Part shown: positions 1-64,000 of the stretch, one piece after another | How the letters are laid out: every line of letters begins with the position of its first letter | How positions within the stretch are numbered: position 1 is the stretch's first letter | NCBI GenBank assembly: GCA_963751455.1 | Contig: CAVVUN010000015.1 | Coordinates: 1,472,001-1,536,000, forward strand | Direction: 5' to 3' | DNA length: 64,000 nucleotides | Source: Nitrospirota bacterium | GTDB lineage: Bacteria > Nitrospirota > UBA9217 | Program-made: the position numbers and the translations under genes | Notes under the pieces: model-generated | What the model was told of the DNA's origin: nothing | Databases searched by the model: none | Seen by the model: only the letters and a program-made list of their open reading frames with translations

Positions 1-598
1 AGAACGAGATCTGGTTGTACAGGTTTGTCAGCGGGTCGCGCGTTGCGAACCGCTCTATCTCCATCTTATACGCAGCCAGCGTCTTGGCGGATACAACGAT
101 GTTGATGAGACCGGTAAGGATGTTGTCGATCGCGATGTCCTGCTCGTCGCTGAGGGTGGTTTTGTTCAGCCCGATTCCTACCATGCCCTTTATTTTGAGT
201 TCATCGAGTGCAAACTTCCTGGACCGTACATCGATGGTGTCCGAAGGGAATTCCGGAAGAAAAAGGGAGGGGACCGCGGTGGTGTGAATAACAGGTACAT
301 TTTCTATCGAGTCGAAGTCGCTGTCCGCGGCAACCGTGTCTCTCATGGCTCGAACGGCGATGTCCTTCGATGAGGACACCGGCGTGCTGCTCCAGAAAAA
401 CTTGAGAATGTGTTTGTCGTCTCGATCAGGGTGAAAAATATAAAGAAAATAGATGTCGAAGATTGCCTTCGCGGCCACGATAATATTGCTGATGCGGCTT
501 TCAGCGTTCTCGATGGTTACGGCATTGAGCGAGAACTCCTTCAACAAGGATGATTGAAATTCCAGGACAGGGTTTTTGCGCTTGTTGAAAAAAAACAC
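1..598 (-). CDS. GGDEF-domain (diguanylate cyclase-like) protein, 5' part; runs off the window start
   Basis: Not in the ORF track. Manual translation gives an open frame from GTG at 598 (AGGAGG upstream) to position 1, ending ...EIERFATRDPLTNLYNQISF, the typical DxLTxLxN entry into a GGDEF domain. Confidence 0.75.
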   Translation of the reverse strand, partial: MFFFNKRKNPVLEFQSSLLKEFSLNAVTIENAESRISNIIVAAKAIFDIYFLYIFHPDRDDKHILKFFWSSTPVSSSKDIAVRAMRDTVAADSDFDSIENVPVIHTTAVPSLFLPEFPSDTIDVRSRKFALDELKIKGMVGIGLNKTTLSDEQDIAIDNILTGLINIVVSAKTLAAYKMEIERFATRDPLTNLYNQISF

Positions 599-938
599 GT
601 TCGGTCCTCCTGCCGGTGCAGCGCCAATTCGGCTTTTCGGCAGATTGATGCTCTTTGACGCCGGTCAAAGAACGAAAATCATCATACAGCATGCAGCACG
701 ATAAAGACTGCACATTAACAGGTCGGTACATTACATCATTGTCTAAGAGAGGAGCGGGCCAGGTGGAACTGTTCGAGATGCTGCACAAGACTATGAGGAA
801 ATTCATGGTTGAGGCAGGTGAACAGGCTGCTGTCGAAGTATATCGTACTGTTCCTTTTTGTCAATGATTAAAATCCCGGGCCGGACACAGAGGGAAAAAA
901 AACTTGCAATACCGCGGAGAAAAAGGGAAAATATCGGC

Positions 939-2492
939 ATGAAAAAGAGCACTCTTCGTGAAGATGTCGCGCAGATGGTCATTCCGAGGGTCGAAGGCGA
1001 CCAGCTCGAAAATGCTGAGTACCGCAGCGAGATGGAAGCCCTCGTTCGTGAAGGAGTCGGCGGACTTATCCTGTTCAAAGGAGATATTGCAAATACCCCG
1101 GCCCGTCTTCGCGAGCTGCAAAAACTGTCGAAGGTGCCCCTTTTCATCACGTCGGATGTCGAACGCGGTCTCGGACAGCAGCTTGTCGGGGGCACTCGTT
1201 TCCCGAGCCAGCGGGCTGTTTCTTCAGCAATCAGCAGGCGTTCGAAGCAGGACGGCACGCTGCTCAGCCAGATGCTTGACGCTGTCAGGACCGAGACCCG
1301 CGCAGCCGGCATCCACGGAGTTTTTTCTCCGGTCGTGGACGTAAACAGCAACCCGAATAATCCGATCATCTGCACCCGCGCGTTCGGGGATGAACCGGAA
1401 ATCGTAGAATGGTTCGGAAGGCGCTACATCACGCAGCTCCAGAAGCACAGCAAGGACGGCCGGTTTGAAGTGCTGGCATGCGCCAAACATTTTCCCGGCC
1501 ACGGAGACACGGACCAGGATTCCCATTCCGTGCTCCCCAAGATCAGCGCAGACCGCGCGCGATTGAACAGGCTGGATTTGCCGCCGTTTCGCGAGGCGGT
1601 GAAAGACGGCGTGGGTATGATTATGGTTGCGCATCTTCTCGTCCCGGCCCTCGATGCTTCAAAACCGACCACGTTCTCCAAGAAAACCGTTACCGCTCTC
1701 CTTCGTGAAGGCATGGCTTTTGAGGGCCTGATCGTGTCCGATGCTCTGAACATGTCCGCACTTTTCGGGGAATATACAGAGGAGGAGATAGCTGTCCGCG
1801 CGGTCGAGGCCGGCATGGACATCCTGCTGCATCCGAACGACGCGCGCGTGACGATCAATGCGGTGGTAGCTGCGGTGGAGCAGGGCAGGCTGACCCATCA
1901 ACGGATTGAAGAGTCAGTCTCTCGGATCATGAATGCCAAAAAAAGGCTGGGTCTTTTCGAACCCGAATCAGCGGGGAAAATCGAGATCGATTACGAGAGG
2001 CACCGGTCCATAGCCCGGGAAATCAGCCGAAAGGCGCTCAAGATCGTATCCGGAAACAAGAAGCTCCTGCCGCTCAAAACCGAATCCGCGGCGTGCTTTC
2101 TGCTTGATGACGATGCAGCAGGAAGGGGAGAGACGTTTTTCGGGAGTTTGCAGGCAAAGGTCGTTAATTTCAGCGGAACGAAACTGACGCCGGATTCGGA
2201 CCTGTCACGGGAGCACATACTGGAAAAGGTGGCAGTTGCTGACTGGGTTGTTCTTCCGATTGTTTCAAAGATTTCCGCGTCGAAGGGGCGGTCCGGCATT
2301 TCGCTGAAACTGCAGGAAACGGCGCATCTGATAATCGGCGCTGCAAAGAAAGCAAAGAAGCCGGCTGTCGTCATTTCCTTTGACAGCCCTTATATCCTCG
2401 AGCAATTCAGAACAGCGGACATGTGCATCGCGGGGTATGACTGGATGGATGAGATCCAGCAGGCAGCAGTGGAGCTGCTGGTCGGCAAATAA
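939..2492 (+). CDS. nagZ: Beta-N-acetylhexosaminidase, glycoside hydrolase family 3
   Basis: GH3 motifs DVERG, PVVDV..NP.NPII..RAFG, KHFPGHGDTDQDSH (NagZ Asp-His dyad) and SDALNM, plus a C-terminal GH3 domain. Start placed at ATG 939. Confidence 0.88.
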   Translation: MKKSTLREDVAQMVIPRVEGDQLENAEYRSEMEALVREGVGGLILFKGDIANTPARLRELQKLSKVPLFITSDVERGLGQQLVGGTRFPSQRAVSSAISRRSKQDGTLLSQMLDAVRTETRAAGIHGVFSPVVDVNSNPNNPIICTRAFGDEPEIVEWFGRRYITQLQKHSKDGRFEVLACAKHFPGHGDTDQDSHSVLPKISADRARLNRLDLPPFREAVKDGVGMIMVAHLLVPALDASKPTTFSKKTVTALLREGMAFEGLIVSDALNMSALFGEYTEEEIAVRAVEAGMDILLHPNDARVTINAVVAAVEQGRLTHQRIEESVSRIMNAKKRLGLFEPESAGKIEIDYERHRSIAREISRKALKIVSGNKKLLPLKTESAACFLLDDDAAGRGETFFGSLQAKVVNFSGTKLTPDSDLSREHILEKVAVADWVVLPIVSKISASKGRSGISLKLQETAHLIIGAAKKAKKPAVVISFDSPYILEQFRTADMCIAGYDWMDEIQQAAVELLVGK

Positions 2493-2694
2493 CTCTACCC
2501 ACACCAAAATTTCTCGACAGCCAAAAATCGAATGATATTTTGCCGCAAAGATGCGCAAAAGTCACAAAAGTTTTTGCTAGGGTATTTCGAGGAAATCGAA
2601 GCGAAGTGGCGGACCTGTAGCATCCTAAATAACTAGTGTAGAGTTTCTTAAATAGATGGTGTTATAAGATGGAGCGACAAATCGTCCTTATCTC

Positions 2695-2767
2695 GTCATT
2701 CCGGCTTGTCCGGAATCTTTCCACCCATTCAGAAGGATTCCCGACGCGCTTCGCTTGCGGGAATGAC
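2695..2767. repeat. REP-like palindromic element (GTCATTCC...GGAATGAC)
   Basis: Terminal inverted repeat GTCATTCC/GGAATGAC with internal hairpins, between convergent genes. Confidence 0.7.
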
Positions 2768-2823
2768 CGTCTTGGGAAAGTGACTATGGCCGCAATAACA
2801 CCATTCGTTTGTGAGACACTACA

Positions 2824-3168
2824 CTAGTGGTATCCCCGCTCGCCGTACGGTTTGAGTTTTTCCAGCCACATGGATTCCAGCGCTTTCAAATCCTCTTTAT
2901 AATCATGCTTCGGTTTATCAAACGGTTTTAGTTCGTCCAGCACGTCGATGATGAAGCACTCTTCTCCCATCTCGTTCCATTCCTTCGAAAGCGCCGGACT
3001 TGGCAGAAATGATCCCATCTTCAGTTGGAATCGCAGGCTGTTAATTGTCCCTTGCGTGTTCGCACTTGCCGCAATGTAAATTCGCCCATTCCTGATATTT
3101 TTAACCTGTACGATGCCTATTGGCTGAAGAGCGTTCTTATATTCTTTTATGATTTGCCTGCGGCTCAT
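2824..3168 (-). CDS. Small GIY-YIG nuclease family protein
   Basis: GIVQVKN..NGRIYI motif, then RFQL.MG..L..EW..GE..F...VLDEL and C-terminal WLEKL.P...GY. Confidence 0.7.
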   Translation of the reverse strand: MSRRQIIKEYKNALQPIGIVQVKNIRNGRIYIAASANTQGTINSLRFQLKMGSFLPSPALSKEWNEMGEECFIIDVLDELKPFDKPKHDYKEDLKALESMWLEKLKPYGERGYH

Positions 3169-3190
3169 CGTACCCTTCCTTAATTAATTT

Positions 3191-3343
3191 TTATTTTTGT
3201 GTTTGCCAAACAAGATACAACGCAAAAGAAAGAGCAATTATAATCCAGATCGCAGTCGCCAGATTTTTGCTGCCTTTCTTTTTGGATCGGGAGACAAACC
3301 ATAGAATGGCTGTAAGCGCGAGGATGACACCCGCTGTAATCAT
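3191..3343 (-). CDS. 50-aa two-helix membrane microprotein
   Basis: Manual translation MITAGVILALTAILWFVSRSKKKGSKNLATAIWIIIALSFALYLVWQTQK. GGAGGA lies upstream of the ATG; two hydrophobic segments flank a Lys-rich loop. Confidence 0.65.
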   Translation of the reverse strand: MITAGVILALTAILWFVSRSKKKGSKNLATAIWIIIALSFALYLVWQTQK

Positions 3344-3659
3344 CTTTCCTCCCAGGCGGTAATGAACATTTCTAGCTCTTAAACTTCGTTATCATGCCAA
3401 GCGGCAGTGACTCACGATCTTTGTTGTTTGACCATTGCCTTTGCATCTCTCCGGCCAAGGGCTTTGTATAACGAGATCCATGACTAGTAACCATCGAATG
3501 CGCCTCTTAATACAAAAATCGAACATGCTCCGCTTCTTTGAAACGAACTCATTCTAAAGACATCGTAAGATGTTGTCAATTTGATTTTCTGGATGGCCTG
3601 GTCGTATGGGAGCTTAATTTATTTCGATAGTATCCTGTATATTACGCTAAGCTTTAATT

Positions 3660-5807
3660 ATGAACTTGAAAGATATGCACAAATATGGCGTATCCATGAA
3701 AATGATTGAAGCGCTTGGCGCGGCCGGTCTCAACCATTTATACCCTCCGCAGGTTCTTGCTTTGGAGGTAGGGTTGCTGAGGGCCGATGACTCATTCGTG
3801 ATTGCAGCACCGACCGCTTCCGGCAAGACACTAATCGCGGAGATGGCTGCACTGAAAGTATTCTTAGAGAAAGAGGGAAAGACCATCTATACGGTGCCGC
3901 TTCGGGCACTGGCCAGGGAAAAATACGAGGATCTTATACGGAAATACTCAAAGATCGGGATGAAGATTGTACAGAGCACCGGTGATTTCGACCGGGCGGA
4001 CCCGTGGCTGCGAAATGCGGACCTGATCATTTCTACAAATGAAAAGATTGATTCACTTCTCCGGCATCGGGCTTCCTGGCTCACGGATGTACGTCTTGTT
4101 GTCGCGGACGAGGTGCATCTGATCGGGGACAGGCACCGCGGCCCCACTCTGGAGATCGTATTGACGAGGCTCAGGAAGGAAATGCCGCGGATGCGGGTAA
4201 TTGCATTGAGCGCCACCATCCCTAATGCACGGGAGATCGCTCAATGGCTCAATGCAAAACTGGTGACATCCGACTGGCGGCCGGTGCCTCTCAGAGAAGG
4301 CGTCTATTCCGGGGGTGCGGTGATCTTTAATGACGGGACCGTAACGTGGATTACCGAGGAAAGCAAGGTAGATGCCATCGATCTTGCTATTGATACCATA
4401 CGCAGCGGAGGCCAGGCCCTCGTATTCGTGAATACCCGTAAATCCGCGGAAGCAGTGGCACACAAGGCTGCAATGCGCATATCCCCGCTCCTTAATGATG
4501 AAGAGCGTGAAGCCCTCAAAAAAATGACGGACAGGGCTTCAACTGCAGCTTCGGAACCAACCAGGCTTTCCAGGAAAATATCCGAACAGATATCAACCGG
4601 TGTTGCGTTTCATCATGCCGGAATTCTTGCTTCCCATAGAAGAATTATCGAAGACTCCTTCCGGCAGAACAAAATCAAGTTCCTGTCGGCGACGACCACA
4701 CTTGCGATGGGTTTGAACCTCCCCTCACGCCGGGTCATCATTCGCGACTGGAGGCGGTACGAGTCCGGAGAGGGGATGCGTCCGCTTCCGGTGATGGAAA
4801 TTAAGCAGATGTCCGGCAGGGCGGGAAGACCGGGGTTCGATGAATACGGCGAAGCCGTGCTCATAGCCGGCAGCAAGCAGGACGAGCGGGTGTTGTTCGA
4901 GCGATACATCAAGGGAAAGCCGGAGGACATAAAATCCCGGCTCGGAAGCGAATCAGCTCTCCGGACCCATGTCCTTGCCTCAATCGCCGGCGGTTATGTC
5001 TCAGATGTGAAAGACCTGAGGGAATTCCTGGGGCAAACTCTTTTTGCGCTCCAGACCGGAGTTGAATCCATACTGAGGTTAGCCGATGAGATCCTTGCAT
5101 TTCTCATTGATCAGGGTTTAATCAAGGAAAAGGAGCGGCTATATGCAACGCGGTTCGGCAGGAGGGTGTCCGAGCTCTACATCGACCCGCTTTCCGGGGT
5201 TTTGCTGAGGGATAGTCTTACGATTGATCTGGAGAAGGAGACTTTCGGTCTGCTCCACATGATCGCAAGGACTCCTGATATGATGACGCTTTCACTCAGG
5301 CAATCCGAAATCGATTATATGCTCGCCCTGTTCACAGCGAATGCCGATAAGCTCCTCATCCCCGAAAAAAAGCTCCATCCAACAGAGGAAATGCTTGCTG
5401 AGATCAAGACTGCGGCGCTTCTTGGGGAGTGGATCGAGGAAAGCCCGGAGGAACGTATTACCACGGTATTTGGTGTGGGACCGGGTGATATCCATAACGT
5501 CGTTGAACTTGCCGACTGGCTCTTGTATTCGTCATTCGAGATTGCGAAGATATTCAAGCTGGAAGAAGCGGAGAGCGCTCTTGCTTCAGTGAGAGCACGC
5601 GTTCTGTACGGCGTCAAGGAGGAACTGCTCCCGCTTGTTTCTCTTAAAGGCATTGGAAGGATCAGGGGAAGAAATCTTTTCAATGCCGGATACAAGCACC
5701 AGAAGGATATCCGGGAAGCGGACATAAAGGATCTGGAAAAAGTGCCGGCTATCGGGAAGGCAATTGCGGAGGAGATCAAGAAGCAGGTTTTTGTCGAAGC
5801 GGCTTAG
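3660..5807 (+). CDS. hel308: Ski2-like SF2 helicase, archaeal Hel308/Hjm type
   Basis: APTASGKT, DEVH, SAT, HHAG, TTTLAMGLNLP, QMSGRAGRP; winged-helix and ratchet region (ATRFGRRVSELYIDP); C-terminal YGVKEELLPLVSLKGIGRIRGR and HhH. Confidence 0.85.
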   Translation: MNLKDMHKYGVSMKMIEALGAAGLNHLYPPQVLALEVGLLRADDSFVIAAPTASGKTLIAEMAALKVFLEKEGKTIYTVPLRALAREKYEDLIRKYSKIGMKIVQSTGDFDRADPWLRNADLIISTNEKIDSLLRHRASWLTDVRLVVADEVHLIGDRHRGPTLEIVLTRLRKEMPRMRVIALSATIPNAREIAQWLNAKLVTSDWRPVPLREGVYSGGAVIFNDGTVTWITEESKVDAIDLAIDTIRSGGQALVFVNTRKSAEAVAHKAAMRISPLLNDEEREALKKMTDRASTAASEPTRLSRKISEQISTGVAFHHAGILASHRRIIEDSFRQNKIKFLSATTTLAMGLNLPSRRVIIRDWRRYESGEGMRPLPVMEIKQMSGRAGRPGFDEYGEAVLIAGSKQDERVLFERYIKGKPEDIKSRLGSESALRTHVLASIAGGYVSDVKDLREFLGQTLFALQTGVESILRLADEILAFLIDQGLIKEKERLYATRFGRRVSELYIDPLSGVLLRDSLTIDLEKETFGLLHMIARTPDMMTLSLRQSEIDYMLALFTANADKLLIPEKKLHPTEEMLAEIKTAALLGEWIEESPEERITTVFGVGPGDIHNVVELADWLLYSSFEIAKIFKLEEAESALASVRARVLYGVKEELLPLVSLKGIGRIRGRNLFNAGYKHQKDIREADIKDLEKVPAIGKAIAEEIKKQVFVEAA

Positions 5808-5920
5808 AGTTGCCTCAATTCTCCTTTTTTTACCCTGCCTGTAACAAAGTCTTATGTTCCTGAATAGAGGAAACATCAAAAAAATAATTCTCAAATAATA
5901 AAATTCATACTTGTGACTGA

Positions 5921-5949
5921 TTGACAGTAAATACAGCGGGAACTATCTT
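5921..5949 (+). promoter_or_regulatory. Sigma70-like promoter
   Basis: TTGACA-N17-TATCTT upstream of the 5998 ORF. Confidence 0.5.
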
Positions 5950-5997
5950 TAAGACCATGTCATTACTCATTATCTTAGATTCCGGGAGGATGGTAGT

Positions 5998-7143
5998 ATG
6001 AAAAAAAGCATTGTTATAGCAATGGCTTTTATAATCATGGTACTTGTTCTCGGCCTGTCTTCGTATTCCTGCGGCTCAAAAAGTCATCGCGCTTCTGCAA
6101 ACTATGCTGTTTACGTAACTAATAGTTCATCACAAAGCAGTGGAGGCGCAATAAGTAAGCAGGTAAGCGATGTTAATACCGCGGTTACGGGAAACAGTGG
6201 TATGGCATTATTCAGCCGACTAACTGTAACTCTTACTAATATTGAACTGACCGATGCAACAGGCGGAGCGGCTGTCGACGTGCTGACCATTCCGGTTATG
6301 TTTGATATCGCAAATGTCGGGAATACAATGCAGCTGGTAAATGTCGGGGCCGGTCAGGCCGATTCATTTAATCGGCTCCAGATTCAATTTAATAGGAACA
6401 CCCAGGTATTAAGCGGTCCGACCGGTACGCCTGAGTCGTGCACATTCGTTTCGTATAAAGAAACCGGCAGCTCAAACCAGCCGAATATACTTCTCTGCGA
6501 TGCTGTAACCAACATATGTACTTTAAATATAAGCGGCGCAGTCAATCTGCTTGCAGCTGAAAAGAATAAAATCGGCCTGGATTTCCATCTCAAGGATTTT
6601 GAAATTGTTAATCCGGGCACGCCTGACTGCGCCATAACGATGAAGGTTTCACCGCTGAACAGCTCAAACATAAAATCACTCGGTTATCCGGAAGCGATCA
6701 CCGGCACAGTATCAGGCCTCAGTACAGCGAACAAGACATTTACTTTGACGCGCGGAAGCAGGACATTCACCGTTTTCTATAAGGAAATAACTGCCACGAA
6801 CCAGCCGGCGCTTAATACGCTGCTCGAGCGGGCCGAGGACGATGGATTGAGGATAAGAGTCTTCTCCCCGGATATAGATTTTATCGGCAACTCCATCGAA
6901 GCGTCGAAGATCTTAGTGAAAGTGGAAGGGAATGTATTTGACGCGACAAGCGGCGGCTTTTCTGTTGCTTATGGAAGTGCAGCAGCTTCCATCGACATTG
7001 ATTCGAGCGCCGCCACGATTGAAGGCACCGTGACGAACGGCTCGTGGGTCGACGTGAAATTATACGGCTACTCGGCTGCCAACGATGACTTTCTGGCGAA
7101 CAAGGTTGAAGTGGAGGATCAGGGGGCCATGTCCGAAGATTAA
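5998..7143 (+). CDS. Lipoprotein, DUF4382/DUF5666-like
   Basis: Signal peptide with Cys (SYSCG); beta-rich body with LDFHL motif; C-terminal repeats ending VDVK.G......FLANKVEVED; GGAGG RBS. Confidence 0.6.
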   Translation: MKKSIVIAMAFIIMVLVLGLSSYSCGSKSHRASANYAVYVTNSSSQSSGGAISKQVSDVNTAVTGNSGMALFSRLTVTLTNIELTDATGGAAVDVLTIPVMFDIANVGNTMQLVNVGAGQADSFNRLQIQFNRNTQVLSGPTGTPESCTFVSYKETGSSNQPNILLCDAVTNICTLNISGAVNLLAAEKNKIGLDFHLKDFEIVNPGTPDCAITMKVSPLNSSNIKSLGYPEAITGTVSGLSTANKTFTLTRGSRTFTVFYKEITATNQPALNTLLERAEDDGLRIRVFSPDIDFIGNSIEASKILVKVEGNVFDATSGGFSVAYGSAAASIDIDSSAATIEGTVTNGSWVDVKLYGYSAANDDFLANKVEVEDQGAMSED

Positions 7144-7163
7144 TGATTTGCGGAGATCCGAGT

Positions 7164-7200
7164 AAAAGGCGGTCTCGACTATGAGATCGCCTTTATTTAT
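7164..7200 (+). terminator. Intrinsic terminator
   Basis: AAAGGCGGTCTC-GACTAT-GAGATCGCCTTT hairpin followed by a T-rich tail. Confidence 0.65.
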
Positions 7201-7256
7201 CTATAATTCCCTTTCAATTTATAAATCCTTAGTATTAGTAAAAATTAATAACGGGC

Positions 7257-7284
7257 TTGACAACATACTTCATAGAGATATTCT
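7257..7284 (+). promoter_or_regulatory. Sigma70-like promoter
   Basis: TTGACA-N16-TATTCT. Confidence 0.4.
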
Positions 7285-7712
7285 TAATAATATAGGCTAA
7301 TCAAATATTTGCGTCTGCCTGACATACCAGAAAAGTGAGCCAGCGATGATCATCCAGAAAAAACAAGCAAAAGAAGAAACAGACAGAATGAACAAGCCCA
7401 GTAATTATTCTCTTTGCCGTTCCAGCTGTTCCACCTGCCCTTATCATGAAGGCCTGCTGAAGCTGCTCGATCACGGGAAAAAAATAGTTCCTACCCTGCC
7501 TGTATGCGATAATTAAAACGCAGTTCTTCATGATCTTTTCAATTTCAGTCATCCCGGTTGCGCAGCAATCGATGAAGCGCTGCAATTTTGCCGGTATGAA
7601 ACGCTTTTACTTCGCTCGAAAAAAAGCAGGCACTTTTCCCGTTTGGATCAATTCAGATGATAATTTCCGCTAAAAATACATCTATAGAATTAGTCGAAAT
7701 TTAATAACATGG

Positions 7713-7740
7713 TTGACAAGTCTTAAGGCGGAGGTATTCT
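7713..7740 (+). promoter_or_regulatory. Sigma70-like promoter
   Basis: TTGACA-N16-TATTCT upstream of the 7869 ORF. Confidence 0.45.
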
Positions 7741-7868
7741 TATTATATAGTTATTAAGCAATTGTCCAATGCCGCAATAAGACTCAGTCTACTTGAGCAC
7801 CCAGAAAGAAGCATCTTAGTTCTATTTTATTAGTCTCAAATCAGTGTCCAGTAAATCCCAACACTCAA

Positions 7869-8108
7869 ATGCCGGAGACAACCATGACCATTAAAAAGGA
7901 AAAGCTGGAGATGCTTCTCAAGGAGCTTCCTGATAACGTAGATATCGGGGATGTTATGTTTCGCCTCTATTTACTGCAAAAGGCAGAATCAAGAAACACA
8001 GAATCGGGAGGGGATCAGCTTGAGGCAGGCAAGAACCTTCCGCATGACGAAGTATTGATTTCAAATTTTACTGCAGCTCAATTTTCCAGGTCAGGCCGCC
8101 CACTCTAG
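7869..8108 (+). CDS. Small protein resembling type II antitoxins that precede RelE/ParE toxins; orphan
   Basis: LPDNVDIGDVMFRLYLLQK...LEAGKNLPHDEV resembles the LPD...DIMYRLY...G..D..AGR...HEEV pattern. No toxin ORF follows. Confidence 0.45.
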   Translation: MPETTMTIKKEKLEMLLKELPDNVDIGDVMFRLYLLQKAESRNTESGGDQLEAGKNLPHDEVLISNFTAAQFSRSGRPL

Positions 8109-8131
8109 CAGAAGCAAATAACTCTCGTAAT

Positions 8132-8263
8132 GTCATTGCGCAAAGCGTTCTTTGCGGGCGCGGTAATCTTGAAGTTATTGATTCTTTAAAAACGAGATTG
8201 CTTGCTTCGTACCCTGCACTCGCGCCTGCGCACTCGTTGTCGCGGGCATAGGCTCGAAAGGAC
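8132..8263. repeat. Degenerate GTCATTGCG...GAGATTGC palindromic element
   Basis: GTCATTGCG, TAATCT and GAGATTGCTT modules; related to the intact copy at 40231-40353. Confidence 0.5.
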
Positions 8264-8324
8264 ATTTAAAATCGCTTTTTAGACCGGAGAGCAGGGCGAA
8301 CAAGGAAGTTCGTTTTGTTCAAGG

Positions 8325-10640
8325 CTACACTTCGGGGAATCTCAAGGGAAGGGGGATTTTCAGGTATACTGATGTGCCCTTCTCAGCGAATAGGGTCAAA
8401 GTGCCACCCACCTCTGCAGCCCGTTTTTTCATATTCGAAAGGCCCCTGCCGTGGCCGGTGTTTTGTTTACAGCCCGTACCGTCGTCCCGTACGACAAGCT
8501 GAACCTCGCTTCCTGTCAACGTAAGCGCAACGGCAACCGATGAAGCTTTCGCGTGCTTTATGACATTTGTCAGAGCTTCCTTATAAATCTTGAAGATATT
8601 GGCCCAGAGCACGCTTTCCGGCCGGTCATGATTATCATCCAGTGAGATCTCGATCGAAAAGACTATGGAGTACGGCTCCATCATCTTGGCGCCCTGGTTT
8701 CTGAGCTCCGCAGCCAACGTTCGCCAGTTCATTTCCCGGGTATCGAGGCTTTGCATGAAACCCCGTATCTCGATCATTCCCTCCCGCGAAAGCCGCGATA
8801 TCGTGGAGAGTGTATTTTTGACGCTGTCTATATCAGAGGCGTTCCTGGCGAGTTCTGCGAGGATACTGATATTCGTTGTTATGCCTCCGATCCCGTCATG
8901 GAGGTCCATCAGAATATTTTCCTTTTCGATGACGTGCCTCTTTTCCTCGGCGATCCTCTCTTCGTAGAGATTAACTTTTTCTTCTTCCGCCTTCCTGCGG
9001 TCCGTGATGTCGAAGACGGTTGCCAGCACTGCAGCCTTTTCTTCATACTCTATCGATCCGCTTGCGATATTGACCCACCGCATGTCGCCGTCTTTTCTCA
9101 GTATCCTGCACTCGCATTTCACCGGGATCTTTTTCGCCTCGGTATGGGCATGTCCGTTCTCCAGAACCGCGTCGCGGTCATCGGGATGAAATATCTGATG
9201 GAACTCCATCGAGAGAAATTCCGTATTCGTGTAGCCGGTAATGGTTTCACTGGCCGGGTTCGCATACATCACCCTGCCGTTGCGATGGATGAAAATGCCG
9301 GCAGTCGTCGTTTCAGCCAGTGTCCGGAACTTCAGCTCGCTTTCCAGGAGCGAGGCAGTTGCCTTGTCCACCGCTTTCTGCAGTATTCCCTTTTCAATGC
9401 GGTGTTTTTTTTCCTCCAGTTCCTTCACCAGCATGTTCTGGCTGTGAATGGCGCGCTGAAGATTGTTGAAAGACCGGGTAAGATCTCCGACCTCGTCGAG
9501 GGACACTACCTCAAATTCCTTATACAACGTCTCCTTGTTCTCCGCAATCCTCCTCATTCTTTCTTCAATATCGGCCAGCGCAAACGACGTCTCGCTGGCT
9601 ACGGAGTAGCTGATGATACCCGAAAAGATCAGAAAGAAAAAACCGATTACAAGAAAAAAGAGCGTTATGTTTCTCATTGCGTCTATTTTCCCGGTATCCA
9701 CCGTGTAAACGGCAGCCAGTGAAAACCCGTTGAACCGCCCGCCAAGGGGGAGGAGTTTCATCATGGTGCGCTGGTTTTCGCCGGCTGCAATCATGGCGGC
9801 CGGGGTCCGACCCGCGTGCTCGTCCGCGGAAAATTCGTCGCCGGTATATTTCGGGCTGCCTGTAAGATACGCTCCCTCGGCAGCTACCAGATACACGGGG
9901 GGGTCCGTCCTTCTCGAAGCGAGGTATCGTTTCAGAGAGTCAAGTTCCGTGTACGCCGCCGTCTTCTGCTTTACGGAATAGAGCAGAGCGTTTGCCGCCT
10001 CTTCGTCATCGCGTATCAGCGCTTCCCGTGTCTTGGAATACCCGTATACCGAAAGAAACAGCAGAATCATCGCCGACAGCGTGACGGTCGCGGCAACCAT
10101 GCTGATCCTTATCGAAGTGCGGCGACCCTCATCCGCAGCAAGCCCCGAGGTGCTCCTGAGAACGGGCACCATGCGGCGTTTGACGTATACGTACACCGCC
10201 ATTGAGGAACATATGGTATAGGACCATATGAGACCCATCGATATGAAGCGTTTATAAAAGGGATAAAAAGGAAAGAAAACAGCATCGAAGCCGAGCGCCA
10301 CAAAGCCTACGATAGAGAGAATTATGAGGTTGAACAGGAAAAGCACTTTGAGGGGCAGATTGAAGGCAGCGGTCCTGAGTTCCTGCGCCTGCTCCCGGTT
10401 CATGGTCACCCCGAGGCCGGACAGACGAACGACCGGGTCCAGCGCACGGTACAGCAGGAAAGAAAGGATGACCATGATAATCGGCGCAAAGACGAGGAAG
10501 TTAAGGAGGTCGGCCTTTCGTATCTCCTCAGTGTAGCTCACCACGATCGGGTCGACGATTTTAAGGATGATAGCGCCGGACGCGATGACGGCGTTTACCA
10601 TTATCAGGATATTTCGTGCAGTTTGTTTTGTGTGCTGCAT
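8325..10640 (-). CDS. Membrane sensor histidine kinase (multi-TM, HAMP, PAS, HisKA_3, HATPase)
   Basis: Several TM helices; HAMP (DEVGDLTRSFN); PAS (YANPA..ITGY..FHPDDR); H-box MDLHDG; EALTNVIKHA, DDGTG, GRGLSNM. Confidence 0.9.
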   Translation of the reverse strand: MQHTKQTARNILIMVNAVIASGAIILKIVDPIVVSYTEEIRKADLLNFLVFAPIIMVILSFLLYRALDPVVRLSGLGVTMNREQAQELRTAAFNLPLKVLFLFNLIILSIVGFVALGFDAVFFPFYPFYKRFISMGLIWSYTICSSMAVYVYVKRRMVPVLRSTSGLAADEGRRTSIRISMVAATVTLSAMILLFLSVYGYSKTREALIRDDEEAANALLYSVKQKTAAYTELDSLKRYLASRRTDPPVYLVAAEGAYLTGSPKYTGDEFSADEHAGRTPAAMIAAGENQRTMMKLLPLGGRFNGFSLAAVYTVDTGKIDAMRNITLFFLVIGFFFLIFSGIISYSVASETSFALADIEERMRRIAENKETLYKEFEVVSLDEVGDLTRSFNNLQRAIHSQNMLVKELEEKKHRIEKGILQKAVDKATASLLESELKFRTLAETTTAGIFIHRNGRVMYANPASETITGYTNTEFLSMEFHQIFHPDDRDAVLENGHAHTEAKKIPVKCECRILRKDGDMRWVNIASGSIEYEEKAAVLATVFDITDRRKAEEEKVNLYEERIAEEKRHVIEKENILMDLHDGIGGITTNISILAELARNASDIDSVKNTLSTISRLSREGMIEIRGFMQSLDTREMNWRTLAAELRNQGAKMMEPYSIVFSIEISLDDNHDRPESVLWANIFKIYKEALTNVIKHAKASSVAVALTLTGSEVQLVVRDDGTGCKQNTGHGRGLSNMKKRAAEVGGTLTLFAEKGTSVYLKIPLPLRFPEV

Positions 10641-10645
10641 ATTGT

Positions 10646-11968
10646 TTACGCGCCTGTGCTCTTCAGCATACATACCGGCGAACCGGATTTAAATCTCTGA
10701 TACGAATACTTCCGGTCCGCCAGGTTCAGTTTCACGGTCAGGCCGAGCTGCGTTCTCGATCTGCAGAGTCGTTTCACAATAGAGGAAACCGAATAGAACT
10801 CGCGGTTCGCCCGGTTATGTCCTTCCTGTAGTTGTTCCGAAGACATCATCCGGGGAGTGAAAACTACATGCTCGGAGTTGTAGCGCGACCAGTCGTAGTG
10901 CAGTATTCTTCCTTCGGAACTCAGCTTTTCGAAGAGCCTTGTCCCGGGATAGGGTGTCAGGATGCTGAAACTGATGCCGTCTATGGCCGCCCGGACCGCA
11001 ACGTCGAGTGTCCGGTCGAACACGCTCGCATCGTCGGTGTCAAACCCGAAGATCATGCCGGCCAAAACCGCAATGCCCTCATCGTGCATTTTCTTGATTT
11101 CCTCGCGCAGGGTTTCTACCCGGTTAAAGCCCTTATTTACGGAGTCGAGGCTTCCCTGAGATACTGATTCGATGCCGACAAAGAGCCCGATGCAGCCGCT
11201 CTCGGCGGCGAGGCGCAGCAGTTCGGGATCCCGGGTGATGGTGATCGAACCCTGGCCGAGCCACTTTTTTCTCAGGGGAATCAGGCGCCGGAAAAGCTCC
11301 TTCGAAAATGAAGGCGTACCGACGATGTTGTCGTCCCAGAACACGAAGGTATCGTTATCGAAGGTCTCGATTTCCCGTATGATATCGTCGATCGGCCGCG
11401 TCCGGTGGCCGGGACCGTATATTGCAGCGAGGGCACAGAAATCACAGTGGAACGGGCACCCGCGAGAGGCTTGCAGCACGTCAGGAACTATGTATTTTTT
11501 TCTCCAGAGCAGGTCGCGTTTTGCGAAGGGAAGTGACGAGAGCCCGGGGGCGGCTGAACGATACACAGGCCGCAGCCGGTTCTTTTCAAAATCCTCGATG
11601 ACGAGCGGCCAGCTTTCTTCGGCTTCACCGACTACTACGGCGTTCGCGTGATTCTTGGCTTCATTTGGCATCAGAGAGGCGTGGGGGCCGCCGAATATTA
11701 CGGTTTTTCCCAGTTTTCGGTATTGGCCCGCGAGTTCATACGCCCGGTGAGCAAAGGGCGTCACGAAGGTGATACCGACGAGATCGGCGTCGCTGTCTTC
11801 GGGTTTTACGGGGGCAACCATTTCATCGAGGATCGAAACTTCGATATCATCCCGGACCAGGGCCGCAAGATACGGCATCGTAAGCTGAGCGGGCTTGAAA
11901 ATGAAGCTCTCGCGTTTGCCGAGGTCTCCGTAATGCGCATGCAATGGCTGGACAAGTTCTATTTTCAA
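10646..11968 (-). CDS. Cobalamin-binding radical SAM protein
   Basis: N-terminal B12-binding domain (GGPHAS, GEAE); SRGCPFHCDFC (CxxxCxxC); DDN, GIES, IFGFDTD, TPYPGT. Confidence 0.9.
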   Translation of the reverse strand: MKIELVQPLHAHYGDLGKRESFIFKPAQLTMPYLAALVRDDIEVSILDEMVAPVKPEDSDADLVGITFVTPFAHRAYELAGQYRKLGKTVIFGGPHASLMPNEAKNHANAVVVGEAEESWPLVIEDFEKNRLRPVYRSAAPGLSSLPFAKRDLLWRKKYIVPDVLQASRGCPFHCDFCALAAIYGPGHRTRPIDDIIREIETFDNDTFVFWDDNIVGTPSFSKELFRRLIPLRKKWLGQGSITITRDPELLRLAAESGCIGLFVGIESVSQGSLDSVNKGFNRVETLREEIKKMHDEGIAVLAGMIFGFDTDDASVFDRTLDVAVRAAIDGISFSILTPYPGTRLFEKLSSEGRILHYDWSRYNSEHVVFTPRMMSSEQLQEGHNRANREFYSVSSIVKRLCRSRTQLGLTVKLNLADRKYSYQRFKSGSPVCMLKSTGA

Positions 11969-12216
11969 TGAAAGCTCCGGCAGGAGACGATGTTTTTGCT
12001 CACTCGACGTATATTCAAAAACAACAAGGGCCTATATCTTTTCTCTATTCTCTATGTCCGCTTACCTGCCGCACTATGCTCATCGGGTCTTTGTTATGCG
12101 GGTTAACTTTCCGCAACATTATGGTATAAAAAAGTCCAACTTTCAATGAAAAAAACGGATATGATTGTGCTATATTTTATAGAGTTGTATGAATTACCGA
12201 AAAGGAGGAGTGCCGG

Positions 12217-12513
12217 ATGAAATACATCAGATTGTTTTCAGCAGCAGTGGTAGCGACTGTTTTGCTGACAGGCTGTTTTTATGCGCATGTAAAGCAGCCG
12301 CTGGACACGAACGTCGACAAGACGGTCCTAGGCCAGAAGACGGGAGCGGCAACATCGTATTCCGTATTGTGGGTGGCTGCATGGGGTGATGCCGGCACAC
12401 AAGCTGCGGCACAGAACGGGGGCATCACGACGGTAAACCATATGGACAAGGAGATCTACAGCATCTTTTTCGGAATCTATACTAGAATGACTACAATCGT
12501 GTACGGAGACTAG
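12217..12513 (+). CDS. TRL-like family lipoprotein
   Basis: Lipobox LTGC; G.A.SYSVLW..AWGDAG...AA.NGGIT.V...D....SIFFGIY....TIVYGD. Confidence 0.8.
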   Translation: MKYIRLFSAAVVATVLLTGCFYAHVKQPLDTNVDKTVLGQKTGAATSYSVLWVAAWGDAGTQAAAQNGGITTVNHMDKEIYSIFFGIYTRMTTIVYGD

Positions 12514-12518
12514 AGGGC

Positions 12519-12836
12519 ATGATGAGAGCATACAGATTGCTTTGTGCTGTTCTGCTGCTTTCCGTCGTAATTTCCGGCTGCGTATATACCCATACCGTTC
12601 AGCCGCTGACCGTAGATATGCACCAAACACCTCTGGCCCAGGTTGAAAAATACGGCACCATCAAGACGATTGCGTTCCCGCCGATCTTTTCTACGAATCT
12701 CATCGCCTGGGGCAGCGCTGCACTAGGAGATGTTGCCAGGGAGCAGGGAATGAAGGAAATATACTTTGCCGATCTCGAGATATTCAGCATTCTGCGGATA
12801 TGGAATGAATACACCGTGCATGTCTTCGGGAAATAA
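12519..12836 (+). CDS. TRL-like family lipoprotein (second paralog)
   Basis: Lipobox ISGC; AWGSAALG.VA...GM..IY.AD...FSIL.IW...TV.VFG. Confidence 0.7.
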   Translation: MMRAYRLLCAVLLLSVVISGCVYTHTVQPLTVDMHQTPLAQVEKYGTIKTIAFPPIFSTNLIAWGSAALGDVAREQGMKEIYFADLEIFSILRIWNEYTVHVFGK

Positions 12837-12915
12837 GAAGAAGGGCTGCACGATCATGGCCGCTCTTGAACAATCTCGGTTATCAGATACTCTTTTTTAC
12901 AGGATTCGCGGCTGA

Positions 12916-13716
12916 TCATTTATCACCTTCCATGAAATCGGCAATCTCCTTCCACTGCGACGAATCCATCCAGTCGGGCCAGTCGTTATGTCCGGCGCGC
13001 TTGATGGTCCACATCTTCTTGTTTCCCGGCAATGCTTCATATAACGCATGAGCGTGCCGGATCGGAATTATCTCATCCTTGCCGGCTCCCAGAATTGCAG
13101 TTCTTCCCTGAAAATCCTTCAAATTATCGATGGTGTCGTACCTATCCGTCAGAAATAAACGGACAGGGAGCCACGGAAATTTTTCTTTGGCAACCGCCAG
13201 GAGAGTGTTCCAGGGCGTAATGAGAATAAGCCCCTCGACTGCAACTCGAGAGTCTTTCACAGAAGCCGCTGCTACTGCGCTTCCGAGGGATTCGCCCAGC
13301 AGGACCAGCGGATTGCCGTATTGTTCGGATACGAGACGCACCGTTTCTCTCGCGTCATTGACGAGTGCGGCTTCTCCCGGCTTTCCTTTGCGGCCTCCAT
13401 ATCCGGGATATTCCGCGAGTATTACCCTATACCCGAGAGGCGCCAGAGCTTGTACATAGTAGGTTCTGTCAGCCGCGGTGCCGGCATTTCCGTGGAAAAC
13501 TACAACCGTGGCTTTTATATTTTTTATTGGAGCGGTTCCGATAAAGCCGCGATAGCTGTCGCTTTTGCCGGAAGGCCAGAATTGTATGTCTTCAGCAGCA
13601 AGAGAGTCTTGAGAGGGGATATCTGAACCGGGATAATACAGCATCTCATTTTGGACGTTGCAGCCTGTAAGAGTTGAAATAAAGGCCATGAGTATATATA
13701 GGAAGAATCTTATCAT
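12916..13716 (-). CDS. Alpha/beta hydrolase (ABHD13/17-like), probably a lipoprotein
   Basis: LTGC lipobox; FHGNAG, EYPGYG, GESLG nucleophile elbow, DEIIP, AGHND. Confidence 0.85.
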   Translation of the reverse strand: MIRFFLYILMAFISTLTGCNVQNEMLYYPGSDIPSQDSLAAEDIQFWPSGKSDSYRGFIGTAPIKNIKATVVVFHGNAGTAADRTYYVQALAPLGYRVILAEYPGYGGRKGKPGEAALVNDARETVRLVSEQYGNPLVLLGESLGSAVAAASVKDSRVAVEGLILITPWNTLLAVAKEKFPWLPVRLFLTDRYDTIDNLKDFQGRTAILGAGKDEIIPIRHAHALYEALPGNKKMWTIKRAGHNDWPDWMDSSQWKEIADFMEGDK

Positions 13717-13775
13717 AAATGAGAAGTATCAGCCGCGAAAAATCCATAACCGTACTCGGCTCACTGAGGCTTTCA

Positions 13776-14351
13776 TCATGTTTTTATGACGGCAAGATAC
13801 GGCAGATTCCGGTGCAGTTCCCCGCAGTCGACTCCGTAGCCGACGACAAATACATCGGGAATGATAAAGCCGGTATAATCCAGGGGGACATCCACGGTCC
13901 TTCGTGATTGCTTATCGAGCAGGACCGCGGTTTTCAGACTTGCCGGGTGTCTCGATGAGTACCGTTTCAGAAGAAAGTCGAGCGTCTCGCCGGTGTCGAT
14001 AATGCAGTCCACCAAGAGCACATGCCTGCCCGCGATATCAGTTTCAATGTCTTTTTTCATCCGGATCTCCCGGCTCGATGTGGTGCCCAGACCGTAGCTT
14101 GACGCATGCAGGAAATCAAGGGTCACGGGAAGCGTTATACCGCGCATCAGGTCAGCGGTAAAAACCAGCGCGCCTTTCAAAATCGAGATGAGTACAAGGT
14201 CCTTCCCCGCATAGTCTTTCGAGATGCGCGCAGCCAGTTCGTTCACTTTATTTTGAATGGCCTGTTCATTCAGTAATATTTCCTGAATTTCTGTCAACGT
14301 TGTCTCCCGGCGCAACAGTCCCCAGAGGACGGTCTTCGCTATGCTTTTCAT
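13776..14351 (-). CDS. hpt: Hypoxanthine phosphoribosyltransferase
   Basis: ILKGA.VF.ADL.R, SSYG, IIDTGETL, LLDK, FVVGYG.D, RNLPY. The true start may be a downstream TTG near 14300. Confidence 0.88.
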   Translation of the reverse strand: MKSIAKTVLWGLLRRETTLTEIQEILLNEQAIQNKVNELAARISKDYAGKDLVLISILKGALVFTADLMRGITLPVTLDFLHASSYGLGTTSSREIRMKKDIETDIAGRHVLLVDCIIDTGETLDFLLKRYSSRHPASLKTAVLLDKQSRRTVDVPLDYTGFIIPDVFVVGYGVDCGELHRNLPYLAVIKT

Positions 14352-14467
14352 TGTATCAGATTATTTTTTTAATTTGAAGTGGGTATCTGATGATTACGAT
14401 AAGGAGAAAGGGTCTGAAGGGGATGGTGCACTGGACGCAGACGCGTGATGCCGGCCGCAGCTTTCTC

Positions 14468-14750
14468 TAGTATTTGAACTGGGGAGCAGTTTTATCTTTG
14501 ATCCCCAGAAAAACGAGATGTGACATCACGCCCAGTGCAGGGAGGAAAAATATAAACTTAAAAATCCACCCGAGGAGAGGTATCAGGCCGATCGCCTGGT
14601 ATATCAGTACACCGAGCAGCATTGCCGGCCATGTAAAGGACGGCTCTTTCTTTGAACAGGTACCCGCTTAACAAACGAGTAAAGACGCTAAAGGCTGCTT
14701 CGTGAAAGATACGTGCTCTCGGGAAAGATACGCTGCTGATAAACAGAAAA
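14468..14750 (-). pseudogene. Frameshifted remnant of a membrane-protein C-terminus
   Basis: Minus strand reads ..LSGYLFK / KEPSFTWPAMLLGVLIYQAIGLIPLLGWIFKFIFFLPALGVMSHL..*, with a frameshift and no clear start. Confidence 0.3.
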
Positions 14751-14831
14751 ATTCAGAAAATAAATTTAAAAAATTTACGGAGTAATACCAAGAATTGAGG
14801 ATTCGTTGTATACTTTAAAAGTGTTATTTAA

Positions 14832-15491
14832 TCAGCGTGAAGCTAAAGTATTAAAAATTTTCCAAAACTCAATTTCATTATAAGAGCTGTACACATAGAG
14901 CGTAAAGTCGTCAGGGATACGGTCATGGCGGAGGGCAACTTCAGGCGACAGGTTCTCAATCGCGAACTTAACCATTTCCTCGGGCGACGTGAAGTGCAGC
15001 TCAGGGTCCTTGACGGGCGTGTGCGAAGAGAGGGCGTTCAGGGCGAGAGCCTTGTTGCAGTGCTTGAAGAGTGTAACCAAGGCATTCTTCAGGTCCTGAT
15101 CAACTCCCGGCACATTGAGGTTAAAGACTCCGCAGATGATTATATAATCGAAGAACCCTTCAAACTCGTCATCATCGGCATTTATGACACGGAAGGTGCA
15201 CTCCGGATATTTGTTCTGCGCCAGACTGATAAAGTTTTTGTTGATATCGACGCCGGTATACTTCACGTTGATGTTGCGCCGCTTTAAAAAGCGGTAAAAG
15301 TCGCCGGTCCCGCAGCCATAATCGAGGACCGTACTGCCGTTCAGTTTCTCGGGGGGAGCGACATCGGCGAGCATGTGATAGCGTTTGAGCTGGCCGTGCG
15401 GAGTCCAGCGGAGCGCTTCGGGGCGATCCCCGAATTTTTTCAGATGAAAATTGTAAAAGGACAGAAGTTGGTCTTTCGAGTACGGATCCAC
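14832..15491 (-). CDS. Class I SAM-dependent methyltransferase
   Basis: VLDYGCGTG motif I, YTGVDIN, FDYIIICGVFN; AAGGAGG RBS before GTG. Confidence 0.88.
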   Translation of the reverse strand: MDPYSKDQLLSFYNFHLKKFGDRPEALRWTPHGQLKRYHMLADVAPPEKLNGSTVLDYGCGTGDFYRFLKRRNINVKYTGVDINKNFISLAQNKYPECTFRVINADDDEFEGFFDYIIICGVFNLNVPGVDQDLKNALVTLFKHCNKALALNALSSHTPVKDPELHFTSPEEMVKFAIENLSPEVALRHDRIPDDFTLYVYSSYNEIEFWKIFNTLASR

Positions 15492-15629
15492 GGACCCTCC
15501 TTACTCTTGCAGGGATACATACTGTAAATTATTGTACTGCATCGGGCTGCCGAACACAAGCGCGTCGCACGGCATATTTTCATCAGTCCGACATGTTTTC
15601 TTTGTTAATAGAGTTATAATTTTTTTTTA

Positions 15630-15658
15630 TTGACAAACGAAACCAGTTATCTTAATAT
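15630..15658 (+). promoter_or_regulatory. Putative sigma70 promoter of the nuo operon
   Basis: TTGACA-N17-TAATAT in an AT-rich divergent gap. Confidence 0.5.
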
Positions 15659-15729
15659 GCACCGGCTTTAGAAATTATCAGTAATAGAAGTTTTACTAAT
15701 TCAAAATTTAATAGTAGGGAGAGTAGTGT

Positions 15730-16104
15730 ATGACACCAGCTACCTATCTTCCGGAACACTTCCTGCCAGTAGTGGTTTTTCTGCTGCTCGGCACGGCCGT
15801 AGGGCTCGGGATGCTCATTGCCGGATGGTTTATACGGCCAAAGAATCCCTATCCCGAAAAGCTGCTTACGTACGAATCCGGAATCACCCCCTTCATGGAT
15901 GCACATCAAAAGTTTTCCATCCGCTATTACATCATTGCAATGCTGTTCCTCATATTCGACATCGAAGCAGTCTTTCTCTATCCCTGGGCCGTGGCATTTA
16001 ACCGGATCGGTATGTACGGTCTCGTGGAAATGGTGATTTTCATCGCGATTCTGCTCGTCGGATATTTCTACGCCTGGAAGAAGGGGGCTCTCGAATGGGA
16101 ATAA
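15730..16104 (+). CDS. nuoA: NADH-quinone oxidoreductase subunit A
   Basis: [33 protein letters not shown]. Confidence 0.96.
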
Positions 16105-16574
16105 TGCAGAACCTTTTTGAAGAAGGCTACGTTTCGACGACCGTCGATTCGTTCCTTAATTATTGCCGGGCGAGCTCGATATGGCCGATGACGTTCGGTC
16201 TCGCCTGCTGCGCTATCGAAATGATCCAGTACTATTCCGCCCCCCAGCATGACTTCGACCGTTTCGGCACCGTGCCGCGGCCTTCACCGAGGCAGTCCGA
16301 CCTCTTGCTCGTTGCGGGCACCCTCACCAAAAAAATGGCCCCTATCGTGCGAAGAGTGTACGATCAGATGCCCGAGCCGCGCTATGTGATCGCAATGGGC
16401 AGCTGCGCAAGTTCGGGCGGCATCTTCAATACCTACAGCGTGGTCCAGGGCGTGGATAATATTGTACCCGTCGACGTCTATATCCCCGGCTGTCCGCCCA
16501 GGCCGGAAGCGCTGATGAACGGCATTATCAAGCTTCAAGAGAAAATTAAAAAAGAGAAGTATATCCGGAAATAG
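16095..16574 (+). CDS. nuoB: NADH-quinone oxidoreductase subunit B
   Basis: [29 protein letters not shown]. Confidence 0.96.
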
Positions 16575-16664
16575 CCAGTAACACCGATCATTTCACATCC
16601 CATATCGTTTATCTCAAAAACTGCGCACCATGCGTGAGATTGGTGCGGCCATTGATGAGGTTGT

Positions 16665-17135
16665 ATGGATCCCTTGCAGATTGCCAAAATGATAGAAGAA
16701 AAGTTCGCGGGCCAGGTGCTCGCGATCACGTCATACGCCGGACAGGTCGCGGTCGCGCTCAAAAAAGACATGATCAGGGAAGTCTGCCGCTACGTTCATG
16801 ACGAACCGATGCTGAAGATGGACCACCTGGCGGACGTTACCGCCGTGGATTATTCCAAGTACCCGGGCGATTCCGGGCCGCGCTTCGAGGTCGTCTACAA
16901 TATGATTTCGACCGAGCACCGGCACCGAATCCGGCTGAAGGTGAGGGTGCCGGAAGAGGACCCGAGAGTGGACACCGTCAGCCAGGTCTGGCATACCGCC
17001 AACTGGCATGAACGCGAAACCTATGATCTCATGGGAATCAGGTTTGACGGCCATCCGGACCTTCGCAGGATTCTGCTGCCGGAGGACTGGGAGGGCCACC
17101 CGCTCAGGAAGGAATACCCGCTGAAAGGTTATTGA
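16665..17135 (+). CDS. nuoC: NADH-quinone oxidoreductase subunit C
   Basis: TAVDY, RFEVVY, NWHERE.YDLMGI.F.GHPDLRRIL, GHPLRKEYPL. Confidence 0.96.
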   Translation: MDPLQIAKMIEEKFAGQVLAITSYAGQVAVALKKDMIREVCRYVHDEPMLKMDHLADVTAVDYSKYPGDSGPRFEVVYNMISTEHRHRIRLKVRVPEEDPRVDTVSQVWHTANWHERETYDLMGIRFDGHPDLRRILLPEDWEGHPLRKEYPLKGY

Positions 17136-17156
17136 GAAAAAACCCGAAATGCCTTA

Positions 17157-17242
17157 TCCGCAGATTTCACAGATAGACGCAGATTTGATATAAGAAATTA
17201 AGGTTGGATTTAATTCCGTGAAATCTGCGTGATCTGCGGATA
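17157..17242. repeat. Palindromic 9-mer (CGCAGATTT-type) repeat element
   Basis: ATCCGCAGATTTCACAGATAGACGCAGATTT ... AAATCTGCGTGATCTGCGGAT. Related copies at 22563-22643 and 33087-33164. Confidence 0.75.
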
Positions 17243-17309
17243 CATGACCTAAGCAGTTTACTTTTGGCTACTGTTTGGAATTTGATATCTGAATTTCCAA
17301 GGTGAAAAT

Positions 17310-18509
17310 ATGTCTCCTACCGATACCGAGAAGAAAGAAATCGTTCAGAAGGAAATAACCTTAAATATGGGTCCGCAGCATCCGGCCACCCACGGCGTGC
17401 TTCGCCTGGTGCTGGATCTGCAGGGAGAAACCATCGTCCGCTGCGACCCGCGTCCGGGCTACCTCCACCGCGGCATCGAGAAGCTGATGGAGAACAGGAC
17501 CTACCATCAGAACATCCCGATCACCGACCGGCTTGAGTATATCACCTGCATGAATAACAACCTCGGCTGGGTCGTGGCCGTTGAGAAGCTTGCCTCCATC
17601 GAGGTTCCGGAGCGGGCCGAGTTCATCAGGACGATCATGGCCGAGCTTACACGGCTTTCCGGGCACCTTGTCTGGCTTGGAACCCATGCACTCGACATCG
17701 GAGCCATGACGGTCTGCATGTACACCCTGCGGGAAAGGGAACTTATTCTCGATCTTGCGGAGATGGTTACAGGAGCCCGCCAAACCGTAAGTTATGCCCG
17801 AATCGGAGGCGTCCGAAACGATGTGTCGCGCGAGTTCATCGACAAGTGCCGGGAATTCACGGAGATTTTCCCCAAACGTCTTGAAGAATATGACACGATG
17901 ATCCGTCAGAACCGGATCTGGCTCAAACGCACGGTCGGAATCGGCGTAATGACGGCGGAGGAAGCCGTCAACTACGGCCTGACGGGCGGTTCCCTGCGCG
18001 GCTCGGGCGTAAACTACGATCTCCGTAAAGTGGAACCCTATGCTGCATACGATAAGGTGGAATTCGACGTGCCGCTCGGCCGGAACGGAGACGTCTATGA
18101 CCGGTATATCGTGCGGATCAACGAGATGCGCCAGAGCAACCGTATCATAAAGCAGTGCCTGGACATGCTCCCGGCCGGCCGCGTTGTCAGCGACGATCCG
18201 CGCTACGCCATTCCCGAAAAGAGCCAGGTGATGCAGAGCATGCAGTCGCTCGCGCACCAGTTCGTACTCATGAGCAAATGGATTCCGATGCCCAAGGGCG
18301 AGGTCTATGTGGCGACCGAGGCGCCGAAAGGCGAACTCGGCTTCTATATTGTAAGCGACGGAAGCGGCAGGCCGTACCGCGTCAAGATCCGCGCCCCATC
18401 CTATGTGCATATAAGCTCCCTGCCGAAGATGGTGACCGGGCACATGGTTGCCGATGTGATTGCCTGTATCGGGACGATCGATATTGTGCTCGGCGAATGC
18501 GATCGATAA
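17310..18509 (+). CDS. nuoD: NADH-quinone oxidoreductase subunit D
   Basis: [41 protein letters not shown]. No NiFe CxxC pairs. Confidence 0.96.
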
Positions 18510-18525
18510 GCAGAGGGGCCAGACC

Positions 18526-18879
18526 ATGAATCTGAGAGAGATCACCCGGCTTCTCAAAGCCAAAGTGCTGACAGGCGACAGTATCATCGATGAAATCGAA
18601 GTGGACCGCTGCTTCAGCGCTGACCTGATGAGCGACGTCCTCGGCCGGACCTACGCGAACGGCATCCTGATAACGGGTATCACGAATCCCCAGGCGGTTC
18701 GCACGGCCGATATTGCGGAAATCAAGGCGGTATGTGTTGTTCGCGGAAAGCAGCCGGAGGCGGGGGCGGTTTCCCTCGCAAAGCAGAAGGATATACCGCT
18801 TTTCATCACGGAACTGACCATGTTCGAGGCATGCGGAATTCTTTATACGAACGGCCTCCGGGGGGTTGCCGAACGGTAG
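18526..18879 (+). CDS. DRTGG-domain protein
   Basis: SADLMSDVL, LITGITN.QAVRTA.IAEI.AV.VVRGK.P, MFEACGILY. Confidence 0.85.
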   Translation: MNLREITRLLKAKVLTGDSIIDEIEVDRCFSADLMSDVLGRTYANGILITGITNPQAVRTADIAEIKAVCVVRGKQPEAGAVSLAKQKDIPLFITELTMFEACGILYTNGLRGVAER

Positions 18880-18887
18880 ATTGTGTG

Positions 18888-19841
18888 ATGACAGAGCAGG
18901 GTAAAGATCAGGCAACCGTTGACCGGTTGACCAAGACCCAAGAGATGGTCTATGAGCTTACCGTCGGCGAGGTGATGGCCCCGAAGATGGTGAGCGTCGG
19001 GCCGGACCAGACGATGTCCGAGTTCAGGATGATCCTGCGCGATAACCGCATCTCAGGGACCCCAGTCGTGGAAAACGGGAAACTGGTGGGGATGATCAGC
19101 ATCGAAGACCTGATCAATGCCTTCAATGACAACGCGATCAACTCCACGGTACGGGAGAGGATGAAACCTAAGGTCGAGTGCCTGTACGATGACGAACTCC
19201 TGGTCCACTGCATTGCCAAGTTTTCGAAATTCGGGTACCGCCGCTACCCGGTGCTGAACCGGGACAATGAACTGCTGGGCATAATTACGAAGGGGAGCAT
19301 CGTCGAAGGGCTGCTCAAAAAACTCGAGGTCGAATACGAACAGGCTGAATCGAAGGCATCGTTGGTACGTCACCGCCCAACCATGAGGAAATTTTTCGAA
19401 GACGTATCCGCTGACGAAATTAGTTTCACGTTCAAATATTTTGTTGCCGGCCAGACGCTCAAGGAAGCAGGCAAGGCGGCCAGCGAGCTCAAGAACGCCC
19501 TGAAAAAGCTGGGTGTCTGTCCGCCGCTCCTCAGGAGGATCGGCGTTGCGACATACGAGGCCGAGATCAATCTCGCATCCTATACAACAGGAGGAGAGAT
19601 CCGTGCCCAGGTTGAAAAATGGGGAATCCTCGTTGAAGCGATCGACAGCGGTCCCGGCATTCTCGACGTGGAACAAGCGCTGCAGCCGGGATATTCAACG
19701 GCGCCAGATTGGGTCCGGGAACTGGGGTTTGGGGCGGGCATGGGGCTCGTAAACATTAAGAAATGCGCCGATGAGATGAACCTGAAATCATCGGTGCCGG
19801 ACGGAACGCATCTGACAATGCAGTTCTATTATACGAGTTAA
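18888..19841 (+). CDS. CBS-pair plus RsbT/anti-sigma-type Ser/Thr kinase (HATPase) fusion
   Basis: Two CBS domains (ISGTPVV..GKLVGMIS; RRYPVL...LLGIIT), then AG.AASELK..L..LG, YEAEIN, DSGPGI.D...A...GYSTA...RELGFGAGMGL. Confidence 0.88.
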   Translation: MTEQGKDQATVDRLTKTQEMVYELTVGEVMAPKMVSVGPDQTMSEFRMILRDNRISGTPVVENGKLVGMISIEDLINAFNDNAINSTVRERMKPKVECLYDDELLVHCIAKFSKFGYRRYPVLNRDNELLGIITKGSIVEGLLKKLEVEYEQAESKASLVRHRPTMRKFFEDVSADEISFTFKYFVAGQTLKEAGKAASELKNALKKLGVCPPLLRRIGVATYEAEINLASYTTGGEIRAQVEKWGILVEAIDSGPGILDVEQALQPGYSTAPDWVRELGFGAGMGLVNIKKCADEMNLKSSVPDGTHLTMQFYYTS

Positions 19842-19846
19842 CGAGT

Positions 19847-20206
19847 ATGGTGCCCATGAAACTGAACGACCTCGTGAAGGAATTCAGCCTGGAAGTGAAA
19901 GCGGGCGCGGACAGCCTCAACGCCGAAGTGACCGCGGGATACGTAAGCGATCTTCTGTCAGACGTTCTGGCGCACGCCGAAGACGGCGCCCTTTGGGTTA
20001 CGCTGCATATTCACCAGAATATCGTGGCCGTCGCTTCGCACAAGGGGCTCTGCGGGATCCTTCTGGTCCAGGGCAGGCAGCCGGAAAAGGACACCATCAG
20101 GAAGGCGGAGGACGAGAAGATCCCGATTATGGTCAGCCCTCTTTCCGCATTCGAGCTTGTTGGCAGATTGTATAAGGCGGGAATTCGTGGCGCTGAGGCG
20201 GATTAA
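19847..20206 (+). CDS. DRTGG-domain / HPr-kinase N-terminal-like protein
   Basis: GYVSDLLSDVL, LWVT...H.NIVAVA, A.DE.IPI..S...AFE..GRLY. Confidence 0.85.
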   Translation: MVPMKLNDLVKEFSLEVKAGADSLNAEVTAGYVSDLLSDVLAHAEDGALWVTLHIHQNIVAVASHKGLCGILLVQGRQPEKDTIRKAEDEKIPIMVSPLSAFELVGRLYKAGIRGAEAD

Positions 20207-20933
20207 GGCTGATCTTCATCTGCACACATGCCTTTCCCCCTGCTCCGGTCTGGATATGTCGCCCCGTGAAGTGGTGAATGCGGCGATCCAGAAGGGTTTG
20301 GGCCTGATCGGCATATGCGACCATAACTCGGCCGAGAACGTTCTTGCGGTGAGGAAGGCCGGCGAACGGAACGGTTTGATGGTCGTGGGCGGTATGGAAG
20401 TGACCTCTTCGGAGGAAGCGCATTTACTCGTATTTTTTGATTCGGATGACGATCTTCTGGAGTTCCAGGACTATATTTACCGGCACCTGTCGGGCCGCAA
20501 CGACGAACACTCCTTCGGTTTGCAGGTGATCGCCGACGATGAGGACGGGGTAACCGGTTTCTGCGACCGGCTTCTGATCGGCGCTACATCGCTATCCGCG
20601 GAAGCGATCGTTGCAAAGGCCCACGCGGTGAAAGACGGCAGCCTGGTGATCGCGGCGCACGTTGACCGTGAATCGTTCAGTATCATCGGCCAGTTCGGGT
20701 TCATTCCCGCGGGGCTGGGACTGGACGCTCTTGAAGTGTCGGCGAAAATGACAGCGGCTGAGCTCAAGGCCCGGCATCCCGAGTGCGGGAACTACCCGGT
20801 CGTAACCGGGTCGGATGCGCACAGCCCTGACGACATCGGAAAGTGCTTTACCTGGGTGACCGTCGGGGACGGATCAATCGCAGAGATCAGGAAAGCCCTG
20901 GCGGGCACGGATGGAAGGAAGGCGGAGTGCTGA
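20187..20933 (+). CDS. PHP-domain phosphoesterase (putative phosphatase)
   Basis: DLHLHTCLSPC, CDHNS, GME.T..EE.H, AHVDR, GSDAH. Confidence 0.88.
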   Translation: MALRRIKADLHLHTCLSPCSGLDMSPREVVNAAIQKGLGLIGICDHNSAENVLAVRKAGERNGLMVVGGMEVTSSEEAHLLVFFDSDDDLLEFQDYIYRHLSGRNDEHSFGLQVIADDEDGVTGFCDRLLIGATSLSAEAIVAKAHAVKDGSLVIAAHVDRESFSIIGQFGFIPAGLGLDALEVSAKMTAAELKARHPECGNYPVVTGSDAHSPDDIGKCFTWVTVGDGSIAEIRKALAGTDGRKAEC

Positions 20934-20937
20934 GTCA

Positions 20938-21471
20938 GTGGAAGACCTCTCGCTGCATGTTCTTGATATCGCCGAGAACTCGGTCCGCGCAGAAGCAAAA
21001 ACAGTAGAGATCATCGTAACGAGGGACCTTTCCCGGGATATTCTCCGGGTCGAGGTGGTGGACGACGGGAGGGGAATGGACGCAGCGACGCTTGCAAGCG
21101 TTCGCGACCCGTTCTTTACCACGAAACATAAGAAAACCGGCCTTGGCATCCCGCTCCTGTCGCAGGCGGCTGAACAGACAGGAGGACAGTTCTCTGTCGA
21201 TTCCCGCCGCGGAAAAGGCACCCGGGTTGCTGCTTCGTTCCGGTGGAGTCATGTAGACCGGCCGCCGGTAGGCAGCATGGCTGAAACGCTCCTGACGCTT
21301 ATTGCGGGGCATTGCGACAGGGATTACATATACGAAGAACGGGAAGGAGAGTATTCCTTCCGGTTCGATACCCGGGAGATCAAAGCGGATCTCGAAGGGG
21401 TCCCGATCACCGAGCCGTCCGTGCTGAACGCGATCAGGGACATGCTGAAGGAAAATATCAGGATCAGGTAA
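20938..21471 (+). CDS. Stand-alone HATPase (histidine-kinase-like) ATP-binding protein
   Basis: EDLSLHVLDIAENS, DDGRGM, DPFFTT, GLGIP, HVDRPP.G, FDTREIK. Confidence 0.88.
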   Translation: MEDLSLHVLDIAENSVRAEAKTVEIIVTRDLSRDILRVEVVDDGRGMDAATLASVRDPFFTTKHKKTGLGIPLLSQAAEQTGGQFSVDSRRGKGTRVAASFRWSHVDRPPVGSMAETLLTLIAGHCDRDYIYEEREGEYSFRFDTREIKADLEGVPITEPSVLNAIRDMLKENIRIR

Positions 21472-21548
21472 AAACTGATTTATTAAAAGTGCCAGAATAA
21501 ATTATATTTCATCTCACATTTTCCGTTCAAGATGAGAAGAGGTAGATA

Positions 21549-22064
21549 ATGAGTAAAGAAGCTGCCGTACAAAATAAAACCGAAAATGAACCGGTCGAAA
21601 CGATCCCACGGGAGAAGTTCCAAAAGATCGATGCGATCATAGAAAAATACAGGGACAAACCCGGCTCACTGATCCCGGTCCTGCAGCAGGCGCAGGACGT
21701 CTGCGGTTATCTGCCGCATGCCGTGCAGCGCTATATTGCGAAGGGCATGAAGATGTCGCCGAGCGTCGTGTTCGGCGTTGCAACCTTCTATTCGTTCTTT
21801 ACGCTGGTGCCGCGCGGAAAACACGTCATCCGGGTCTGCCTGGGCACTGCCTGCTATGTCAAAAGAAGCGAAGAGATCCTCCTTAAAATCAAGGACGAAA
21901 TGGACCTCGAGGTCGGAGAAATAACCAGGGACAAGAAGTATTCGCTCGAGGCTGTACGGTGCCTCGGCGCCTGCGGGCTGGCGCCCGTCGTCGTTGTCGG
22001 ACAGGACACGTATGGCGACGTGGCGGCGACGAAGGTGATGGACATCATTAAGAAGTACGAGTAG
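21549..22064 (+). CDS. nuoE: NuoE/HndA/HydC-type [2Fe-2S] subunit
   Basis: GVATFYSFF, VCLGTAC, RCLGACGLAP. Confidence 0.9.
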   Translation: MSKEAAVQNKTENEPVETIPREKFQKIDAIIEKYRDKPGSLIPVLQQAQDVCGYLPHAVQRYIAKGMKMSPSVVFGVATFYSFFTLVPRGKHVIRVCLGTACYVKRSEEILLKIKDEMDLEVGEITRDKKYSLEAVRCLGACGLAPVVVVGQDTYGDVAATKVMDIIKKYE

Positions 22065-22161
22065 GTCCTTATTGTAAATTGTACCCTGCTCTAGCGAAGA
22101 CGCGGGCATAAACAAATTGTAAAATGCAAAATGCAAAGTGTGGAATACACGGAGTGACACA

Positions 22162-22545
22162 ATGGCCAAACTGACGATTGCGGATTTGAAGAAGATCAAG
22201 GAAACGTACCACGCCAGTCAAGCCCTGCGCGAGGGCGGATTCCGGGTAAAGATTACGGTGCATATGGGCACCTGCGGAATTGCAGCGGGGGCGCGTCCGA
22301 TCATGAATGCGATCATGGAAGAACTGTCCAAGTCGAACCTCAAGGATGTTGCGGTCACTACTTCGGGCTGCGCGGGACTCTGCAGCAAGGAGCCCATGAT
22401 CACGATAGAACTTGCGGGCGAACCGCCGATCAAGTACATCGCCCTGACCGAGGACAAGACACGGAAAATTTTCGCGCAGCACGTCGTAGCCGGAAAGCCC
22501 GTAGCCGAGTACGCTTTGGTCGCCGGGCATGAGACGACGTATTAA
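22162..22545 (+). CDS. HndB/HydD-type thioredoxin-like ferredoxin subunit
   Basis: VHMGTCGIAAGAR ... TSGCAGLCSKEP ... I..QHVV.G.PV.EY (three Cys). Confidence 0.85.
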   Translation: MAKLTIADLKKIKETYHASQALREGGFRVKITVHMGTCGIAAGARPIMNAIMEELSKSNLKDVAVTTSGCAGLCSKEPMITIELAGEPPIKYIALTEDKTRKIFAQHVVAGKPVAEYALVAGHETTY

Positions 22546-22684
22546 AACGCAAAGGTTCTTTAACCGCAGATTACGCAGATAGCGCCGATTAAGACGCTTG
22601 GAAAAACCTTTTTTAATCTGTGTAATCTGAGCAATCTGCGGACAAGTTTTAAAAAGATTTCCAATTCAGGTTATGGAGTAAACT

Positions 22685-24475
22685 GTGGAGACGACATACC
22701 GTTCAAACATAATGATCTGTGCGGGCACCGGCTGCGTGGCAAACGGGTCCCTTAAGGTCAAGGACGCGCTGGAGACGGAGCTTATCAAGCGCAATCTTCA
22801 GAACGAGGTCAAAATCGTCCTTACCGGGTGCAACGGGTTTTGCGCCAAGGGCCCGGTCATCGTGGTCTACCCCGAAGACATCTTTTACCAGATGGTAAAG
22901 CCCGACGACGTGCCCCATCTCGTTGAGGAACACTTCATCAAGGGCCGTCCCGTACAGAAGTTCCTCTATACGCCGCCCGCGCAGAAAACCGCGATCCCGG
23001 TCATGAATGACATTCCGTTCTTCAAGCACCAGGTACTTCGCGCTTTGAGGAACCGCAGCCTGATCGATGCGGAGAAGATCGAAGAGTATATCGCGCGCGA
23101 CGGGTACATGGCAGCAGCCAAGGCGCTCCTGGAGATGACGCCCGAACAGATTGTGAACGAGATGAAAAAATCCGGACTCCGCGGCAGGGGAGGAGCAGGA
23201 TTCCTGAGCGGACTGAAGTGGGAGCTCTGCGCCCGCGTTCCGGGCGAGATTAAATACATCCTGTGCAACGGCGACGAGGGCGACCCGGGCGCGTTCATGG
23301 ACAGGAGCGTGATGGAAGCCGACCCGCACTCCGTGCTCGAGGGCATGATCATTGCGGCCAAGGCGATCAGCGCCCATTACGGTTATATCTATGTCCGGGC
23401 CGAATATCCGCTGGCCGTGCACCGGCTCCAGCTTGCCATCGACCAGGCAAAAGAGCGTGGGCTTCTGGGCAAGGACATTCTCGGTTCGGGCTTTGACCTC
23501 GATATTGAGATCTACCAGGGCGCCGGCGCCTTTGTATGCGGCGAGGAAACAGCGCTCATGGCCTCCATCGAAGGGAAACGCGGCATGCCGCGCGCCAAGC
23601 CGCCGTTCCCTGCGGTCAAGGGCCTCTGGCAGCGGCCCTCGGTTCTGAACAACGTCGAGACCTTTGCCAACGTGCCGCCGATCATCCTGAACGGGGCCGA
23701 CTGGTTTGCGAGCCTCGGCACCGAGAAGAGCAAGGGCACGAAGGTGTTTGCGCTCTCCGGAGCTCTGAACAATATCGGTCTCGTGGAAGTGCCCATGGGC
23801 ATCCCGCTCAAGACCATCATTTTTGATATCGGCGGAGGCGTCAAGGGCAACCGCAAATTCAAGGCCGTGCAGATGGGCGGACCGTCCGGCGGCTGTATCC
23901 CGGCATCGCTCATTGAGACGCCGGTCGACTACGAGAACATCAACAAGACCGGCGCGATCATGGGGTCCGGCGGTATGGTGGTCATGGACGAGACGACATG
24001 CATGCCGGCCATGGCAAAGTTCTTCCTCGAATTTACCGAGGACGAGTCCTGCGGCAAATGTGTCCCGTGCCGTATCGGGAACAAGACGCTCCTCAACATC
24101 CTCACCCGGATCACGAACGGCGAAGGCCGTGAAGGCGATATCGAGCTGCTGTTGAACCTGTCGCAGCAGATCAAGGATACTTCGCTTTGCGGTCTGGGCC
24201 AGACATCGCCCAACCCCGTGCTCACAACCATCAAGTATTTCCGGGAAGAGTACGAGGCGCATATCAAGGACCACAAGTGCCCGGCGCGCGTCTGCACGCC
24301 GCTTATCGAATTCAAGGTGAACGAGGAAAAATGCAAGAAGTGCGGTCTCTGTTCCAAGAACTGTCCGGTCGGGGCCGTAACCTGGGAGAAGGGCAAGACG
24401 GCCTTTATTGACAGGGAAAAATGCACCAAGTGCAAGACCTGCATAAAGAACTGCCGGTTCTGGGCGATTGATTGA
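22685..24475 (+). CDS. nuoF: Long NuoF (HydB/HndC-type) flavoprotein with extra N-terminal [2Fe-2S] and C-terminal 2x[4Fe-4S] domains
   Basis: CAGTGC..CNGFC; SGLRGRGGAGF; DEGDPGAFMDR; GGPSGG; ESCGKCVPCR..CGLG; H..DHKCPARVC; two C-terminal CxxCxxCxxxC. Confidence 0.92.
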   Translation: METTYRSNIMICAGTGCVANGSLKVKDALETELIKRNLQNEVKIVLTGCNGFCAKGPVIVVYPEDIFYQMVKPDDVPHLVEEHFIKGRPVQKFLYTPPAQKTAIPVMNDIPFFKHQVLRALRNRSLIDAEKIEEYIARDGYMAAAKALLEMTPEQIVNEMKKSGLRGRGGAGFLSGLKWELCARVPGEIKYILCNGDEGDPGAFMDRSVMEADPHSVLEGMIIAAKAISAHYGYIYVRAEYPLAVHRLQLAIDQAKERGLLGKDILGSGFDLDIEIYQGAGAFVCGEETALMASIEGKRGMPRAKPPFPAVKGLWQRPSVLNNVETFANVPPIILNGADWFASLGTEKSKGTKVFALSGALNNIGLVEVPMGIPLKTIIFDIGGGVKGNRKFKAVQMGGPSGGCIPASLIETPVDYENINKTGAIMGSGGMVVMDETTCMPAMAKFFLEFTEDESCGKCVPCRIGNKTLLNILTRITNGEGREGDIELLLNLSQQIKDTSLCGLGQTSPNPVLTTIKYFREEYEAHIKDHKCPARVCTPLIEFKVNEEKCKKCGLCSKNCPVGAVTWEKGKTAFIDREKCTKCKTCIKNCRFWAID

Positions 24476-24480
24476 TATTA

Positions 24481-24540
24481 TGGACCAAGCCGACCATGTC
24501 GGCGTACGTTACGGCAACATGGTTGCCTCGGTCCAAAAAA
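24481..24540. other. Long imperfect intergenic hairpin between nuoF and nuoG
   Basis: TGGACC..ACCATGT..GTA-CGT-TAC..ACATGGT..GGTCCA nested inverted repeat. Confidence 0.5.
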
Positions 24541-24552
24541 AGGTAAAAAAAC

Positions 24553-26679
24553 ATGCCAAATATAACGGTAACGGTTGACGGAAAAAGTGTCGAGGTTCCT
24601 CTCGGATCGACGATCCTCGAAGCGGCGAACGCCGCGGGATCGCGGGTGCCGACCCTGTGCCACGACAACAAACTCCATCCCTTCGGCGCCTGCCGGATCT
24701 GCCTCGTGGAGGTGGAGGGTACGCCCCGGAAGTTTACGCCCTCGTGTACCACGCCTGCAACGGATAAGATGGTCGTAAAGACGACCAGTCCCGCGTTGAT
24801 CGAGGCCCGCCGGATGGTGCTCGAACTCCTTTTGATAAAGCATCCCCTCGACTGCCCGGTCTGCGACAAGGCTGGCGAATGCAGCCTGCAGGACCTGGTC
24901 CACGAGTACGGGCTCGGTCCGAGCAGGTTCGACCCGGATAAGGCATATCTTCCGCCCGACTATGAAAGCGCCATCATCGAGCGAAATATCAGCCGCTGCA
25001 TCCTCTGCGGCAAGTGCGTCAGGATTTGCGACGAGCAGAACGGCGTGGGCGAGTGGGCGTTTACGCGGAGGGGAACGAAGGCGCGCATAAGCACGGATTT
25101 CGACCGGCCGCTCGACTGCGAGTTCTGCGGGGAATGCGTAGAGATCTGTCCCGTCGGAGCGCTCACAACCAGGCAGTTCAAGTACAAGGCCCGTTCATGG
25201 AACCTGGAAGCGACGAACTCAGTCTGCAATTATTGCGGCTGCGGCTGCAACCTCAGCTATGAAACGCGAAACGGCAAGATCATGCGCGTCGGCCCCGGCA
25301 AAAGCAACTATCTCTGCACCAAGGGCAGGTTCGGCTGGGACGTTGTCCATTCGTCTGACCGCCTGACCACGCCCAAGATGCGGGTTGGAGGTACGCTCGT
25401 GGATTGCACCTGGGAAGAGGCCCTCTCGGTCGTCGCGACCAACCTCAAGGTTATGAGGGACAAGCACGGCGCAGCGAAGATCGGCGGACTGGGCTCGGTA
25501 CGGACCACGAACGAGGACAATTACGTGTTCCAGAAGTTTATGCGGACAATAATTGGAACCGGCAATGTCGACCTGCTCGCGAGGCTCAAGGTCCCGAAAG
25601 GACTGGACACGGCGTTCTTTTCGGGTGAGCTGAGCAGGATGGCGGAGCACGAAGTAATTCTCGTTCTCGACAAGAACGTGGGCGAGATCAACCCGCTGAC
25701 CGGAATCGAGATCGTACGGGCCGTCAACAAGAAGGAACGGAAACTGGTGCTCGTGAACGACGAGTTCAACAAGTTCAACAAGATCGCGAGCGTCGTAATT
25801 CCGGATACCACTGCCGGCGCGCTCGAAGAGCTGCGCAAGGCGTTTTCCTCGGCGTCAAAAAGCGATCCCGTCAAACAAGCCGTGGAATTTCTGAAGAACG
25901 CCAAGAGCGTGGCACTGATCGTGCCGGCCCGGCTTTCCGACAAGGAAGCGGCGGCAATCAGGGAACTTGCAGGACAGCTCAAGAATGTCACCTATTATCC
26001 GCTTATCAGACGGAGCAATTTTCAGGGTGCGCTCGACATGGGCGTCATCTCTTCGTATCTCCCGGGTTACCAGAAGGCGGACAAACCCGGCATGAACGCG
26101 GTTGAAATGATAGAAGCGATCAAGGCCGGAAAACTGGCTTCACTCTACATCATGGGCGATGACCCGGCCGGGAGCGATCCGAACCTCAGGCCGATCCTTG
26201 AGAAGCTCGAGTTCCTCGTTGTTCAGGACGCGTTTCTGACGGACACCGCGAAACTGGCACATGTGGTGCTTCCTGCGGCCATGAGCGCCGAGAAAACAGG
26301 TACGTTTACGAACCTCGAGCGGAGGCTGCAGCAATTCGACAAAGCCGAGGAACCGGTCGGCGAGGCAAAGCCCGATTGGGAGATCATCCGGGAAATTTCG
26401 AGGAAGATGGGCTCCTCGTCCATGCAGTATGCATCGGCCCGGGACATTATGAAGGAGATCAAGGCTTCGGTGCCTCTTTACCGGGAGCTCGCTGTCGGCG
26501 CCTGCTGGCGGCCGGACCAATCGCCGCTCGCCAATACGGCTGTTGATCTGTCGCTTGCGTCCGACACGATCATGACTCAGGAAGTCGTTACGGCGGACAG
26601 GTTGGTGTTCTCATCAGGAATGACCATAACCCGTTCAAAGGAAATAGGGACCATTCGACACATTAAGATAGAAGTGTAG
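24553..26679 (+). CDS. nuoG: NuoG (multi-FeS N-terminus plus non-catalytic molybdopterin-oxidoreductase fold)
   Basis: CHD..CRIC..C; HPLDCPVCDKAGEC; CILCGKCVRIC; CEFCGECVEICP; CNYCGCGC..C. No H-cluster motifs; the FDH Cys/Sec-His site is absent (NVDLLARLK). Confidence 0.88.
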   Translation: MPNITVTVDGKSVEVPLGSTILEAANAAGSRVPTLCHDNKLHPFGACRICLVEVEGTPRKFTPSCTTPATDKMVVKTTSPALIEARRMVLELLLIKHPLDCPVCDKAGECSLQDLVHEYGLGPSRFDPDKAYLPPDYESAIIERNISRCILCGKCVRICDEQNGVGEWAFTRRGTKARISTDFDRPLDCEFCGECVEICPVGALTTRQFKYKARSWNLEATNSVCNYCGCGCNLSYETRNGKIMRVGPGKSNYLCTKGRFGWDVVHSSDRLTTPKMRVGGTLVDCTWEEALSVVATNLKVMRDKHGAAKIGGLGSVRTTNEDNYVFQKFMRTIIGTGNVDLLARLKVPKGLDTAFFSGELSRMAEHEVILVLDKNVGEINPLTGIEIVRAVNKKERKLVLVNDEFNKFNKIASVVIPDTTAGALEELRKAFSSASKSDPVKQAVEFLKNAKSVALIVPARLSDKEAAAIRELAGQLKNVTYYPLIRRSNFQGALDMGVISSYLPGYQKADKPGMNAVEMIEAIKAGKLASLYIMGDDPAGSDPNLRPILEKLEFLVVQDAFLTDTAKLAHVVLPAAMSAEKTGTFTNLERRLQQFDKAEEPVGEAKPDWEIIREISRKMGSSSMQYASARDIMKEIKASVPLYRELAVGACWRPDQSPLANTAVDLSLASDTIMTQEVVTADRLVFSSGMTITRSKEIGTIRHIKIEV

Positions 26680-26688
26680 GAGTTGAAC

Positions 26689-27771
26689 ATGCCAGAAATG
26701 ATACTCAATATTATCTATACGCTGCTGATTCCGGTCGCGGCCATGCTGGCTTTCATCCTGGCTAACGCCATGTATCTCCAACTGATGGAACGCAAGGTGC
26801 TGGCGCACATGCAGGGCAGGATGGGCCCGATGAGGACGGGTTGGCACGGAATTCTTCAGCCGGTCGCCGATGCCGTCAAATTCATCATGAAAGAGGACAT
26901 CATACCGGCCAAGGCGGACAAATGGGTGTTCAGCATCGCCCCCATCATCATGCTGGTCATGGCCTTCGGGGCCTTCGTGGCGCTGCCGTTCGGAGCTCCC
27001 ACCGATTTCTACGGCCTGGCGTCCCATAAAGTCCCGCTCTGGGTCTCGAACCTGAACATCGGGGTGCTGTATATCCTGGCGCTTTCCAGCATCGGAACCT
27101 ACGGTGTTATCATGGGAGGGTGGGCTTCCAATAACAAGTATTCGCTGATGGGCGGCTTCCGTTCCGCGGCCCAGATGATCAGCTATGAGATTCCGATGGC
27201 TTTCGCCATAGTCACGGTCGTTCTCATGACCGGATCGTTGAATCTGTCCGATATCGTTAACGCCCAGTTGAACCGGTGGTTCATTATAGCGCTGCCGGTC
27301 GGACCGGTCGTCTTCTTCATCTATATTATTTCTGCAGTGGCTGAAACCAATCGTGTACCGTTCGACCTGCCGGAAGCGGAAAGCGAACTTGTAGCCGGCT
27401 ACTTTACAGAATACAGCGGCATCCGCTTCGGCATGTTCTACATGGCTGAATATATCAATATGATGGTCGTATCGGTAATGGTCGCCATCATGTTCCTGGG
27501 CGGCTGGCTGCCTGTCCAGATACTTCCGAATACGGCGATCGGCCATTTTGCTGCCATTGCATTCCTGAACAGGGCTCTGGCCGCGATACCCGGCACGTTC
27601 TGGCTGCTCGGAAAACTTTACTTCTTCATCTTTTTCTATATGTGGATCCGGGCGACCCTGCCGCGGTACAGGTATGATCAGCTGATGGCGCTTTCGTGGA
27701 AATTTCTGTTGCCGCTTTCGCTGGCGACGCTGATGGTCACTGCGTTCATGAAGCAGGCGGGATGGCTGTAA
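26689..27771 (+). CDS. nuoH: NADH-quinone oxidoreductase subunit H
   Basis: ERKV.A.MQ.R.GP, LQP.AD..K, SYE, ETNR.PFDLPEAESEL, PRYRYDQ. Confidence 0.96.
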   Translation: MPEMILNIIYTLLIPVAAMLAFILANAMYLQLMERKVLAHMQGRMGPMRTGWHGILQPVADAVKFIMKEDIIPAKADKWVFSIAPIIMLVMAFGAFVALPFGAPTDFYGLASHKVPLWVSNLNIGVLYILALSSIGTYGVIMGGWASNNKYSLMGGFRSAAQMISYEIPMAFAIVTVVLMTGSLNLSDIVNAQLNRWFIIALPVGPVVFFIYIISAVAETNRVPFDLPEAESELVAGYFTEYSGIRFGMFYMAEYINMMVVSVMVAIMFLGGWLPVQILPNTAIGHFAAIAFLNRALAAIPGTFWLLGKLYFFIFFYMWIRATLPRYRYDQLMALSWKFLLPLSLATLMVTAFMKQAGWL

Positions 27772-27780
27772 CATTACCAC

Positions 27781-27812
27781 CCCTCACATAACCTCTCCCC
27801 TGAGGGGAGAGG
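27781..27812. repeat. REP-like palindrome (CCTCTCCCC-TGA-GGGGAGAGG)
   Basis: Perfect 9-bp stem preceded by CCCTCAC, between nuoH and nuoI. Confidence 0.65.
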
Positions 27813-27865
27813 ACAAAGATGAGGGGGCACGTACTTGAAGCTTCGAGCAGTAAGGAGTTATACCG

Positions 27866-28345
27866 ATGAGCAAAGTGAAAAAATTATTTAAAACCATTTT
27901 TCTGATTGAAATCGCCCAGGGTATGGCCTTGACGCTTAAGACGATGCTTACGCCTGCGGTCACCCGGCAGTATCCGAAGTTCAAGCGCAAGCCTTTCGAG
28001 GGCTCGCGCGGGCTGCACGCAATGCTGCGGGACGATTCCGGACAGAAAGAACGGTGTATAGGGTGCGGGCTCTGCGAAGCGGTCTGCCCCGCGAAAGCAA
28101 TAAAGGTAGTGACCTCGGAAGGGGCCGAGCATGAGAAGGTGGTAAACGCCTATGAGCTTGACCTGCTTCGGTGCGTATTCTGCGGTTTCTGCGTGGAGGC
28201 CTGTCCTGTGTCCGCGATAGTCATGACCCCCGATTTCGAACTGGCGTGCTATTCGAGAAAGGACGCATTCTATACCAAGGACCGGCTTGTTGAGATAGGC
28301 GACAAGTTCACGGGCGGGAAGGCGGTAATAAGCAATGATAAATAA
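27866..28345 (+). CDS. nuoI: NADH-quinone oxidoreductase subunit I
   Basis: T.QYP, RGLH, CIGCGLCEAVCP, CVFCGFCVEACP. Confidence 0.95.
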   Translation: MSKVKKLFKTIFLIEIAQGMALTLKTMLTPAVTRQYPKFKRKPFEGSRGLHAMLRDDSGQKERCIGCGLCEAVCPAKAIKVVTSEGAEHEKVVNAYELDLLRCVFCGFCVEACPVSAIVMTPDFELACYSRKDAFYTKDRLVEIGDKFTGGKAVISNDK

Positions 28346-28841
28346 GCTGATCTTCATGTATTTCGCCGCGGTAATCATCGCTTCGGCGGTTCTTACGATA
28401 ACGCGCCGGAACCCGATCCACAGCGTCCTCTTCATGCTGCTTCTGTTCTTCCATATCGCGGGCGTATTCGTGCTTCTCAATGCGGAGTTCCTGGCTGCTG
28501 TGCAGCTCATCGTTTACGCCGGAGCGATTTTGATACTTTACCTCTTCGTCGCGATGCTTTTGAATATAGGCCTGGAACGCCAGGCTGTCAGGGCGAACAG
28601 GTTTTGGCCCTGGATGGTGGGATTCGGAGTGCTTATCGCAAGCGAAATCACGCTTTTGATCTCACGCGGCGCTTTCCCTGGCGAGAACGGCCAACAAGTC
28701 CGCTTCGCGGGCGCGGGGGTCAAGGAATTCGGCGAAGTGCTGTATCAGAAATACCTGCTGCCGTTCGAGATAGCATCCGTCATTCTGCTGGTCGGACTGA
28801 TCGGAGCGGTCATGCTGGCGAAAAAAGGCGCAAACGACTAG
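28335..28841 (+). CDS. nuoJ: NADH-quinone oxidoreductase subunit J
   Basis: NPIHS, AEFLAAVQLIVYAGAI, PFEIAS.ILL. Confidence 0.95.
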   Translation: MINKLIFMYFAAVIIASAVLTITRRNPIHSVLFMLLLFFHIAGVFVLLNAEFLAAVQLIVYAGAILILYLFVAMLLNIGLERQAVRANRFWPWMVGFGVLIASEITLLISRGAFPGENGQQVRFAGAGVKEFGEVLYQKYLLPFEIASVILLVGLIGAVMLAKKGAND

Positions 28842-28936
28842 TGACAGAAGTTAGAAGACGGGAGCTAGAAAAAATCAGGTGTTTTCTCCTCCTGACTCCC
28901 GACTCCTGACTACTATATACGATTTTTGGAGGTCCT

Positions 28937-29239
28937 ATGATTCCCTTGTCCTGGTATATAATACTTAGCGCGTCGCTGTTCACCATCGGTATGATCGGTG
29001 TCTTATCCCGGCGCAATGTCTTCATCATCCTGATGTCGATCGAACTTATGTTGAACGCTGCAAATATCAACCTTGTCGCTTTTTCGCACTACCTGCAGTC
29101 GTTCACGGGTCAGATATTCGTGGTTTTTGTCATTACCGTTGCCGCTGCGGAAGCGGCTGTTGCGCTGGCGATTATTATTCTTATTGCGCGGAACCGCGGG
29201 ACAGTGTATGTGGATGAGTTTAATCTCCTGAAGGGCTGA
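28937..29239 (+). CDS. nuoK: NADH-quinone oxidoreductase subunit K
   Basis: [23 protein letters not shown]. Confidence 0.96.
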
Positions 29240-29249
29240 TTGTGAAAAG

Positions 29250-29356
29250 CAAACTCGAAATCCTAATGACGAAATTCTAAACAGCACGAATAACAAAAAA
29301 CTTGGTTATTCGGATTTTGGGATTTTCCAGGATTTTGATATTCGAATTTCGGATTT
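29250..29356. repeat. Palindromic heptamer-repeat element (CGAAATY/RATTTCG)
   Basis: CGAAATCCTAATGACGAAATTC ... TTCGGATTTTGGGATTTT..TTCGAATTTCGGATTT between nuoK and nuoL. A similar heptamer array lies at 28843-28912. Confidence 0.65.
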
Positions 29357-29375
29357 ATTTAACCGGGGTGCATAA

Positions 29376-31304
29376 ATGTTAAAATACGCGTTAATACCGA
29401 TATTACCGTTCACGGGATTCCTGATTGCAGGATTGCTCGGCAAGTACCTGAAGGAGAAGTCAGCGTACTTTACGATTGCCGCTGTCATCGGCGCCTTTTT
29501 GCTCTCCTGCAGCGCGCTCATCGACGTGCTGGGCGGGAACATCATCGATGAAAACCTTTATTCCTGGATATCCATCGGGACCTTGTCGGTGAATGTCGGT
29601 TTCCGGATCGACCAGCTCACCGTAGTGATGCTCATGGTCGTTACGACCTTGAGTTCCCTCATCCACATCTATTCCGTAGGGTACATGCACGGCGACAAGG
29701 GCTATTCCCGGTTCTTCGCCTACCTTAATCTCTTCACGTTCTTCATGCTCGTACTCGTGATGGCGAACAACTTCCTGCTCATGTTCGTTGGCTGGGAAGG
29801 GGTCGGCCTCTGCTCGTATCTGCTGATCGGGTTCTGGTATGAAAAGAAATCCGCGTCGGACGCAGGCGTCAAGGCGTTCGTCGTGAACCGGGTCGGCGAT
29901 TTCGGGTTTGTGCTCGGGATGCTGCTCATCTTCGTAACATTCGGAACCCTGCATTTCGGCGATTTGTTCACCGCGCTGACCACGGATGCAGCCAAGCAGA
30001 GCATCTCCCTGCTGGGAGGCGAGATCAGCGTTGTCACCCTGATTGCGCTTCTGCTGTTCCTGGGGGCCACGGGCAAGTCCGCGCAGCTTCCGCTCTACGT
30101 CTGGCTGCCGGACGCCATGGAAGGCCCGACGCCGGTCAGCGCCCTGATCCATGCGGCCACGATGGTGACCGCCGGTGTGTTCATGGTTGCGCGCTGCGCG
30201 CCGCTCTTCGCGCTCTCTGAAACAGCAATGAACACGGTCGCGATCGTGGGCGGCTTGACCGCTGTCTTTGCCGCCACCATCGGGCTCGTGCAGAACGATA
30301 TTAAACGCGTAATCGCCTATTCCACGATCAGTCAGCTCGGGTACATGTTCCTCGGACTCGGGGTAGGGGCGTTCTCCGCGGGTATTTTCCACCTGACCAC
30401 GCACGCGTTTTTCAAGGGCCTCCTGTTCCTCGCGTCAGGCAGCGTGATTCACGCGCTGTCGGGCGAGCAGGACATGCGCAAGATGGGCGGACTCAAATCC
30501 AAGATCAAGATCACCCACGCCGTATTCATCATCGGGTCGCTGGCCCTGGCGGGTATATTCCCCTTTGCCGGATTCTTCAGCAAGGACGAAATCCTCTGGA
30601 GCGCCTATAATGCTTCATCCCTGGGCCGGGCGCTCTGGGTGCTGGGTCTCGCAGGCGCTTTGATGACGGCGTTCTATTCGTTCAGGCTCATCTATCTCAC
30701 GTTCTACGGCAAGTCGCGCGTAGACCATGAGGTTGCGCACCATGTTCACGAATCTCCTGCTGTCATGACTGTGCCGCTGATGATTCTCGCCTTTTTCTCG
30801 GTGGTCATCGGCTGGATCGGCATGCCGGGAGCGATTATCCCTCACGCGAACCTGTTCGGAGATTTTCTCGCGCCCATTTTCCCGCATGCGCAGCACGCCG
30901 GAGAAGAAAGCCACTGGTTTGAGCTCGCGCTCATGGTGGTCTCGGTCGTCGTGGCCCTCGCCGGCATCAGGGGCGCATATGCGTGGTATGTGAAGAACCC
31001 GTCACGGCCCGATGTGTGGGCAGAAAAGTTCAAGGGCGCATACAATCTGCTCTTGAACAAGTACAGGGTCGACGAGGTGTATAATTATATCTTCGTCGAC
31101 GGGCTTGTCCACAAGCTGGCGAAGGTGCTCCATACCGTCGGCGATGTAAAGATGATCGACGGGTTTATCAACGGACTCGCCGAAACGATAGGAAACACCA
31201 GTGAGCGGGGAAGCAGGCTCCAGACCGGTTATGTGCAGCAGTATGCCTTCAGCATGGGTCTCGGTCTTATCGTACTGGTCGGTCTCTATTACGTTTTGAA
31301 TTAA
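29376..31304 (+). CDS. nuoL: NADH-quinone oxidoreductase subunit L
   Basis: GWEGVG, NRVGD, GKSAQ.PL..WLPDAMEGPTPVSALIHAATMV, HAFFK, FFSKD. Confidence 0.97.
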   Translation: MLKYALIPILPFTGFLIAGLLGKYLKEKSAYFTIAAVIGAFLLSCSALIDVLGGNIIDENLYSWISIGTLSVNVGFRIDQLTVVMLMVVTTLSSLIHIYSVGYMHGDKGYSRFFAYLNLFTFFMLVLVMANNFLLMFVGWEGVGLCSYLLIGFWYEKKSASDAGVKAFVVNRVGDFGFVLGMLLIFVTFGTLHFGDLFTALTTDAAKQSISLLGGEISVVTLIALLLFLGATGKSAQLPLYVWLPDAMEGPTPVSALIHAATMVTAGVFMVARCAPLFALSETAMNTVAIVGGLTAVFAATIGLVQNDIKRVIAYSTISQLGYMFLGLGVGAFSAGIFHLTTHAFFKGLLFLASGSVIHALSGEQDMRKMGGLKSKIKITHAVFIIGSLALAGIFPFAGFFSKDEILWSAYNASSLGRALWVLGLAGALMTAFYSFRLIYLTFYGKSRVDHEVAHHVHESPAVMTVPLMILAFFSVVIGWIGMPGAIIPHANLFGDFLAPIFPHAQHAGEESHWFELALMVVSVVVALAGIRGAYAWYVKNPSRPDVWAEKFKGAYNLLLNKYRVDEVYNYIFVDGLVHKLAKVLHTVGDVKMIDGFINGLAETIGNTSERGSRLQTGYVQQYAFSMGLGLIVLVGLYYVLN

Positions 31305-31365
31305 AATACGCAAAGCGCATGGCGCAATGGGTATGGGCAAAAGCGCGGATCTAATATCAAATTTT

Positions 31366-31465
31366 GCCACAGAGCACACTGAGGACACCGAGAAAAGCTT
31401 TGAAAGTTAATAAAATATATTCTGGGTTTTTTGCTTCCTCTGTGTTCTCCGCGACCTCTGTGGCT
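31366..31465. repeat. Palindromic 9-mer (CACAGAG-type) repeat element
   Basis: GCCACAGAGCACACTGAGGACACCGAG ... CTCTGTGTTCTCCGCGACCTCTGTGGC. Confidence 0.7.
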
Positions 31466-31529
31466 AAAAAGCTTTTCCGGCTTGTCCGGTTTAGTCAGTT
31501 TCCATGCAAATCGTTTAAAGGAGTATTCC

Positions 31530-33077
31530 ATGATTGAATTCATCCCGAACCAGCTCGGATATCCGCTGCTGAGTCTTTTAATCTTCGTACCGATAATCGG
31601 CTCGTTCATCCTGCTGTTCGTCAGGAACGCCCCGACGGTCAGGCTGATCGCCATCGCTTTTGCCGTTGTAGACCTCGCGCTCTGCATTCCACTGCTCCTC
31701 GGGTTCGATGGGACAACCGCAAATATGCAGTTCGGCGAGAGCCTTCCGTGGATCGCTGATTGGAGCATCAATTATAAGGTCGGGGTGGACGGGATCAGCG
31801 TCCTGTTCGTGGCGTTGACCGCTCTTTTGACGGTGATCTCCATAATGGTTTCCTGGACCGCTATCCAGGACCGGGTGCGGGAATTCATGGTAGCGGTCCT
31901 GTTCCTCGAAGCGGCGATGATGGGTGTTTTCATGGCGCTTGACCTCTTTCTCTTTTACATTTTCTGGGAGGCGATGCTGATCCCGATGTATCTCCTGATC
32001 GGGGTTTGGGGCGGACCGAACCGGCTGTATGCGGCAATCAAGTTCTTTCTCTATACGCTGGTGGGAAGCGTGCTCATGCTGATCGCGATCATAGCGGTTT
32101 ATATTTCCGCCGGCCACACTTTTGACGTGATTGCGCTTATGAACACCAAATTCGGCCACACGTTCCAGATGTGGGCCTTTGCCGCATTCTTTACCGCCTT
32201 CGCCGTAAAGGTTCCGATGTTCCCGGTCCATACCTGGCTGCCGGATGCGCACGTGGAAGCTCCGACGGCGGGCAGTATCATCCTTGCCGGGATCCTGATC
32301 AAGATGGGGGCCTACGGCTTCCTCAGGTTCTCACTGCCCTTTTTCCCGGATGCCGCGATTGCCTGGACCCCGGCCATCATGGTCCTGTCGGTCATCGCGA
32401 TAATTTATGGCGCATACATGGCGTTTGCGCAGACGGACTTCAAAAAACTGATCGCGTATTCGAGCGTGAGCCACATGGGGTTCGTGACCCTTGGTATTTT
32501 CGCCTTGAACAGCCAGGGGCTGGAGGGCGGAATTCTCCAGATGCTGAACCACGGGGTATCGACCGGCGCATTGTTCCTTGCTGTCGGCGTGATTTACGAG
32601 CGCACGCATACCAGAATGATCGCCGATTACGGCGGGATTGCCGCAAAGGTGCCGATCTACGCGACGTTCCTGCTGGTCATAACGCTGTCGTCCATAGGTC
32701 TTCCTGGAACGAACGGCTTTATCGGGGAGTTTACGATCCTGCTGGGCGCTTTCCTGCACTATAAACCGTACGCCGTAATCGCGTCCCTCGGCATCATTTT
32801 GGGCGCGGGCTATATGCTCTGGCTCTACCAGCGGGTGGCCTTCGGCAAGATAACGAACGAGCATAACGAGCATCTTGCGGACATGAATCTCAGGGAGATT
32901 GCGGCTGCGCTGCCGCTCGTAGTTCTCGTGTTTTTCGTCGGGTTGTATCCTAACGCGGCTTTCGGTGTGATGCATGCGTCCGTATCGAACCTGATCCAGC
33001 ACGTGAATGCCAAAGTCGGGACAGTTGCGCCGGTTGCGACGCAGGTCGCGACAGATGTAGTGAAGATGGTACAGTGA
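31530..33077 (+). CDS. nuoM: NADH-quinone oxidoreductase subunit M
   Basis: FWEAMLIP, KVPMFP.HTWLPDAHVEAP, KMG.YG, AYSSVSHMG, GLPG.NGF.GEF; AAGGAG RBS before ATG 31530. Confidence 0.97.
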   Translation: MIEFIPNQLGYPLLSLLIFVPIIGSFILLFVRNAPTVRLIAIAFAVVDLALCIPLLLGFDGTTANMQFGESLPWIADWSINYKVGVDGISVLFVALTALLTVISIMVSWTAIQDRVREFMVAVLFLEAAMMGVFMALDLFLFYIFWEAMLIPMYLLIGVWGGPNRLYAAIKFFLYTLVGSVLMLIAIIAVYISAGHTFDVIALMNTKFGHTFQMWAFAAFFTAFAVKVPMFPVHTWLPDAHVEAPTAGSIILAGILIKMGAYGFLRFSLPFFPDAAIAWTPAIMVLSVIAIIYGAYMAFAQTDFKKLIAYSSVSHMGFVTLGIFALNSQGLEGGILQMLNHGVSTGALFLAVGVIYERTHTRMIADYGGIAAKVPIYATFLLVITLSSIGLPGTNGFIGEFTILLGAFLHYKPYAVIASLGIILGAGYMLWLYQRVAFGKITNEHNEHLADMNLREIAAALPLVVLVFFVGLYPNAAFGVMHASVSNLIQHVNAKVGTVAPVATQVATDVVKMVQ

Positions 33078-33191
33078 CCATTTTTGTCCGCAGATTTCGC
33101 AGATTTTAGGATTAAATCGCTTTAATCTTTTAACAATCTGCGCAGATCTGTGTAATCTGCGGATATATGTCTTCGAATCTAAGGAGTTTTT

Positions 33192-34646
33192 ATGTCAAGC
33201 ATGTTTACGCAGTTCTTACAATCCATAACGCCGATTTATCCCGAGGTCGTCATGATCACCGTGGCGCTTACGGTGCTCATCTTCGATTTTTTCATTGAAA
33301 AGGACCGGAAAGCGTACCTTGGATGGTACAGCCTGCTCGGCGTGCTGATTGCCGCCTTTGCCACGTACCGCCTGATGGGCTCGAGCGGCGTGTTCTTCGG
33401 CGGTACCTTCCAACTCGACGCGTTTTCAACGTTTTTCAAGTTCGTTTTTTATATTACCTGCGGTCTGGGTATCCTTGTCTCGATCAATTACCTGAAGATA
33501 GAGGACATTCACCGCGGCGAGTACTACGCGCTGATCCTGTTCGCGACAACAGGCATGATGCTGATGGCGTCGGCGGCGGACCTTATTACGCTTTATCTCG
33601 GGTTGGAACTGATGGCGCTCTCGGTCTACATTCTTGCCGGCTTTATGCAGAGCGACAACCGGTCGAACGAGGCCGCTATTAAATATCTCCTGCTCGGCGC
33701 CTTCTCGTCGGGCATCATGATCTACGGCATGTCCTTGCTGTACGGGTTGACCGGCACTACGAACCTCAGCGGCATACTTGCGTTTTTGAAGGGAGCGGAC
33801 ATTACCAATCCGGCGCTTTTCCTTGCGATGATCATGCTCGTGGTCAGTTTCGGTTTCAAGGTCGCGGCAGTCCCGTTCCATATGTGGGTGCCGGACGTAT
33901 ATGAAGGCGCCCCGACGTCGGTCACAGCTTTCATGTCCGCAGGTCCCAAGGTTGCGGGTTTTGCAGTGCTGCTTCGGGTTTTCCTGTACTCGCTGGAGCC
34001 GCTGCATGCGCATTCGACCGCCATTCTCGCGGGTCTTGCCGTTCTTACCATGGCGGTCGGAAATGTCATGGCCCTGTCGCAGATGAACATTAAGCGCATG
34101 CTTGCGTATTCCTCGATCGCACATGCGGGCTACGCACTGGTCGGGCTTGCAGCAGGCGGACCCGAAGGCGCGGCAAGCGTCATGCTTTATGTCTGCATTT
34201 ACGCCCTGATGAACATGGGTGCCTTTGGTGTTGTCATAATGCTGAGAAAAGCGGGGGAGCGCGGCGAAGATATCATGGACTTCGCGGGCCTTGGAAAAAC
34301 GAACAAGACGGCCGCCTTCCTTATGCTCATCTTCATGTTTTCGCTTACAGGCATTCCTCCGACGGCCGGCTTCATCGGGAAGTTCTACATCTTTAAGTCC
34401 GCGGTCGAGGCCGGCTTTACCTGGCTCGCCGTTGTCGGTGTCCTGTTTTCTTCGATCAGCGCCTTTTTCTACCTTCGGGTCATCATGGTTATGTACATGA
34501 AAGAACCGAGGGCTGCGATCGAAATGAGCACGTCGCCGTCCCTGGCCCTTGCTCTTGCAATTTCGGTTACCGCGGTAGTCTACATAGGCATTCTTCCGCA
34601 GGAGCTTCTGAATTACGCGCGGGCTTCGATTGCAGGGCTGATGTAA
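33192..34646 (+). CDS. nuoN: NADH-quinone oxidoreductase subunit N
   Basis: EAAIKY, FK..AVPFHMW.PDVYEGAP, KRMLAYSSIAH.GY, GIPP.AGF.GK. Confidence 0.97.
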   Translation: MSSMFTQFLQSITPIYPEVVMITVALTVLIFDFFIEKDRKAYLGWYSLLGVLIAAFATYRLMGSSGVFFGGTFQLDAFSTFFKFVFYITCGLGILVSINYLKIEDIHRGEYYALILFATTGMMLMASAADLITLYLGLELMALSVYILAGFMQSDNRSNEAAIKYLLLGAFSSGIMIYGMSLLYGLTGTTNLSGILAFLKGADITNPALFLAMIMLVVSFGFKVAAVPFHMWVPDVYEGAPTSVTAFMSAGPKVAGFAVLLRVFLYSLEPLHAHSTAILAGLAVLTMAVGNVMALSQMNIKRMLAYSSIAHAGYALVGLAAGGPEGAASVMLYVCIYALMNMGAFGVVIMLRKAGERGEDIMDFAGLGKTNKTAAFLMLIFMFSLTGIPPTAGFIGKFYIFKSAVEAGFTWLAVVGVLFSSISAFFYLRVIMVMYMKEPRAAIEMSTSPSLALALAISVTAVVYIGILPQELLNYARASIAGLM

Positions 34647-34665
34647 TCATCTTGATACGGTTAAC

Positions 34666-34702
34666 GCCCGACCTTCTGTAACAGGAAGATCGGGCATTTT
34701 TT
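34666..34702 (+). terminator. Intrinsic terminator of the nuo operon
   Basis: GCCCGACCTTCTG-TAA-CAGGAAGATCGGGC followed by ATTTTTT. Confidence 0.7.
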
Positions 34703-34726
34703 TGGCCTTTTGACAGAAAACGGAAT

Positions 34727-35623
34727 ATGAAACGATTCTCTATCAGAATTATCCTGCATGGCTTCCTCTTGACAGGATTGGTATCCTCCGTCTCTGCACA
34801 GGAAGCGGTAGCGAGCACGGGCCTTGACGCGAATTCCGGCATAAAGCAGCCTGTCGTGGAAACCGTGTTTCTCCCGGACCGCGAGCTGTTTAAGCCTCTC
34901 CTCGCTGACCTGAAAGAACCCAGGTTCTATCTGAGCTACCGGAGATATTCTTATCAGTCGGACCGCATAAATGCCGCAGCGGGCGGATATGGTCAAATAA
35001 TAGGATTGTACCGGAACATCGATCACGAACGGGGAAGTGCCTGGCAGGCGAGCTTCGGAGGAGGCATTCATTCTCAGTTCAACCTGGATGCGCGCTCTTT
35101 TGCACTTGTGAACACCGACTATACCATTGGTTTCCCGCTTACCTTTCGGAAGGGACAGGACTCGCTTCGTCTGGCCCTGTATCACCAGAGCTCCCACCTC
35201 GGAGACGAGTTCCTCCTTCAGACAAAAGCTGACCGCATGGAGCTCTCGTACGAGGCCATCAATTGTATAGCATCACGTGAACGGAGCGAATGGCGCGCAT
35301 ATGCAGGCGGAGAATACCTGGTGCATAAAGTCCCCTCGGATTTGAAACCGCTGGGCCTGCAGGCAGGGATCGAATACTACAGTTCCTCTGCTCTCATTGG
35401 AAGGGGACGATTGGTCGGAGGACTGGATTTGAAGACCGACCAGGAACACAATTGGGCGCTGAACGCTTCTGTTAAGGCAGGACTGCAGTACGACAGCACT
35501 GAATCCAACGGCAATTACGTTCGGGTTCTCCTGGAAGGGTACAATGGTTATGCGCCGCACGGTCAGTTTTATACCTCGCGGCTCGGTTTTTACGGTTTGG
35601 GTGTAGCTCTCGGCTTCGATTAA
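34727..35623 (+). CDS. DUF1207-like exported/outer-membrane protein
   Basis: Signal peptide; LFKPLLAD.KEP, LVNTDY, YHQSSHLGDEF, GQFY; ends in GFD. Confidence 0.7.
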   Translation: MKRFSIRIILHGFLLTGLVSSVSAQEAVASTGLDANSGIKQPVVETVFLPDRELFKPLLADLKEPRFYLSYRRYSYQSDRINAAAGGYGQIIGLYRNIDHERGSAWQASFGGGIHSQFNLDARSFALVNTDYTIGFPLTFRKGQDSLRLALYHQSSHLGDEFLLQTKADRMELSYEAINCIASRERSEWRAYAGGEYLVHKVPSDLKPLGLQAGIEYYSSSALIGRGRLVGGLDLKTDQEHNWALNASVKAGLQYDSTESNGNYVRVLLEGYNGYAPHGQFYTSRLGFYGLGVALGFD

Positions 35624-35900
35624 ATTGTTGCTGAAAATTCGGGAGGAAGTTCAAGATCCTTTTCTTTTTTCTGCACCGCCGTTCTCATCGCCGCGCAGAC
35701 ATGCCATAGTGTCTTCTTTTTTACTTCTCAACACAGCAGTCCATTGCGCTGAGCTTCGCACGCGCATGCACGATTTGTGGTTTACCGGCTCGCGTCCCGG
35801 TCATGTAAAGCGCGGACGCTGCTCACGGGATGCAGGGGGTTCTGGAAAAGCAACAGCATTTAAGCTATCGCAATCCGCGATGATTTGATATACTTTCCTC

Positions 35901-36605
35901 ATGAGAAAAGAAGCCGGCGGATACATATTAAAAGAATATGGTTCCTGGAGCGTGCTGATTATCGCGTTCATGACGGGTCTTGCGGTCAGCCGCGCAGCGT
36001 TGACCTGGAAGGTTGTTCCGCTATTTCTTGCCCTCGGCCTGCTTATCAACTCAAAGCAGGCGTTCACGAAATGGCTGCGTAAAAGAGACGACAGGCAAGC
36101 GCTTCTCTTTTTCCTGGGCCATATTGCCGCCGCGACCGTCCTTCTTCTTGCAATATTCGGGGGCGATATTCCGCTGCTGCTCCCGCTTCTGATTTTTCCT
36201 GCTGCTTATCTCCTCTCGAACAGACTTGCCGGAGAGCACAATTTGCTGACCGAGGTGCTGGGTTTCATCCTTATCAGCCTGGCTGCCGTACTTGCCAAGT
36301 TTGCGCTTACAGGCGGCATCGATGTCCGCCTTTTTGTCGCTGTGGCTGTCTATTTCTCGGCAGGCGTATTCAAAGTAAAGGCGCTTCTTCGCAAAAGACT
36401 GCAAGACCGCATACTGACGGCCTTATACGTATTTTTTGCGGTTTATGCATATCGCGGCTTTCATGTTTCTCTCATCATTCTTTTACCCCTCATCGACAAC
36501 CTCGTTGTAGCCGCTGCTCTGTACCGCGTGAAACTCAAAACCACAGGCTGGATAGAAGTCGCGAAAAGCGTGCTTTTCCTCGGCCTCATGGCAGCGTATT
36601 ATTAA
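35901..36605 (+). CDS. YwiC-like membrane protein
   Basis: N-terminal KEYGSW (P.EHG.W-like), multiple TM segments, FKVK, late K.TGW.E. Confidence 0.7.
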   Translation: MRKEAGGYILKEYGSWSVLIIAFMTGLAVSRAALTWKVVPLFLALGLLINSKQAFTKWLRKRDDRQALLFFLGHIAAATVLLLAIFGGDIPLLLPLLIFPAAYLLSNRLAGEHNLLTEVLGFILISLAAVLAKFALTGGIDVRLFVAVAVYFSAGVFKVKALLRKRLQDRILTALYVFFAVYAYRGFHVSLIILLPLIDNLVVAAALYRVKLKTTGWIEVAKSVLFLGLMAAYY

Positions 36606-36704
36606 ATTCTCACTCGGTTCATTGAGCCTACAGTCCGCCTACATATTGCCCTTCAATGAATCATCATTGACAATAAAGCGTGACTTAATGCATACTGTAT
36701 CAGC

Positions 36705-39149
36705 ATGAAAAAGTTCCTGATACCATTGGCGTTTGTCGTTAACATCAGTCTGACCGTCTTCGGTTTCGGGGTCCTGCTCGAATCGCCATACACCGGCTTG
36801 CGGATGAGCGTGTGCGGGGACCACGCCTGCGTCAAGAGCGTGGACAAGAACAGCCCGGCTTACGGCAAGATTCAACCCGGCGACAGGGTCTACGATGTAA
36901 GCGGTTTAAATATTTCCTATCTGATTTTCCATGAAGACCCGGACTACATTCGATTAGAGCGTGACTTCGATAAATTCTGGGAAGCTGAATATGCGTTACA
37001 TGACGCGGTCGTCAGGGGACGGCCGCTGGAGATTTCCGTAGAGAAAGTCGACAGCGTATCCACCGTTTCACTGATACCTGTGGAATTTCCATTCTCTCAG
37101 GCATTTCTTCGAACAGCCCCCATTTATATGGTAGGTTGGACGTTCCTGATTGTCGCGTATCTGGTTTACAGGAAGAAGGCAAACGAAGCATCCAGGATAT
37201 TTTTGCTTGTTGGCGCTTTTGTCTGCATTGACTGGGCCGCAGGCGCTCCCTTTACCGTACGTGACGTTTCCTTTCCCTATATTCCGTTCAGAATATTAAA
37301 CAGGATTGACTTTTTATCCGCATTGATACTGATCTGTTCTTTTCTCCACATGGCGCTCGTTTTTCCAAAAAGGCTCCTGCGTTCGAACCTTCACTCCTGG
37401 ACAGTAGGCGGTCTTTATTCTCTTGCCGTCCTGCTCATTATCTTGCGGTTGATGCATTTTTTCGATAATACGTATCTTACGACCTACACCGCTTTTTCCG
37501 TGGTTCTCACAGCCGTGGTCATCGTGTATACGGTCCAGTATTTTGCCGAGAAAAACCCCATCGTACGGCGGCAGATCAAATGGGTTGTTCTCAGCATCCT
37601 GATCAGCTCGATCATATACGGCGGATTGAGCTCAATTCCGGTACTGCTCGGATCGGAGTTTGTTTCAGTCGCGCTTTCGGGCCTGGGGTTCATCCTAATC
37701 CCGCTCTCCTTTGCGTTCGCCATCACCAGATACCGCCTCATGGAGATCGAGAATATTCTTGACGCCGCCGTCATATACGGCTTCACGGTACTCGTGCTCG
37801 CGGGCGTGGAGGCCGTGTTCCTCAGCTTCGCTTCGCCCTACGTCCTGGCCGGCGGCAAGGGCCTGCCTTACTTCTCCGTGATCGCCGTGCTCCTGATCGT
37901 GTTCATCTACGTCCCGGTCCGCAATTTCATAAAAGGCCTGGTGGAGCGGCTGTTCAAGCGCGGCAGGTATGACGTAGAGAAGGAGCTTCAGCAGTTCACG
38001 ATGAGCCTCGGCCAGTGCGACGAGAGCGAACCTCTCGAAAAATTTACCTTATTCGTAAAGGGCCTGCTCAGGCCATCGGGCGTCATCGTCATGAAAATAG
38101 CGGGCGGGACGGTATCTCTTCTCCACGCCGACAACGAGCATGTGCGTAGTCAGGGTAATGCCGTCCTGGCGAAAGCAGAAGCCGTGTGGGAGCGCGTCCG
38201 GAACAGGGGAACATGTGTCGGCTACGAGATTTCGGAAACGTTCGCCGTTGACGGGTCATTGTTCGCACCCGATCTTGAGAATGCCCTGTTCGTACCCTTC
38301 TTCAGCAATTCCGCCGATGTACGGAGTGGTTATTTGGCAGTGCTGCTCAAGAAGTGGAATGAGACCGCTTATTCCGTCAAGGACGTGACCCTTCTGAACG
38401 CGATCTCGGTCAATATCGCCGGCATTATCGAAGCCGGGGAACTTCGCAGGGAACGCGCAGAGATCGAAGAGAAATTCAGGAAAGAGAAAGACTATGTCAT
38501 GAGAGAGAAAGACTATGTCATGAGAGAGCTTCACGATGGGCTCGGGAATATCCTGACCAGCGTCACGGTCACCTCCCAGGCGGCAGAGAGAATGCTCAAG
38601 AGAGATACCAGCAACGCGAAAGAGCTCGTTGCCCGCATTAGTGAATATTCCTCCGACGCAATGGACTTCATGCGCACAGGCTTGACCATCCTTGACAATC
38701 CCGGCGGCGACGTTGCAACGATCATGGAAACCGTGAAGGACAGATTCGACGCTGCGTTCGAATCGTCCGGGACCGAGCTTCGCATCGATTGCAGTGAAGA
38801 CGCCGGCAGGCAGAGGCCCGGCGCGGTTCTTGCCCTGAATCTTGCCAGGATCATCCAGGAGGCATTTGGCAACATTATGAAACATGCGGGCGCAAAGCAT
38901 GCGTGCGTTCGGGTGGATTGGTCAGGAGGCCGGCTCTCGATGACAATCTCAGACGATGGGAAGGGGTTTTTAGTGGAAGAAAAAAAGACGGGGTTCGGGC
39001 TTAAGAACCTGCTGAAGCGCATAGAAGACATGAGGGGCTCAATGGACGTCTCCTCGTCGCCGGGAAAGGGTACGGAGCTTCGGTTTACGATGCCGCTTGC
39101 GGCCAATGGAGAGGAGGCGGTGGAGACACATGCGCCTGGCAATCGTTGA
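36705..39149 (+). CDS. Membrane sensor histidine kinase (PDZ-like, multi-TM, GAF-like, HisKA_3, HATPase)
   Basis: SPA...IQPGD (PDZ-like); RRQIKW, FAITRYRL; RELHDGLG; QEA..N..KHA, DDGKG, GFGL.N. Confidence 0.88.
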   Translation: MKKFLIPLAFVVNISLTVFGFGVLLESPYTGLRMSVCGDHACVKSVDKNSPAYGKIQPGDRVYDVSGLNISYLIFHEDPDYIRLERDFDKFWEAEYALHDAVVRGRPLEISVEKVDSVSTVSLIPVEFPFSQAFLRTAPIYMVGWTFLIVAYLVYRKKANEASRIFLLVGAFVCIDWAAGAPFTVRDVSFPYIPFRILNRIDFLSALILICSFLHMALVFPKRLLRSNLHSWTVGGLYSLAVLLIILRLMHFFDNTYLTTYTAFSVVLTAVVIVYTVQYFAEKNPIVRRQIKWVVLSILISSIIYGGLSSIPVLLGSEFVSVALSGLGFILIPLSFAFAITRYRLMEIENILDAAVIYGFTVLVLAGVEAVFLSFASPYVLAGGKGLPYFSVIAVLLIVFIYVPVRNFIKGLVERLFKRGRYDVEKELQQFTMSLGQCDESEPLEKFTLFVKGLLRPSGVIVMKIAGGTVSLLHADNEHVRSQGNAVLAKAEAVWERVRNRGTCVGYEISETFAVDGSLFAPDLENALFVPFFSNSADVRSGYLAVLLKKWNETAYSVKDVTLLNAISVNIAGIIEAGELRRERAEIEEKFRKEKDYVMREKDYVMRELHDGLGNILTSVTVTSQAAERMLKRDTSNAKELVARISEYSSDAMDFMRTGLTILDNPGGDVATIMETVKDRFDAAFESSGTELRIDCSEDAGRQRPGAVLALNLARIIQEAFGNIMKHAGAKHACVRVDWSGGRLSMTISDDGKGFLVEEKKTGFGLKNLLKRIEDMRGSMDVSSSPGKGTELRFTMPLAANGEEAVETHAPGNR
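38483..38524 (+). repeat. Perfect 21-bp tandem duplication (EKDYVMR x2)
   Basis: AGAGAAAGACTATGTCATGAG occurs twice, immediately before the H-box. Confidence 0.9.
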
Positions 39150-39753
39150 AGACGCCCCGGCACTTCTTGAGAATCTCAAAATCATCCTGAGCGGCGAGGC
39201 GGACATATCGGTCGTGGGCGCATATGATTGCGCTGAAGATGCGCTTGCCGACCTTGGGCGAGCCGCTCCCGAGGTCATGCTCGTTGATCTCGGACTGCCC
39301 CGGATGTCGGGCCTCGAGCTGATCGCACGAGCGAAAGCGCGTATTCCCAAACTTGACATCCTCGTTTATACCGTGTTCGACGACTGGAAAAACGTGTTTG
39401 CTGCGCTGAAGGCCGGGGCAGCGGGCTACATTCTCAAGGGAACCAAACCGCGGGAACTCATCGAGGCGGTCATCGGCCTGTACGAAGGGGGCGCGCCCAT
39501 GAGCCCGAGGATCGCCAGGATGGTTATCTCCGAGTATCACAGCGAGAGTGCGGGCGACCGGTACGCGCTGACCTCGCGGGAAAAGGAAATTCTCAGCGCC
39601 ATGGACAAGCGCATGTCCTATAAGGAGATAGCGGCCATGATGCACATAAGCCCCCATACGGTCCGCACGCATATTCGGAACATCTATGAAAAACTCCAGG
39701 CCAAGAACAGGGAAGAAGCCTTGATGAAGGCGAAAAAAGACAGCGCTATCTGA
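39130..39753 (+). CDS. NarL/LuxR-family response regulator
   Basis: VED, DLGLP.MSG, GYILK; LTSRE.EIL..SYKEIA..ISPHTVRTHIRNIYEKL. Overlaps the kinase 3' end. Confidence 0.92.
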   Translation: MRLAIVEDAPALLENLKIILSGEADISVVGAYDCAEDALADLGRAAPEVMLVDLGLPRMSGLELIARAKARIPKLDILVYTVFDDWKNVFAALKAGAAGYILKGTKPRELIEAVIGLYEGGAPMSPRIARMVISEYHSESAGDRYALTSREKEILSAMDKRMSYKEIAAMMHISPHTVRTHIRNIYEKLQAKNREEALMKAKKDSAI

Positions 39754-39940
39754 ACATCCTTCGGTGAAATGCCAGTGCCCGCCATATATTTACGCTCCAC
39801 TCACCTTCCCGTCGATTTCTCCATAGAGACCGTTCCAGCGGCTTACCGCTAACTGTTGGCCGTCACTTATTGTAGCGTCTCGCTGTTTAGCGGGCTGTTG
39901 AAAAAGTCTTAAAGCAGTCTTTGCGAGCGTGGTCCCTCAT

Positions 39941-40223
39941 CCTAAAAACGGCATTTGAACACGGATGAACACGGAAACAGCGGATCAAAACAATGTGATA
40001 GAGCAAAAAGCCATCTCGCCTTTTGGGTGAATCCATTACTGTTCGTAACTTCCTATAAACCTAAAAACGGCATTTGGACACGGATGAACACGGAAATAAC
40101 GGATAAAAACAGTGCGATAGAACAAAATAACATCTCGCCCTTTTGGAGAATTATGAAAGAGTTGTATATCTTTGTAAATACGTGTTAATCAGATTTTATC
40201 CGTGTCCAACTGCTTTTTTCAGG
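39941..40223. mobile_element. MITE-like non-autonomous element with 5-bp target-site duplication
   Basis: Left end CCTAAAAACGGCATTTG (repeated at 40060), right end CAACTGCTTTTTTCAGG, flanked by CTCAT at 39936-39940 and 40224-40228. Confidence 0.75.
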
Positions 40224-40230
40224 CTCATTT

Positions 40231-40353
40231 GTCATTGCGAGCCGAAGGCGAAGCAATCTCGCTTTGACACTCGGGATAAACTCCGCAATCTTGCCGCTCA
40301 CACGCCTTAAAAATCGAGATTGCCACGTCGCAAAAATCGCTCCTCGCAATGAC
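40231..40353. repeat. GTCATTGCGAG...CTCGCAATGAC palindromic element
   Basis: 11-bp perfect terminal inverted repeat with inner GCAATCT/AGATTGC arms. Confidence 0.75.
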
Positions 40354-40486
40354 AGCGAGTTTTTATTCAATAACCAATTCGGAGAGCATACCCCAAAAAT
40401 ACCTCACGTGAGGTATTGTTTCTTTCCAGCATTAAATTTATTCTAACAGCGCACTCCATCAACATACTGCAATTATCGCAGGAAAT

Positions 40487-41128
40487 ATGCGACAAATCCC
40501 ACTTATGCGTTTAGCGATCCTTGAAGACAACGTAACTCTCCTGGATAACCTCAGAGTCGTCCTCGGCGGCGAGGGAGGGATAACGGTTGTGGGCGCCTTC
40601 AGTACAGCCGAGGATGCGCTTGCAAACCTGAAGCGGACTTCTCCGGAAATCATGCTCGTAGACATAGGTCTCCCGGGCATCTCGGGAATAGACTTTATCA
40701 AGCTGGCAAAAGCGGAAGATCCAAACCTTGAAATGCTCGTGTATTCGGCCTATGACGACTGGAAAACAGTTTCTTTGGCGTTCAGCGCAGGGGCCATGGG
40801 GTATATCCTCAAAAGCGCCAAGCCGAGGCAACTCGTGGAGGCGATCATGGATCTGTACGAGGGCGGCGCGCCGATGAGCCCCAGGATCGCCAGGATGATA
40901 GTCACGGAATTTCACGCCAAGATCGACAGCGGCGCGGACGTTCTGTCGCAGAGGGAAAGGGAGATCCTCGGCGGGATGGACAAGGGCATGACGTACCGGG
41001 AAATAGCAAAGACCCTTTTGGTGAGTCCGCATACGGTACGTACACATATCAGGAACATTTACGAAAAACTGCCGGCGACAAGCAAATCAGAGGCCCTGCG
41101 GAAAGCGAAGAAAAGCGGATGGCTCTGA
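40487..41128 (+). CDS. NarL/LuxR-family response regulator (paralog of 39130-39753)
   Basis: LED, DIGLP.ISG, GYILK, LYEGGAPMSPRIARM, PHTVRTHIRNIYEKL. The start may be ATG 40505. Confidence 0.92.
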   Translation: MRQIPLMRLAILEDNVTLLDNLRVVLGGEGGITVVGAFSTAEDALANLKRTSPEIMLVDIGLPGISGIDFIKLAKAEDPNLEMLVYSAYDDWKTVSLAFSAGAMGYILKSAKPRQLVEAIMDLYEGGAPMSPRIARMIVTEFHAKIDSGADVLSQREREILGGMDKGMTYREIAKTLLVSPHTVRTHIRNIYEKLPATSKSEALRKAKKSGWL

Positions 41129-41179
41129 CGGGGACGACACTCAAAAAATCGTAAGGACAGCATGTCCGAGGAGGGGATT

Positions 41180-42952
41180 ATGACAAGATCGTGGAAATTA
41201 TCAGTTATGGCTCTTTTAGTCGCGTTGGTATCAGTGTTTGTTGCAGGATGCAGCAAAAGCAGCAGCAGCGGCGCGCCGGCGCAAACGAATTCACTGTCCG
41301 GGATCGTGGCCGCAGGTTCGCCCGTGGCCGGGATCGTGAATATCAAGGGTGCGAACGGAGCGGAAGCGTCATCAACGATCGCATCGAACGGAACCTTTAA
41401 CATCGATGTGAGCGGCCTGACCGCGCCCTATGTCCTGTATGCGGAGGGCACGGTGAACGGCCGGAGCGTGAGCATGTACTCGGCTGCGGTTGCGACCGGG
41501 ACCATCAATATCACGCCGATCACCGATTTTATACTCCGGTACGCCCTCGCAGGGACCGATCCGGCGGCTGCGTACGCGGGTTGGAGCACGACGCAGGTCA
41601 CTGCCGATGCGCTTTCCACCGCGGAAACGAGCGTTCAGAACCAGCTCGAGCCCGTACTGGCTGCCGCGAGCGTGCCTGGAACGGCAAACCTGATGACGGA
41701 TGCTTTTACCGCTGATCACACGGGCATGGACCTGGTGCTCGATACCACGGCCATTTCATACAGCGGAGCCGATGCAACCGTGACGAACCTTGTGACCGGG
41801 TCCACCTACACCGACAGCGTCGCAAGCCCGTCCGGTGCAGCCGGTCTGCCTCCTTCGGACCAGGCGGCGACTGCGGCCTCGTTGACGGACGCTGAAACGA
41901 TCGCCGCGTTCTGGCAGGCGGTCACGACGCTGTTCGCCGCGCAGCCGTCGCAGGCGCAGATCGATGCCACGCTCGCCCCGATGATCGCCGCCGATTACCT
42001 GGAAGACGGCCGGGACAAGGCCTCGCAACTCGTCAACTTTGAGATCCCCGCGGGCATGACGTTCGCCCCGACGATCGTGAAGGCGATCATTCCGGCGCCT
42101 GCCGGATATACCAAGGCGTATGAGATCCGGGTCGTCGCCGCCCTGGGCAGTGTATCAATGACCGTTGAGACAATAATGTCGTATAACGGCGCGAACTGGT
42201 TTTGGTACGGAAACAGGGCCTGGACCAGCTATCTCCTCAGGCCCCTTGCCGAAATGAAAGTGTCCAGCGCGGGCACAGCATCGTTCACAACCAGTCTCGG
42301 CCTGGTCATGAACGACGAAACGTACGACAATCCGGCCTGTACGGTCAAGATGTACGCCTATTGCAACGGCGTGCGTTCGGCCATTATCACCGGCCCCGGC
42401 TTGCCTGCGGGCGGCCTGATATTGACGCATACATATCCTAAGAATGAATTTAGAATTTACAACCAGATGAATAACGCCGACCGGTACGTATTGAGCGACG
42501 ATGCGGCTATCCAAGCCATCCCCGATAATGCCGTGTACACCTTCAACCTCTATGCGGAAACCGCGGATGTCGTGAGCCTGAACAACACGCCGCTTACGAG
42601 CGGAACGTCGCTGAACGCAAAGAGGCCGCTCTTGAACTCGGAACTTTCCGCCGCCCGGTTCCCGAGCCTCTCAACGCCGAGCACTCATGCCCTGGTCGAT
42701 GCCGCGATCCCCGGCATCCAGACCGTAAGCTGGACCGCGCCAACAGGTATGACAGTCTATCACGTATACTGGAACTGGACAGGCGGAGGAAATTTCAACT
42801 ATGCAAGCACCGACGTCGATGATGGCGAGACCACAACGACGATCGATACTACGGGCTTTTCGGCGCCCGATGTGAACACGCAGACCTGGCTTTATGTTTC
42901 ATCAAGAGACGCGTATGAAAGGGAGTACCGGATCGACTGGCAGTTCCAGTAG
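41180..42952 (+). CDS. Large surface lipoprotein, function unknown
   Basis: Lipobox VAGC, Ser linker, G..A.G.PV...V.IK.ANG, NITPITD, F.ADHTG.D.VLD; GAGGAGG RBS. Confidence 0.7.
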   Translation: MTRSWKLSVMALLVALVSVFVAGCSKSSSSGAPAQTNSLSGIVAAGSPVAGIVNIKGANGAEASSTIASNGTFNIDVSGLTAPYVLYAEGTVNGRSVSMYSAAVATGTINITPITDFILRYALAGTDPAAAYAGWSTTQVTADALSTAETSVQNQLEPVLAAASVPGTANLMTDAFTADHTGMDLVLDTTAISYSGADATVTNLVTGSTYTDSVASPSGAAGLPPSDQAATAASLTDAETIAAFWQAVTTLFAAQPSQAQIDATLAPMIAADYLEDGRDKASQLVNFEIPAGMTFAPTIVKAIIPAPAGYTKAYEIRVVAALGSVSMTVETIMSYNGANWFWYGNRAWTSYLLRPLAEMKVSSAGTASFTTSLGLVMNDETYDNPACTVKMYAYCNGVRSAIITGPGLPAGGLILTHTYPKNEFRIYNQMNNADRYVLSDDAAIQAIPDNAVYTFNLYAETADVVSLNNTPLTSGTSLNAKRPLLNSELSAARFPSLSTPSTHALVDAAIPGIQTVSWTAPTGMTVYHVYWNWTGGGNFNYASTDVDDGETTTTIDTTGFSAPDVNTQTWLYVSSRDAYEREYRIDWQFQ

Positions 42953-43091
42953 GTCGGTCCCCTTAAGACGACCGCTCTGCGTTGAAATACGGCGGCCCTG
43001 GAGTCATGGTGCACAGGGTTTTGATTTAGAAGGCGACTTGGATTCTTAATTTTTAGTCGGATCTTTCGCACTCAGAGGAGAACATGACATA

Positions 43092-43511
43092 TGATCACGG
43101 CCACCATGCTCAATTCAAAGTCGAGCAAGCCTTATGTGCAGCACGGCAAGTTGTGCGCGGACCTGAATGTGGACGCCGTGGTTGTTATCCGGTTCGACCT
43201 GGCTACGCGCCCTACACGGCGGTCATAGGGAGCGGACCGGCAAAGGCCTCTGTGTGGCTGCTGACGTCAAGCTGATCAACCGTGATTGCAAGTTCGTGGC
43301 CATGACCCCGGACATCGTGAAGGGTAAGGGCATGAGGATGATTTCGGACAAGAAGGCCGGCATGGTGTCGGATGAGCTCGTGTACAGCGGCTCGGCTGAA
43401 GAGATGTTTCTTGAGGCCATTTCCAGGAATGCGGCGTATTACTTATTGATGAATATCCCAGAAATAAATTCTGATTTTAAATCTTACACGATGACGCTGA
43501 ATTGTATTTAA
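43092..43511 (+). pseudogene. Frameshifted gene fragment
   Basis: Protein-like reading ..KLCADLNVDAVVVIRFDL / GYAPYTAVIGSGPAKASV / AADVKLINRD.. passes through three frames. Confidence 0.4.
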
Positions 43512-43534
43512 AGAACGCCGAATGGGGAGCGAAT

Positions 43535-44593
43535 ATGCACGACAATAAACCGAAAAAAGGGGAATTTGTCAAAGTAGTCTTGGTTTTCGCGCTGCTGGCG
43601 TCGACCGGTTGCGCAACGACCGTTAAGACGAATGTGCTCATGCCGGGCCGAATCGACCAGGCAGCGCAATTCAAGAGTATCGCGGTCATGCCGTTCGAAG
43701 GGACCGATGGAAAAGCGTTTACGTCGGCCGTGGAGAGTGCGCTCGCGGGCGTTATCATCGACGACAAGCAGTATTTTCAGATCGTGGACAGGGGAAGCCT
43801 CGACAAGGCCATGAACGAGATGAAGCTCTCGCTGAGCGGCGTCGTGGACGCGAACACAGCGGCCCAGGTGGGCAGGATGGTAGGGGCCAGGGGCATTTAT
43901 ACGGGCATCGTCACGGCATCCACCTTGAACGACGACCCTTATACCGAAAAGAGGAGAAAGTGTTCGTCCTATAAGACAGTGACCGACAGCAAGGGGAGAA
44001 AGTCCGAGGAATGCACGCGCTGGTACGATAGCGAAGTGTCGTGCACCAAGCGGACGACGTCATTCGCGTTTGCGCCCAAGCTGGTGGAGGTCGAGACCAG
44101 CCGGCTCGTCTACTCGAACACTTACGACAGCGCTCTGGAGTCGAAGGGCTGCTCTGACGAGAGCAAGGGGCTGGAGGACGGACAGATAATGAAAAAGAAA
44201 GCGCAGGAAAGCGCCGTGCAGAAGTTCCGCATGGACGTGGCCCCGTACTACGCGGCCATGGAGTTCACCCTGAAGGACTCCACCGGCGATATCTCTGCGG
44301 ATGCTGCAAAACAGAAGCTCAAGGACGGATTGAAATTCGCGAAAGGCAACAGAATGGACCGGGCCTGCTCGCTCTGGAGCGATGCAAAGGAATCCGCGCA
44401 GGACTCGATCACCATTCTGTTCAACCTGGGCGTGTGCGCGGAAACCCAGGGCAGGCCCGAAGAGGCCCTTGTCCTGTACCGGCAGATCGACAAGACGCTT
44501 ACCAAGCCTGACGACCTGGTAAACAAGGCCCTCGCCCGGGTAACCGACATGGTCGAAAAACGTAAAAAGCTCGGGCAGCAGGTGGCGAAGTAG
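43535..44593 (+). CDS. CsgG/HfaB-like lipoprotein with C-terminal TPR
   Basis: Lipobox STGC; IAV.PF.G, F.IVDR..LD..M.E.KLS.SG.VD..TA..VG..VGA; TPR-like FNLGVCAE..G..EEA...Y. Confidence 0.75.
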   Translation: MHDNKPKKGEFVKVVLVFALLASTGCATTVKTNVLMPGRIDQAAQFKSIAVMPFEGTDGKAFTSAVESALAGVIIDDKQYFQIVDRGSLDKAMNEMKLSLSGVVDANTAAQVGRMVGARGIYTGIVTASTLNDDPYTEKRRKCSSYKTVTDSKGRKSEECTRWYDSEVSCTKRTTSFAFAPKLVEVETSRLVYSNTYDSALESKGCSDESKGLEDGQIMKKKAQESAVQKFRMDVAPYYAAMEFTLKDSTGDISADAAKQKLKDGLKFAKGNRMDRACSLWSDAKESAQDSITILFNLGVCAETQGRPEEALVLYRQIDKTLTKPDDLVNKALARVTDMVEKRKKLGQQVAK

Positions 44594-44635
44594 CGGGATC
44601 GGCAAGAATATTAGCGGGGAGTAGCGGGGACTTCC

Positions 44636-44833
44636 TTGAGCGGCGACTTGCTTGCAAAAGAACCGGCGGACAAGGCGCTCGAAGAAATTGCCAGCGACCC
44701 GGCAAAAGGACCGGCGAAGGAAGTTGAAAGGCTTACCGGCCTGTTCAAGGAGGCCGTTTATATATCGGCCGTCAAATACAGCGATCTTTTGAATGAGGAA
44801 AAAATTAAATTTGCGGAAAAGGCCAAGCGGTAA
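44636..44833 (+). CDS. Short ORF, possibly a C-terminal gene remnant
   Basis: 65-aa helical, charged ORF with a TTG start and no recognised motif. Confidence 0.25.
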   Translation: MSGDLLAKEPADKALEEIASDPAKGPAKEVERLTGLFKEAVYISAVKYSDLLNEEKIKFAEKAKR

Positions 44834-44920
44834 ATGGAAGACCTGTGACACATAGGTATGGAGTGTATGAAGAAGGCACAATATCGCCGAAGTATCTTGA
44901 AGAGGCATAAGGAGGAAACC

Positions 44921-45700
44921 ATGGACGGATTGAAGGTTCGATCAAAGAAGGAAAGCAATGGTTTGGCTGTGACATTGGCGGTCGTTGTTATCATGACCAT
45001 TTCGGGATGCGGCGGGGGCATGCTGAACGTTAAACAGGCCTTCGACGCGTCGACGAAAATGACCGTTATGGAGTTTTTGGTTAAGACGGAATATTTCGGT
45101 GATTCGACCGTCGACTTGAGGGTCCCCGCGCGGTCGACCTTCAATCCCGACACACGCGCGCCGAAGACGTGCCAGGGAAGCTGCGTCATCGAGACGGCGC
45201 CCCTGTCCGCAGGATACCGCGAAATCGCGGAAGGCATCTATAACGAAATGCGGTCGGGGCTTGGGAAGCCGGAGCTGCAATTCGGCAGATGGAGCGAGGT
45301 GCCGTCTAAGAAAGCGGCCTTTGGCATAACCGCACCTGATTGGGGCAAGACGGATCACAAGCTCATCATCTGGCCATATGTCTCCGTGTATTATGACGAA
45401 TCGATCAAGCCGCCCATGAGCAACAAGGGAGCGGAATATTCGTATAATCTGAAGGGAAGCGTGAGCTTCACGATTTGGAGGAAAAACGACAAAGGCAACC
45501 TGGAAGTGGTCAGGCCGAACATGACGGGCCACTATGACTTGGCCAGCGTTTCGCGAAGCGTCGGAAAGCCATCCGCAACGCCTCTTACAATAGCCGAGCT
45601 CGAGAAGCTTATGCCTTCATCTACGATTTTTAATGAACTTCGGGAAAAGAGCCTGGAAGGGGTGAAGCGGTTCGTCAAGGAGCTGAAAGAGGCGAAGTGA
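44921..45700 (+). CDS. Hypothetical lipoprotein
   Basis: AAGGAGG RBS; lipobox ISGC. Confidence 0.7.
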   Translation: MDGLKVRSKKESNGLAVTLAVVVIMTISGCGGGMLNVKQAFDASTKMTVMEFLVKTEYFGDSTVDLRVPARSTFNPDTRAPKTCQGSCVIETAPLSAGYREIAEGIYNEMRSGLGKPELQFGRWSEVPSKKAAFGITAPDWGKTDHKLIIWPYVSVYYDESIKPPMSNKGAEYSYNLKGSVSFTIWRKNDKGNLEVVRPNMTGHYDLASVSRSVGKPSATPLTIAELEKLMPSSTIFNELREKSLEGVKRFVKELKEAK

Positions 45701-45762
45701 CGCTCAGTGCGGGGCTTGATCGGCAAGCCCCGTATTTCTGCTCTCAGGAGGGGAGGGAAGCC

Positions 45763-47715
45763 ATGATACATAGTGTGATTTATAAAACAGCCGGTGTGAT
45801 TTTGACGGTTCTATTACTGATAGTCGGCGGTTGCGGAGAGGATAAAAAATCAGACCAACTAAGCATCAGTCCGCAGAATCACACGATGAACGTGGGAGAT
45901 TCGCTGCAATTTTCCGTCTCAAAAGGCGGCACGGACGTTACGTCCTCTGTTTCTTGGGTCATGTCCAATACCGGCATAATCTCCATGAGTTCGACCGGTC
46001 TGGCGGTTGCTCTGCGCGAGGGAACTACGAAGATAACCGCGACTTACAATAACGAATCAGTCTGGACGAACATCACGGTCCAGTCGCAGGGCGGCGGCGC
46101 TGCAACGCTGCAATCCATCACGATAGGGCCGGATACGGCCTCGATAGCCGTGAGCGGTACACAGCAGTTTACCGCAACTGGGCATTATTCCGACAGCAGT
46201 ACCCAGAATCTGACTTCTGTTGCCACCTGGGCTTCCGACAACAATGGGGTAGCCACGATCAGCTCCACAGGGCTGGCCGCAGGCGTGAGCGCGGGAACGT
46301 CTTACATCACCGCTTCGTATAGCGGGAAAACAAGCAATAGCGCCACCCTGACGGTCACGACGAGCGGCGGGGGTGGAGGAGGCGGCGGAGGCAGCGGTTC
46401 CAATACGATTTCTACTAATATCAACGCGGCCAGCGTAGTGTCTCTCGGAACGACCACGAATACCTCGATCGCTGCGTCAGCCCTTGGCGGGTATATCGAT
46501 TTTCCCACCACGGACGGCAAGGGCTACGGCATCTACGTTACGGCCGACTCGGCTTCGCTCTCATTGGACGCGGGGTACAACAACGGAGGCAACTGGGTTT
46601 CGATCGGAGTCGGTTCGGTCAATCCCTCAAGCACGAGCGACTACCTGCTCGGTTTCAAGGCCGGTGCCGCGGATTACATGGCGAAGATATCCAACTCGGC
46701 GAACAGCGCGGTCACGTTCGCCTTCACTGTCCGTGAGGCGGATATGGGAGGCTCTCCGTTCGGGACCCCGCTTTCCGTAAGCCCAGGCACGCCCGCCTGG
46801 ATCGGAGCAGCCTGGCTGGCCGGAGATTTTTCGTTCGTAGCGGGAGGTTCCACGGCAACTTTGCAGCTCGACTCCCTGACAGCCGGCGTTGACGTCGCTG
46901 TCTACGAAGCGGACAAAACCACAGTTGTTCTTCCCAAGACCACTGACGGCACGGAGATGCAGCTCACCAAAACGGTCAATCTGGCGGGTCTGACGCACGG
47001 GAACACCTACGTTGTAAGAGTGTCATCTCTTGTCGGGGGCACGAGCGGCGCGAGCATAGGCAGGCTGACCATAACTTCCTCGGGCGGTGCATACGATCTT
47101 TCCTCACTGTCGGGTGCATGGCTATTAGACACTACAGCGGACAGAAGCGCGGGATACGATTTTATCATTACCGACGGCAGCGGCTCGATCACATCGAGCA
47201 GTCTCTACAGCGCGTCCACGCCCACGTACTCTGTTCAGAGCAACGGCGCTTTCACCATTTATACTCCCAGCTCCGATGGCACTACGTTGATTATTTCGGG
47301 GACCCTCGCTTCGTCCACGACAGGGACCCTGAGCGGAGTCGGCCCGAACAGCACGATATCCAAAATCTCCGATCGCGCGCTTTGTCAGGGGGCATGGACC
47401 GGCGCGCTGTTGGTGAGCAGTTCGCCCGTGCACGATCTTGCTTTTGAGATCAAAGCTGATGGCACGCTCGATACCGCGCAGACAAGGACCATCACTCCGT
47501 CGGGCGGCGGCGCGGCCGGGACCATATCGAGCGGCGCGATGGTGGGTCAGGGAAACCTCTGCGTCGGATATTTCACTACTTCTGCGGCAGAGCCCTATAA
47601 TAAGTTTCGGATAAACGGCACGCTAACAACCGGCGCGACGACAACGCTGAGTGGGAATTTCGACAATGATTCCGGAAGCGCCTGGCCCGTGGGCACGGTC
47701 AGCCTGACAAAATAG
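45763..47715 (+). CDS. Ig-like (Big_2) domain surface lipoprotein
   Basis: Lipobox VGGC; two Big_2 repeats (QFTATG.YSD.S..NLT..ATW.S.N..VATIS..GLA); poly-Gly linker; Ser/Thr/Gly-rich beta domains. Confidence 0.8.
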   Translation: MIHSVIYKTAGVILTVLLLIVGGCGEDKKSDQLSISPQNHTMNVGDSLQFSVSKGGTDVTSSVSWVMSNTGIISMSSTGLAVALREGTTKITATYNNESVWTNITVQSQGGGAATLQSITIGPDTASIAVSGTQQFTATGHYSDSSTQNLTSVATWASDNNGVATISSTGLAAGVSAGTSYITASYSGKTSNSATLTVTTSGGGGGGGGGSGSNTISTNINAASVVSLGTTTNTSIAASALGGYIDFPTTDGKGYGIYVTADSASLSLDAGYNNGGNWVSIGVGSVNPSSTSDYLLGFKAGAADYMAKISNSANSAVTFAFTVREADMGGSPFGTPLSVSPGTPAWIGAAWLAGDFSFVAGGSTATLQLDSLTAGVDVAVYEADKTTVVLPKTTDGTEMQLTKTVNLAGLTHGNTYVVRVSSLVGGTSGASIGRLTITSSGGAYDLSSLSGAWLLDTTADRSAGYDFIITDGSGSITSSSLYSASTPTYSVQSNGAFTIYTPSSDGTTLIISGTLASSTTGTLSGVGPNSTISKISDRALCQGAWTGALLVSSSPVHDLAFEIKADGTLDTAQTRTITPSGGGAAGTISSGAMVGQGNLCVGYFTTSAAEPYNKFRINGTLTTGATTTLSGNFDNDSGSAWPVGTVSLTK

Positions 47716-47862
47716 GTGCTGGCTTCCGGCATGACGTTGTACCGTATGTAAATAAGAGCGGGAAGAGAGCAAGCGAGAATTTTTGTAGTTTACAGCAACG
47801 CAGGTTGAGTCTTTCCACGAGTCTCATAGGCAGGCTTACCGAGTTCAGGAAAAAGGCTGGAG

Positions 47863-47900
47863 AGAGGGGTCGTGAAATAGTACGCCCCCTCTTTTTTATT
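47863..47900 (+). terminator. Intrinsic terminator
   Basis: AGAGGGGTCGT-loop-ACGCCCCCTCT followed by a T-run. Confidence 0.65.
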
Positions 47901-48253
47901 GATGCCCTGGACGATACGAGCTCGCGGCGCGCCGTCAGTCAAAAACTAAAGTTTCTAAGAGCGATTTTTAAGAATAATTTGTTGCTTGTCATAATGCGGC
48001 CTGTCCACCATTCTCAATATATTTTTCTTCATTAAAGTATTGGGTGTTTGATCCGCCTCGAGATTATCGGTCAATTTTAGACAACAGCCTGCATCGAAAA
48101 GCACCCTCTTTTTAACCCTGTCTTTCTTTGTGTCTTTGTGCCTTTGCGCGAAAACTGTTTAATCCGCCTTTAGACTTGCATACAAGCGCGCTCCGTACAT
48201 GTATGCCCCCGGTTGATAGTGGTAAAATATATGTATATTGAAGGGCTGGAAAA

Positions 48254-50008
48254 ATGGCAATAAAACTACCTGATATAAAGAACGGTCTTACCCCGAATGC
48301 GCTCACGGTTCTCGAGAGCAGGTACCTGAAGAAGGACGAGCAGGGGGATGTGGTCGAAACGCCGGAGGAAATGTTCCTGCGGGTCGCGAGCAACATCGCC
48401 CAGGCGGACCTGCCTTATGACGGTCAGGCTGATATCAAGAAAACCGAGGAGGAATTCTTCAGAATATTATCCGAGTTGGAATTCCTTCCCAATTCTCCGA
48501 CTCTTATGAACGCGGGGCGGTCGCTTCAGCAGCTTGCGGCCTGCTTTGTCCTGCCCATTGAGGATTCGCTCGAGTCCATTTTCGACAGCGTAAAGAGCAC
48601 CGCGCTGATCCACCAGAGCGGCGGCGGCACCGGCTTTTCCTTCAGCCGGCTCCGGCCGAAGGACGACAGGGTGCGGACTACGGGGGGGGCTGCCAGCGGT
48701 CCTGTCTCGTTCATGCGCGTGTTCAATATGGCAACTGAGGTGATCAAGCAAGGAGGCACCCGGCGGGGGGCTAATATGGGAATCCTCCGGGTGGATCATC
48801 CCGATATCCTCGAGTTCATCACGGCAAAGGAGAAAAACAAGGATCTCTCGAATTTCAACCTCTCAGTAGCCGTGACCGAGGAGTTCATGGCAGCGGTCCG
48901 GAGCGACCGTGATGTCCCGCTTATAAATCCCTCAACAGGAAAGATAGTTAAAATCGTGAAGGCACGGATGATATTCGATAAGATCGTGGAGATGGCATGG
49001 AAGACCGGCGATCCGGGTGTTGTATTTCTCGATCGGATCAACCGTGATAATCCCACGCCGCACCTGGGAGATATGGAGAGTACAAACCCGTGCGGGGAGC
49101 AGCCGCTGCTTCCGTTCGAGCCGTGTAATCTCGGCTCGATCAATCTTGCCCGCATGCTCAAGGAGCATGACGACGGCCAGTACGAGCCGGACTGGGGCAA
49201 AATAGAGCGCTCCGTCCGCACGGGCGTCCATTTCCTCGACAATGTTATAGATATGAGCCGATACCCTCTGGACCAGATAGACAGGATGGCCAAGGGGAAC
49301 CGGAAGATAGGGTTAGGCGTAATGGGTCTTGCTGACATGCTGATACGGCTTAATATTCCGTACAATTCGCAAGACGCGATCGAAATGGGCCAGAGAATCA
49401 TGGCATTCGTCGAAGAGAAAGCGTGGGAAGCATCCGAAGAGCTTGCAGCCATCCGCGGTGTGTTTCCGAATTATTCGGGAAGCAGGTACGAACGCGAAAA
49501 GGGGCCCCGGCTCAGAAATGCCACGGTGACAACAATCGCGCCGACCGGAACCCTGTCGATCATTGCAGGCTGCTCGAGCGGGATCGAACCGCTCTTTGCC
49601 CTGTCCTATATCCGCCACATCCTCGGCAATGTCGATTTACCAGAGGTAAATAACTACTTTCTGGAGATTGCGAAGAAACGGGGTTTTTTGACGCAGCAGC
49701 TTCTTATCCATGCGACAGCAGGGAACTCGATCCAAAAACGCGACGACGTTCCGGATGACATCAAGCGCGTGTTCGTCACCGCATTCGATATTGCGCCTGA
49801 ATGGCATGTGCGCATGCAGGCGGCCTTCCAGCGCTACACGGACAATGCCGTTTCAAAGACGATCAACTTTCCGCAGAAAGCAACGAAAGAGGAGGTTCAG
49901 CGGGCTTTTTTACTTGCGCATGATGAAGGCGTCAAGGGCATCACGATCTTCCGGAGCGGCAGCAAAAGCGAGCAGGTGCTCACTTGTGCTGACCCGCTGT
50001 ACTGCTGA
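48254..50008 (+). CDS. nrdJ: Class II (adenosylcobalamin-dependent) ribonucleotide reductase, compact form
   Basis: NSPTLMNAG, ACFVL, GGGTG, QGG.RRGAN, NPCGEQ, CNLGSINL, TIAPTGT, VSKTIN, KGITIFR. No class I Tyr-Tyr pair; no nrdB nearby. Confidence 0.9.
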   Translation: MAIKLPDIKNGLTPNALTVLESRYLKKDEQGDVVETPEEMFLRVASNIAQADLPYDGQADIKKTEEEFFRILSELEFLPNSPTLMNAGRSLQQLAACFVLPIEDSLESIFDSVKSTALIHQSGGGTGFSFSRLRPKDDRVRTTGGAASGPVSFMRVFNMATEVIKQGGTRRGANMGILRVDHPDILEFITAKEKNKDLSNFNLSVAVTEEFMAAVRSDRDVPLINPSTGKIVKIVKARMIFDKIVEMAWKTGDPGVVFLDRINRDNPTPHLGDMESTNPCGEQPLLPFEPCNLGSINLARMLKEHDDGQYEPDWGKIERSVRTGVHFLDNVIDMSRYPLDQIDRMAKGNRKIGLGVMGLADMLIRLNIPYNSQDAIEMGQRIMAFVEEKAWEASEELAAIRGVFPNYSGSRYEREKGPRLRNATVTTIAPTGTLSIIAGCSSGIEPLFALSYIRHILGNVDLPEVNNYFLEIAKKRGFLTQQLLIHATAGNSIQKRDDVPDDIKRVFVTAFDIAPEWHVRMQAAFQRYTDNAVSKTINFPQKATKEEVQRAFLLAHDEGVKGITIFRSGSKSEQVLTCADPLYC

Positions 50009-50065
50009 AATTATGGACGGCCCGTAGTAGGAACCAATAGGACCCGTGGCACCTTTTTTAAACTG

Positions 50066-50197
50066 CAAACGGCAGTTGGACGCGGATGAACTCGGATTTA
50101 CGCAGATTAAAACCAGATAAAATATGACCGAATATCCATTCGCCATCCGTGAATCATTTAATCCGCGTTTATCCGATTTTATCTGTGTCCAAATGCT
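50066..50197. repeat. Decayed relative of the 39941-40223 MITE / 9-mer palindrome
   Basis: AAACGGCAGTTGGACGCGGATGAAC ... ATCTGTGTCCAAATGC. A further remnant lies at about 51215-51340. Confidence 0.6.
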
Positions 50198-50292
50198 TTA
50201 AGAAATGCCTTTCGACCTGTCTGCACTGAGCCCATTTCCGTATCGATTCGTGAAAATCCGTGGCTGAATTCTTCTTCACTATGCCCCGCGTC

Positions 50293-50326
50293 GGGTATTG
50301 ACAATACCCCGCATTTCTCATACCAT
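50293..50326 (+). promoter_or_regulatory. Sigma70 promoter with a palindromic operator over the -35 box
   Basis: TTGACA(50298)-N17-TACCAT(50321); perfect GGGTATTG-A-CAATACCC palindrome. Confidence 0.6.
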
Positions 50327-50332
50327 AGCCGT

Positions 50333-51166
50333 ATGATCCTGCAAGAGCGCCACGTGAACTTCGCGGAACGTCGCAAGAGAAAAGTGCTTGTCGTCGAGGA
50401 CGATCCTGAGATCAATGAGGCTTACCGGGAAAATCTTTCCGAGCACTTCCATGTCATTGCGGTCAGGTCGGGCTCGGGCGCCATCGGTATGGCTAAAGCG
50501 ATGAAAAGTATTGAACTCGTGCTGCTGGACTATATGCTGCCTGATATGTCAGGCATGGATGTTTTGAAGGAAATAAGAAAGGCGCTTACGGCGGTTCCCG
50601 TAATACTCGTAACTGGGCACGGGACCGAGGAGCTTGCCGTGCGGTCTTTTCGCTGCGGTGTGACGGACTATATCAAGAAGCCTTTCGACTATGCCTACCT
50701 TATTTCGAGAATGAACTCACTATTATCCAGCGGCGGCCAATGTCGGGATGCCGAAACAACGCAGGAATTGAATGAACCAGCCGGAACCGCGGACGCTGCA
50801 TCCTCTACGTTTTCTCCTCAGCACCTCGTAAATATCCAGAAGGTCATCCGTCATATCGATAATAATTATATGACCGGCATCGATCTAGAGGAGGCAGCCC
50901 GAATAGCCTGCATGTCTCCCTGTCATTTCTCGAGGATTTTCAGGAAAGCGCACGGGACAGGGTTCAAGGAACATCTGCACAGCAAGCGGATCGAAAAAGC
51001 AACGGAACTGCTTCAGAATCCCGCTCTATCAGTGGCCGAGATAGCCTTTGCAGTCGGATACGGCGACCTTACCCACTTCGAGAGGATTTTCAAGAAAGCA
51101 AAATGTTCGACCCCCAGCGCATACAGGAACACCCTTCCGAAAGAGCAGTTCTCCCTCTTAAAATAA
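50333..51166 (+). CDS. Response regulator with AraC-type HTH (YesN-like)
   Basis: VEDD, LDYMLP.MSG, DYIKKP; MSPCHFSRIF, A.ELL, EIAFAVGY...HF.RIFKK...TPSAYR. Confidence 0.9.
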   Translation: MILQERHVNFAERRKRKVLVVEDDPEINEAYRENLSEHFHVIAVRSGSGAIGMAKAMKSIELVLLDYMLPDMSGMDVLKEIRKALTAVPVILVTGHGTEELAVRSFRCGVTDYIKKPFDYAYLISRMNSLLSSGGQCRDAETTQELNEPAGTADAASSTFSPQHLVNIQKVIRHIDNNYMTGIDLEEAARIACMSPCHFSRIFRKAHGTGFKEHLHSKRIEKATELLQNPALSVAEIAFAVGYGDLTHFERIFKKAKCSTPSAYRNTLPKEQFSLLK

Positions 51167-51880
51167 AATTCTCACCATTGCCACGCTGCAGAATTCGTCG
51201 TGAGCCCTCAGTCGAACGATGAACGCTGATTATCGGATAAAACCAGATATTTGGGTGGCAACAAACTTCACAAAAGTTAAATTATAATTAAAATCAAAGA
51301 GTTATCCGCGTTTACCCCATTTTTATCTGCATCCAAATTTCGCTTCAGTCCTTTTTTCCGTTTTCAGGTAACATAGTATGTCACAAAAAATCGCAAAAAA
51401 TGCCGAATAAATTCACAAAAATTGCCGAGACAAAATATTTAAAATAGTATACGGTAATTACAACTTTTTTCGTATTAGTGGTTATTTTGGGTTGTAAAAG
51501 TGGTCAACTCGCGAATTATCTGTAGCGGTTCGAGGCAGCGCACAGACAGCGAGTTTTCAATTCTCGGCAGTTTTTAGGAAAGAAACCGATGAATTTTTGA
51601 AAACCAGTGCTACAGATTTGAATACCCTAAAAATACCCCGACCCTATAAAAACATGAAACATCAAGATGTTAAAACGATATTTAATCCGTTGGCGCGCTC
51701 AACTTACAATTTGAAGTTGACGACAAATAAAAGAGGGACTATTGTTTGATACCATTCTTATAATAATATAATACTAAAGCTTCAACGCCGGCCAGTACGC
51801 GGTGCACCTGGGCAATTTATTATTTTTTACGATTAACAGCAGGTTTGTTATGCGGTAAGACTTCTTTGAGGAGGTCTGTC

Positions 51881-54800
51881 ATTAGACACCGAACTCTGTC
51901 CATAAGAACAGCATCGAACCCGCTTCCTGCATTACCGGCTACAGAAAAATCTACGGTCTCAACCTATCCTCGTCTTCTCGTCATAATCTCGGTGCTCTTC
52001 TTGGTATTTCTGCTGCCCTGCACCGAAGTATCCGCGGCCACCTATGTCAGCGGGACAATTTCCGCGAATACTACATGGACACTCGCCAATAGCCCCTACA
52101 TCGTCACAGGGGACATCTCCGTAAACGGTTCCACGCTCACGATCCAGGCCGGGGTAACGGTCAAGTTCGATCAATATGCGACACTCTTCATCGACGGGGG
52201 CGTGTTACGGGCAGTGGGGACTTCTTCAGCGCCTATAACCTTTACCTCCAGCGAAGCGAGCCCGACCCCCGGGTACTGGGGCGGCATCTTTTTTTCTGAC
52301 AGCACGGTGGGCACGAACACGTTGCTTCAGTACGTGACGGTTGAGTACGGGGGGGCGAACTACGGCAGCAACCTCTATATCTACTACGCGTCTCCCACGA
52401 TCAAGAACTGCACGATCCGGAAAAGCTCGGGTTACGGGATTTATACTTATGGCGGTTCACCTGTCATCCAGAACAACTCCATAAAGGAGAACTAGACAGC
52501 GGGGATATACGGCAACTCCGCCTCGTTCACGGCAACGGCGAACGCGATCACGAACAACGGCACGAACGGGATCCAGGATAACACGGGTTCTGCACTTTCA
52601 ATATCCGGGAACAGCATCTCGGGCAGCGGATCATACCCTGTGCGGATGTCGATCAAACAAAGCGGAAATGTAAACACCTATGGAACAAACGGCATCAACG
52701 CAGTGTATGTAGTTGGCGATACGGTAAGCCAGAGCCTGACGATGAAGAATACAGGCATTCCCTACATCGTCACGGCCGCCGACATCTACGTAAGCGGTTC
52801 CACGCTCACGATCGAGGCCGGAGTAACGGTCAAGTTCGATCAATACACGACGCTCTGGGTCGGTGAGAGCGGCGTGTTACGGGCAGTGGGGACTTCTTCA
52901 GCGCCTATAACCTTTACCTCCAGCGAAGCGAGCCCGACCCCCGGGTACTGGGGCGGCATCTTTTTTTCTGACAGCACGGTGGGCACGAACACGTTGCTTC
53001 AGTACGTGACGGTTGAGTACGGGGGGGCGAACTACGGCAGCAACCTCTATATCTACTACGCGTCTCCCACGATCAAGAACTGCACGATCCGGAAAAGCTC
53101 GGGTTACGGGATTTATACTTATGGCGGTTCACCTGTCATCCAGAACAACTCCATAAAGGAGAACTAGACAGCGGGGATATACGGCAACTCCGCCTCGTTC
53201 ACGGCAACGGCGAACGCGATCACGAACAACGGCACGAACGGGATTTACGACAGCACGGGTTCCGCACTTTCAATCTCCGGGAACAGCATTTCGGGCAGCG
53301 GATCGTACCCGGTCAGGATACCGATCAAACAGACCGGGAACGTAAACACCTATGGAACGAACGGCATCAACGCTGTATACGTCGTCGGCGGCACAGTAGA
53401 CCAGAGCCTGACGATGAAGAATACAGGCATCCCCTACGTTGTAGCGAGCGATATCAACGTAAGCGGTTCCACGTTCACGATCGAGGCCGGGGTAACAGTC
53501 AAGTTCGATCAATACGTGACACTGTTTGTCACTGACGGGGGCGTGCTGCGGGCAGTGGGAACGTCTTCCTCACTTATTACCTTTACTTCAAGCGAGTCGA
53601 GTCCGACCCCCGGGTACTGGGGCGGCATCTTTTTTTCTAACGCAGGCGCGAGCACGCTGCTTCAATACGCGACTGTGGAGTATGGAGGGGCGAACTACGG
53701 CAGCAACCTCTATATCTACTACGCGTCTCCCACAATCAAGAACTGCACGATCCGGAAAAGCTCGGGACACGGGATATTTGTCAATGGAAGCGGCGCAAAT
53801 CCTAATATATCCTATACCTTATTAACCGCCAACGTCAACGGTCTCTATGCCACAGGTTACGCAAATCCCGTTATTTCAACCAACGACATTATCAGCAATA
53901 CCGATTACGGGGTCTATAATGAGCCGTGGTCCACTGAAGTGAATGCCGAAAACAACTGGTGGGGACATGCCAGCGGTCCATATCATCCCACTTTGAACAG
54001 CGCGGGCCGCGGGAACAAGGTCAGTGATAACGTAGATTTCTCCCCCTGGAGAACGGTAAGCAGCGCGCAGGATGTCACTCCTCCAGCCGACCCGGTCGTT
54101 ACGAGCCAACTTGCCACGAAGAACAATCCGTACACCCTCGCAGGCACGAAGGAGGCCAATTCATCTATCTTCGTCAATAACACCCAGGTCATACCCGTGA
54201 ACTCCAGCACGACCTGGCAGTACCAAGTGACGCTTCAGGAGGGCCCGAACAGTTACTCCGTCAGTTCACGGGACTCCGCGGGCAACCCGAGCAATTCTAT
54301 AGACGTGACTGTCATCCTCGACACAAATGCGCCCACAATAGAAAGCTCTTTGCCTGCCGACAACGCCTGGGTGAAGACCTTGTCCACAGTGACGTTCGAT
54401 CTCAACGATTCCTATTCGACAATCAATTTTTCAACCACGTTCTCCGGCGCAAACATGAAGAACTCCTCCGGACAGGCGGTTGCAGGCTCATGGACCAGTT
54501 CCGGACCAAATAGGGCTGTATTCACTCCTTCCACTGCTTTGGCCAACGGCGCATATACTGTTACCCTATATCCGACCGACGCTCTCGCAAACAAGAGGAC
54601 AGTGACCATTGCTTTTACCCTGGATTCCGTGCCGCCCGCGCGGCCCACGATCGATCCCTTGACAGCGCCCGTTCTCAGCTCCGCAGTCGCTATTAGCGGT
54701 ACGAAGAGCCTTGATTCGACAGCGATTGTCGTCACTATTGATTGTGCCGGAGCAACGGTCTATGACGCATGGTATCCTGATGACCTCACATGGAGCACAG

Positions 54801-57800
54801 TCGTTTACGGACTCTGCGAGGGCAGCAACAAGATTACGGCCTTTGCAGTTGATGCGGCGAACAACTACAGCTCATCGGCGCAGATGACGTTTACCGTGGA
54901 TACCAGGCCTCCGGCTGACCCGGTTGTCAATACTCCCGTTTCACCGACCAAGCAGAGTTCGATAACCTTGACGGGAACAAAGGAAACGGGCTCGTATTTG
55001 TTTGTCAATTATGTAAATACCTCTGCAGCATATGCTGGTACGTCGTGGAGTTATGTCGTCAACCTTGATGAAGGGGAAAACTATATTGTTGTCTATGTCC
55101 AGGACGAAGCGGGGAACCCCAGCCAGTCCGTAATCTTGACCGTGGTCAAGGACACTACGGCACCCGAGATATCGTCTTCGACCCCGGCGGCCGACTCCTT
55201 TATTACCCAGGCGGACAGTATCGATATTTTGCTCTATGATGCGCACTCGTCCGTCAATTTGAATGCCTCGCTCAACGGCGCGTCAGTCAGGAACACAGCA
55301 ACAAATACCGCAGTTGGCGGCGCATGGAGCGTGCAGCAAGGGCGCCTTATTTTCACGAGAAACACGACCGTCGGCATGCCCGACGGAATCTATATGGTCA
55401 CCGTCAACCCCGTGGACGCTCTTGGAAATGCGCGCACTGCAAACTTTACCTTTACCCTTGATACGGCTCCCCCCGTTGTCCAGTCTTTCAGAATGGACCC
55501 GGCGAGCCCGCACAAGGCGGAAAACGTCTGGTTCACGGTCACCTTTAACGAAAATATGATGACGTCGGTGACTCCGACTGTAACATTCACGCGCGGGTTG
55601 TTCTTCAGCACCTATGGTGTTACGGAGGGGATGTGGATAAGCGGCGATACCTGGCAGGGAAATTATACATTAAAACCGGCTAACGGGGACGGCACATATG
55701 GCACATATACAGTAAAGATAATCGACGCCATGGATGCGGCCGGAAATATTATGGCTGACAAGTCCTTCCAGGATGCCTTTGTTCTCGATACCGTTGCCCC
55801 GAATCCTCCTGAACCGGCAGGAGTAGTTACTCCTACGAATGTCCCCAACCAGATTCTTACAGGAACCAAGCCGGCAGGGACCGCAATCTCGATCAACGGC
55901 ATCCAGATGGTGCCGGAGAATGCAAATACAACCTGGAGCTGCGATTATCCTCTTGGCGAGGGTGAGAATACGCTCAGTATCACTGCTCAGGACGCGGCAG
56001 GGAACGATTCTGCCCCCAGAACGGCTGTGATCGTTCTCGACACTACGCCGCCGCTGTTTACCATCAATCCGTATCAGAATCCGTCGCCTGTCGCAACGCA
56101 GACCCTGACCGGGTCCAAGGAGCCTGGTTCCATCGTGAAACTCAACGGAACACAGATTTTCGGCACGACGGACAACAGTACGACATGGTCATATTCCGTG
56201 AGAATGGGATCCGGCGTTACTCACCTGGTCTTCACCGCAGCCGATGCCCTCGGCAACACGCAGACTGAAATACTCGACATCCTCTACGACACTTCTGCGC
56301 CGCCGCCGCTCCTCCCGAATGTCCTCATTGCCGACGGAGCAGGTGATGGCACGGAAGTCAGCCTGTCATGGCCGGACTATCCCGCAACCGAGGACGTAGG
56401 ATATTATGCTGTGTACAAATCATCCGCGACCTTCAACAATGTTGCAGGAATGACGCCCATCGGTACAGTGACCAGTGGTATCGCAATGTATAAGGTTACA
56501 GGCCTGGTAAAAGGGACAACGTATTATTTTGCGGTCGTACCCGTGGACATGGCCGGGAACCAGACCAATACGGTTTATGCAGCGTCCGCAATTCCGATCG
56601 ACACCAAGGCCCCGGAAGAAGTGACTGATGCTGTTGCTCAGGCAGGTTATACCGCAACCCAGGGCAACTTCATCACTATTACGTGGACCCCGAGCATCAA
56701 CTCAACCGGTGATCTCGCCGGGCATATTGTGCGCCTGGACAGCGGGAACGGATATGACTCAGGCACGCCGCTCGGTAAGACCGCTACTACCTACACCAGG
56801 ACCGGGCTCAGCGATGCAACCTGGTATAAGTTTAAGATATCTGTCAAGGACACTGCCGGCTATGAAAGTGACGGCGTTATCATTGAAGCAGTCACGAGAC
56901 TGAATAATCCTTCGAATCTGAAGGCTGTACCGGGCACCGATAAAGTCACGCTTAGCTGGTCCCCGGTTATCTCTGCATACGTCAAGCAGTACAACATTTA
57001 TCGCGCGGACGGCGCCACAGCCCGCACCGACATCAGCGGTATGACCCGCATCGGCACAGCGTCCCCGGCCGATTCCGGCTATATCGACACCGGCGCAGTC
57101 AACGACTCCACCTATCAGTATGCGGTGACTGTTGAAAATATCTCCGGAGCGGAGCGGACCAGCGTCCAGAGCGTGAGCGCAACTCCACGGACCGACTCCT
57201 CGGGCCCGGTGATCGACACGTTCAGCCTTGCCGCCGGCCAAGTCGTTTCATCGCCCATAACGATTACGGCGACTGCTCACGATGCCGACAGCACAATGGG
57301 CTGGATGGAGCTTTCGATAGATGGCACCGTTGTCTCGACACAGGAGGGAGAAAGCGCATCGTACGTCTGGAACGTGGCGGCCGTGAGCGACGGCAACCAC
57401 GTGGTCAAAATCAAGGCCGTTGACGGCAAAGAAAAATTTACTGAAATAGCGCGTACGGTCATCGTGAGCCTGGCCCAACCTGCGATGCCTGCGATAACCG
57501 ACCATGTTGTTTCCCAGACCACCCCGACATATATGGTAAGCGTCTCCGGTACGGCCCCGCTCTTCACAACGGTCATCCTTAAAGTGAACGGTGTCGTGGT
57601 AGGTCAGACGCCTGTTTCTCCCAACGGCGAAGTGGGTGTGTTTACCTTTGATACAATAGCGCTTAAAGAGGGAGACAATGTCTTATCGGTCAAGGCAAGC
57701 CACCGAGGGGGTGACAGTGCATATAGTCCCGCGTACCACGTCCTGGTGGATACCGGCGCTCCGCCCGCGCCCCAGAACCTTGCAGGTCAGGTACAACCGG

Positions 57801-60800
57801 GCGGTCTCATACGCTTCTCCTGGACCAGTCCGGCAGGAGAGATGCCGACAGGCTACAATCTGTACACGAGTTCCTCTTCCTTCAGCTCGAAGAACGATCC
57901 AGGTGTGACAAATACGGACGCATCACCGGTTACGCACCAGTATAAGGAATACAACCCCGGAGACGATGACCTTAGATACTACGCAGTCACGGGTATTGAT
58001 GGGGCTGGAAACGAAAGCCCGATATCGAATGTAATCTCGATTTCTTCGGACAGGACAGCCCCTGCTGTCCTGACAAGCGTACAATATACTTGAATTTTGA
58101 CATCATCACATTTTGAATCCCGTCACCGGTCATCGGAACCGTCAAGGTCTCGATAACTGTCAGCGAGCCTCTCAAAGAAACTCCGTTCTTCAGCCTCGAG
58201 CCGGAGGATGGGTCGGTTATCGTCGTGACCATGACCAGAGAATCTCCTCGCCCCTTGCGGGAGAGGGCGGGGGCGACGGGGAAGTCTACGAAGGCTCCTT
58301 TACGATTACGGCACAGAGCCCGACATGGACCGACAATGTATAAATTCTCGGGCAAGGACATGCTCGGGAATCGCGGCAATGCGGAGGGAACCGGCATTAT
58401 GATCGATGTGAAAGGTCCCGAGGCCTCAATCACGTCGCCCATGACTGCGCTCCGGATTACCACGGCTCCTGTGGCGGTGAGCGCCGTGCTTAGCGAAGCT
58501 TCAATCGGCACACCCTCGCTTACTCTCAAGGCAGAAGACGGTACAACCTCACTCGTAAGCGGCATGACATCAACGGACAACGGCGTTCACTGGACCGGTA
58601 CGATGAACATCTCCGGTATGCCCGAAGGCAAGGCAGAGTTCATCCTGGGCAACACAGCAGACCAGCTAGGGAACATCGGAACAGAGGTATCATCCGGAAG
58701 ATATATACTGGTTTATCAAGATGTCGTGCCGGCGCCCGGCGTTCCTGAAGGGCTTGCGGCAACATCCGAAAAAGCAGGCGCTGTTACGCTCACCTGGTAT
58801 CCGGTCAGCTATGAGTTTTCGTCGGTCGGCGGACAACAGGCAACAGTTACATACAATCTGTATCGTCGGGCAGAAGGAGAATCAAGTGCAACGAGGGTCC
58901 AGACGGGTATAGGTTCTTTAAATCCGCAATCCGGTGGCACCCAGCAGTCAACAATGACGCAGGACATTCCTCCTGCGGACGGCATTTACTATTATCTCCG
59001 TTACGGCTGTGGGCCTCCTGGGAAGCGAGGGCCCTGCATCCCCTGAAATTCGGGCATCCTCTGACAGGACCGGTCCTCCGGCGCCTGCTAACCTGTTGCT
59101 CTCTCTTGGCAGCGACGGCATCACCGCGACCTGGGACGCAGTCGTTGATTATCCATCCGAAATCGGCAATCCGCAATCCGCAATGCCTCTCAAGGGTTAT
59201 CACCTCTACCGGTCGAACGGACCGTTTGCTTCAACTTCGGACCTTACACCAATAGCTCTGGCCGGCAGCAATACCGCTGTGGACACGTCGCCATCTAAAG
59301 AATATCGCTTCTATGCGGTTGCGGCTGTTGACAGCCTCGGTAACGAAAGCACGCTTTCCGCGGTCAAAGACATCGACTTCCCGGTTTCTCCGGTAAGGGA
59401 CCTCGTGCTTCAGTGGATCGATGCCGGAGCGCCGATACTCACCTGGCTGGCGCCGCAGGACGGAACTGTCGCAGGCTACCACATCTACCGGAACAGAAGC
59501 CGCATCACTCAGAACCCGGTATTGGATCTTTCTTATACAGAAACCTATGCCGTCGTCAATACTATTTACGGCGTGTCCGTTGTGGACGACCTCGGGAATG
59601 AAAGCCCGATCAAGGAGGCAACCCTCCCGAACCTGGCGCTGAAGCTTAAGGACGGCACCTCGCTCAGGAGGGCAGTGCTCGAAACATTGTCCGTAATTCT
59701 GACATCAGGCCCGGGTGCAGGATTTACCATAGATTCTCTAGACGTCAAAATCGGCAATGCTCCGGTCAGCTCGTTACAGGGGCCGTTCACGCTTGGTTCT
59801 AATACCACTCTGCAGCTTGAAAAAACAGGAGCCACGGCAGCCAACGCGGTTTCGCCGGTGTCGGTTTACATCCAGGCAAACTGGTCTCCTTCGCCGGGCG
59901 TTACCATCAATCGCGGCAAGACCACATCAGCTACGGTCCTGGGGTCGAGCACGAGCCTTGAAATATTCAATGATCCGATTGTCCGGAGCACGGACGCCAA
60001 AGTACGGCTCAAAATAAATAATATCGGCACCGCGCAGATGGAGGTTGTGACAAGCGAAGCCGGCGGCGTAACCCATAAAGTGAAAGTCAATCTGAAGGAC
60101 CAGGACGGCAATCTCCTGTCAACCGGCTACCTTGATCAGCGTATCGGTGCTTTAATTGTAAACAGCGCGGAATACGCTGTTGCGCGGATCAACCCGAACG
60201 AAACTTTCATGACCGACCCGATTCTTCTGCCCGTGCCTGCTTCAGCCCCGAATAAAGTGATCGTCGAGGCAGTGGTCGAGAATACCTATTATCACTACTC
60301 AAGGCCGGACCAGGTCACTGCCCCGGGAATGAAGGGCTCAGCGGAGGCTTATATCCAGGAGACGGCATACAGGGCCGTTGCAGCGCCGGATAAGACCTTC
60401 TATACCATGGGCCAGCCGGTGGTCATCAGCGGATCAGCCATCAGCAATGAGCCGTCAGACAACAACCGGCTGGTGCCGAACGTGCCTGTGAAACTCGGCA
60501 TTTCAGTCAAGGGTTTCGACCGGTTCTACACTGTCACAACAGACAGCCAGGGACGATTCTCCTACACCTTCAGTCCAGGGAGCAACGAGGCAGGGGATTA
60601 TAGTATCTGGGCAGTGCACCCCGATATTACGGACAGGACCGTGCAAGCTGTTTTCTCATTAGCAGGGCTTTCCATAAATCCGTCTGCGGCCAATGTCAAA
60701 ATGGCCAGGAACCGCACACAAGACATACCGGTTACACTCGAGAACTACGGCGGAGGAACATTGTCGAGCATTACGTTTGAGACGTCATCAAGCGCAGGCG

Positions 60801-62296
60801 TCACTGCCGAGGTTATCGCTCCGTCTGCTCCAGAGGGCGGATTTATGTTGAGCGCAGGAGATAACAATGGAACTTACCTTCCGCATCTCCACTGATTCCA
60901 CGGCTCCTGACACAGTTTGGCCACGATGACGGCGCGGACGGCTCAGGACGTGTCAGTCAGCCTCACTGCAAACATCACTATTGTGAGCGTTATCCCGGTC
61001 ATCAGCACCACGCCGTCCTATATCGACACCGGTATGGTGCGTGGAGAGCAGAAGACCGACAGCTTCACACTTATGAATGTTGGTGAAGAGACGCTCAGGA
61101 ACGCCAGGATCGAAGGCCCGTCCACATCGTGGATGCGTCTTACCCGGGACAAGACGATAGGAGATATTGCTGCGGGTGGATCGGTCTCTGTCGGTTTTAT
61201 GTTCAGTCCACCGGACACACTTGCTCAGGGAGTTTATGAAGATAAAATTATAATTTATTCCGACAACCACATGCCATACAATTGCTTTATCCAGGTCACG
61301 GTGACGTCAACTGCCGTCGGCGACATCCTTTTCGATGTCCTGAACGAACTGATGCAGGACGTATCCGGCGCAACCATCACGTTCCAGAACCAGACCGTGT
61401 ACGAACTTATCTATACCGTCAATACCGAATCGGACGGGACGGTGATGAAGTACGATATTCCCGAGGGAAGGTATCTCTTCAATATCTCGGCTCCAAATCA
61501 CAAGCCAACGTCAGGTACATTTACGATAAGTCCCGGCCTGACTACAATGGTCTCGATCGCCCTTCAGGTGAACCTTGTCGACATCCAGTGGTCGGTCACA
61601 CCGGTAGTTATCGAAGACCGGTATGAGATAACAGTCAGCCAGACATTCGCCACGAATGTACCCGTGCCGGTCCTGGTCACGGAACCGCCGCTTGTGACCC
61701 TGCCTGTTCTTGAACCGGGACAGGTGTTCAATAGCGAATTCACGGTCACCAACAACGGCCTTATTGCGGCGGAGAACGTGATCATGAACTTTCCGACGAG
61801 TTTCAGTGAATATGATCTCGAAATTCTTTCAACCATACCGAAGACCCTTGCGGCACAGCAAAAAGTCGTTGTCTTGTACCGGGTGACGAGAAAGCCGACC
61901 ACAACTGCCATGAACCTCGAGGCAGAAGAGGCGGCTACTTCATATCCTTACGCCTCGCTCTTTACCGAGATCATGGGCTACGGCGGGACCTGCACAATGG
62001 CTACCGTGATCGGCGTTTCCGGCACCTATGAAATGTGCCCGAATACTGCGAACGAGTCCACGGGTTCGGCCGGTACAGGCCATACGATCGTGGCGCAGTA
62101 TGAATGCGGTGACAGTGGGTCGGCCATTGTATCCCTTCCGATTCCGAATATAGGAACCGTAGGCGGCTGGACGCAGAGCGGCGGAGGAGGCGGCGGCAGC
62201 GGACAAGGCGGCGGCATCGGCGGCGCGCCGATAACGCCTCTGGAGGATGACTGCTTCAGCCCGCCTCCACCATGTAGCTCACAATGTTGTAATTAA
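51881..62296 (+). pseudogene. Giant (~3470-codon) secreted beta-helix / Ig-like / FN3 surface protein, interrupted
   Basis: Signal peptide; beta-helix repeats; many DT.(A/P)P Ig-like and FN3 modules. ORF-track pieces 51845, 52640, 53414, 59009 and 60917 share one frame. Breaks: TAG 52493, TAG 53165, TGA 58091, and indels near 58120, 58240, 58322, 58996, 60863 and 60915. Confidence 0.8.
52199..53244 (+). repeat. Direct repeat: two identical 374-bp blocks at 672-bp spacing
   Basis: 52199-52572 matches 52871-53244 by eye. The flanks and a third copy near 53540-53765 are diverged. Confidence 0.85.
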
Positions 62297-62342
62297 TGTT
62301 TCCGGCGGTGGCGGCGGGCCTTGGTAAAGGTCGTAGAGCCGA

Positions 62343-63648
62343 ATGAATCATGATGAGGAGCAGATAGTGAAAAAGATAAGAAGACGGAGAGAAAGTTGCC
62401 TGTTATCTACAGTATCATTTCTGACGTTTCTCATGATAATATCCGGGACGAGCAAAGCCGCCGAAGTTGTGCCTGTTCCATATAATGAGAGCAGGTCGAC
62501 AACAAAGCCACGCCCAACGGTCGAGACTGGCAGCGAAGTTGAATACTCGTCCGGCACATATCACTTCACCGAAACGGACCTCCGGGTCTCCAGCCGAAGC
62601 ATTCCCATGGTATGGGACCGGAGCTACCGGTCCAGCCGGATCATGAAGAACAGCAACGGATCGTGGGAATGGGCAGCGCTTCCTGACGGCCGCCTGGGAT
62701 ATGGCTGGAATAATATCTGGCTCAGCAGGATCTCGGGCGACGCCTATATTAACGCTGAAGGAAGATATTTCTATTTCACTACGGACGAAAACGGAGAGTA
62801 TCTGTTCAATATGAAGGCAGGGTACACTCTTAAAAAGACAGACTCCGGCTATGAATTGCTTGAAAAAGACGGGAATACCTATACGTTCGATGCAAACGGC
62901 AAACTTACATCGATCAAAGAATGCTCCGTTCACAATTCCAGCCGAAGGGACGCATACGATCAACTATTACAGCAAGGACAATGTAACGAACACAGAGACC
63001 TACAAGACGCTTACCGTGATCGTGGACAACACATCACCAGTATCAACCATAACGGTCGGTACGCCTCAATACCGGTCTGACGGAAAACTTTATGTGGGCG
63101 GTAGCACAGGAATAACGATAGAGGCATCCGATGTGGTCAGCGGAATAAAAAGGACTGAGTACAGTATAGACGGAGGCGACTGGAACGCGTACGTTGCCCC
63201 ATTCACGCTGACATCATATACTGACGGCACTCACACCGTCCAGTACCGTTCGATTGATAATGTGACTAATCGGGAAGACACCCAAGAACTTGTCGTCGTT
63301 CTGGATACGACACCACCGCAGACAGTCATTTCGGCATCAGACGAGCTGATCGACGGCGTTATAAACGTAATTTCTCCGAAAACGTTCTTGACACTTACTG
63401 CCAATGATGTAAATTCAGGAGTAAAATCAATAGCTTATAGTATAAACGGTAGTGCATGGCAGGCGTATACAGGAAGCTTTAATTTTGCTGATGTAAGCGC
63501 TGGACAACACACGGTAGGGTTTAAAGCGACTGATAATGTACTGAATGAAGAGACTGAAAAAACCATAACCGTCCGCCTGGTCATCATCGAGGTGGAAAAG
63601 AAAATTGCGGTTGACTCCGTTGTCCTTGTAGGGTTCGAAAGCGATAAA
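62343..63648 (+). pseudogene. Rhs/YD-repeat protein (DUF6531-like start) with an internal deletion, fused out of frame to Ig-like repeats and truncated by an IS
   Basis: Signal-like N-terminus; G.Y...ETDL......M.W.RSY.S..G.LGYGW; first YD-like repeat (YTFDANGKLTSIK). Near 62920 it jumps frame into EGTHTI.YYS.DNV.N.E repeats. Confidence 0.7.
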
Positions 63649-64000
63649 CCTAAAAACGGCAGTTGAGTCTATTTTCACATTGGCTGAGGCAGCAAAGCTG
63701 GCGTCGAGAGGGGTTTCCCCTTCAGGATTTTGTTGAATGCACGGCTTAAGATCAACCTCCAACGTTCCGCCTGCGTCAACTGCTCCGCAGTTTCCCGGAG
63801 TCTTCTCAGAAACAGGGCGATCTCATTGAGCGTGCCCTGTATTTTCTCCGTCTTTGCGTGAGCGCTTGTAATGGTCACGGTAGTCTGGCTCTGGTGATAT
63901 GTTTGTTTGGCGACCGCATGAAGAAGCAACGGCCGGCTCGTAACAGCCTCCAGATGCTTGTCCGGTCGGGCGAGCCGCACAAAGAGGGACCACCAGTTGT
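63649..64000 (-). mobile_element. Insertion sequence end with transposase C-terminus (IS1380-like, tentative)
   Basis: The minus ORF runs off the window (NWWSLFVRLARPDKHLEAVTSRPLLL..AEQLT...RW..IL) and stops at 63675. Terminal repeat CCTAAAAACGGCAGTTG at 63649-63665 cuts the upstream gene. Confidence 0.65.

Follow-up and report, generated by a model that had tools for sequence, protein, structure and literature searches.

Complex I with an electron-bifurcating head has been predicted before. Schut 2022 (PMC9304861) predicted, under the name Nuo-Bfu, a complex I of 14 subunits that is headed by BfuABC and would catalyse the same reaction as we propose below, with Geobacter sulfurreducens as an example. 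In that paper, BfuB of Nuo-Bfu falls into clades 38 (Geobacter type) and 39 (Planctomycetes and Nitrospirae), 9 of the 51 Nuo sequences lie outside the 26 + 16 counted for these two clades, and the table assigns the D subunit to FeFe-Bfu only. The concept was published there in 2022 as a prediction, and the guess in the preliminary description of this DNA that related Nuo-linked modules are already catalogued turns out to be right. No biochemistry of any Nuo-Bfu was found in the literature searched. Further comparators are the tetrameric [FeFe]-hydrogenases, i.e., Hnd of Solidesulfovibrio fructosivorans and HydABCD of Caldanaerobacter subterraneus (hydC-tte0891-hydD-hydB-hydA) and Acetobacterium woodii.

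In the window, i.e., the whole stretch of 64,000 nucleotides that was analysed, we have found a complete complex I operon in which NuoE and NuoF are replaced by BfuC, BfuB and an HndB-like protein. With a probability of roughly 0.6, the product would be a proton-pumping NADH-and-ferredoxin:menaquinone oxidoreductase controlled by a cassette of inserted genes. What is added here to the published concept is a separate BfuB lineage, the resident NuoD and NuoG, and three states of the locus among 36 genomes of the family.

The 14 nuo-type genes all lie on the plus strand at 15730-34646, where nuoA-D and nuoH-N surround the genes for a 596-residue BfuB/HydB-type flavoprotein, an HndB/HydD-like protein and a NuoG without a catalytic site. 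BfuABC with a Type 3 BfuA is thus embedded within a complete nuoA-N set, to which one further subunit gene and five inserted genes are added. The operon is preceded by a sigma-70-type promoter upstream of nuoA (TTGACA-17-TAATAT, 15630..15658, plus strand as for all features below; 10 of 12 consensus positions), and TTGACA is retained in 20 of 21 upstream regions of relatives, the remaining one ending at a contig edge. Profile matches confirm every gene of the nuoA-D and nuoH-N set claimed earlier: nuoA (15730..16104; PF00507), nuoB with the N2 cluster and tandem Cys38-Cys39 (16095..16574; PF01058, TIGR01957), nuoC (16665..17135; PF00329, TIGR01961), nuoD (17310..18509; NF004739/TIGR01962 above cut-off), nuoH (26683..27771; PF00146, NF004741 above cut-off), nuoI with two [4Fe-4S] clusters (27866..28345; TIGR01971, NF004538 above cut-off), nuoJ (28335..28841; PF00499), nuoK (28937..29239; PF00420), nuoL (29376..31304; TIGR01974 above cut-off), a single nuoM with probable start ATG 31530 (31530..33077; TIGR01972 above cut-off), and nuoN (33192..34646; TIGR01770 above cut-off). 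NuoD scores above both NCBIfam NuoD cut-offs (562 versus 360 bits and 559 versus 459 bits), carries GPQHPATHG at 21 and DRLEY at 73, groups with the native Nitrospirota lineage in the tree, and has none of the CxxC Ni-binding motifs of group 4 [NiFe]-hydrogenase large subunits in its sequence, so the earlier assignment as quinone-type stands. The features we take to be the His/Tyr quinone site of NuoD, the tandem Cys of NuoB and the conserved charged residues of NuoL, NuoM and NuoN are all present. There are only three antiporter subunits, and an extra NuoM is absent from the operon.

The gene at the nuoF position (22685..24475) encodes a BfuB/HydB/HndC-type FMN flavoprotein of 596 residues, for which profiles, PDB matches and ligand alignment place the sites B1 (C456/459/462/502), B2 (C439/T477/H526/C532/C537), B3/B4 (eight C-terminal Cys) and B5 (C12/C17/C49/C53). 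Its signatures are GAFM at 202 (A203, M205), GAGAFVCGEETAL at 279, VFAL at 354 and GGPSG at 398-402. The extra clusters, Cys/His site, GAFM and GGPSG named in the preliminary description are thus located. VFAL is also present, but the FMN-site Phe marked in Schut 2022 Suppl. Fig. 10 is F283 of GAGAFVCGEE, not the Phe of VFAL; the protein has Phe at either place. The criteria of Losey 2020 for bifurcating beta subunits are A/E232, M234, a Phe at the FMN site, GGPSG and extra Fe-S domains; A203, M205 and GGPSG are all found here, and position 367 of that scheme has no unique mapping, with Phe at the candidates 283, 341 and 355. The B2 Cys3His site with Thr477 more likely holds Zn than Fe-S (PMC12018979 section 6).

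The best solved relatives of this protein are bifurcating B subunits (7t2r_B, 852 bits; 7q4v_B, 810 bits), about twice the score of canonical NuoF/Nqo1 structures (at most 382 bits). It scores 502 bits with the canonical short-NuoF profile TIGR01959, below the cut-off of 559, while PF01512 (FMN-binding), PF10589 (NADH_4Fe-4S) and PF00037 (4Fe-4S ferredoxin) are above theirs; Pfam SLBB gives no match at E<=0.001, yet the SLBB region aligns to 7t2r_B without gaps and with GGPSG intact. Every BfuB signature column is kept in the window protein, and likewise in the 25 further rows examined that have HndB, cassette and nuo (one row has X at one Cys), and all nine short nuo-linked NuoF rows are without A203/M205, GGPSG and B3/B4. 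Since BfuB is 88-94% identical within the family, the extra sites should be under strong constraint. The neighbouring 'nuoE' (21549..22064; PF01257) is of BfuC/HydC type, with C1 [2Fe-2S] ligands C97, C102, C138 and C142, and groups in the tree with Bfu-type E, away from the native NuoE that pairs with short F. Overall, sequence, PDB matches and the phylogeny now run support the HydB/HndC affinity proposed for NuoF.

Between these two genes, as described previously, lies the HndB/HydD-like gene (22162..22545; PF01257, weak, and conservation) for a putative fourth subunit of thioredoxin-like fold, homologous to the B5 domain of NfnB/StnB. It has only three Cys (C38, C70, C74), the first ligand position being His34; HndB of Hnd is reported probably to be without a redox centre. 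Downstream, nuoG (24553..26679; 708 residues) would act as BfuA: profiles and ligand alignment give complete A1-A5 ligands, a ligand and motif check of NuoG shows no H-cluster, and VDLLARLK stands where formate dehydrogenases have TDTCARVCH, with no Cys/Sec-His Mo/W site, in agreement with the preliminary description. NuoG shares 62-65% identity with its counterparts in canonical sister operons, versus 36-41% with G of stand-alone modules, and the NuoG tree alone did not place it (AU p 0.13 and 0.053). Judged by gene order and identity, NuoG is a resident Nitrospirota subunit, and so is NuoD, judged by its tree. The standard N-module is therefore not replaced as a whole: this earlier wording was only two-thirds right, holding for E and F but not for the resident NuoG.

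The preliminary description had overlooked five genes in the nuoD-nuoE gap (18526-21471). They encode a DRTGG-domain protein with conserved ADLMSDVL (18526..18879; PF07085 E 1e-4, under cut-off); a CBS pair fused to a SpoIIAB/RsbW-like ATPase, a putative Ser/Thr kinase (18888..19841; PF00571, PF13581; TIGR01925 E 8.5e-11, under cut-off), the predicted model of which matches CBS pairs and SpoIIAB 1til_E (rmsd 2.4); a second DRTGG-domain protein with conserved SDLLSDVL (19847..20206; PF07085 E 5e-5; 0.94-0.95 against Atlas DRTGG / HPr-kinase-N clusters); a PHP-family putative phosphoesterase (20187..20933, start uncertain within 20157-20193; PF02811, PF13263); and a stand-alone HATPase_c protein, the positional counterpart of Tte0891 (20938..21471; PF02518). 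The DRTGG/kinase/PHP cassette adjoins H-cluster genes in loci L039, L048, L050, L065, L067, L139 and L140, and the order E-HATPase-HndB-F-HydA in L067 is that of hydC-tte0891-hydD-hydB-hydA. By these comparisons, the five genes are the accessory set that tetrameric [FeFe]-hydrogenases have in their operons, and likely a putative phosphorylation-based control of the complex. Because the cassette travels with the Bfu core after loss of the H-cluster, it appears tied to that core rather than to hydrogen.

Among the 36 family genomes, the same locus carries only the new head in 21, both heads in 2, and only classical NuoEF in 7. The order D-cassette-E-HndB-F-G-H is contiguous in 19 of 26 family loci, the other 7 being interrupted by contig ends. 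In the 21 genomes with the cassette directly after nuoD, no short nuoEF was found in the retrieved operon stretch, which leaves the Bfu pair as the sole head encoded there. In the both-head relatives, a single nuoG is preceded by the genes for both NuoEF and the Bfu pair. In the tree, window BfuB is separate from BfuB of Geobacteraceae/Desulfuromonadales and from the trimeric Nitrospirota Nuo-Bfu of families f5/f10, which we assume to be clade 39 of Schut 2022; its sister clade lies in E-HndB-F-G modules that stand alone, outside nuo operons, in Thermodesulfovibrionia. A single clade with the Geobacter-type and trimeric Nitrospirota Nuo-Bfu was rejected (AU p 1.8e-5; 11 of 50 rows). Since 9 of the 51 Nuo sequences of Schut 2022 lie outside clades 38/39, the window type may be unremarked within that set. 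The resident NuoD and NuoG, the separate BfuB and the three locus states together suggest that cassette, E', HndB and BfuB were grafted onto a native complex I with only E and F replaced. In this history, the native operon would have received, at its nuoF-nuoG junction, a block descended from tetrameric [FeFe]-hydrogenase operons, after which its descendants would have dropped one of the two pairs, old or new. We also offer, tentatively and as an unlikely extension, that the heads are exchangeable and kinase-gated: an adenylate-sensing CBS-SpoIIAB kinase, the PHP phosphatase and DRTGG phospho-acceptors would gate the four-subunit bifurcating head, and both-head relatives would build and switch between NADH-only and NADH-plus-ferredoxin pumps.

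The check for a second canonical nuo operon found one with fused CD just outside the window, 19 kb from the operon described here (G000:C15:1453009-1468621, minus strand), and this complex I is kept in 32 of 36 family genomes. The host genome has futalosine-type menaquinone genes, five 2-oxoacid:ferredoxin oxidoreductase-type genes, Wood-Ljungdahl and CODH clusters, small ferredoxins, Rnf, NiFe hydrogenases and haem-copper oxidases. The [FeFe]-hydrogenase H-cluster subunit (PF02906) has no match anywhere in the genome, with controls positive, so the Bfu module is without an H-cluster partner. The hosts are known here from genome assemblies alone.

By analogy with the solved Bfu enzymes 7t2r, 9n5u and 8oh5, from which the electron path is taken, NADH would bind at FMN and reduced ferredoxin would enter via B3/B4 and C1; four electrons would leave via B1 to the NuoG chain, NuoI, N2 and menaquinone. 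The proposed reaction, NADH + 2 Fd-red + 2 MK -> NAD+ + 2 Fd-ox + 2 MKH2, would drive the standard three-antiporter membrane arm and be reversible, and the fused-CD complex I would stay an NADH-only enzyme. Using literature potentials, we have calculated that at 150-180 mV electron transfer from NADH to MK would pay for 2.3-3.3 H+ per 2e, and the NADH/Fd mix for 3.3-4.2 H+ per 2e. Four protons per two electrons would be affordable because NADH and reduced ferredoxin jointly reduce menaquinone, an energetic argument also made in Schut 2022. Provided that ferredoxin is indeed used, mixing its low-potential electrons with those of NADH would let this complex I keep to four protons per two electrons even with menaquinone as acceptor.

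On the other hand, the main rival is a plain NADH:menaquinone complex I that has borrowed a diaphorase, the extra clusters being passengers or serving flavin tuning only. Nothing forces ferredoxin coupling, since NADH to MK is downhill and the FMN-B1-NuoG wire is the same as in canonical complex I, and Rnf plus the second complex I can already carry ferredoxin electrons to quinone. Ferredoxin use is here predicted from sequence, and the bifurcation signatures derive from comparison of hydrogenases and dehydrogenases, not quinone reductases. Moreover, in seven family genomes the same operon carries a classical short NuoEF, which implies interchangeable heads on the same NuoG. We nevertheless consider this rival unlikely, as the B2-B5 ligands, A/M, F and GGPSG are kept across the clade while non-bifurcating relatives in the data set lost them all together, and, given the fused-CD complex I of 32 of the 36 family genomes, there is less need for another plain NADH enzyme.

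Still more doubtful is the reverse role, in which the pmf would drive menaquinol oxidation and the electrons would be bifurcated, reducing NAD+ and ferredoxin to supply carboxylating ferredoxin oxidoreductases and the Wood-Ljungdahl pathway. Bfu cores are reversible, the host has Wood-Ljungdahl/CODH clusters, 2-oxoacid:ferredoxin oxidoreductase-type genes and lithotrophic options, e.g., NiFe hydrogenases and haem-copper oxidases, and an energy-charge-sensing CBS kinase would fit a pmf-consuming enzyme. However, the operon is without the extra NuoM of 2M complexes, for which reverse transport has been proposed; 4 H+ per 2e barely spans the 0.30-0.32 V gap; and Rnf can supply reduced ferredoxin. 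That E'-HndB-BfuB(-G) is a soluble enzyme merely sharing the operon, with the membrane arm headless or under another head, is highly improbable: the BfuB sister clade does sit in stand-alone modules, but these are themselves often within or adjoining nuo operons (L003, L005, L006, L151-L154), G is without a catalytic site and so offers a soluble form no third substrate, this G is the resident NuoG with nuoH 3 bp downstream, and the old nuoEF has gone from the operon in 21 genomes.

The operon can be compared with several known systems. Window BfuB resembles the solved Bfu enzymes 7t2r (NiFe-HydABCSL, Acetomicrobium mobile; 852 bits), 8oh5 (StnABC; 752 bits) and 9n5u (NfnABC, Thermococcus sibiricus; 716 bits), but those are soluble, use H2 or NADP(H) as third substrate and have no membrane arm. 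With canonical NDH-1, including the seven family operons and the second host operon, the window system shares NuoA-D, G and H-N with conserved quinone-site and antiporter residues; it differs in its 596-residue NuoF with B2-B5 and bifurcation signatures, the canonical one being ~420 residues with T/K, Y and no extra clusters. Like the tetrameric [FeFe]-hydrogenases it has BfuC, HndB/HydD, BfuB and the HATPase gene, but window and genome are without an H-cluster subunit, and electrons would go to NuoG and quinone, not to protons. With Nuo-Bfu it shares the BfuBC core with Type 3 BfuA (A1-A5) inside a nuo operon, and the predicted proton pumping from NADH and reduced ferredoxin to menaquinone. 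It differs in the fifteenth, HndB-like gene and the five-gene kinase/PHP/DRTGG cassette, in a BfuB that groups neither with the Geobacteraceae forms nor with the trimeric Nitrospirota Nuo-Bfu, and in being recent enough that relatives retain classical or both heads. The family is a natural control series, in which the same NuoG and membrane arm occur with classical, bifurcating or both heads; the Geobacter type is without such a series, and the family series indicates that a BfuBC core can be placed on an ordinary NuoG.

We have found that a run of 20 co-oriented genes (15730–34646, + strand) forms an operon that is real, intact and conserved. The order is nuoA, B, C, D, five inserted genes, a BfuC/HydC-type nuoE (E'), an HndB-like gene (22162–22545), the gene of a 596-aa flavoprotein (BfuB), nuoG and nuoH–N. 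Composition is uniform along it, with GC of 0.49–0.59 and GC3 of 0.62–0.79. NuoD, H, I, L, M and N pass the NCBIfam cut-offs. As read from the sequence, NuoD has no CxxC and keeps a His and a Tyr, and NuoB has tandem cysteines; we take these to be the quinone-site residues and the NuoB motif, respectively. The preliminary description had proposed a full nuoA–D and nuoH–N set with a quinone-type NuoD and an HndB/HydD-like gene between nuoE and nuoF, and both are found. Its account of the operon holds for the nuo-type genes, while the five genes between nuoD and nuoE had been overlooked.

BfuB carries the ligands of B1, B3, B4 and B5, a Cys3His B2 site with Thr477, and the signatures A203/M205, F283 and GGPSG. 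Among solved structures it scores 852 bits to the bifurcating NiFe-HydB 7t2r_B versus at most 382 bits to canonical NuoF/Nqo1, which bears out its initial naming as a HydB/HndC-type NuoF. The HndB-like protein corresponds to the thioredoxin-like B5 domain as a separate polypeptide, with three Cys and His34 conserved. NuoG has the A1–A5 ligands; as first described, the H-cluster is absent, and so is the Fdh Cys-His pair. Readings as a Group 4 hydrogenase, an Fdh or an [FeFe]-hydrogenase are out, since NuoD lacks CxxC, NuoG lacks the Fdh site and the genome contains no [FeFe]-hydrogenase. Whether a second, canonical nuo operon exists had also been asked, and it does, 19 kb away and 3.4 kb to the left of where the window begins (genome under study, G000:C15:1453009–1468621, − strand). 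It is divergent from the window operon and encodes a fused NuoCD of 579 aa, a short NuoF of 424 aa and a NuoG of 930 aa; a fused-CD NuoD match occurs in 32/36 genomes of the family around the host.

The mechanism has been modelled on the solved Bfu enzymes, as far as the accessible parts of PMC9304861 and PMC12018979 describe them. By this analogy, the FMN-B1-C1 site would be where the electrons of NADH join those of ferredoxin docked at B3/B4, and the merged electrons would exit via B1 to the NuoG wire, N2 and menaquinone. With potentials from the same parts of these papers, we have computed for 150–180 mV a yield of 2.3–3.3 protons per two electrons for NADH alone and 3.3–4.2 for an NADH/ferredoxin mix, and the latter fits a three-antiporter pump. 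We consider that ferredoxin is probably used with NADH, in the direction of menaquinone reduction (probability about 0.6). An enzyme fed by NADH only, which would have the lower computed yield, is clearly less likely, even though its FMN-B1 route is the canonical wire, its electron flow to menaquinone is downhill and a plain head serves in the sister operons. A mainly reverse role, with flow against the menaquinone-reducing direction, seems doubtful. A separate soluble module appears very improbable.

The inserted genes form a cassette. Two of them encode DRTGG-domain proteins, one a pair of CBS domains joined to a SpoIIAB-like ATPase, one a PHP protein and one a solitary HATPase_c protein. 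The predicted model of the putative kinase, the CBS-SpoIIAB fusion (pLDDT 83), is similar to CBS pairs and to SpoIIAB (1til_E, rmsd 2.4 Å), and the ATP-binding boxes of the protein do not vary across 41 homologues; searched against PDB sequences, DRTGG protein 1 gave no match. Cassette genes adjoin H-cluster hydrogenase genes at seven loci (L039, L048, L050, L065, L067, L139 and L140), and the gene order of L067 equals that of the Caldanaerobacter operon hydC-tte0891-hydD-hydB-hydA in the available text of PMC4694547. Among 80 BfuB loci, cut at 10 kb and including kin that are not independent, HndB and cassette occur together in 22, neither in 47, HndB only in 9 and the cassette only in 2. From domain content and co-inheritance, we hypothesize that the cassette could control the head by phosphorylation, with the CBS pair reading adenylate charge. 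In the literature searched, no functional study of a DRTGG/kinase/PHP cassette was found, and the accessible parts of PMC11837493 and PMC6288185 are silent on it.

A promoter/terminator scan of the operon gave 17 versus 12.3 and 29 versus 21.1 in shuffled sequence, i.e., near shuffled levels, and only the conserved nuoA promoter is relied on. A candidate Rex-type operator upstream of nuoA showed no conservation across relatives. An AT-rich motif at about 15683–15712, behind the promoter and ahead of the ribosome site of nuoA, is conserved among family members and may be an operator. Two sequencing runs examined for expression contained just short, divergent contigs from relatives, which may be DNA.

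In the 36 family genomes searched, the window layout, in which the cassette follows nuoD directly, was found in 21, and the same operon with the classical short nuoEF and no cassette in seven. Two genomes (G004 and G020) carry both heads, in the order D-E-short F-cassette-E'-HndB-BfuB-G; there (L135 in G020, L136/L199 in G004) the old short nuoE-nuoF and cassette-E'-HndB-BfuB stand upstream of a single nuoG. The new module is present with the preceding genes out of view in two genomes, and an orthologous NuoD was not found in four. Outside the family, a related HndB- and cassette-bearing type occurs in deltaproteobacterial assemblies (L001, L002 and L028).

Other arrangements have also been observed. 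Thermodesulfovibrionia-type genomes have a stand-alone module (L003, L005, L006, L023, L137, L138, L142–L154 and L160) in which HndB and BfuB are accompanied by a non-catalytic G of 820 aa and a long E of about 290–320 aa, whose N-terminus looks receiver-like by eye. Many of these modules are found next to a canonical nuo operon or within one, as in L151, and they may serve in trans as an alternative head. In one genome (G114; L189, L148) the nuo operon has no E, F or G and the HndB of the stand-alone module lacks all three Cys. Elsewhere, BfuB is tandemly duplicated in a nuo operon (L141, G090:C89:5410–9067), with copy 2 (631 aa) reading GGSAG in place of GGPSG and altered in one column of the NADH site, and a second nuo cluster ending E-short F-G is directly upstream of a window-type operon (L198, G006:C9).

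Trees were built from 138/169 and then 50/138 rows for F, and from 65/110 and then 33/65 for G, thinned by identity or hand-picked; L081–L110 (short duplicates of L111–L140) and L120 (a frameshifted assembly) were left out of the alignments before any counting. The window NuoD falls among native Nitrospirota NuoD (97), with the canonical Thermodesulfovibrionia operon as its sister (89). The family's old short E groups with native Nitrospirota NuoE, whereas E' does not. The window NuoG shares 62–65% identity with its counterparts in the classical sister operons, versus 36–41% with the stand-alone G. Its 33-row tree rejects neither of two groupings, one with the G of stand-alone modules (AU p 0.134) and one with Thermodesulfovibrionia canonical G (p 0.053); gene order and identity to canonical family operons are used instead, and by these NuoG is the resident subunit of the family. 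As for NuoF, whose phylogeny had been suggested as a check, BfuB is sister to the stand-alone modules (99 and 92 in two trees), within a wider group that includes a hydrogenase-linked member (99).

With AU-test groups defined after viewing a first tree, one BfuB clade with the Geobacter-type and trimeric Nitrospirota Nuo-Bfu (complex I with a BfuABC head) is rejected (p 1.8e-5), and a single BfuB origin of the window-type and deltaproteobacterial HndB-type enzymes is weakly rejected (p 0.029). The cassette tree puts these last two together in one unresolved group (95). When D, G, H and I of 33 operons are combined in one tree, the three locus states interleave, with at least three changes per pair. 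The simplest reading is an ancestor with both heads and differential loss, the family root being unsure; repeated transfer may be an alternative.

The closest named relative of the host is 'Nitrospirae bacterium GWC2_56_14', whose F is 90–91% identical, which makes the host a Nitrospirota; its class is taken to be UBA9217. The genome has menaquinone genes of the futalosine type, five genes of OFOR type, genes for Rnf, NiFe hydrogenases, small ferredoxins and members of the haem-copper oxidase family, and clusters for dsr and the Wood-Ljungdahl pathway. Two further BfuCBA clusters lie at G000:C15:10068–15173 and C15:588112–593263. One of the two follows Wood-Ljungdahl genes and has a split Fdh-like A subunit, whose frame ends DHCARY-stop before the next frame follows, possibly through selenocysteine; the other is between Nfn-like genes and a CODH gene. 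At G000:C2:327010–328180 dsrA is in two frames, by assembly error or as a pseudogene; dsrB and the other genes of this cluster appear intact. The window also contains a Hel308-like helicase of archaeal type (3660–5807), a compact ribonucleotide reductase of 584 aa (48254–50008) and a run of large beta-helix, Ig-like and DUF6531 surface-protein frames, several apparently fragmented (51845–63666).

The guess that such Nuo-linked modules are already catalogued was right: in Schut et al. 2022 (PMC9304861), a Nuo-Bfu of 14 subunits is predicted to catalyse the same reaction. In its available text, the prediction covers clades 38 and 39 and 51 Nuo sequences, nine of which are outside the counts for these clades, and a fourth subunit is given for FeFe-Bfu only. 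In the literature searched, the term 'Nuo-Bfu' appeared only in that paper, and no experimental study of such an enzyme was found. According to the accessible parts of the respective papers, HndB is probably without a redox centre (PMC10084766), A. woodii HydD is predicted to be cofactor-free (PMC6288185), C. subterraneus HydD co-purifies (PMC4694547), and Nitrospirota complex I is discussed with the HndB and cassette form absent (PMC9040806, PMC10203281). The window enzyme falls under the Bfu sequence definition in the available text of PMC9304861, with the SLBB profile match unconfirmed, and under the bifurcation criteria in that of Losey 2020 (PMC7311640). It is predicted to work like Nuo-Bfu, yet it lies outside the Geobacter clade. 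The concept has already been published as a prediction, of which the window enzyme, judged by its sequence, is a variant. What is added is a hydrogenase-derived four-subunit head of separate origin with a signalling cassette, and a series within the family in which the same NuoG goes with a classical head, both heads or a replaced one.

Follow-up and report, generated by a model that had tools for sequence, protein, structure and literature searches.

Nuo-Bfu, a complex I with a BfuABC input, is a predicted enzyme of Planctomycetes and Nitrospirae (clade 39), and its confurcation of NADH plus ferredoxin to quinone is likewise a prediction only (PMC9304861); that paper's main text contains no match to kinase, phosphatase, DRTGG or HndB. 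Group D (M2e) HydS clusters are found beside bifurcating [FeFe]-hydrogenases (TamHydS, Cthe_0335; PMC8163306, PMC3561251), and neighbouring kinase-like genes have so far been read as the output of an H2 sensor. The Bfu operons of Acetomicrobium mobile (NiFe-HydABCSL) and Acetobacterium woodii (HydABC) include genes for a stand-alone HATPase (HisK/HydE) and for HydD/HndB; A. mobile HisK and HydD and A. woodii HydE are outside the purified enzymes and are presumed to be maturation or regulation factors (PMC8880783, PMC3315566).

We analysed a window (the whole stretch of 64,000 nucleotides) from a Nitrospirota bacterium, in which five genes encoding two small DRTGG proteins, a CBS-pair kinase, a PHP phosphoesterase and a GHKL ATPase lie within a complex I operon. 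Like Nuo-Bfu, the window has nuoA-D, bfuC, a long bfuB, nuoG/bfuA and nuoH-N in one cluster, with the B5, B1, B2-site and B3/B4 ligands of BfuB, but it adds HndB and the five-gene cassette, and this block is exchangeable with a plain cNMP-NuoEF block. The gene types are those surrounding group D HydS; however, HydS is missing between the kinase and DRTGG-2 genes (gap 5 nt), in its stead the kinase carries a fused CBS pair, and complex I is the partner enzyme. With A. mobile and A. woodii the window shares the stand-alone HATPase and HydD/HndB genes, a likeness resting on description and gene position rather than sequence alignment, by which the last cassette gene is probably HisK/HydE of the literature; the kinase, two DRTGG proteins and PHP are additional. 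Like the SpoIIAB-SpoIIAA and RsbT-RsbS/RsbR systems, the cassette combines a GHKL serine kinase lacking a DHp domain with two small paralogous neighbours bearing a Ser at a helix start, one of which is sometimes sensor-fused, as is RsbR. It differs in that DRTGG replaces STAS, PHP replaces PP2C, a GHKL ATPase is added and a sigma factor is absent: Pfam found no STAS match among the five genes, and no PP2C or sigma gene occurs among the 20 operon proteins scanned.

The literature consulted, mostly open-access, contains no description or test of the five-gene cassette, although parts of the gene set (HisK/HydE, HydD and the kinases beside group D HydS) are in print, uncharacterised. The host enzyme of the cassette, which the initial annotation had named the best candidate for an undescribed system, belongs to the predicted type Nuo-Bfu.

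Gene layout and the host complex I

All genes of the region are on the forward strand. Downstream of nuoD (17310-18509) follow the genes for DRTGG-1 (18526..18879; 117 aa), the CBS-pair kinase (18888..19841; CBS at about residues 22-142 and kinase at 172-317, by Pfam and NCBIfam), DRTGG-2 (19847..20206, or from an ATG at 19856; 116-119 aa), a PHP-family metal-dependent phosphoesterase (20187..20933; 248 aa) and a stand-alone domain that models as a MutL/ParE-type GHKL ATPase (20938..21471; 177 aa), and then bfuC (nuoE/hydC; 21549..22064), hndB (hydD; 22162..22545) and bfuB (long nuoF/hydB; 22685..24475; 596 aa). The gaps from nuoD through the five genes to bfuC are 16, 8, 5, -20, 4 and 77 nt, in keeping with the tight packing and overlap first described for the cassette, and the gene order is identical in 27 of 31 near-relative Nitrospirota loci. 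A promoter-like site upstream of nuoA (15630..15658, forward strand) is a consensus match only (10/12), from a scan yielding 10 sites against 5.6 expected by chance; a terminator scan was at chance level (12 against 10.2).

Pfam identifies the CBS repeats (two, E 2e-24) and HATPase_c_2 (E 3e-8) of the kinase, PHP (E 4e-8) and the HATPase_c domain of the last gene (E 1e-15), while both small proteins match DRTGG weakly (E 1e-4 and 5e-5, below the curated threshold); ESM Atlas gave nothing beyond Pfam. Third codon positions account for 640 of 878 differences from 12 relatives in DRTGG-1, 1799 of 2455 in the kinase, 653 of 949 in DRTGG-2, 1451 of 2251 in PHP and 1062 of 1737 in the ATPase, and all five are genuine, intact genes that evolve under purifying selection. 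Cassette GC and GC3 equal those of the nuo genes; a recent horizontal insertion is unsupported by either measure.

The host enzyme is, by its sequence, of the type Nuo-Bfu, with bfuC, bfuB and bfuA inside a full nuoA-N cluster. BfuB carries C12/17/49/53, C439, H526, C532, C537 and two C-terminal 4Fe-4S motifs, that is, the B5, B1, B2-site (3 Cys + His) and B3/B4 ligands, and C439/H526/C532/C537 match the A. mobile ligands C438/H525/C531/C536 (PMC9304861). The BfuB tree was a quick tree only. HndB is a free paralogue of the BfuB N-terminal (B5) domain (hhalign probability 98.6 against BfuB residues 2-96) with C38, C70 and C74 conserved in 45 of 48 sequences and T37, next to C38, in at least 90%. 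Both HndB and the cassette are missing from the genome's two further long BfuB loci (Fdh-linked and CODH-adjacent) and from its plain second nuo operon. The source genome (100% complete, 5.37% contamination) contains no [FeFe]-hydrogenase domain PF02906, for which 2 of 14 control genomes were positive, and therefore no HydS-like sensor, as the initial annotation had noted for the locus. NiFe hydrogenases are encoded elsewhere in the genome.

Together with bfuC-hndB-bfuB the cassette makes up one exchangeable complex I input block that is inherited as a unit, and we put at about even chances the proposal that the five genes act as a post-translational switch on the assembly or activity of the predicted bifurcating BfuBC.

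A serine kinase, its candidate partners and two further enzymes

The closest solved relative of the kinase is SpoIIAB (E 7.5e-12). Its G-x-G-x-G motif and E224, E226, N228, D253 and G257 are invariant and R277 nearly so (at least 90%), and it has the traits of SpoIIAB/RsbT-type serine kinases, namely the N-box E-x-x-x-N, DxGxG, a G2 box (G280-G286), the lid Arg and no DHp domain. Judged by these residues, it is a SpoIIAB/RsbT-like GHKL serine kinase with intact catalytic boxes. One long kinase ORF (locus L205) looks like a mere upstream extension. S/T-x-x-D is the ribose-binding motif of adenylate-binding CBS pairs; S71-x-x-D74 supplies it at site 1 in 119 of 120 close homologues, whereas at site 2 the window's lineage (n=120) has Ser (110) or Asn (7) in place of the Asp that is kept in 44 of 52 distant homologues. 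The missing Asp at site 2 was counted against the switch proposed above. Matches to solved structures single out no one ligand, and we suggest that the CBS pair would bind an adenine nucleotide and so tune the kinase. The CBS-kinase fusion is not special to this operon, being found in 71 of 80 metagenome loci from a set ranked by likeness to this kinase.

DRTGG-2 is encoded immediately 3' of the kinase in 97 of 100 loci and is the core partner and likely substrate. Its motif D32-L-L-S35 (numbered from the ATG at 19856) contains two of the five residues, D32, S35, W47, T49 and N55, that are invariant in 92/92 sequences, and S35 recurs in 89 of 90 distant representatives. A DRTGG match is present in 89 of the 92 orthologues; in PDB sequence searches DRTGG-2 alone was without a relative. 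DRTGG-1 is accessory and lost in some lineages, where the single remaining DRTGG gene is DRTGG-2 (10/10 genomes checked). It has the corresponding D33-L-M-S36 (D33 and S36 invariant in 61/61), with S36 at the start of helix 35-41 (model pLDDT 95), and its model resembles AF1212 (Z 17.1). D-L-[LM]-S is specific to the cassette DRTGG proteins, and the Ser is absent from both the genome's unrelated DRTGG protein and AF1212, suggesting that the invariant Ser of each cassette protein is likely a phospho-site. We predict that the kinase would phosphorylate DRTGG-2 S35 and DRTGG-1 S36, the two proteins acting like STAS antagonists. In a paired kinase/DRTGG-2 alignment (92 rows, effective number 57) the top mutual-information values (Z 11.0 and 8.9) exceed the shuffled maximum (8.6, mean 7.0), in a shuffle that ignores shared ancestry, and S35 is not among the top pairs. 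Apparent DRTGG-2-PHP fusions (long PHP ORFs in L105, L111, L127 and L200) are ORF-calling artefacts, DRTGG-2 being a separate overlapping ORF.

In a reading close to that of the initial annotation, the kinase would phosphorylate Bfu subunits or HndB directly and the DRTGG proteins would be modulators, which would fit the tight genomic linkage to bfuC-hndB-bfuB and the conservation of HndB T37 beside C38. We consider this quite improbable, since the substrates of SpoIIAB/RsbT kinases are small dedicated proteins from adjoining genes, and DRTGG-2, with its invariant Ser, is such a neighbour.

The metal ligands of PHP (H11, H13, H46, E71, H79, H158, D210 and H212) are invariant in 53/53 sequences and complete the pattern HxH...H...E...H...H...DxH. 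For a post-translational switch PHP would remove the phosphate from the DRTGG serines. Its nearest solved relatives are EndoQ, 3e0f and 7ug9, and the best solved and NCBIfam matches, all under cut-off, include EndoQ, 3',5'-nucleoside bisphosphate phosphatase and RNase RNM. The early assignment as a phosphatase is qualified by these relatives, which act on nucleic acids or nucleotides; PHP may itself act on nucleotides. That they are a nuclease and nucleotide phosphoesterases, not Ser phosphatases, was likewise counted against the switch.

The same matches would favour a nucleotide signal, with PHP hydrolysing pAp, ApnA or a similar compound bound by CBS and DRTGG and the DRTGG Ser serving as a ligand contact. 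According to one report (bioRxiv 10.1101/2020.04.07.028951), diadenosine polyphosphates act on CBS-pyrophosphatases only where these contain DRTGG, and their regulatory region (3l31) is matched by the DRTGG-1 model (Z 14.2). Such a signal is nevertheless unlikely: an intact SpoIIAB-type kinase would have nothing to phosphorylate, D-L-[LM]-S is confined to the cassette DRTGG proteins, and the cassette persists in 41 loci with no CBS on the kinase.

The last gene encodes a single HATPase domain, as originally noted. Its model (pLDDT 91.6) aligns with MutL over residues 1-169 (Z 14.0, rmsd 2.8, 144 aligned) and with ParE (Z 12.1), while histidine kinases cover only residues 1-106 (Z at most 9.3), and no HisKA domain was matched in the protein, which starts at the N-box helix. 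By its model the gene product is a GHKL ATPase of the MutL/ParE type rather than a histidine kinase. In MutL/GyrB/Hsp90-type GHKL ATPases a catalytic Glu precedes the N-box Asn by four residues and a transducer domain is present; here Asp10 is invariant at the Glu position, as are H7, N14, H105 and D107 (54/54), and at 177 aa the protein is too short to include a second domain, which might come from a partner. The invariant H7 and H105 leave room for an unorthodox His phospho-site. In the weakest step of the proposed switch, the phospho-state would gate this ATPase, which with HndB would load, mask or remodel BfuB.

A constitutive maturation kit, with the ATPase and HndB either inserting the B5 cofactor or serving as chaperones of BfuB and the remaining genes loosely coupled to this, would suit the modelled MutL/Hsp90-class fold, the copying of the B5 domain by HndB and the A. 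woodii hydrogenase operon, which has only HydE and HydD of the gene set. It is very unlikely given that the genome encodes BfuB paralogues, B5-type N-terminal domain included, that lack such genes, and that the ATPase is no more strictly kept than the kinase, DRTGG-2 and PHP (38-39 of 41 loci).

Co-inheritance with the predicted bifurcating input

Among 401 Nitrospirota genomes, 107 contain both the kinase and a stand-alone HndB, 2 the kinase only, 8 HndB only and 284 neither, the 107 co-occurrences not being independent events because the genomes are related. PF02906 occurs in only 3 of the 109 kinase-bearing genomes. In four of five cassette-less family members fetched, the order is nuoABCD-cNMP-nuoE-short nuoF-nuoG, a cNMP-domain gene and plain NuoEF replacing all eight genes (cassette, bfuC, hndB and bfuB); the fifth stretch is the other, paralogous nuo operon. 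In two relatives (G004 and G020) a single operon contains both blocks. Most of the NuoD tree lacks resolution, with 4 of 19 branches starred, and we claim no order of swap events. The cassette is inherited with the bifurcating input genes, not with complex I or a hydrogenase, upholding the earlier suggestion that it serves HydBC/HndB rather than the hydrogenase, for which co-occurrence with HydB-like genes lacking HydA had been proposed as the survey.

Metagenome loci of at least 10 kb (n=26) contain bfuB (20), hndB (18), a NiFe large subunit (10), HdrB (7), FeFe HydA (1) and nuoD (1), bfuB being absent from the available stretch in 6. The genome counts cover Nitrospirota, and out of at least 573 metagenome loci the analysis took the 80 with greatest similarity; clostridial loci with HydS are under-represented as a result. 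Bfu does not generally require the cassette: many Bfu enzymes occur without it, among them two encoded by this genome and the ones of four relatives that lack the cassette.

Elsewhere this gene set surrounds [FeFe]-hydrogenase-like genes (PMC3561251), as in a P. distasonis record (L073) with the order DRTGG, kinase, FeFe-like gene, DRTGG, PHP, ATP-binding protein, and the cassette could be a functionless relic of a hydrogenase operon. We regard this as extremely unlikely and already contradicted by conservation: divergence is third-position-biased in all five genes, catalytic residues are invariant and 106 of 109 kinase-bearing genomes lack the [FeFe] domain.

In the 41 other Nitrospirota loci, outside the window's CBS type, the kinase has no CBS (0/41). 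REC proteins occur in 33 and sigma-54 regulators in up to 21, an overcount because the profile also matches REC domains; HAMP-HisKA kinases are often neighbours, and 24 loci have a fusion of BfuC and a REC domain. Sigma factors are the normal targets of partner-switching kinases, and these loci would allow a transcriptional output in which the phospho-switch feeds a two-component or sigma-54 regulator setting bfu/nuo expression. We consider it distinctly unlikely, because neither the window's operon nor the family's conserved block contains a regulator or sigma factor gene, and the direct fusion of REC and BfuC suggests that the enzyme itself is controlled. For a post-translational switch, CBS may be an exchangeable sensor, its place taken by an H2-sensor-like HydS in clostridial/Bacteroidota loci and by a REC domain in one relative (a REC-kinase fusion, L192). 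HydS-like-DRTGG-2 fusions also exist, DRTGG-2 following an [FeFe]-hydrogenase-like domain in 6 of the 10 long homologues that were scanned. We hold this exchange to be about as probable as the switch of which it forms part.

Implications for the control of bifurcation

The cassette genes are strictly retained in 106 [FeFe]-free genomes and are exchanged en bloc together with bfuC-hndB-bfuB, both of which suggest that their target is the bifurcating core. We offer more tentatively, as doubtful rather than probable, the idea of a phylum-spanning signalling system for bifurcation itself, in which the kinase, DRTGG proteins, PHP and mini-GHKL ATPase would use HndB to switch BfuBC between bifurcating and idle, and the adenylate state would pick the input module. 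The residues of interest are DRTGG S35/S36, kinase E224/N228 and ATPase D10/H105, and one complex I with a bifurcating or a plain input provides a natural comparison. Anaerobic energy conservation depends centrally on Bfu/HydABC enzymes, yet the regulation of their activity is essentially unstudied. If the idea is correct, the adenylate state would choose either the bifurcating Bfu or the plain cNMP-gated NuoEF as the feed of one complex I.

The cassette and its host operon

The cassette consists of five plus-strand open reading frames running from nuoD to nuoE (successive gaps of 16, 8, 5, -20, 4 and 77 nt), and domain searches confirmed the initial annotation of their products as a DRTGG protein (DRTGG-1), a CBS-pair/kinase fusion, a second DRTGG protein (DRTGG-2), a PHP phosphoesterase and a stand-alone HATPase (gene 5). 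Each gene is single-copy in the window's genome. GC and GC3 are those of the nuo genes, and in every one of the five genes third codon positions hold most of the differences from 12 relatives. Among named records, the closest are Nitrospirota MAGs. The cassette is a genuine and functional variant of a gene set already known from hydrogenase operons. The window's genome is 100% complete and lacks any [FeFe]-hydrogenase domain; its NiFe hydrogenases are encoded elsewhere. Runs of long open reading frames that match nothing in Pfam at E 1e-6 (41162-47715 and 58225-63666) lie close to large surface proteins with Ig-like repeats (45697-47715 and 53414-58093).

The cassette is followed by bfuC (nuoE), a 127-aa HndB/HydD, a 596-aa BfuB (the long NuoF/HydB of the predicted electron-bifurcating input module, Bfu), NuoG and nuoH-N. 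HndB has three conserved cysteines and corresponds, as a separate paralogous protein, to BfuB residues 2-96 (probability 98.6). BfuB carries the motifs AFM and GGPSG, which we take to mark the bifurcating type; the short NuoF of cassette-less relatives lacks them (TFK, GGAST). It has N-terminal B5 cysteines, the B2-site ligands C439/H526/C532/C537 and two C-terminal 4Fe-4S motifs, ligands that agree with those in section 6 of the available text of PMC9304861. The operon is a Nuo-Bfu complex of the type predicted there for Nitrospirae. The main text of that paper, whose supplementary gene maps may show the cassette, has no match to kinase, phosphatase, DRTGG or HndB. In the available part of PMC12018979, removal of the B5 domain from T. 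kivui HydB destroyed bifurcation, and the B5 site of one archaeal Nfn contains zinc. A second complete, canonical nuo operon lies just upstream of the window, ∼19 kb from the cassette-bearing operon (contig 15, 1452000-1469000, minus strand; 26-52% identity), and the genome also encodes CODH/ACS, Fdh-Bfu, formate-THF ligase and a CODH-adjacent Bfu.

Related single genes have been described, to judge from the accessible portions of the sources. HydE of A. woodii resembles kinase ATP-binding domains and is not an enzyme component (PMC3315566); group D hydrogenases were assigned a sensory role on account of kinases encoded nearby (PMC3561251; PMC8163306). HisK and HydD of A. mobile are operon-encoded, missing from the purified NiFe enzyme and assumed to act in maturation or regulation (PMC8880783; PMC9304861). 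The available parts of PMC3478167, PMC10102598, PMC7768429 and PMC11406978 add nothing further on the cassette, and the literature searched, as far as accessible, holds no description or test of it as a whole.

Inheritance with the bifurcating core

Among 31 near-relative loci (L040-L070; the count is confined to this set because some of the genomes recur under other ids), 27 have the full order nuoD-DRTGG1-CBS/kinase-DRTGG2-PHP-ATPase-nuoE. Three others agree with it as far as their contigs reach, and in the remaining one a plain nuoEF separates nuoD from the cassette. A locus titled Betaproteobacteria (L042) contains the whole operon at 64-93% protein identity to the window and is either a mislabelled bin or a transfer. 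Other arrangements include a cassette after nuoG and before nuoH (L199), nuoABCD-HK-sigma54-REC-kinase...bfu with a second plain nuoEFG after it (L192), and nuoABCD inside the cassette (DRTGG1, CBS-kinase, nuoABCD, DRTGG2, ATPase) in metagenome contigs L100 and L113. Two family members carry an FeFe-Bfu operon in which a CBS-less kinase shares one open frame with RecR (L223:10868-11947, minus strand) or has a similar-length frame (L038); a rearrangement may have joined the two genes by chance.

Profile searches of 401 Nitrospirota genomes at least 85% complete matched the kinase in 109 and HndB in 128. Thirteen HndB-positive genomes, in which the sole match lay in a 635-1069-aa open frame (an HndB-like domain joined to a longer protein, probably BfuB), were set aside; all lack the kinase. 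Kinase and stand-alone HndB then occur together in 107 genomes, kinase only in 2, stand-alone HndB only in 8 and neither in 284, a pattern that carries no statistical test because the surveyed genomes are related. PF02906 occurs in 15 of the 401 genomes, only three of them kinase-positive; each of these three has one HydA-sized frame (608-612 aa), which adjoins bfuB in both of two such loci examined. Within the window's genome, HndB and cassette are absent at the Fdh-linked BfuB, the CODH-adjacent BfuB and the second plain nuo operon. Of 26 metagenome loci of at least 10 kb, 20 contain bfuB and 18 hndB, and the available stretch of the other 6 has no bfuB; partners are NiFe hydrogenase (10), HdrB (7), FeFe HydA (1) and nuoD (1). 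The main inference of the initial annotation, that the cassette serves HydBC/HndB rather than the hydrogenase, holds: with 107 kinase-and-HndB genomes and PF02906 in 3 of 109 kinase genomes, the cassette tracks the Bfu core. The energy-charge response that the same annotation proposed is hypothetical.

Cassette proteins and a candidate phospho-circuit

The closest solved relative of the kinase is SpoIIAB (E 7.5e-12), and the kinase's N-box (E224/N228), D253-x-G-x-G and G2 box are invariant in 92 homologues. The CBS fusion is widespread, occurring in 71 loci of a biased sample of 80 from metagenomes, but is found in none of 41 other Nitrospirota loci examined, one of which (L192) has a REC domain at that N-terminal position. 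CBS site 1 keeps S-x-x-D in 119/120, site 2 has lost its Asp in the window's lineage, and solved relatives of the pair point to no particular ligand. In 24 of the 41 loci (L037:2356-3213, minus strand, and 23 others) BfuC is itself the C-terminal part of a fusion with a response-regulator receiver domain, an arrangement suggesting that two-component signalling acts directly on a subunit of a bifurcating enzyme. A REC plus glycine-cleavage-H-like protein (∼255 aa; both domains scanned in L186:4553-5320, plus strand) recurs beside the cassette or bfuC in other Nitrospirota, and BfuC is fused C-terminally to an HdrA-like FAD/Fe-S fragment in cassette-bearing Hdr/Mvh operons (L072:4344-5255; L089:2490-3356).

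The two DRTGG proteins are paralogous, with the AF1212/CBS-PPase/HPr-kinase-N fold. Both keep a D-L-[LM]-S motif (DRTGG-1 61/61, locus-paired DRTGG-2 92/92, distant representatives 89/90) that is absent from AF1212 and the genome's unrelated DRTGG protein; its Ser sits at a helix start in the predicted model, as does the phospho-Ser of SpoIIAA. In 97 of 100 loci the kinase is the gene directly 5' of DRTGG-2. Of 41 other Nitrospirota loci, 28 have a DRTGG-1 call, and all ten genomes checked for a missing copy have DRTGG-2 only. Six of ten long homologues scanned have an [FeFe]-hydrogenase-like domain fused ahead of DRTGG-2, resembling the sensor-STAS protein of the stressosome. PHP retains all metal ligands, but among solved structures it lies closest to EndoQ and nucleotide phosphoesterases; in a less likely rival reading the cassette is a nucleotide-signal module. 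Gene 5 lacks a DHp domain; its catalytic position holds Asp, and H105-x-D107 is invariant. In structural alignments of its model (pLDDT 91.6), MutL, ParE and TopoVI-B match residues 1-169 (Z up to 14.0), histidine kinases residues 1-106 only (Z up to 9.3). A minimal GHKL ATPase is therefore the better reading of gene 5.

We consider a partner-switch-like phospho-circuit the most likely reading of the cassette, at about an even chance; gene content, motifs and co-inheritance are observed, and each biochemical step is what we infer. CBS would tune the kinase, which would mark the DRTGG serines that PHP would reset; alternatively, the kinase could phosphorylate enzyme subunits directly. In the least firmly grounded step of the circuit, the GHKL ATPase with HndB may act on BfuB assembly or activity. 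Further, less likely rivals are a transcriptional output and a constitutive maturation kit.

Exchange of the input module

In the window's family the kinase is present in 41 of 54 genomes and missing from 13. Five cassette-less members searched lack an ortholog of the window's BfuB (best match at most 57%, versus ∼90% in carriers). In four of them the orthologous operon (nuoA-D 74-92% identical to the window's) continues after nuoABCD with a gene for a cNMP-binding domain, plain nuoE, a 419-aa nuoF without B5 or B3/B4, and nuoG-N; the stretch examined in the fifth is the paralogous nuo operon. In two genomes (G004, G020) both blocks stand in tandem within one operon; in G006 the plain block is immediately upstream. 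This short NuoF occurs in 10 of 13 kinase-negative and 11 of 41 kinase-positive family genomes. The order of these events is not fixed by the tree.

A stand-alone cNMP-binding-domain gene (159 aa at L237:7385-7861, plus strand) lies directly 5' of plain nuoE-nuoF in each of the modules of this kind examined, from 7 genomes (L237, L238, L239, L240, L033, L034, L035), and its product may be an undescribed regulator of canonical complex I input. Because the blocks replace one another in orthologous operons, the cassette, bfuC, hndB and bfuB behave as one eight-gene input module that can be exchanged for a plain module having its own nucleotide-binding-domain gene in front.
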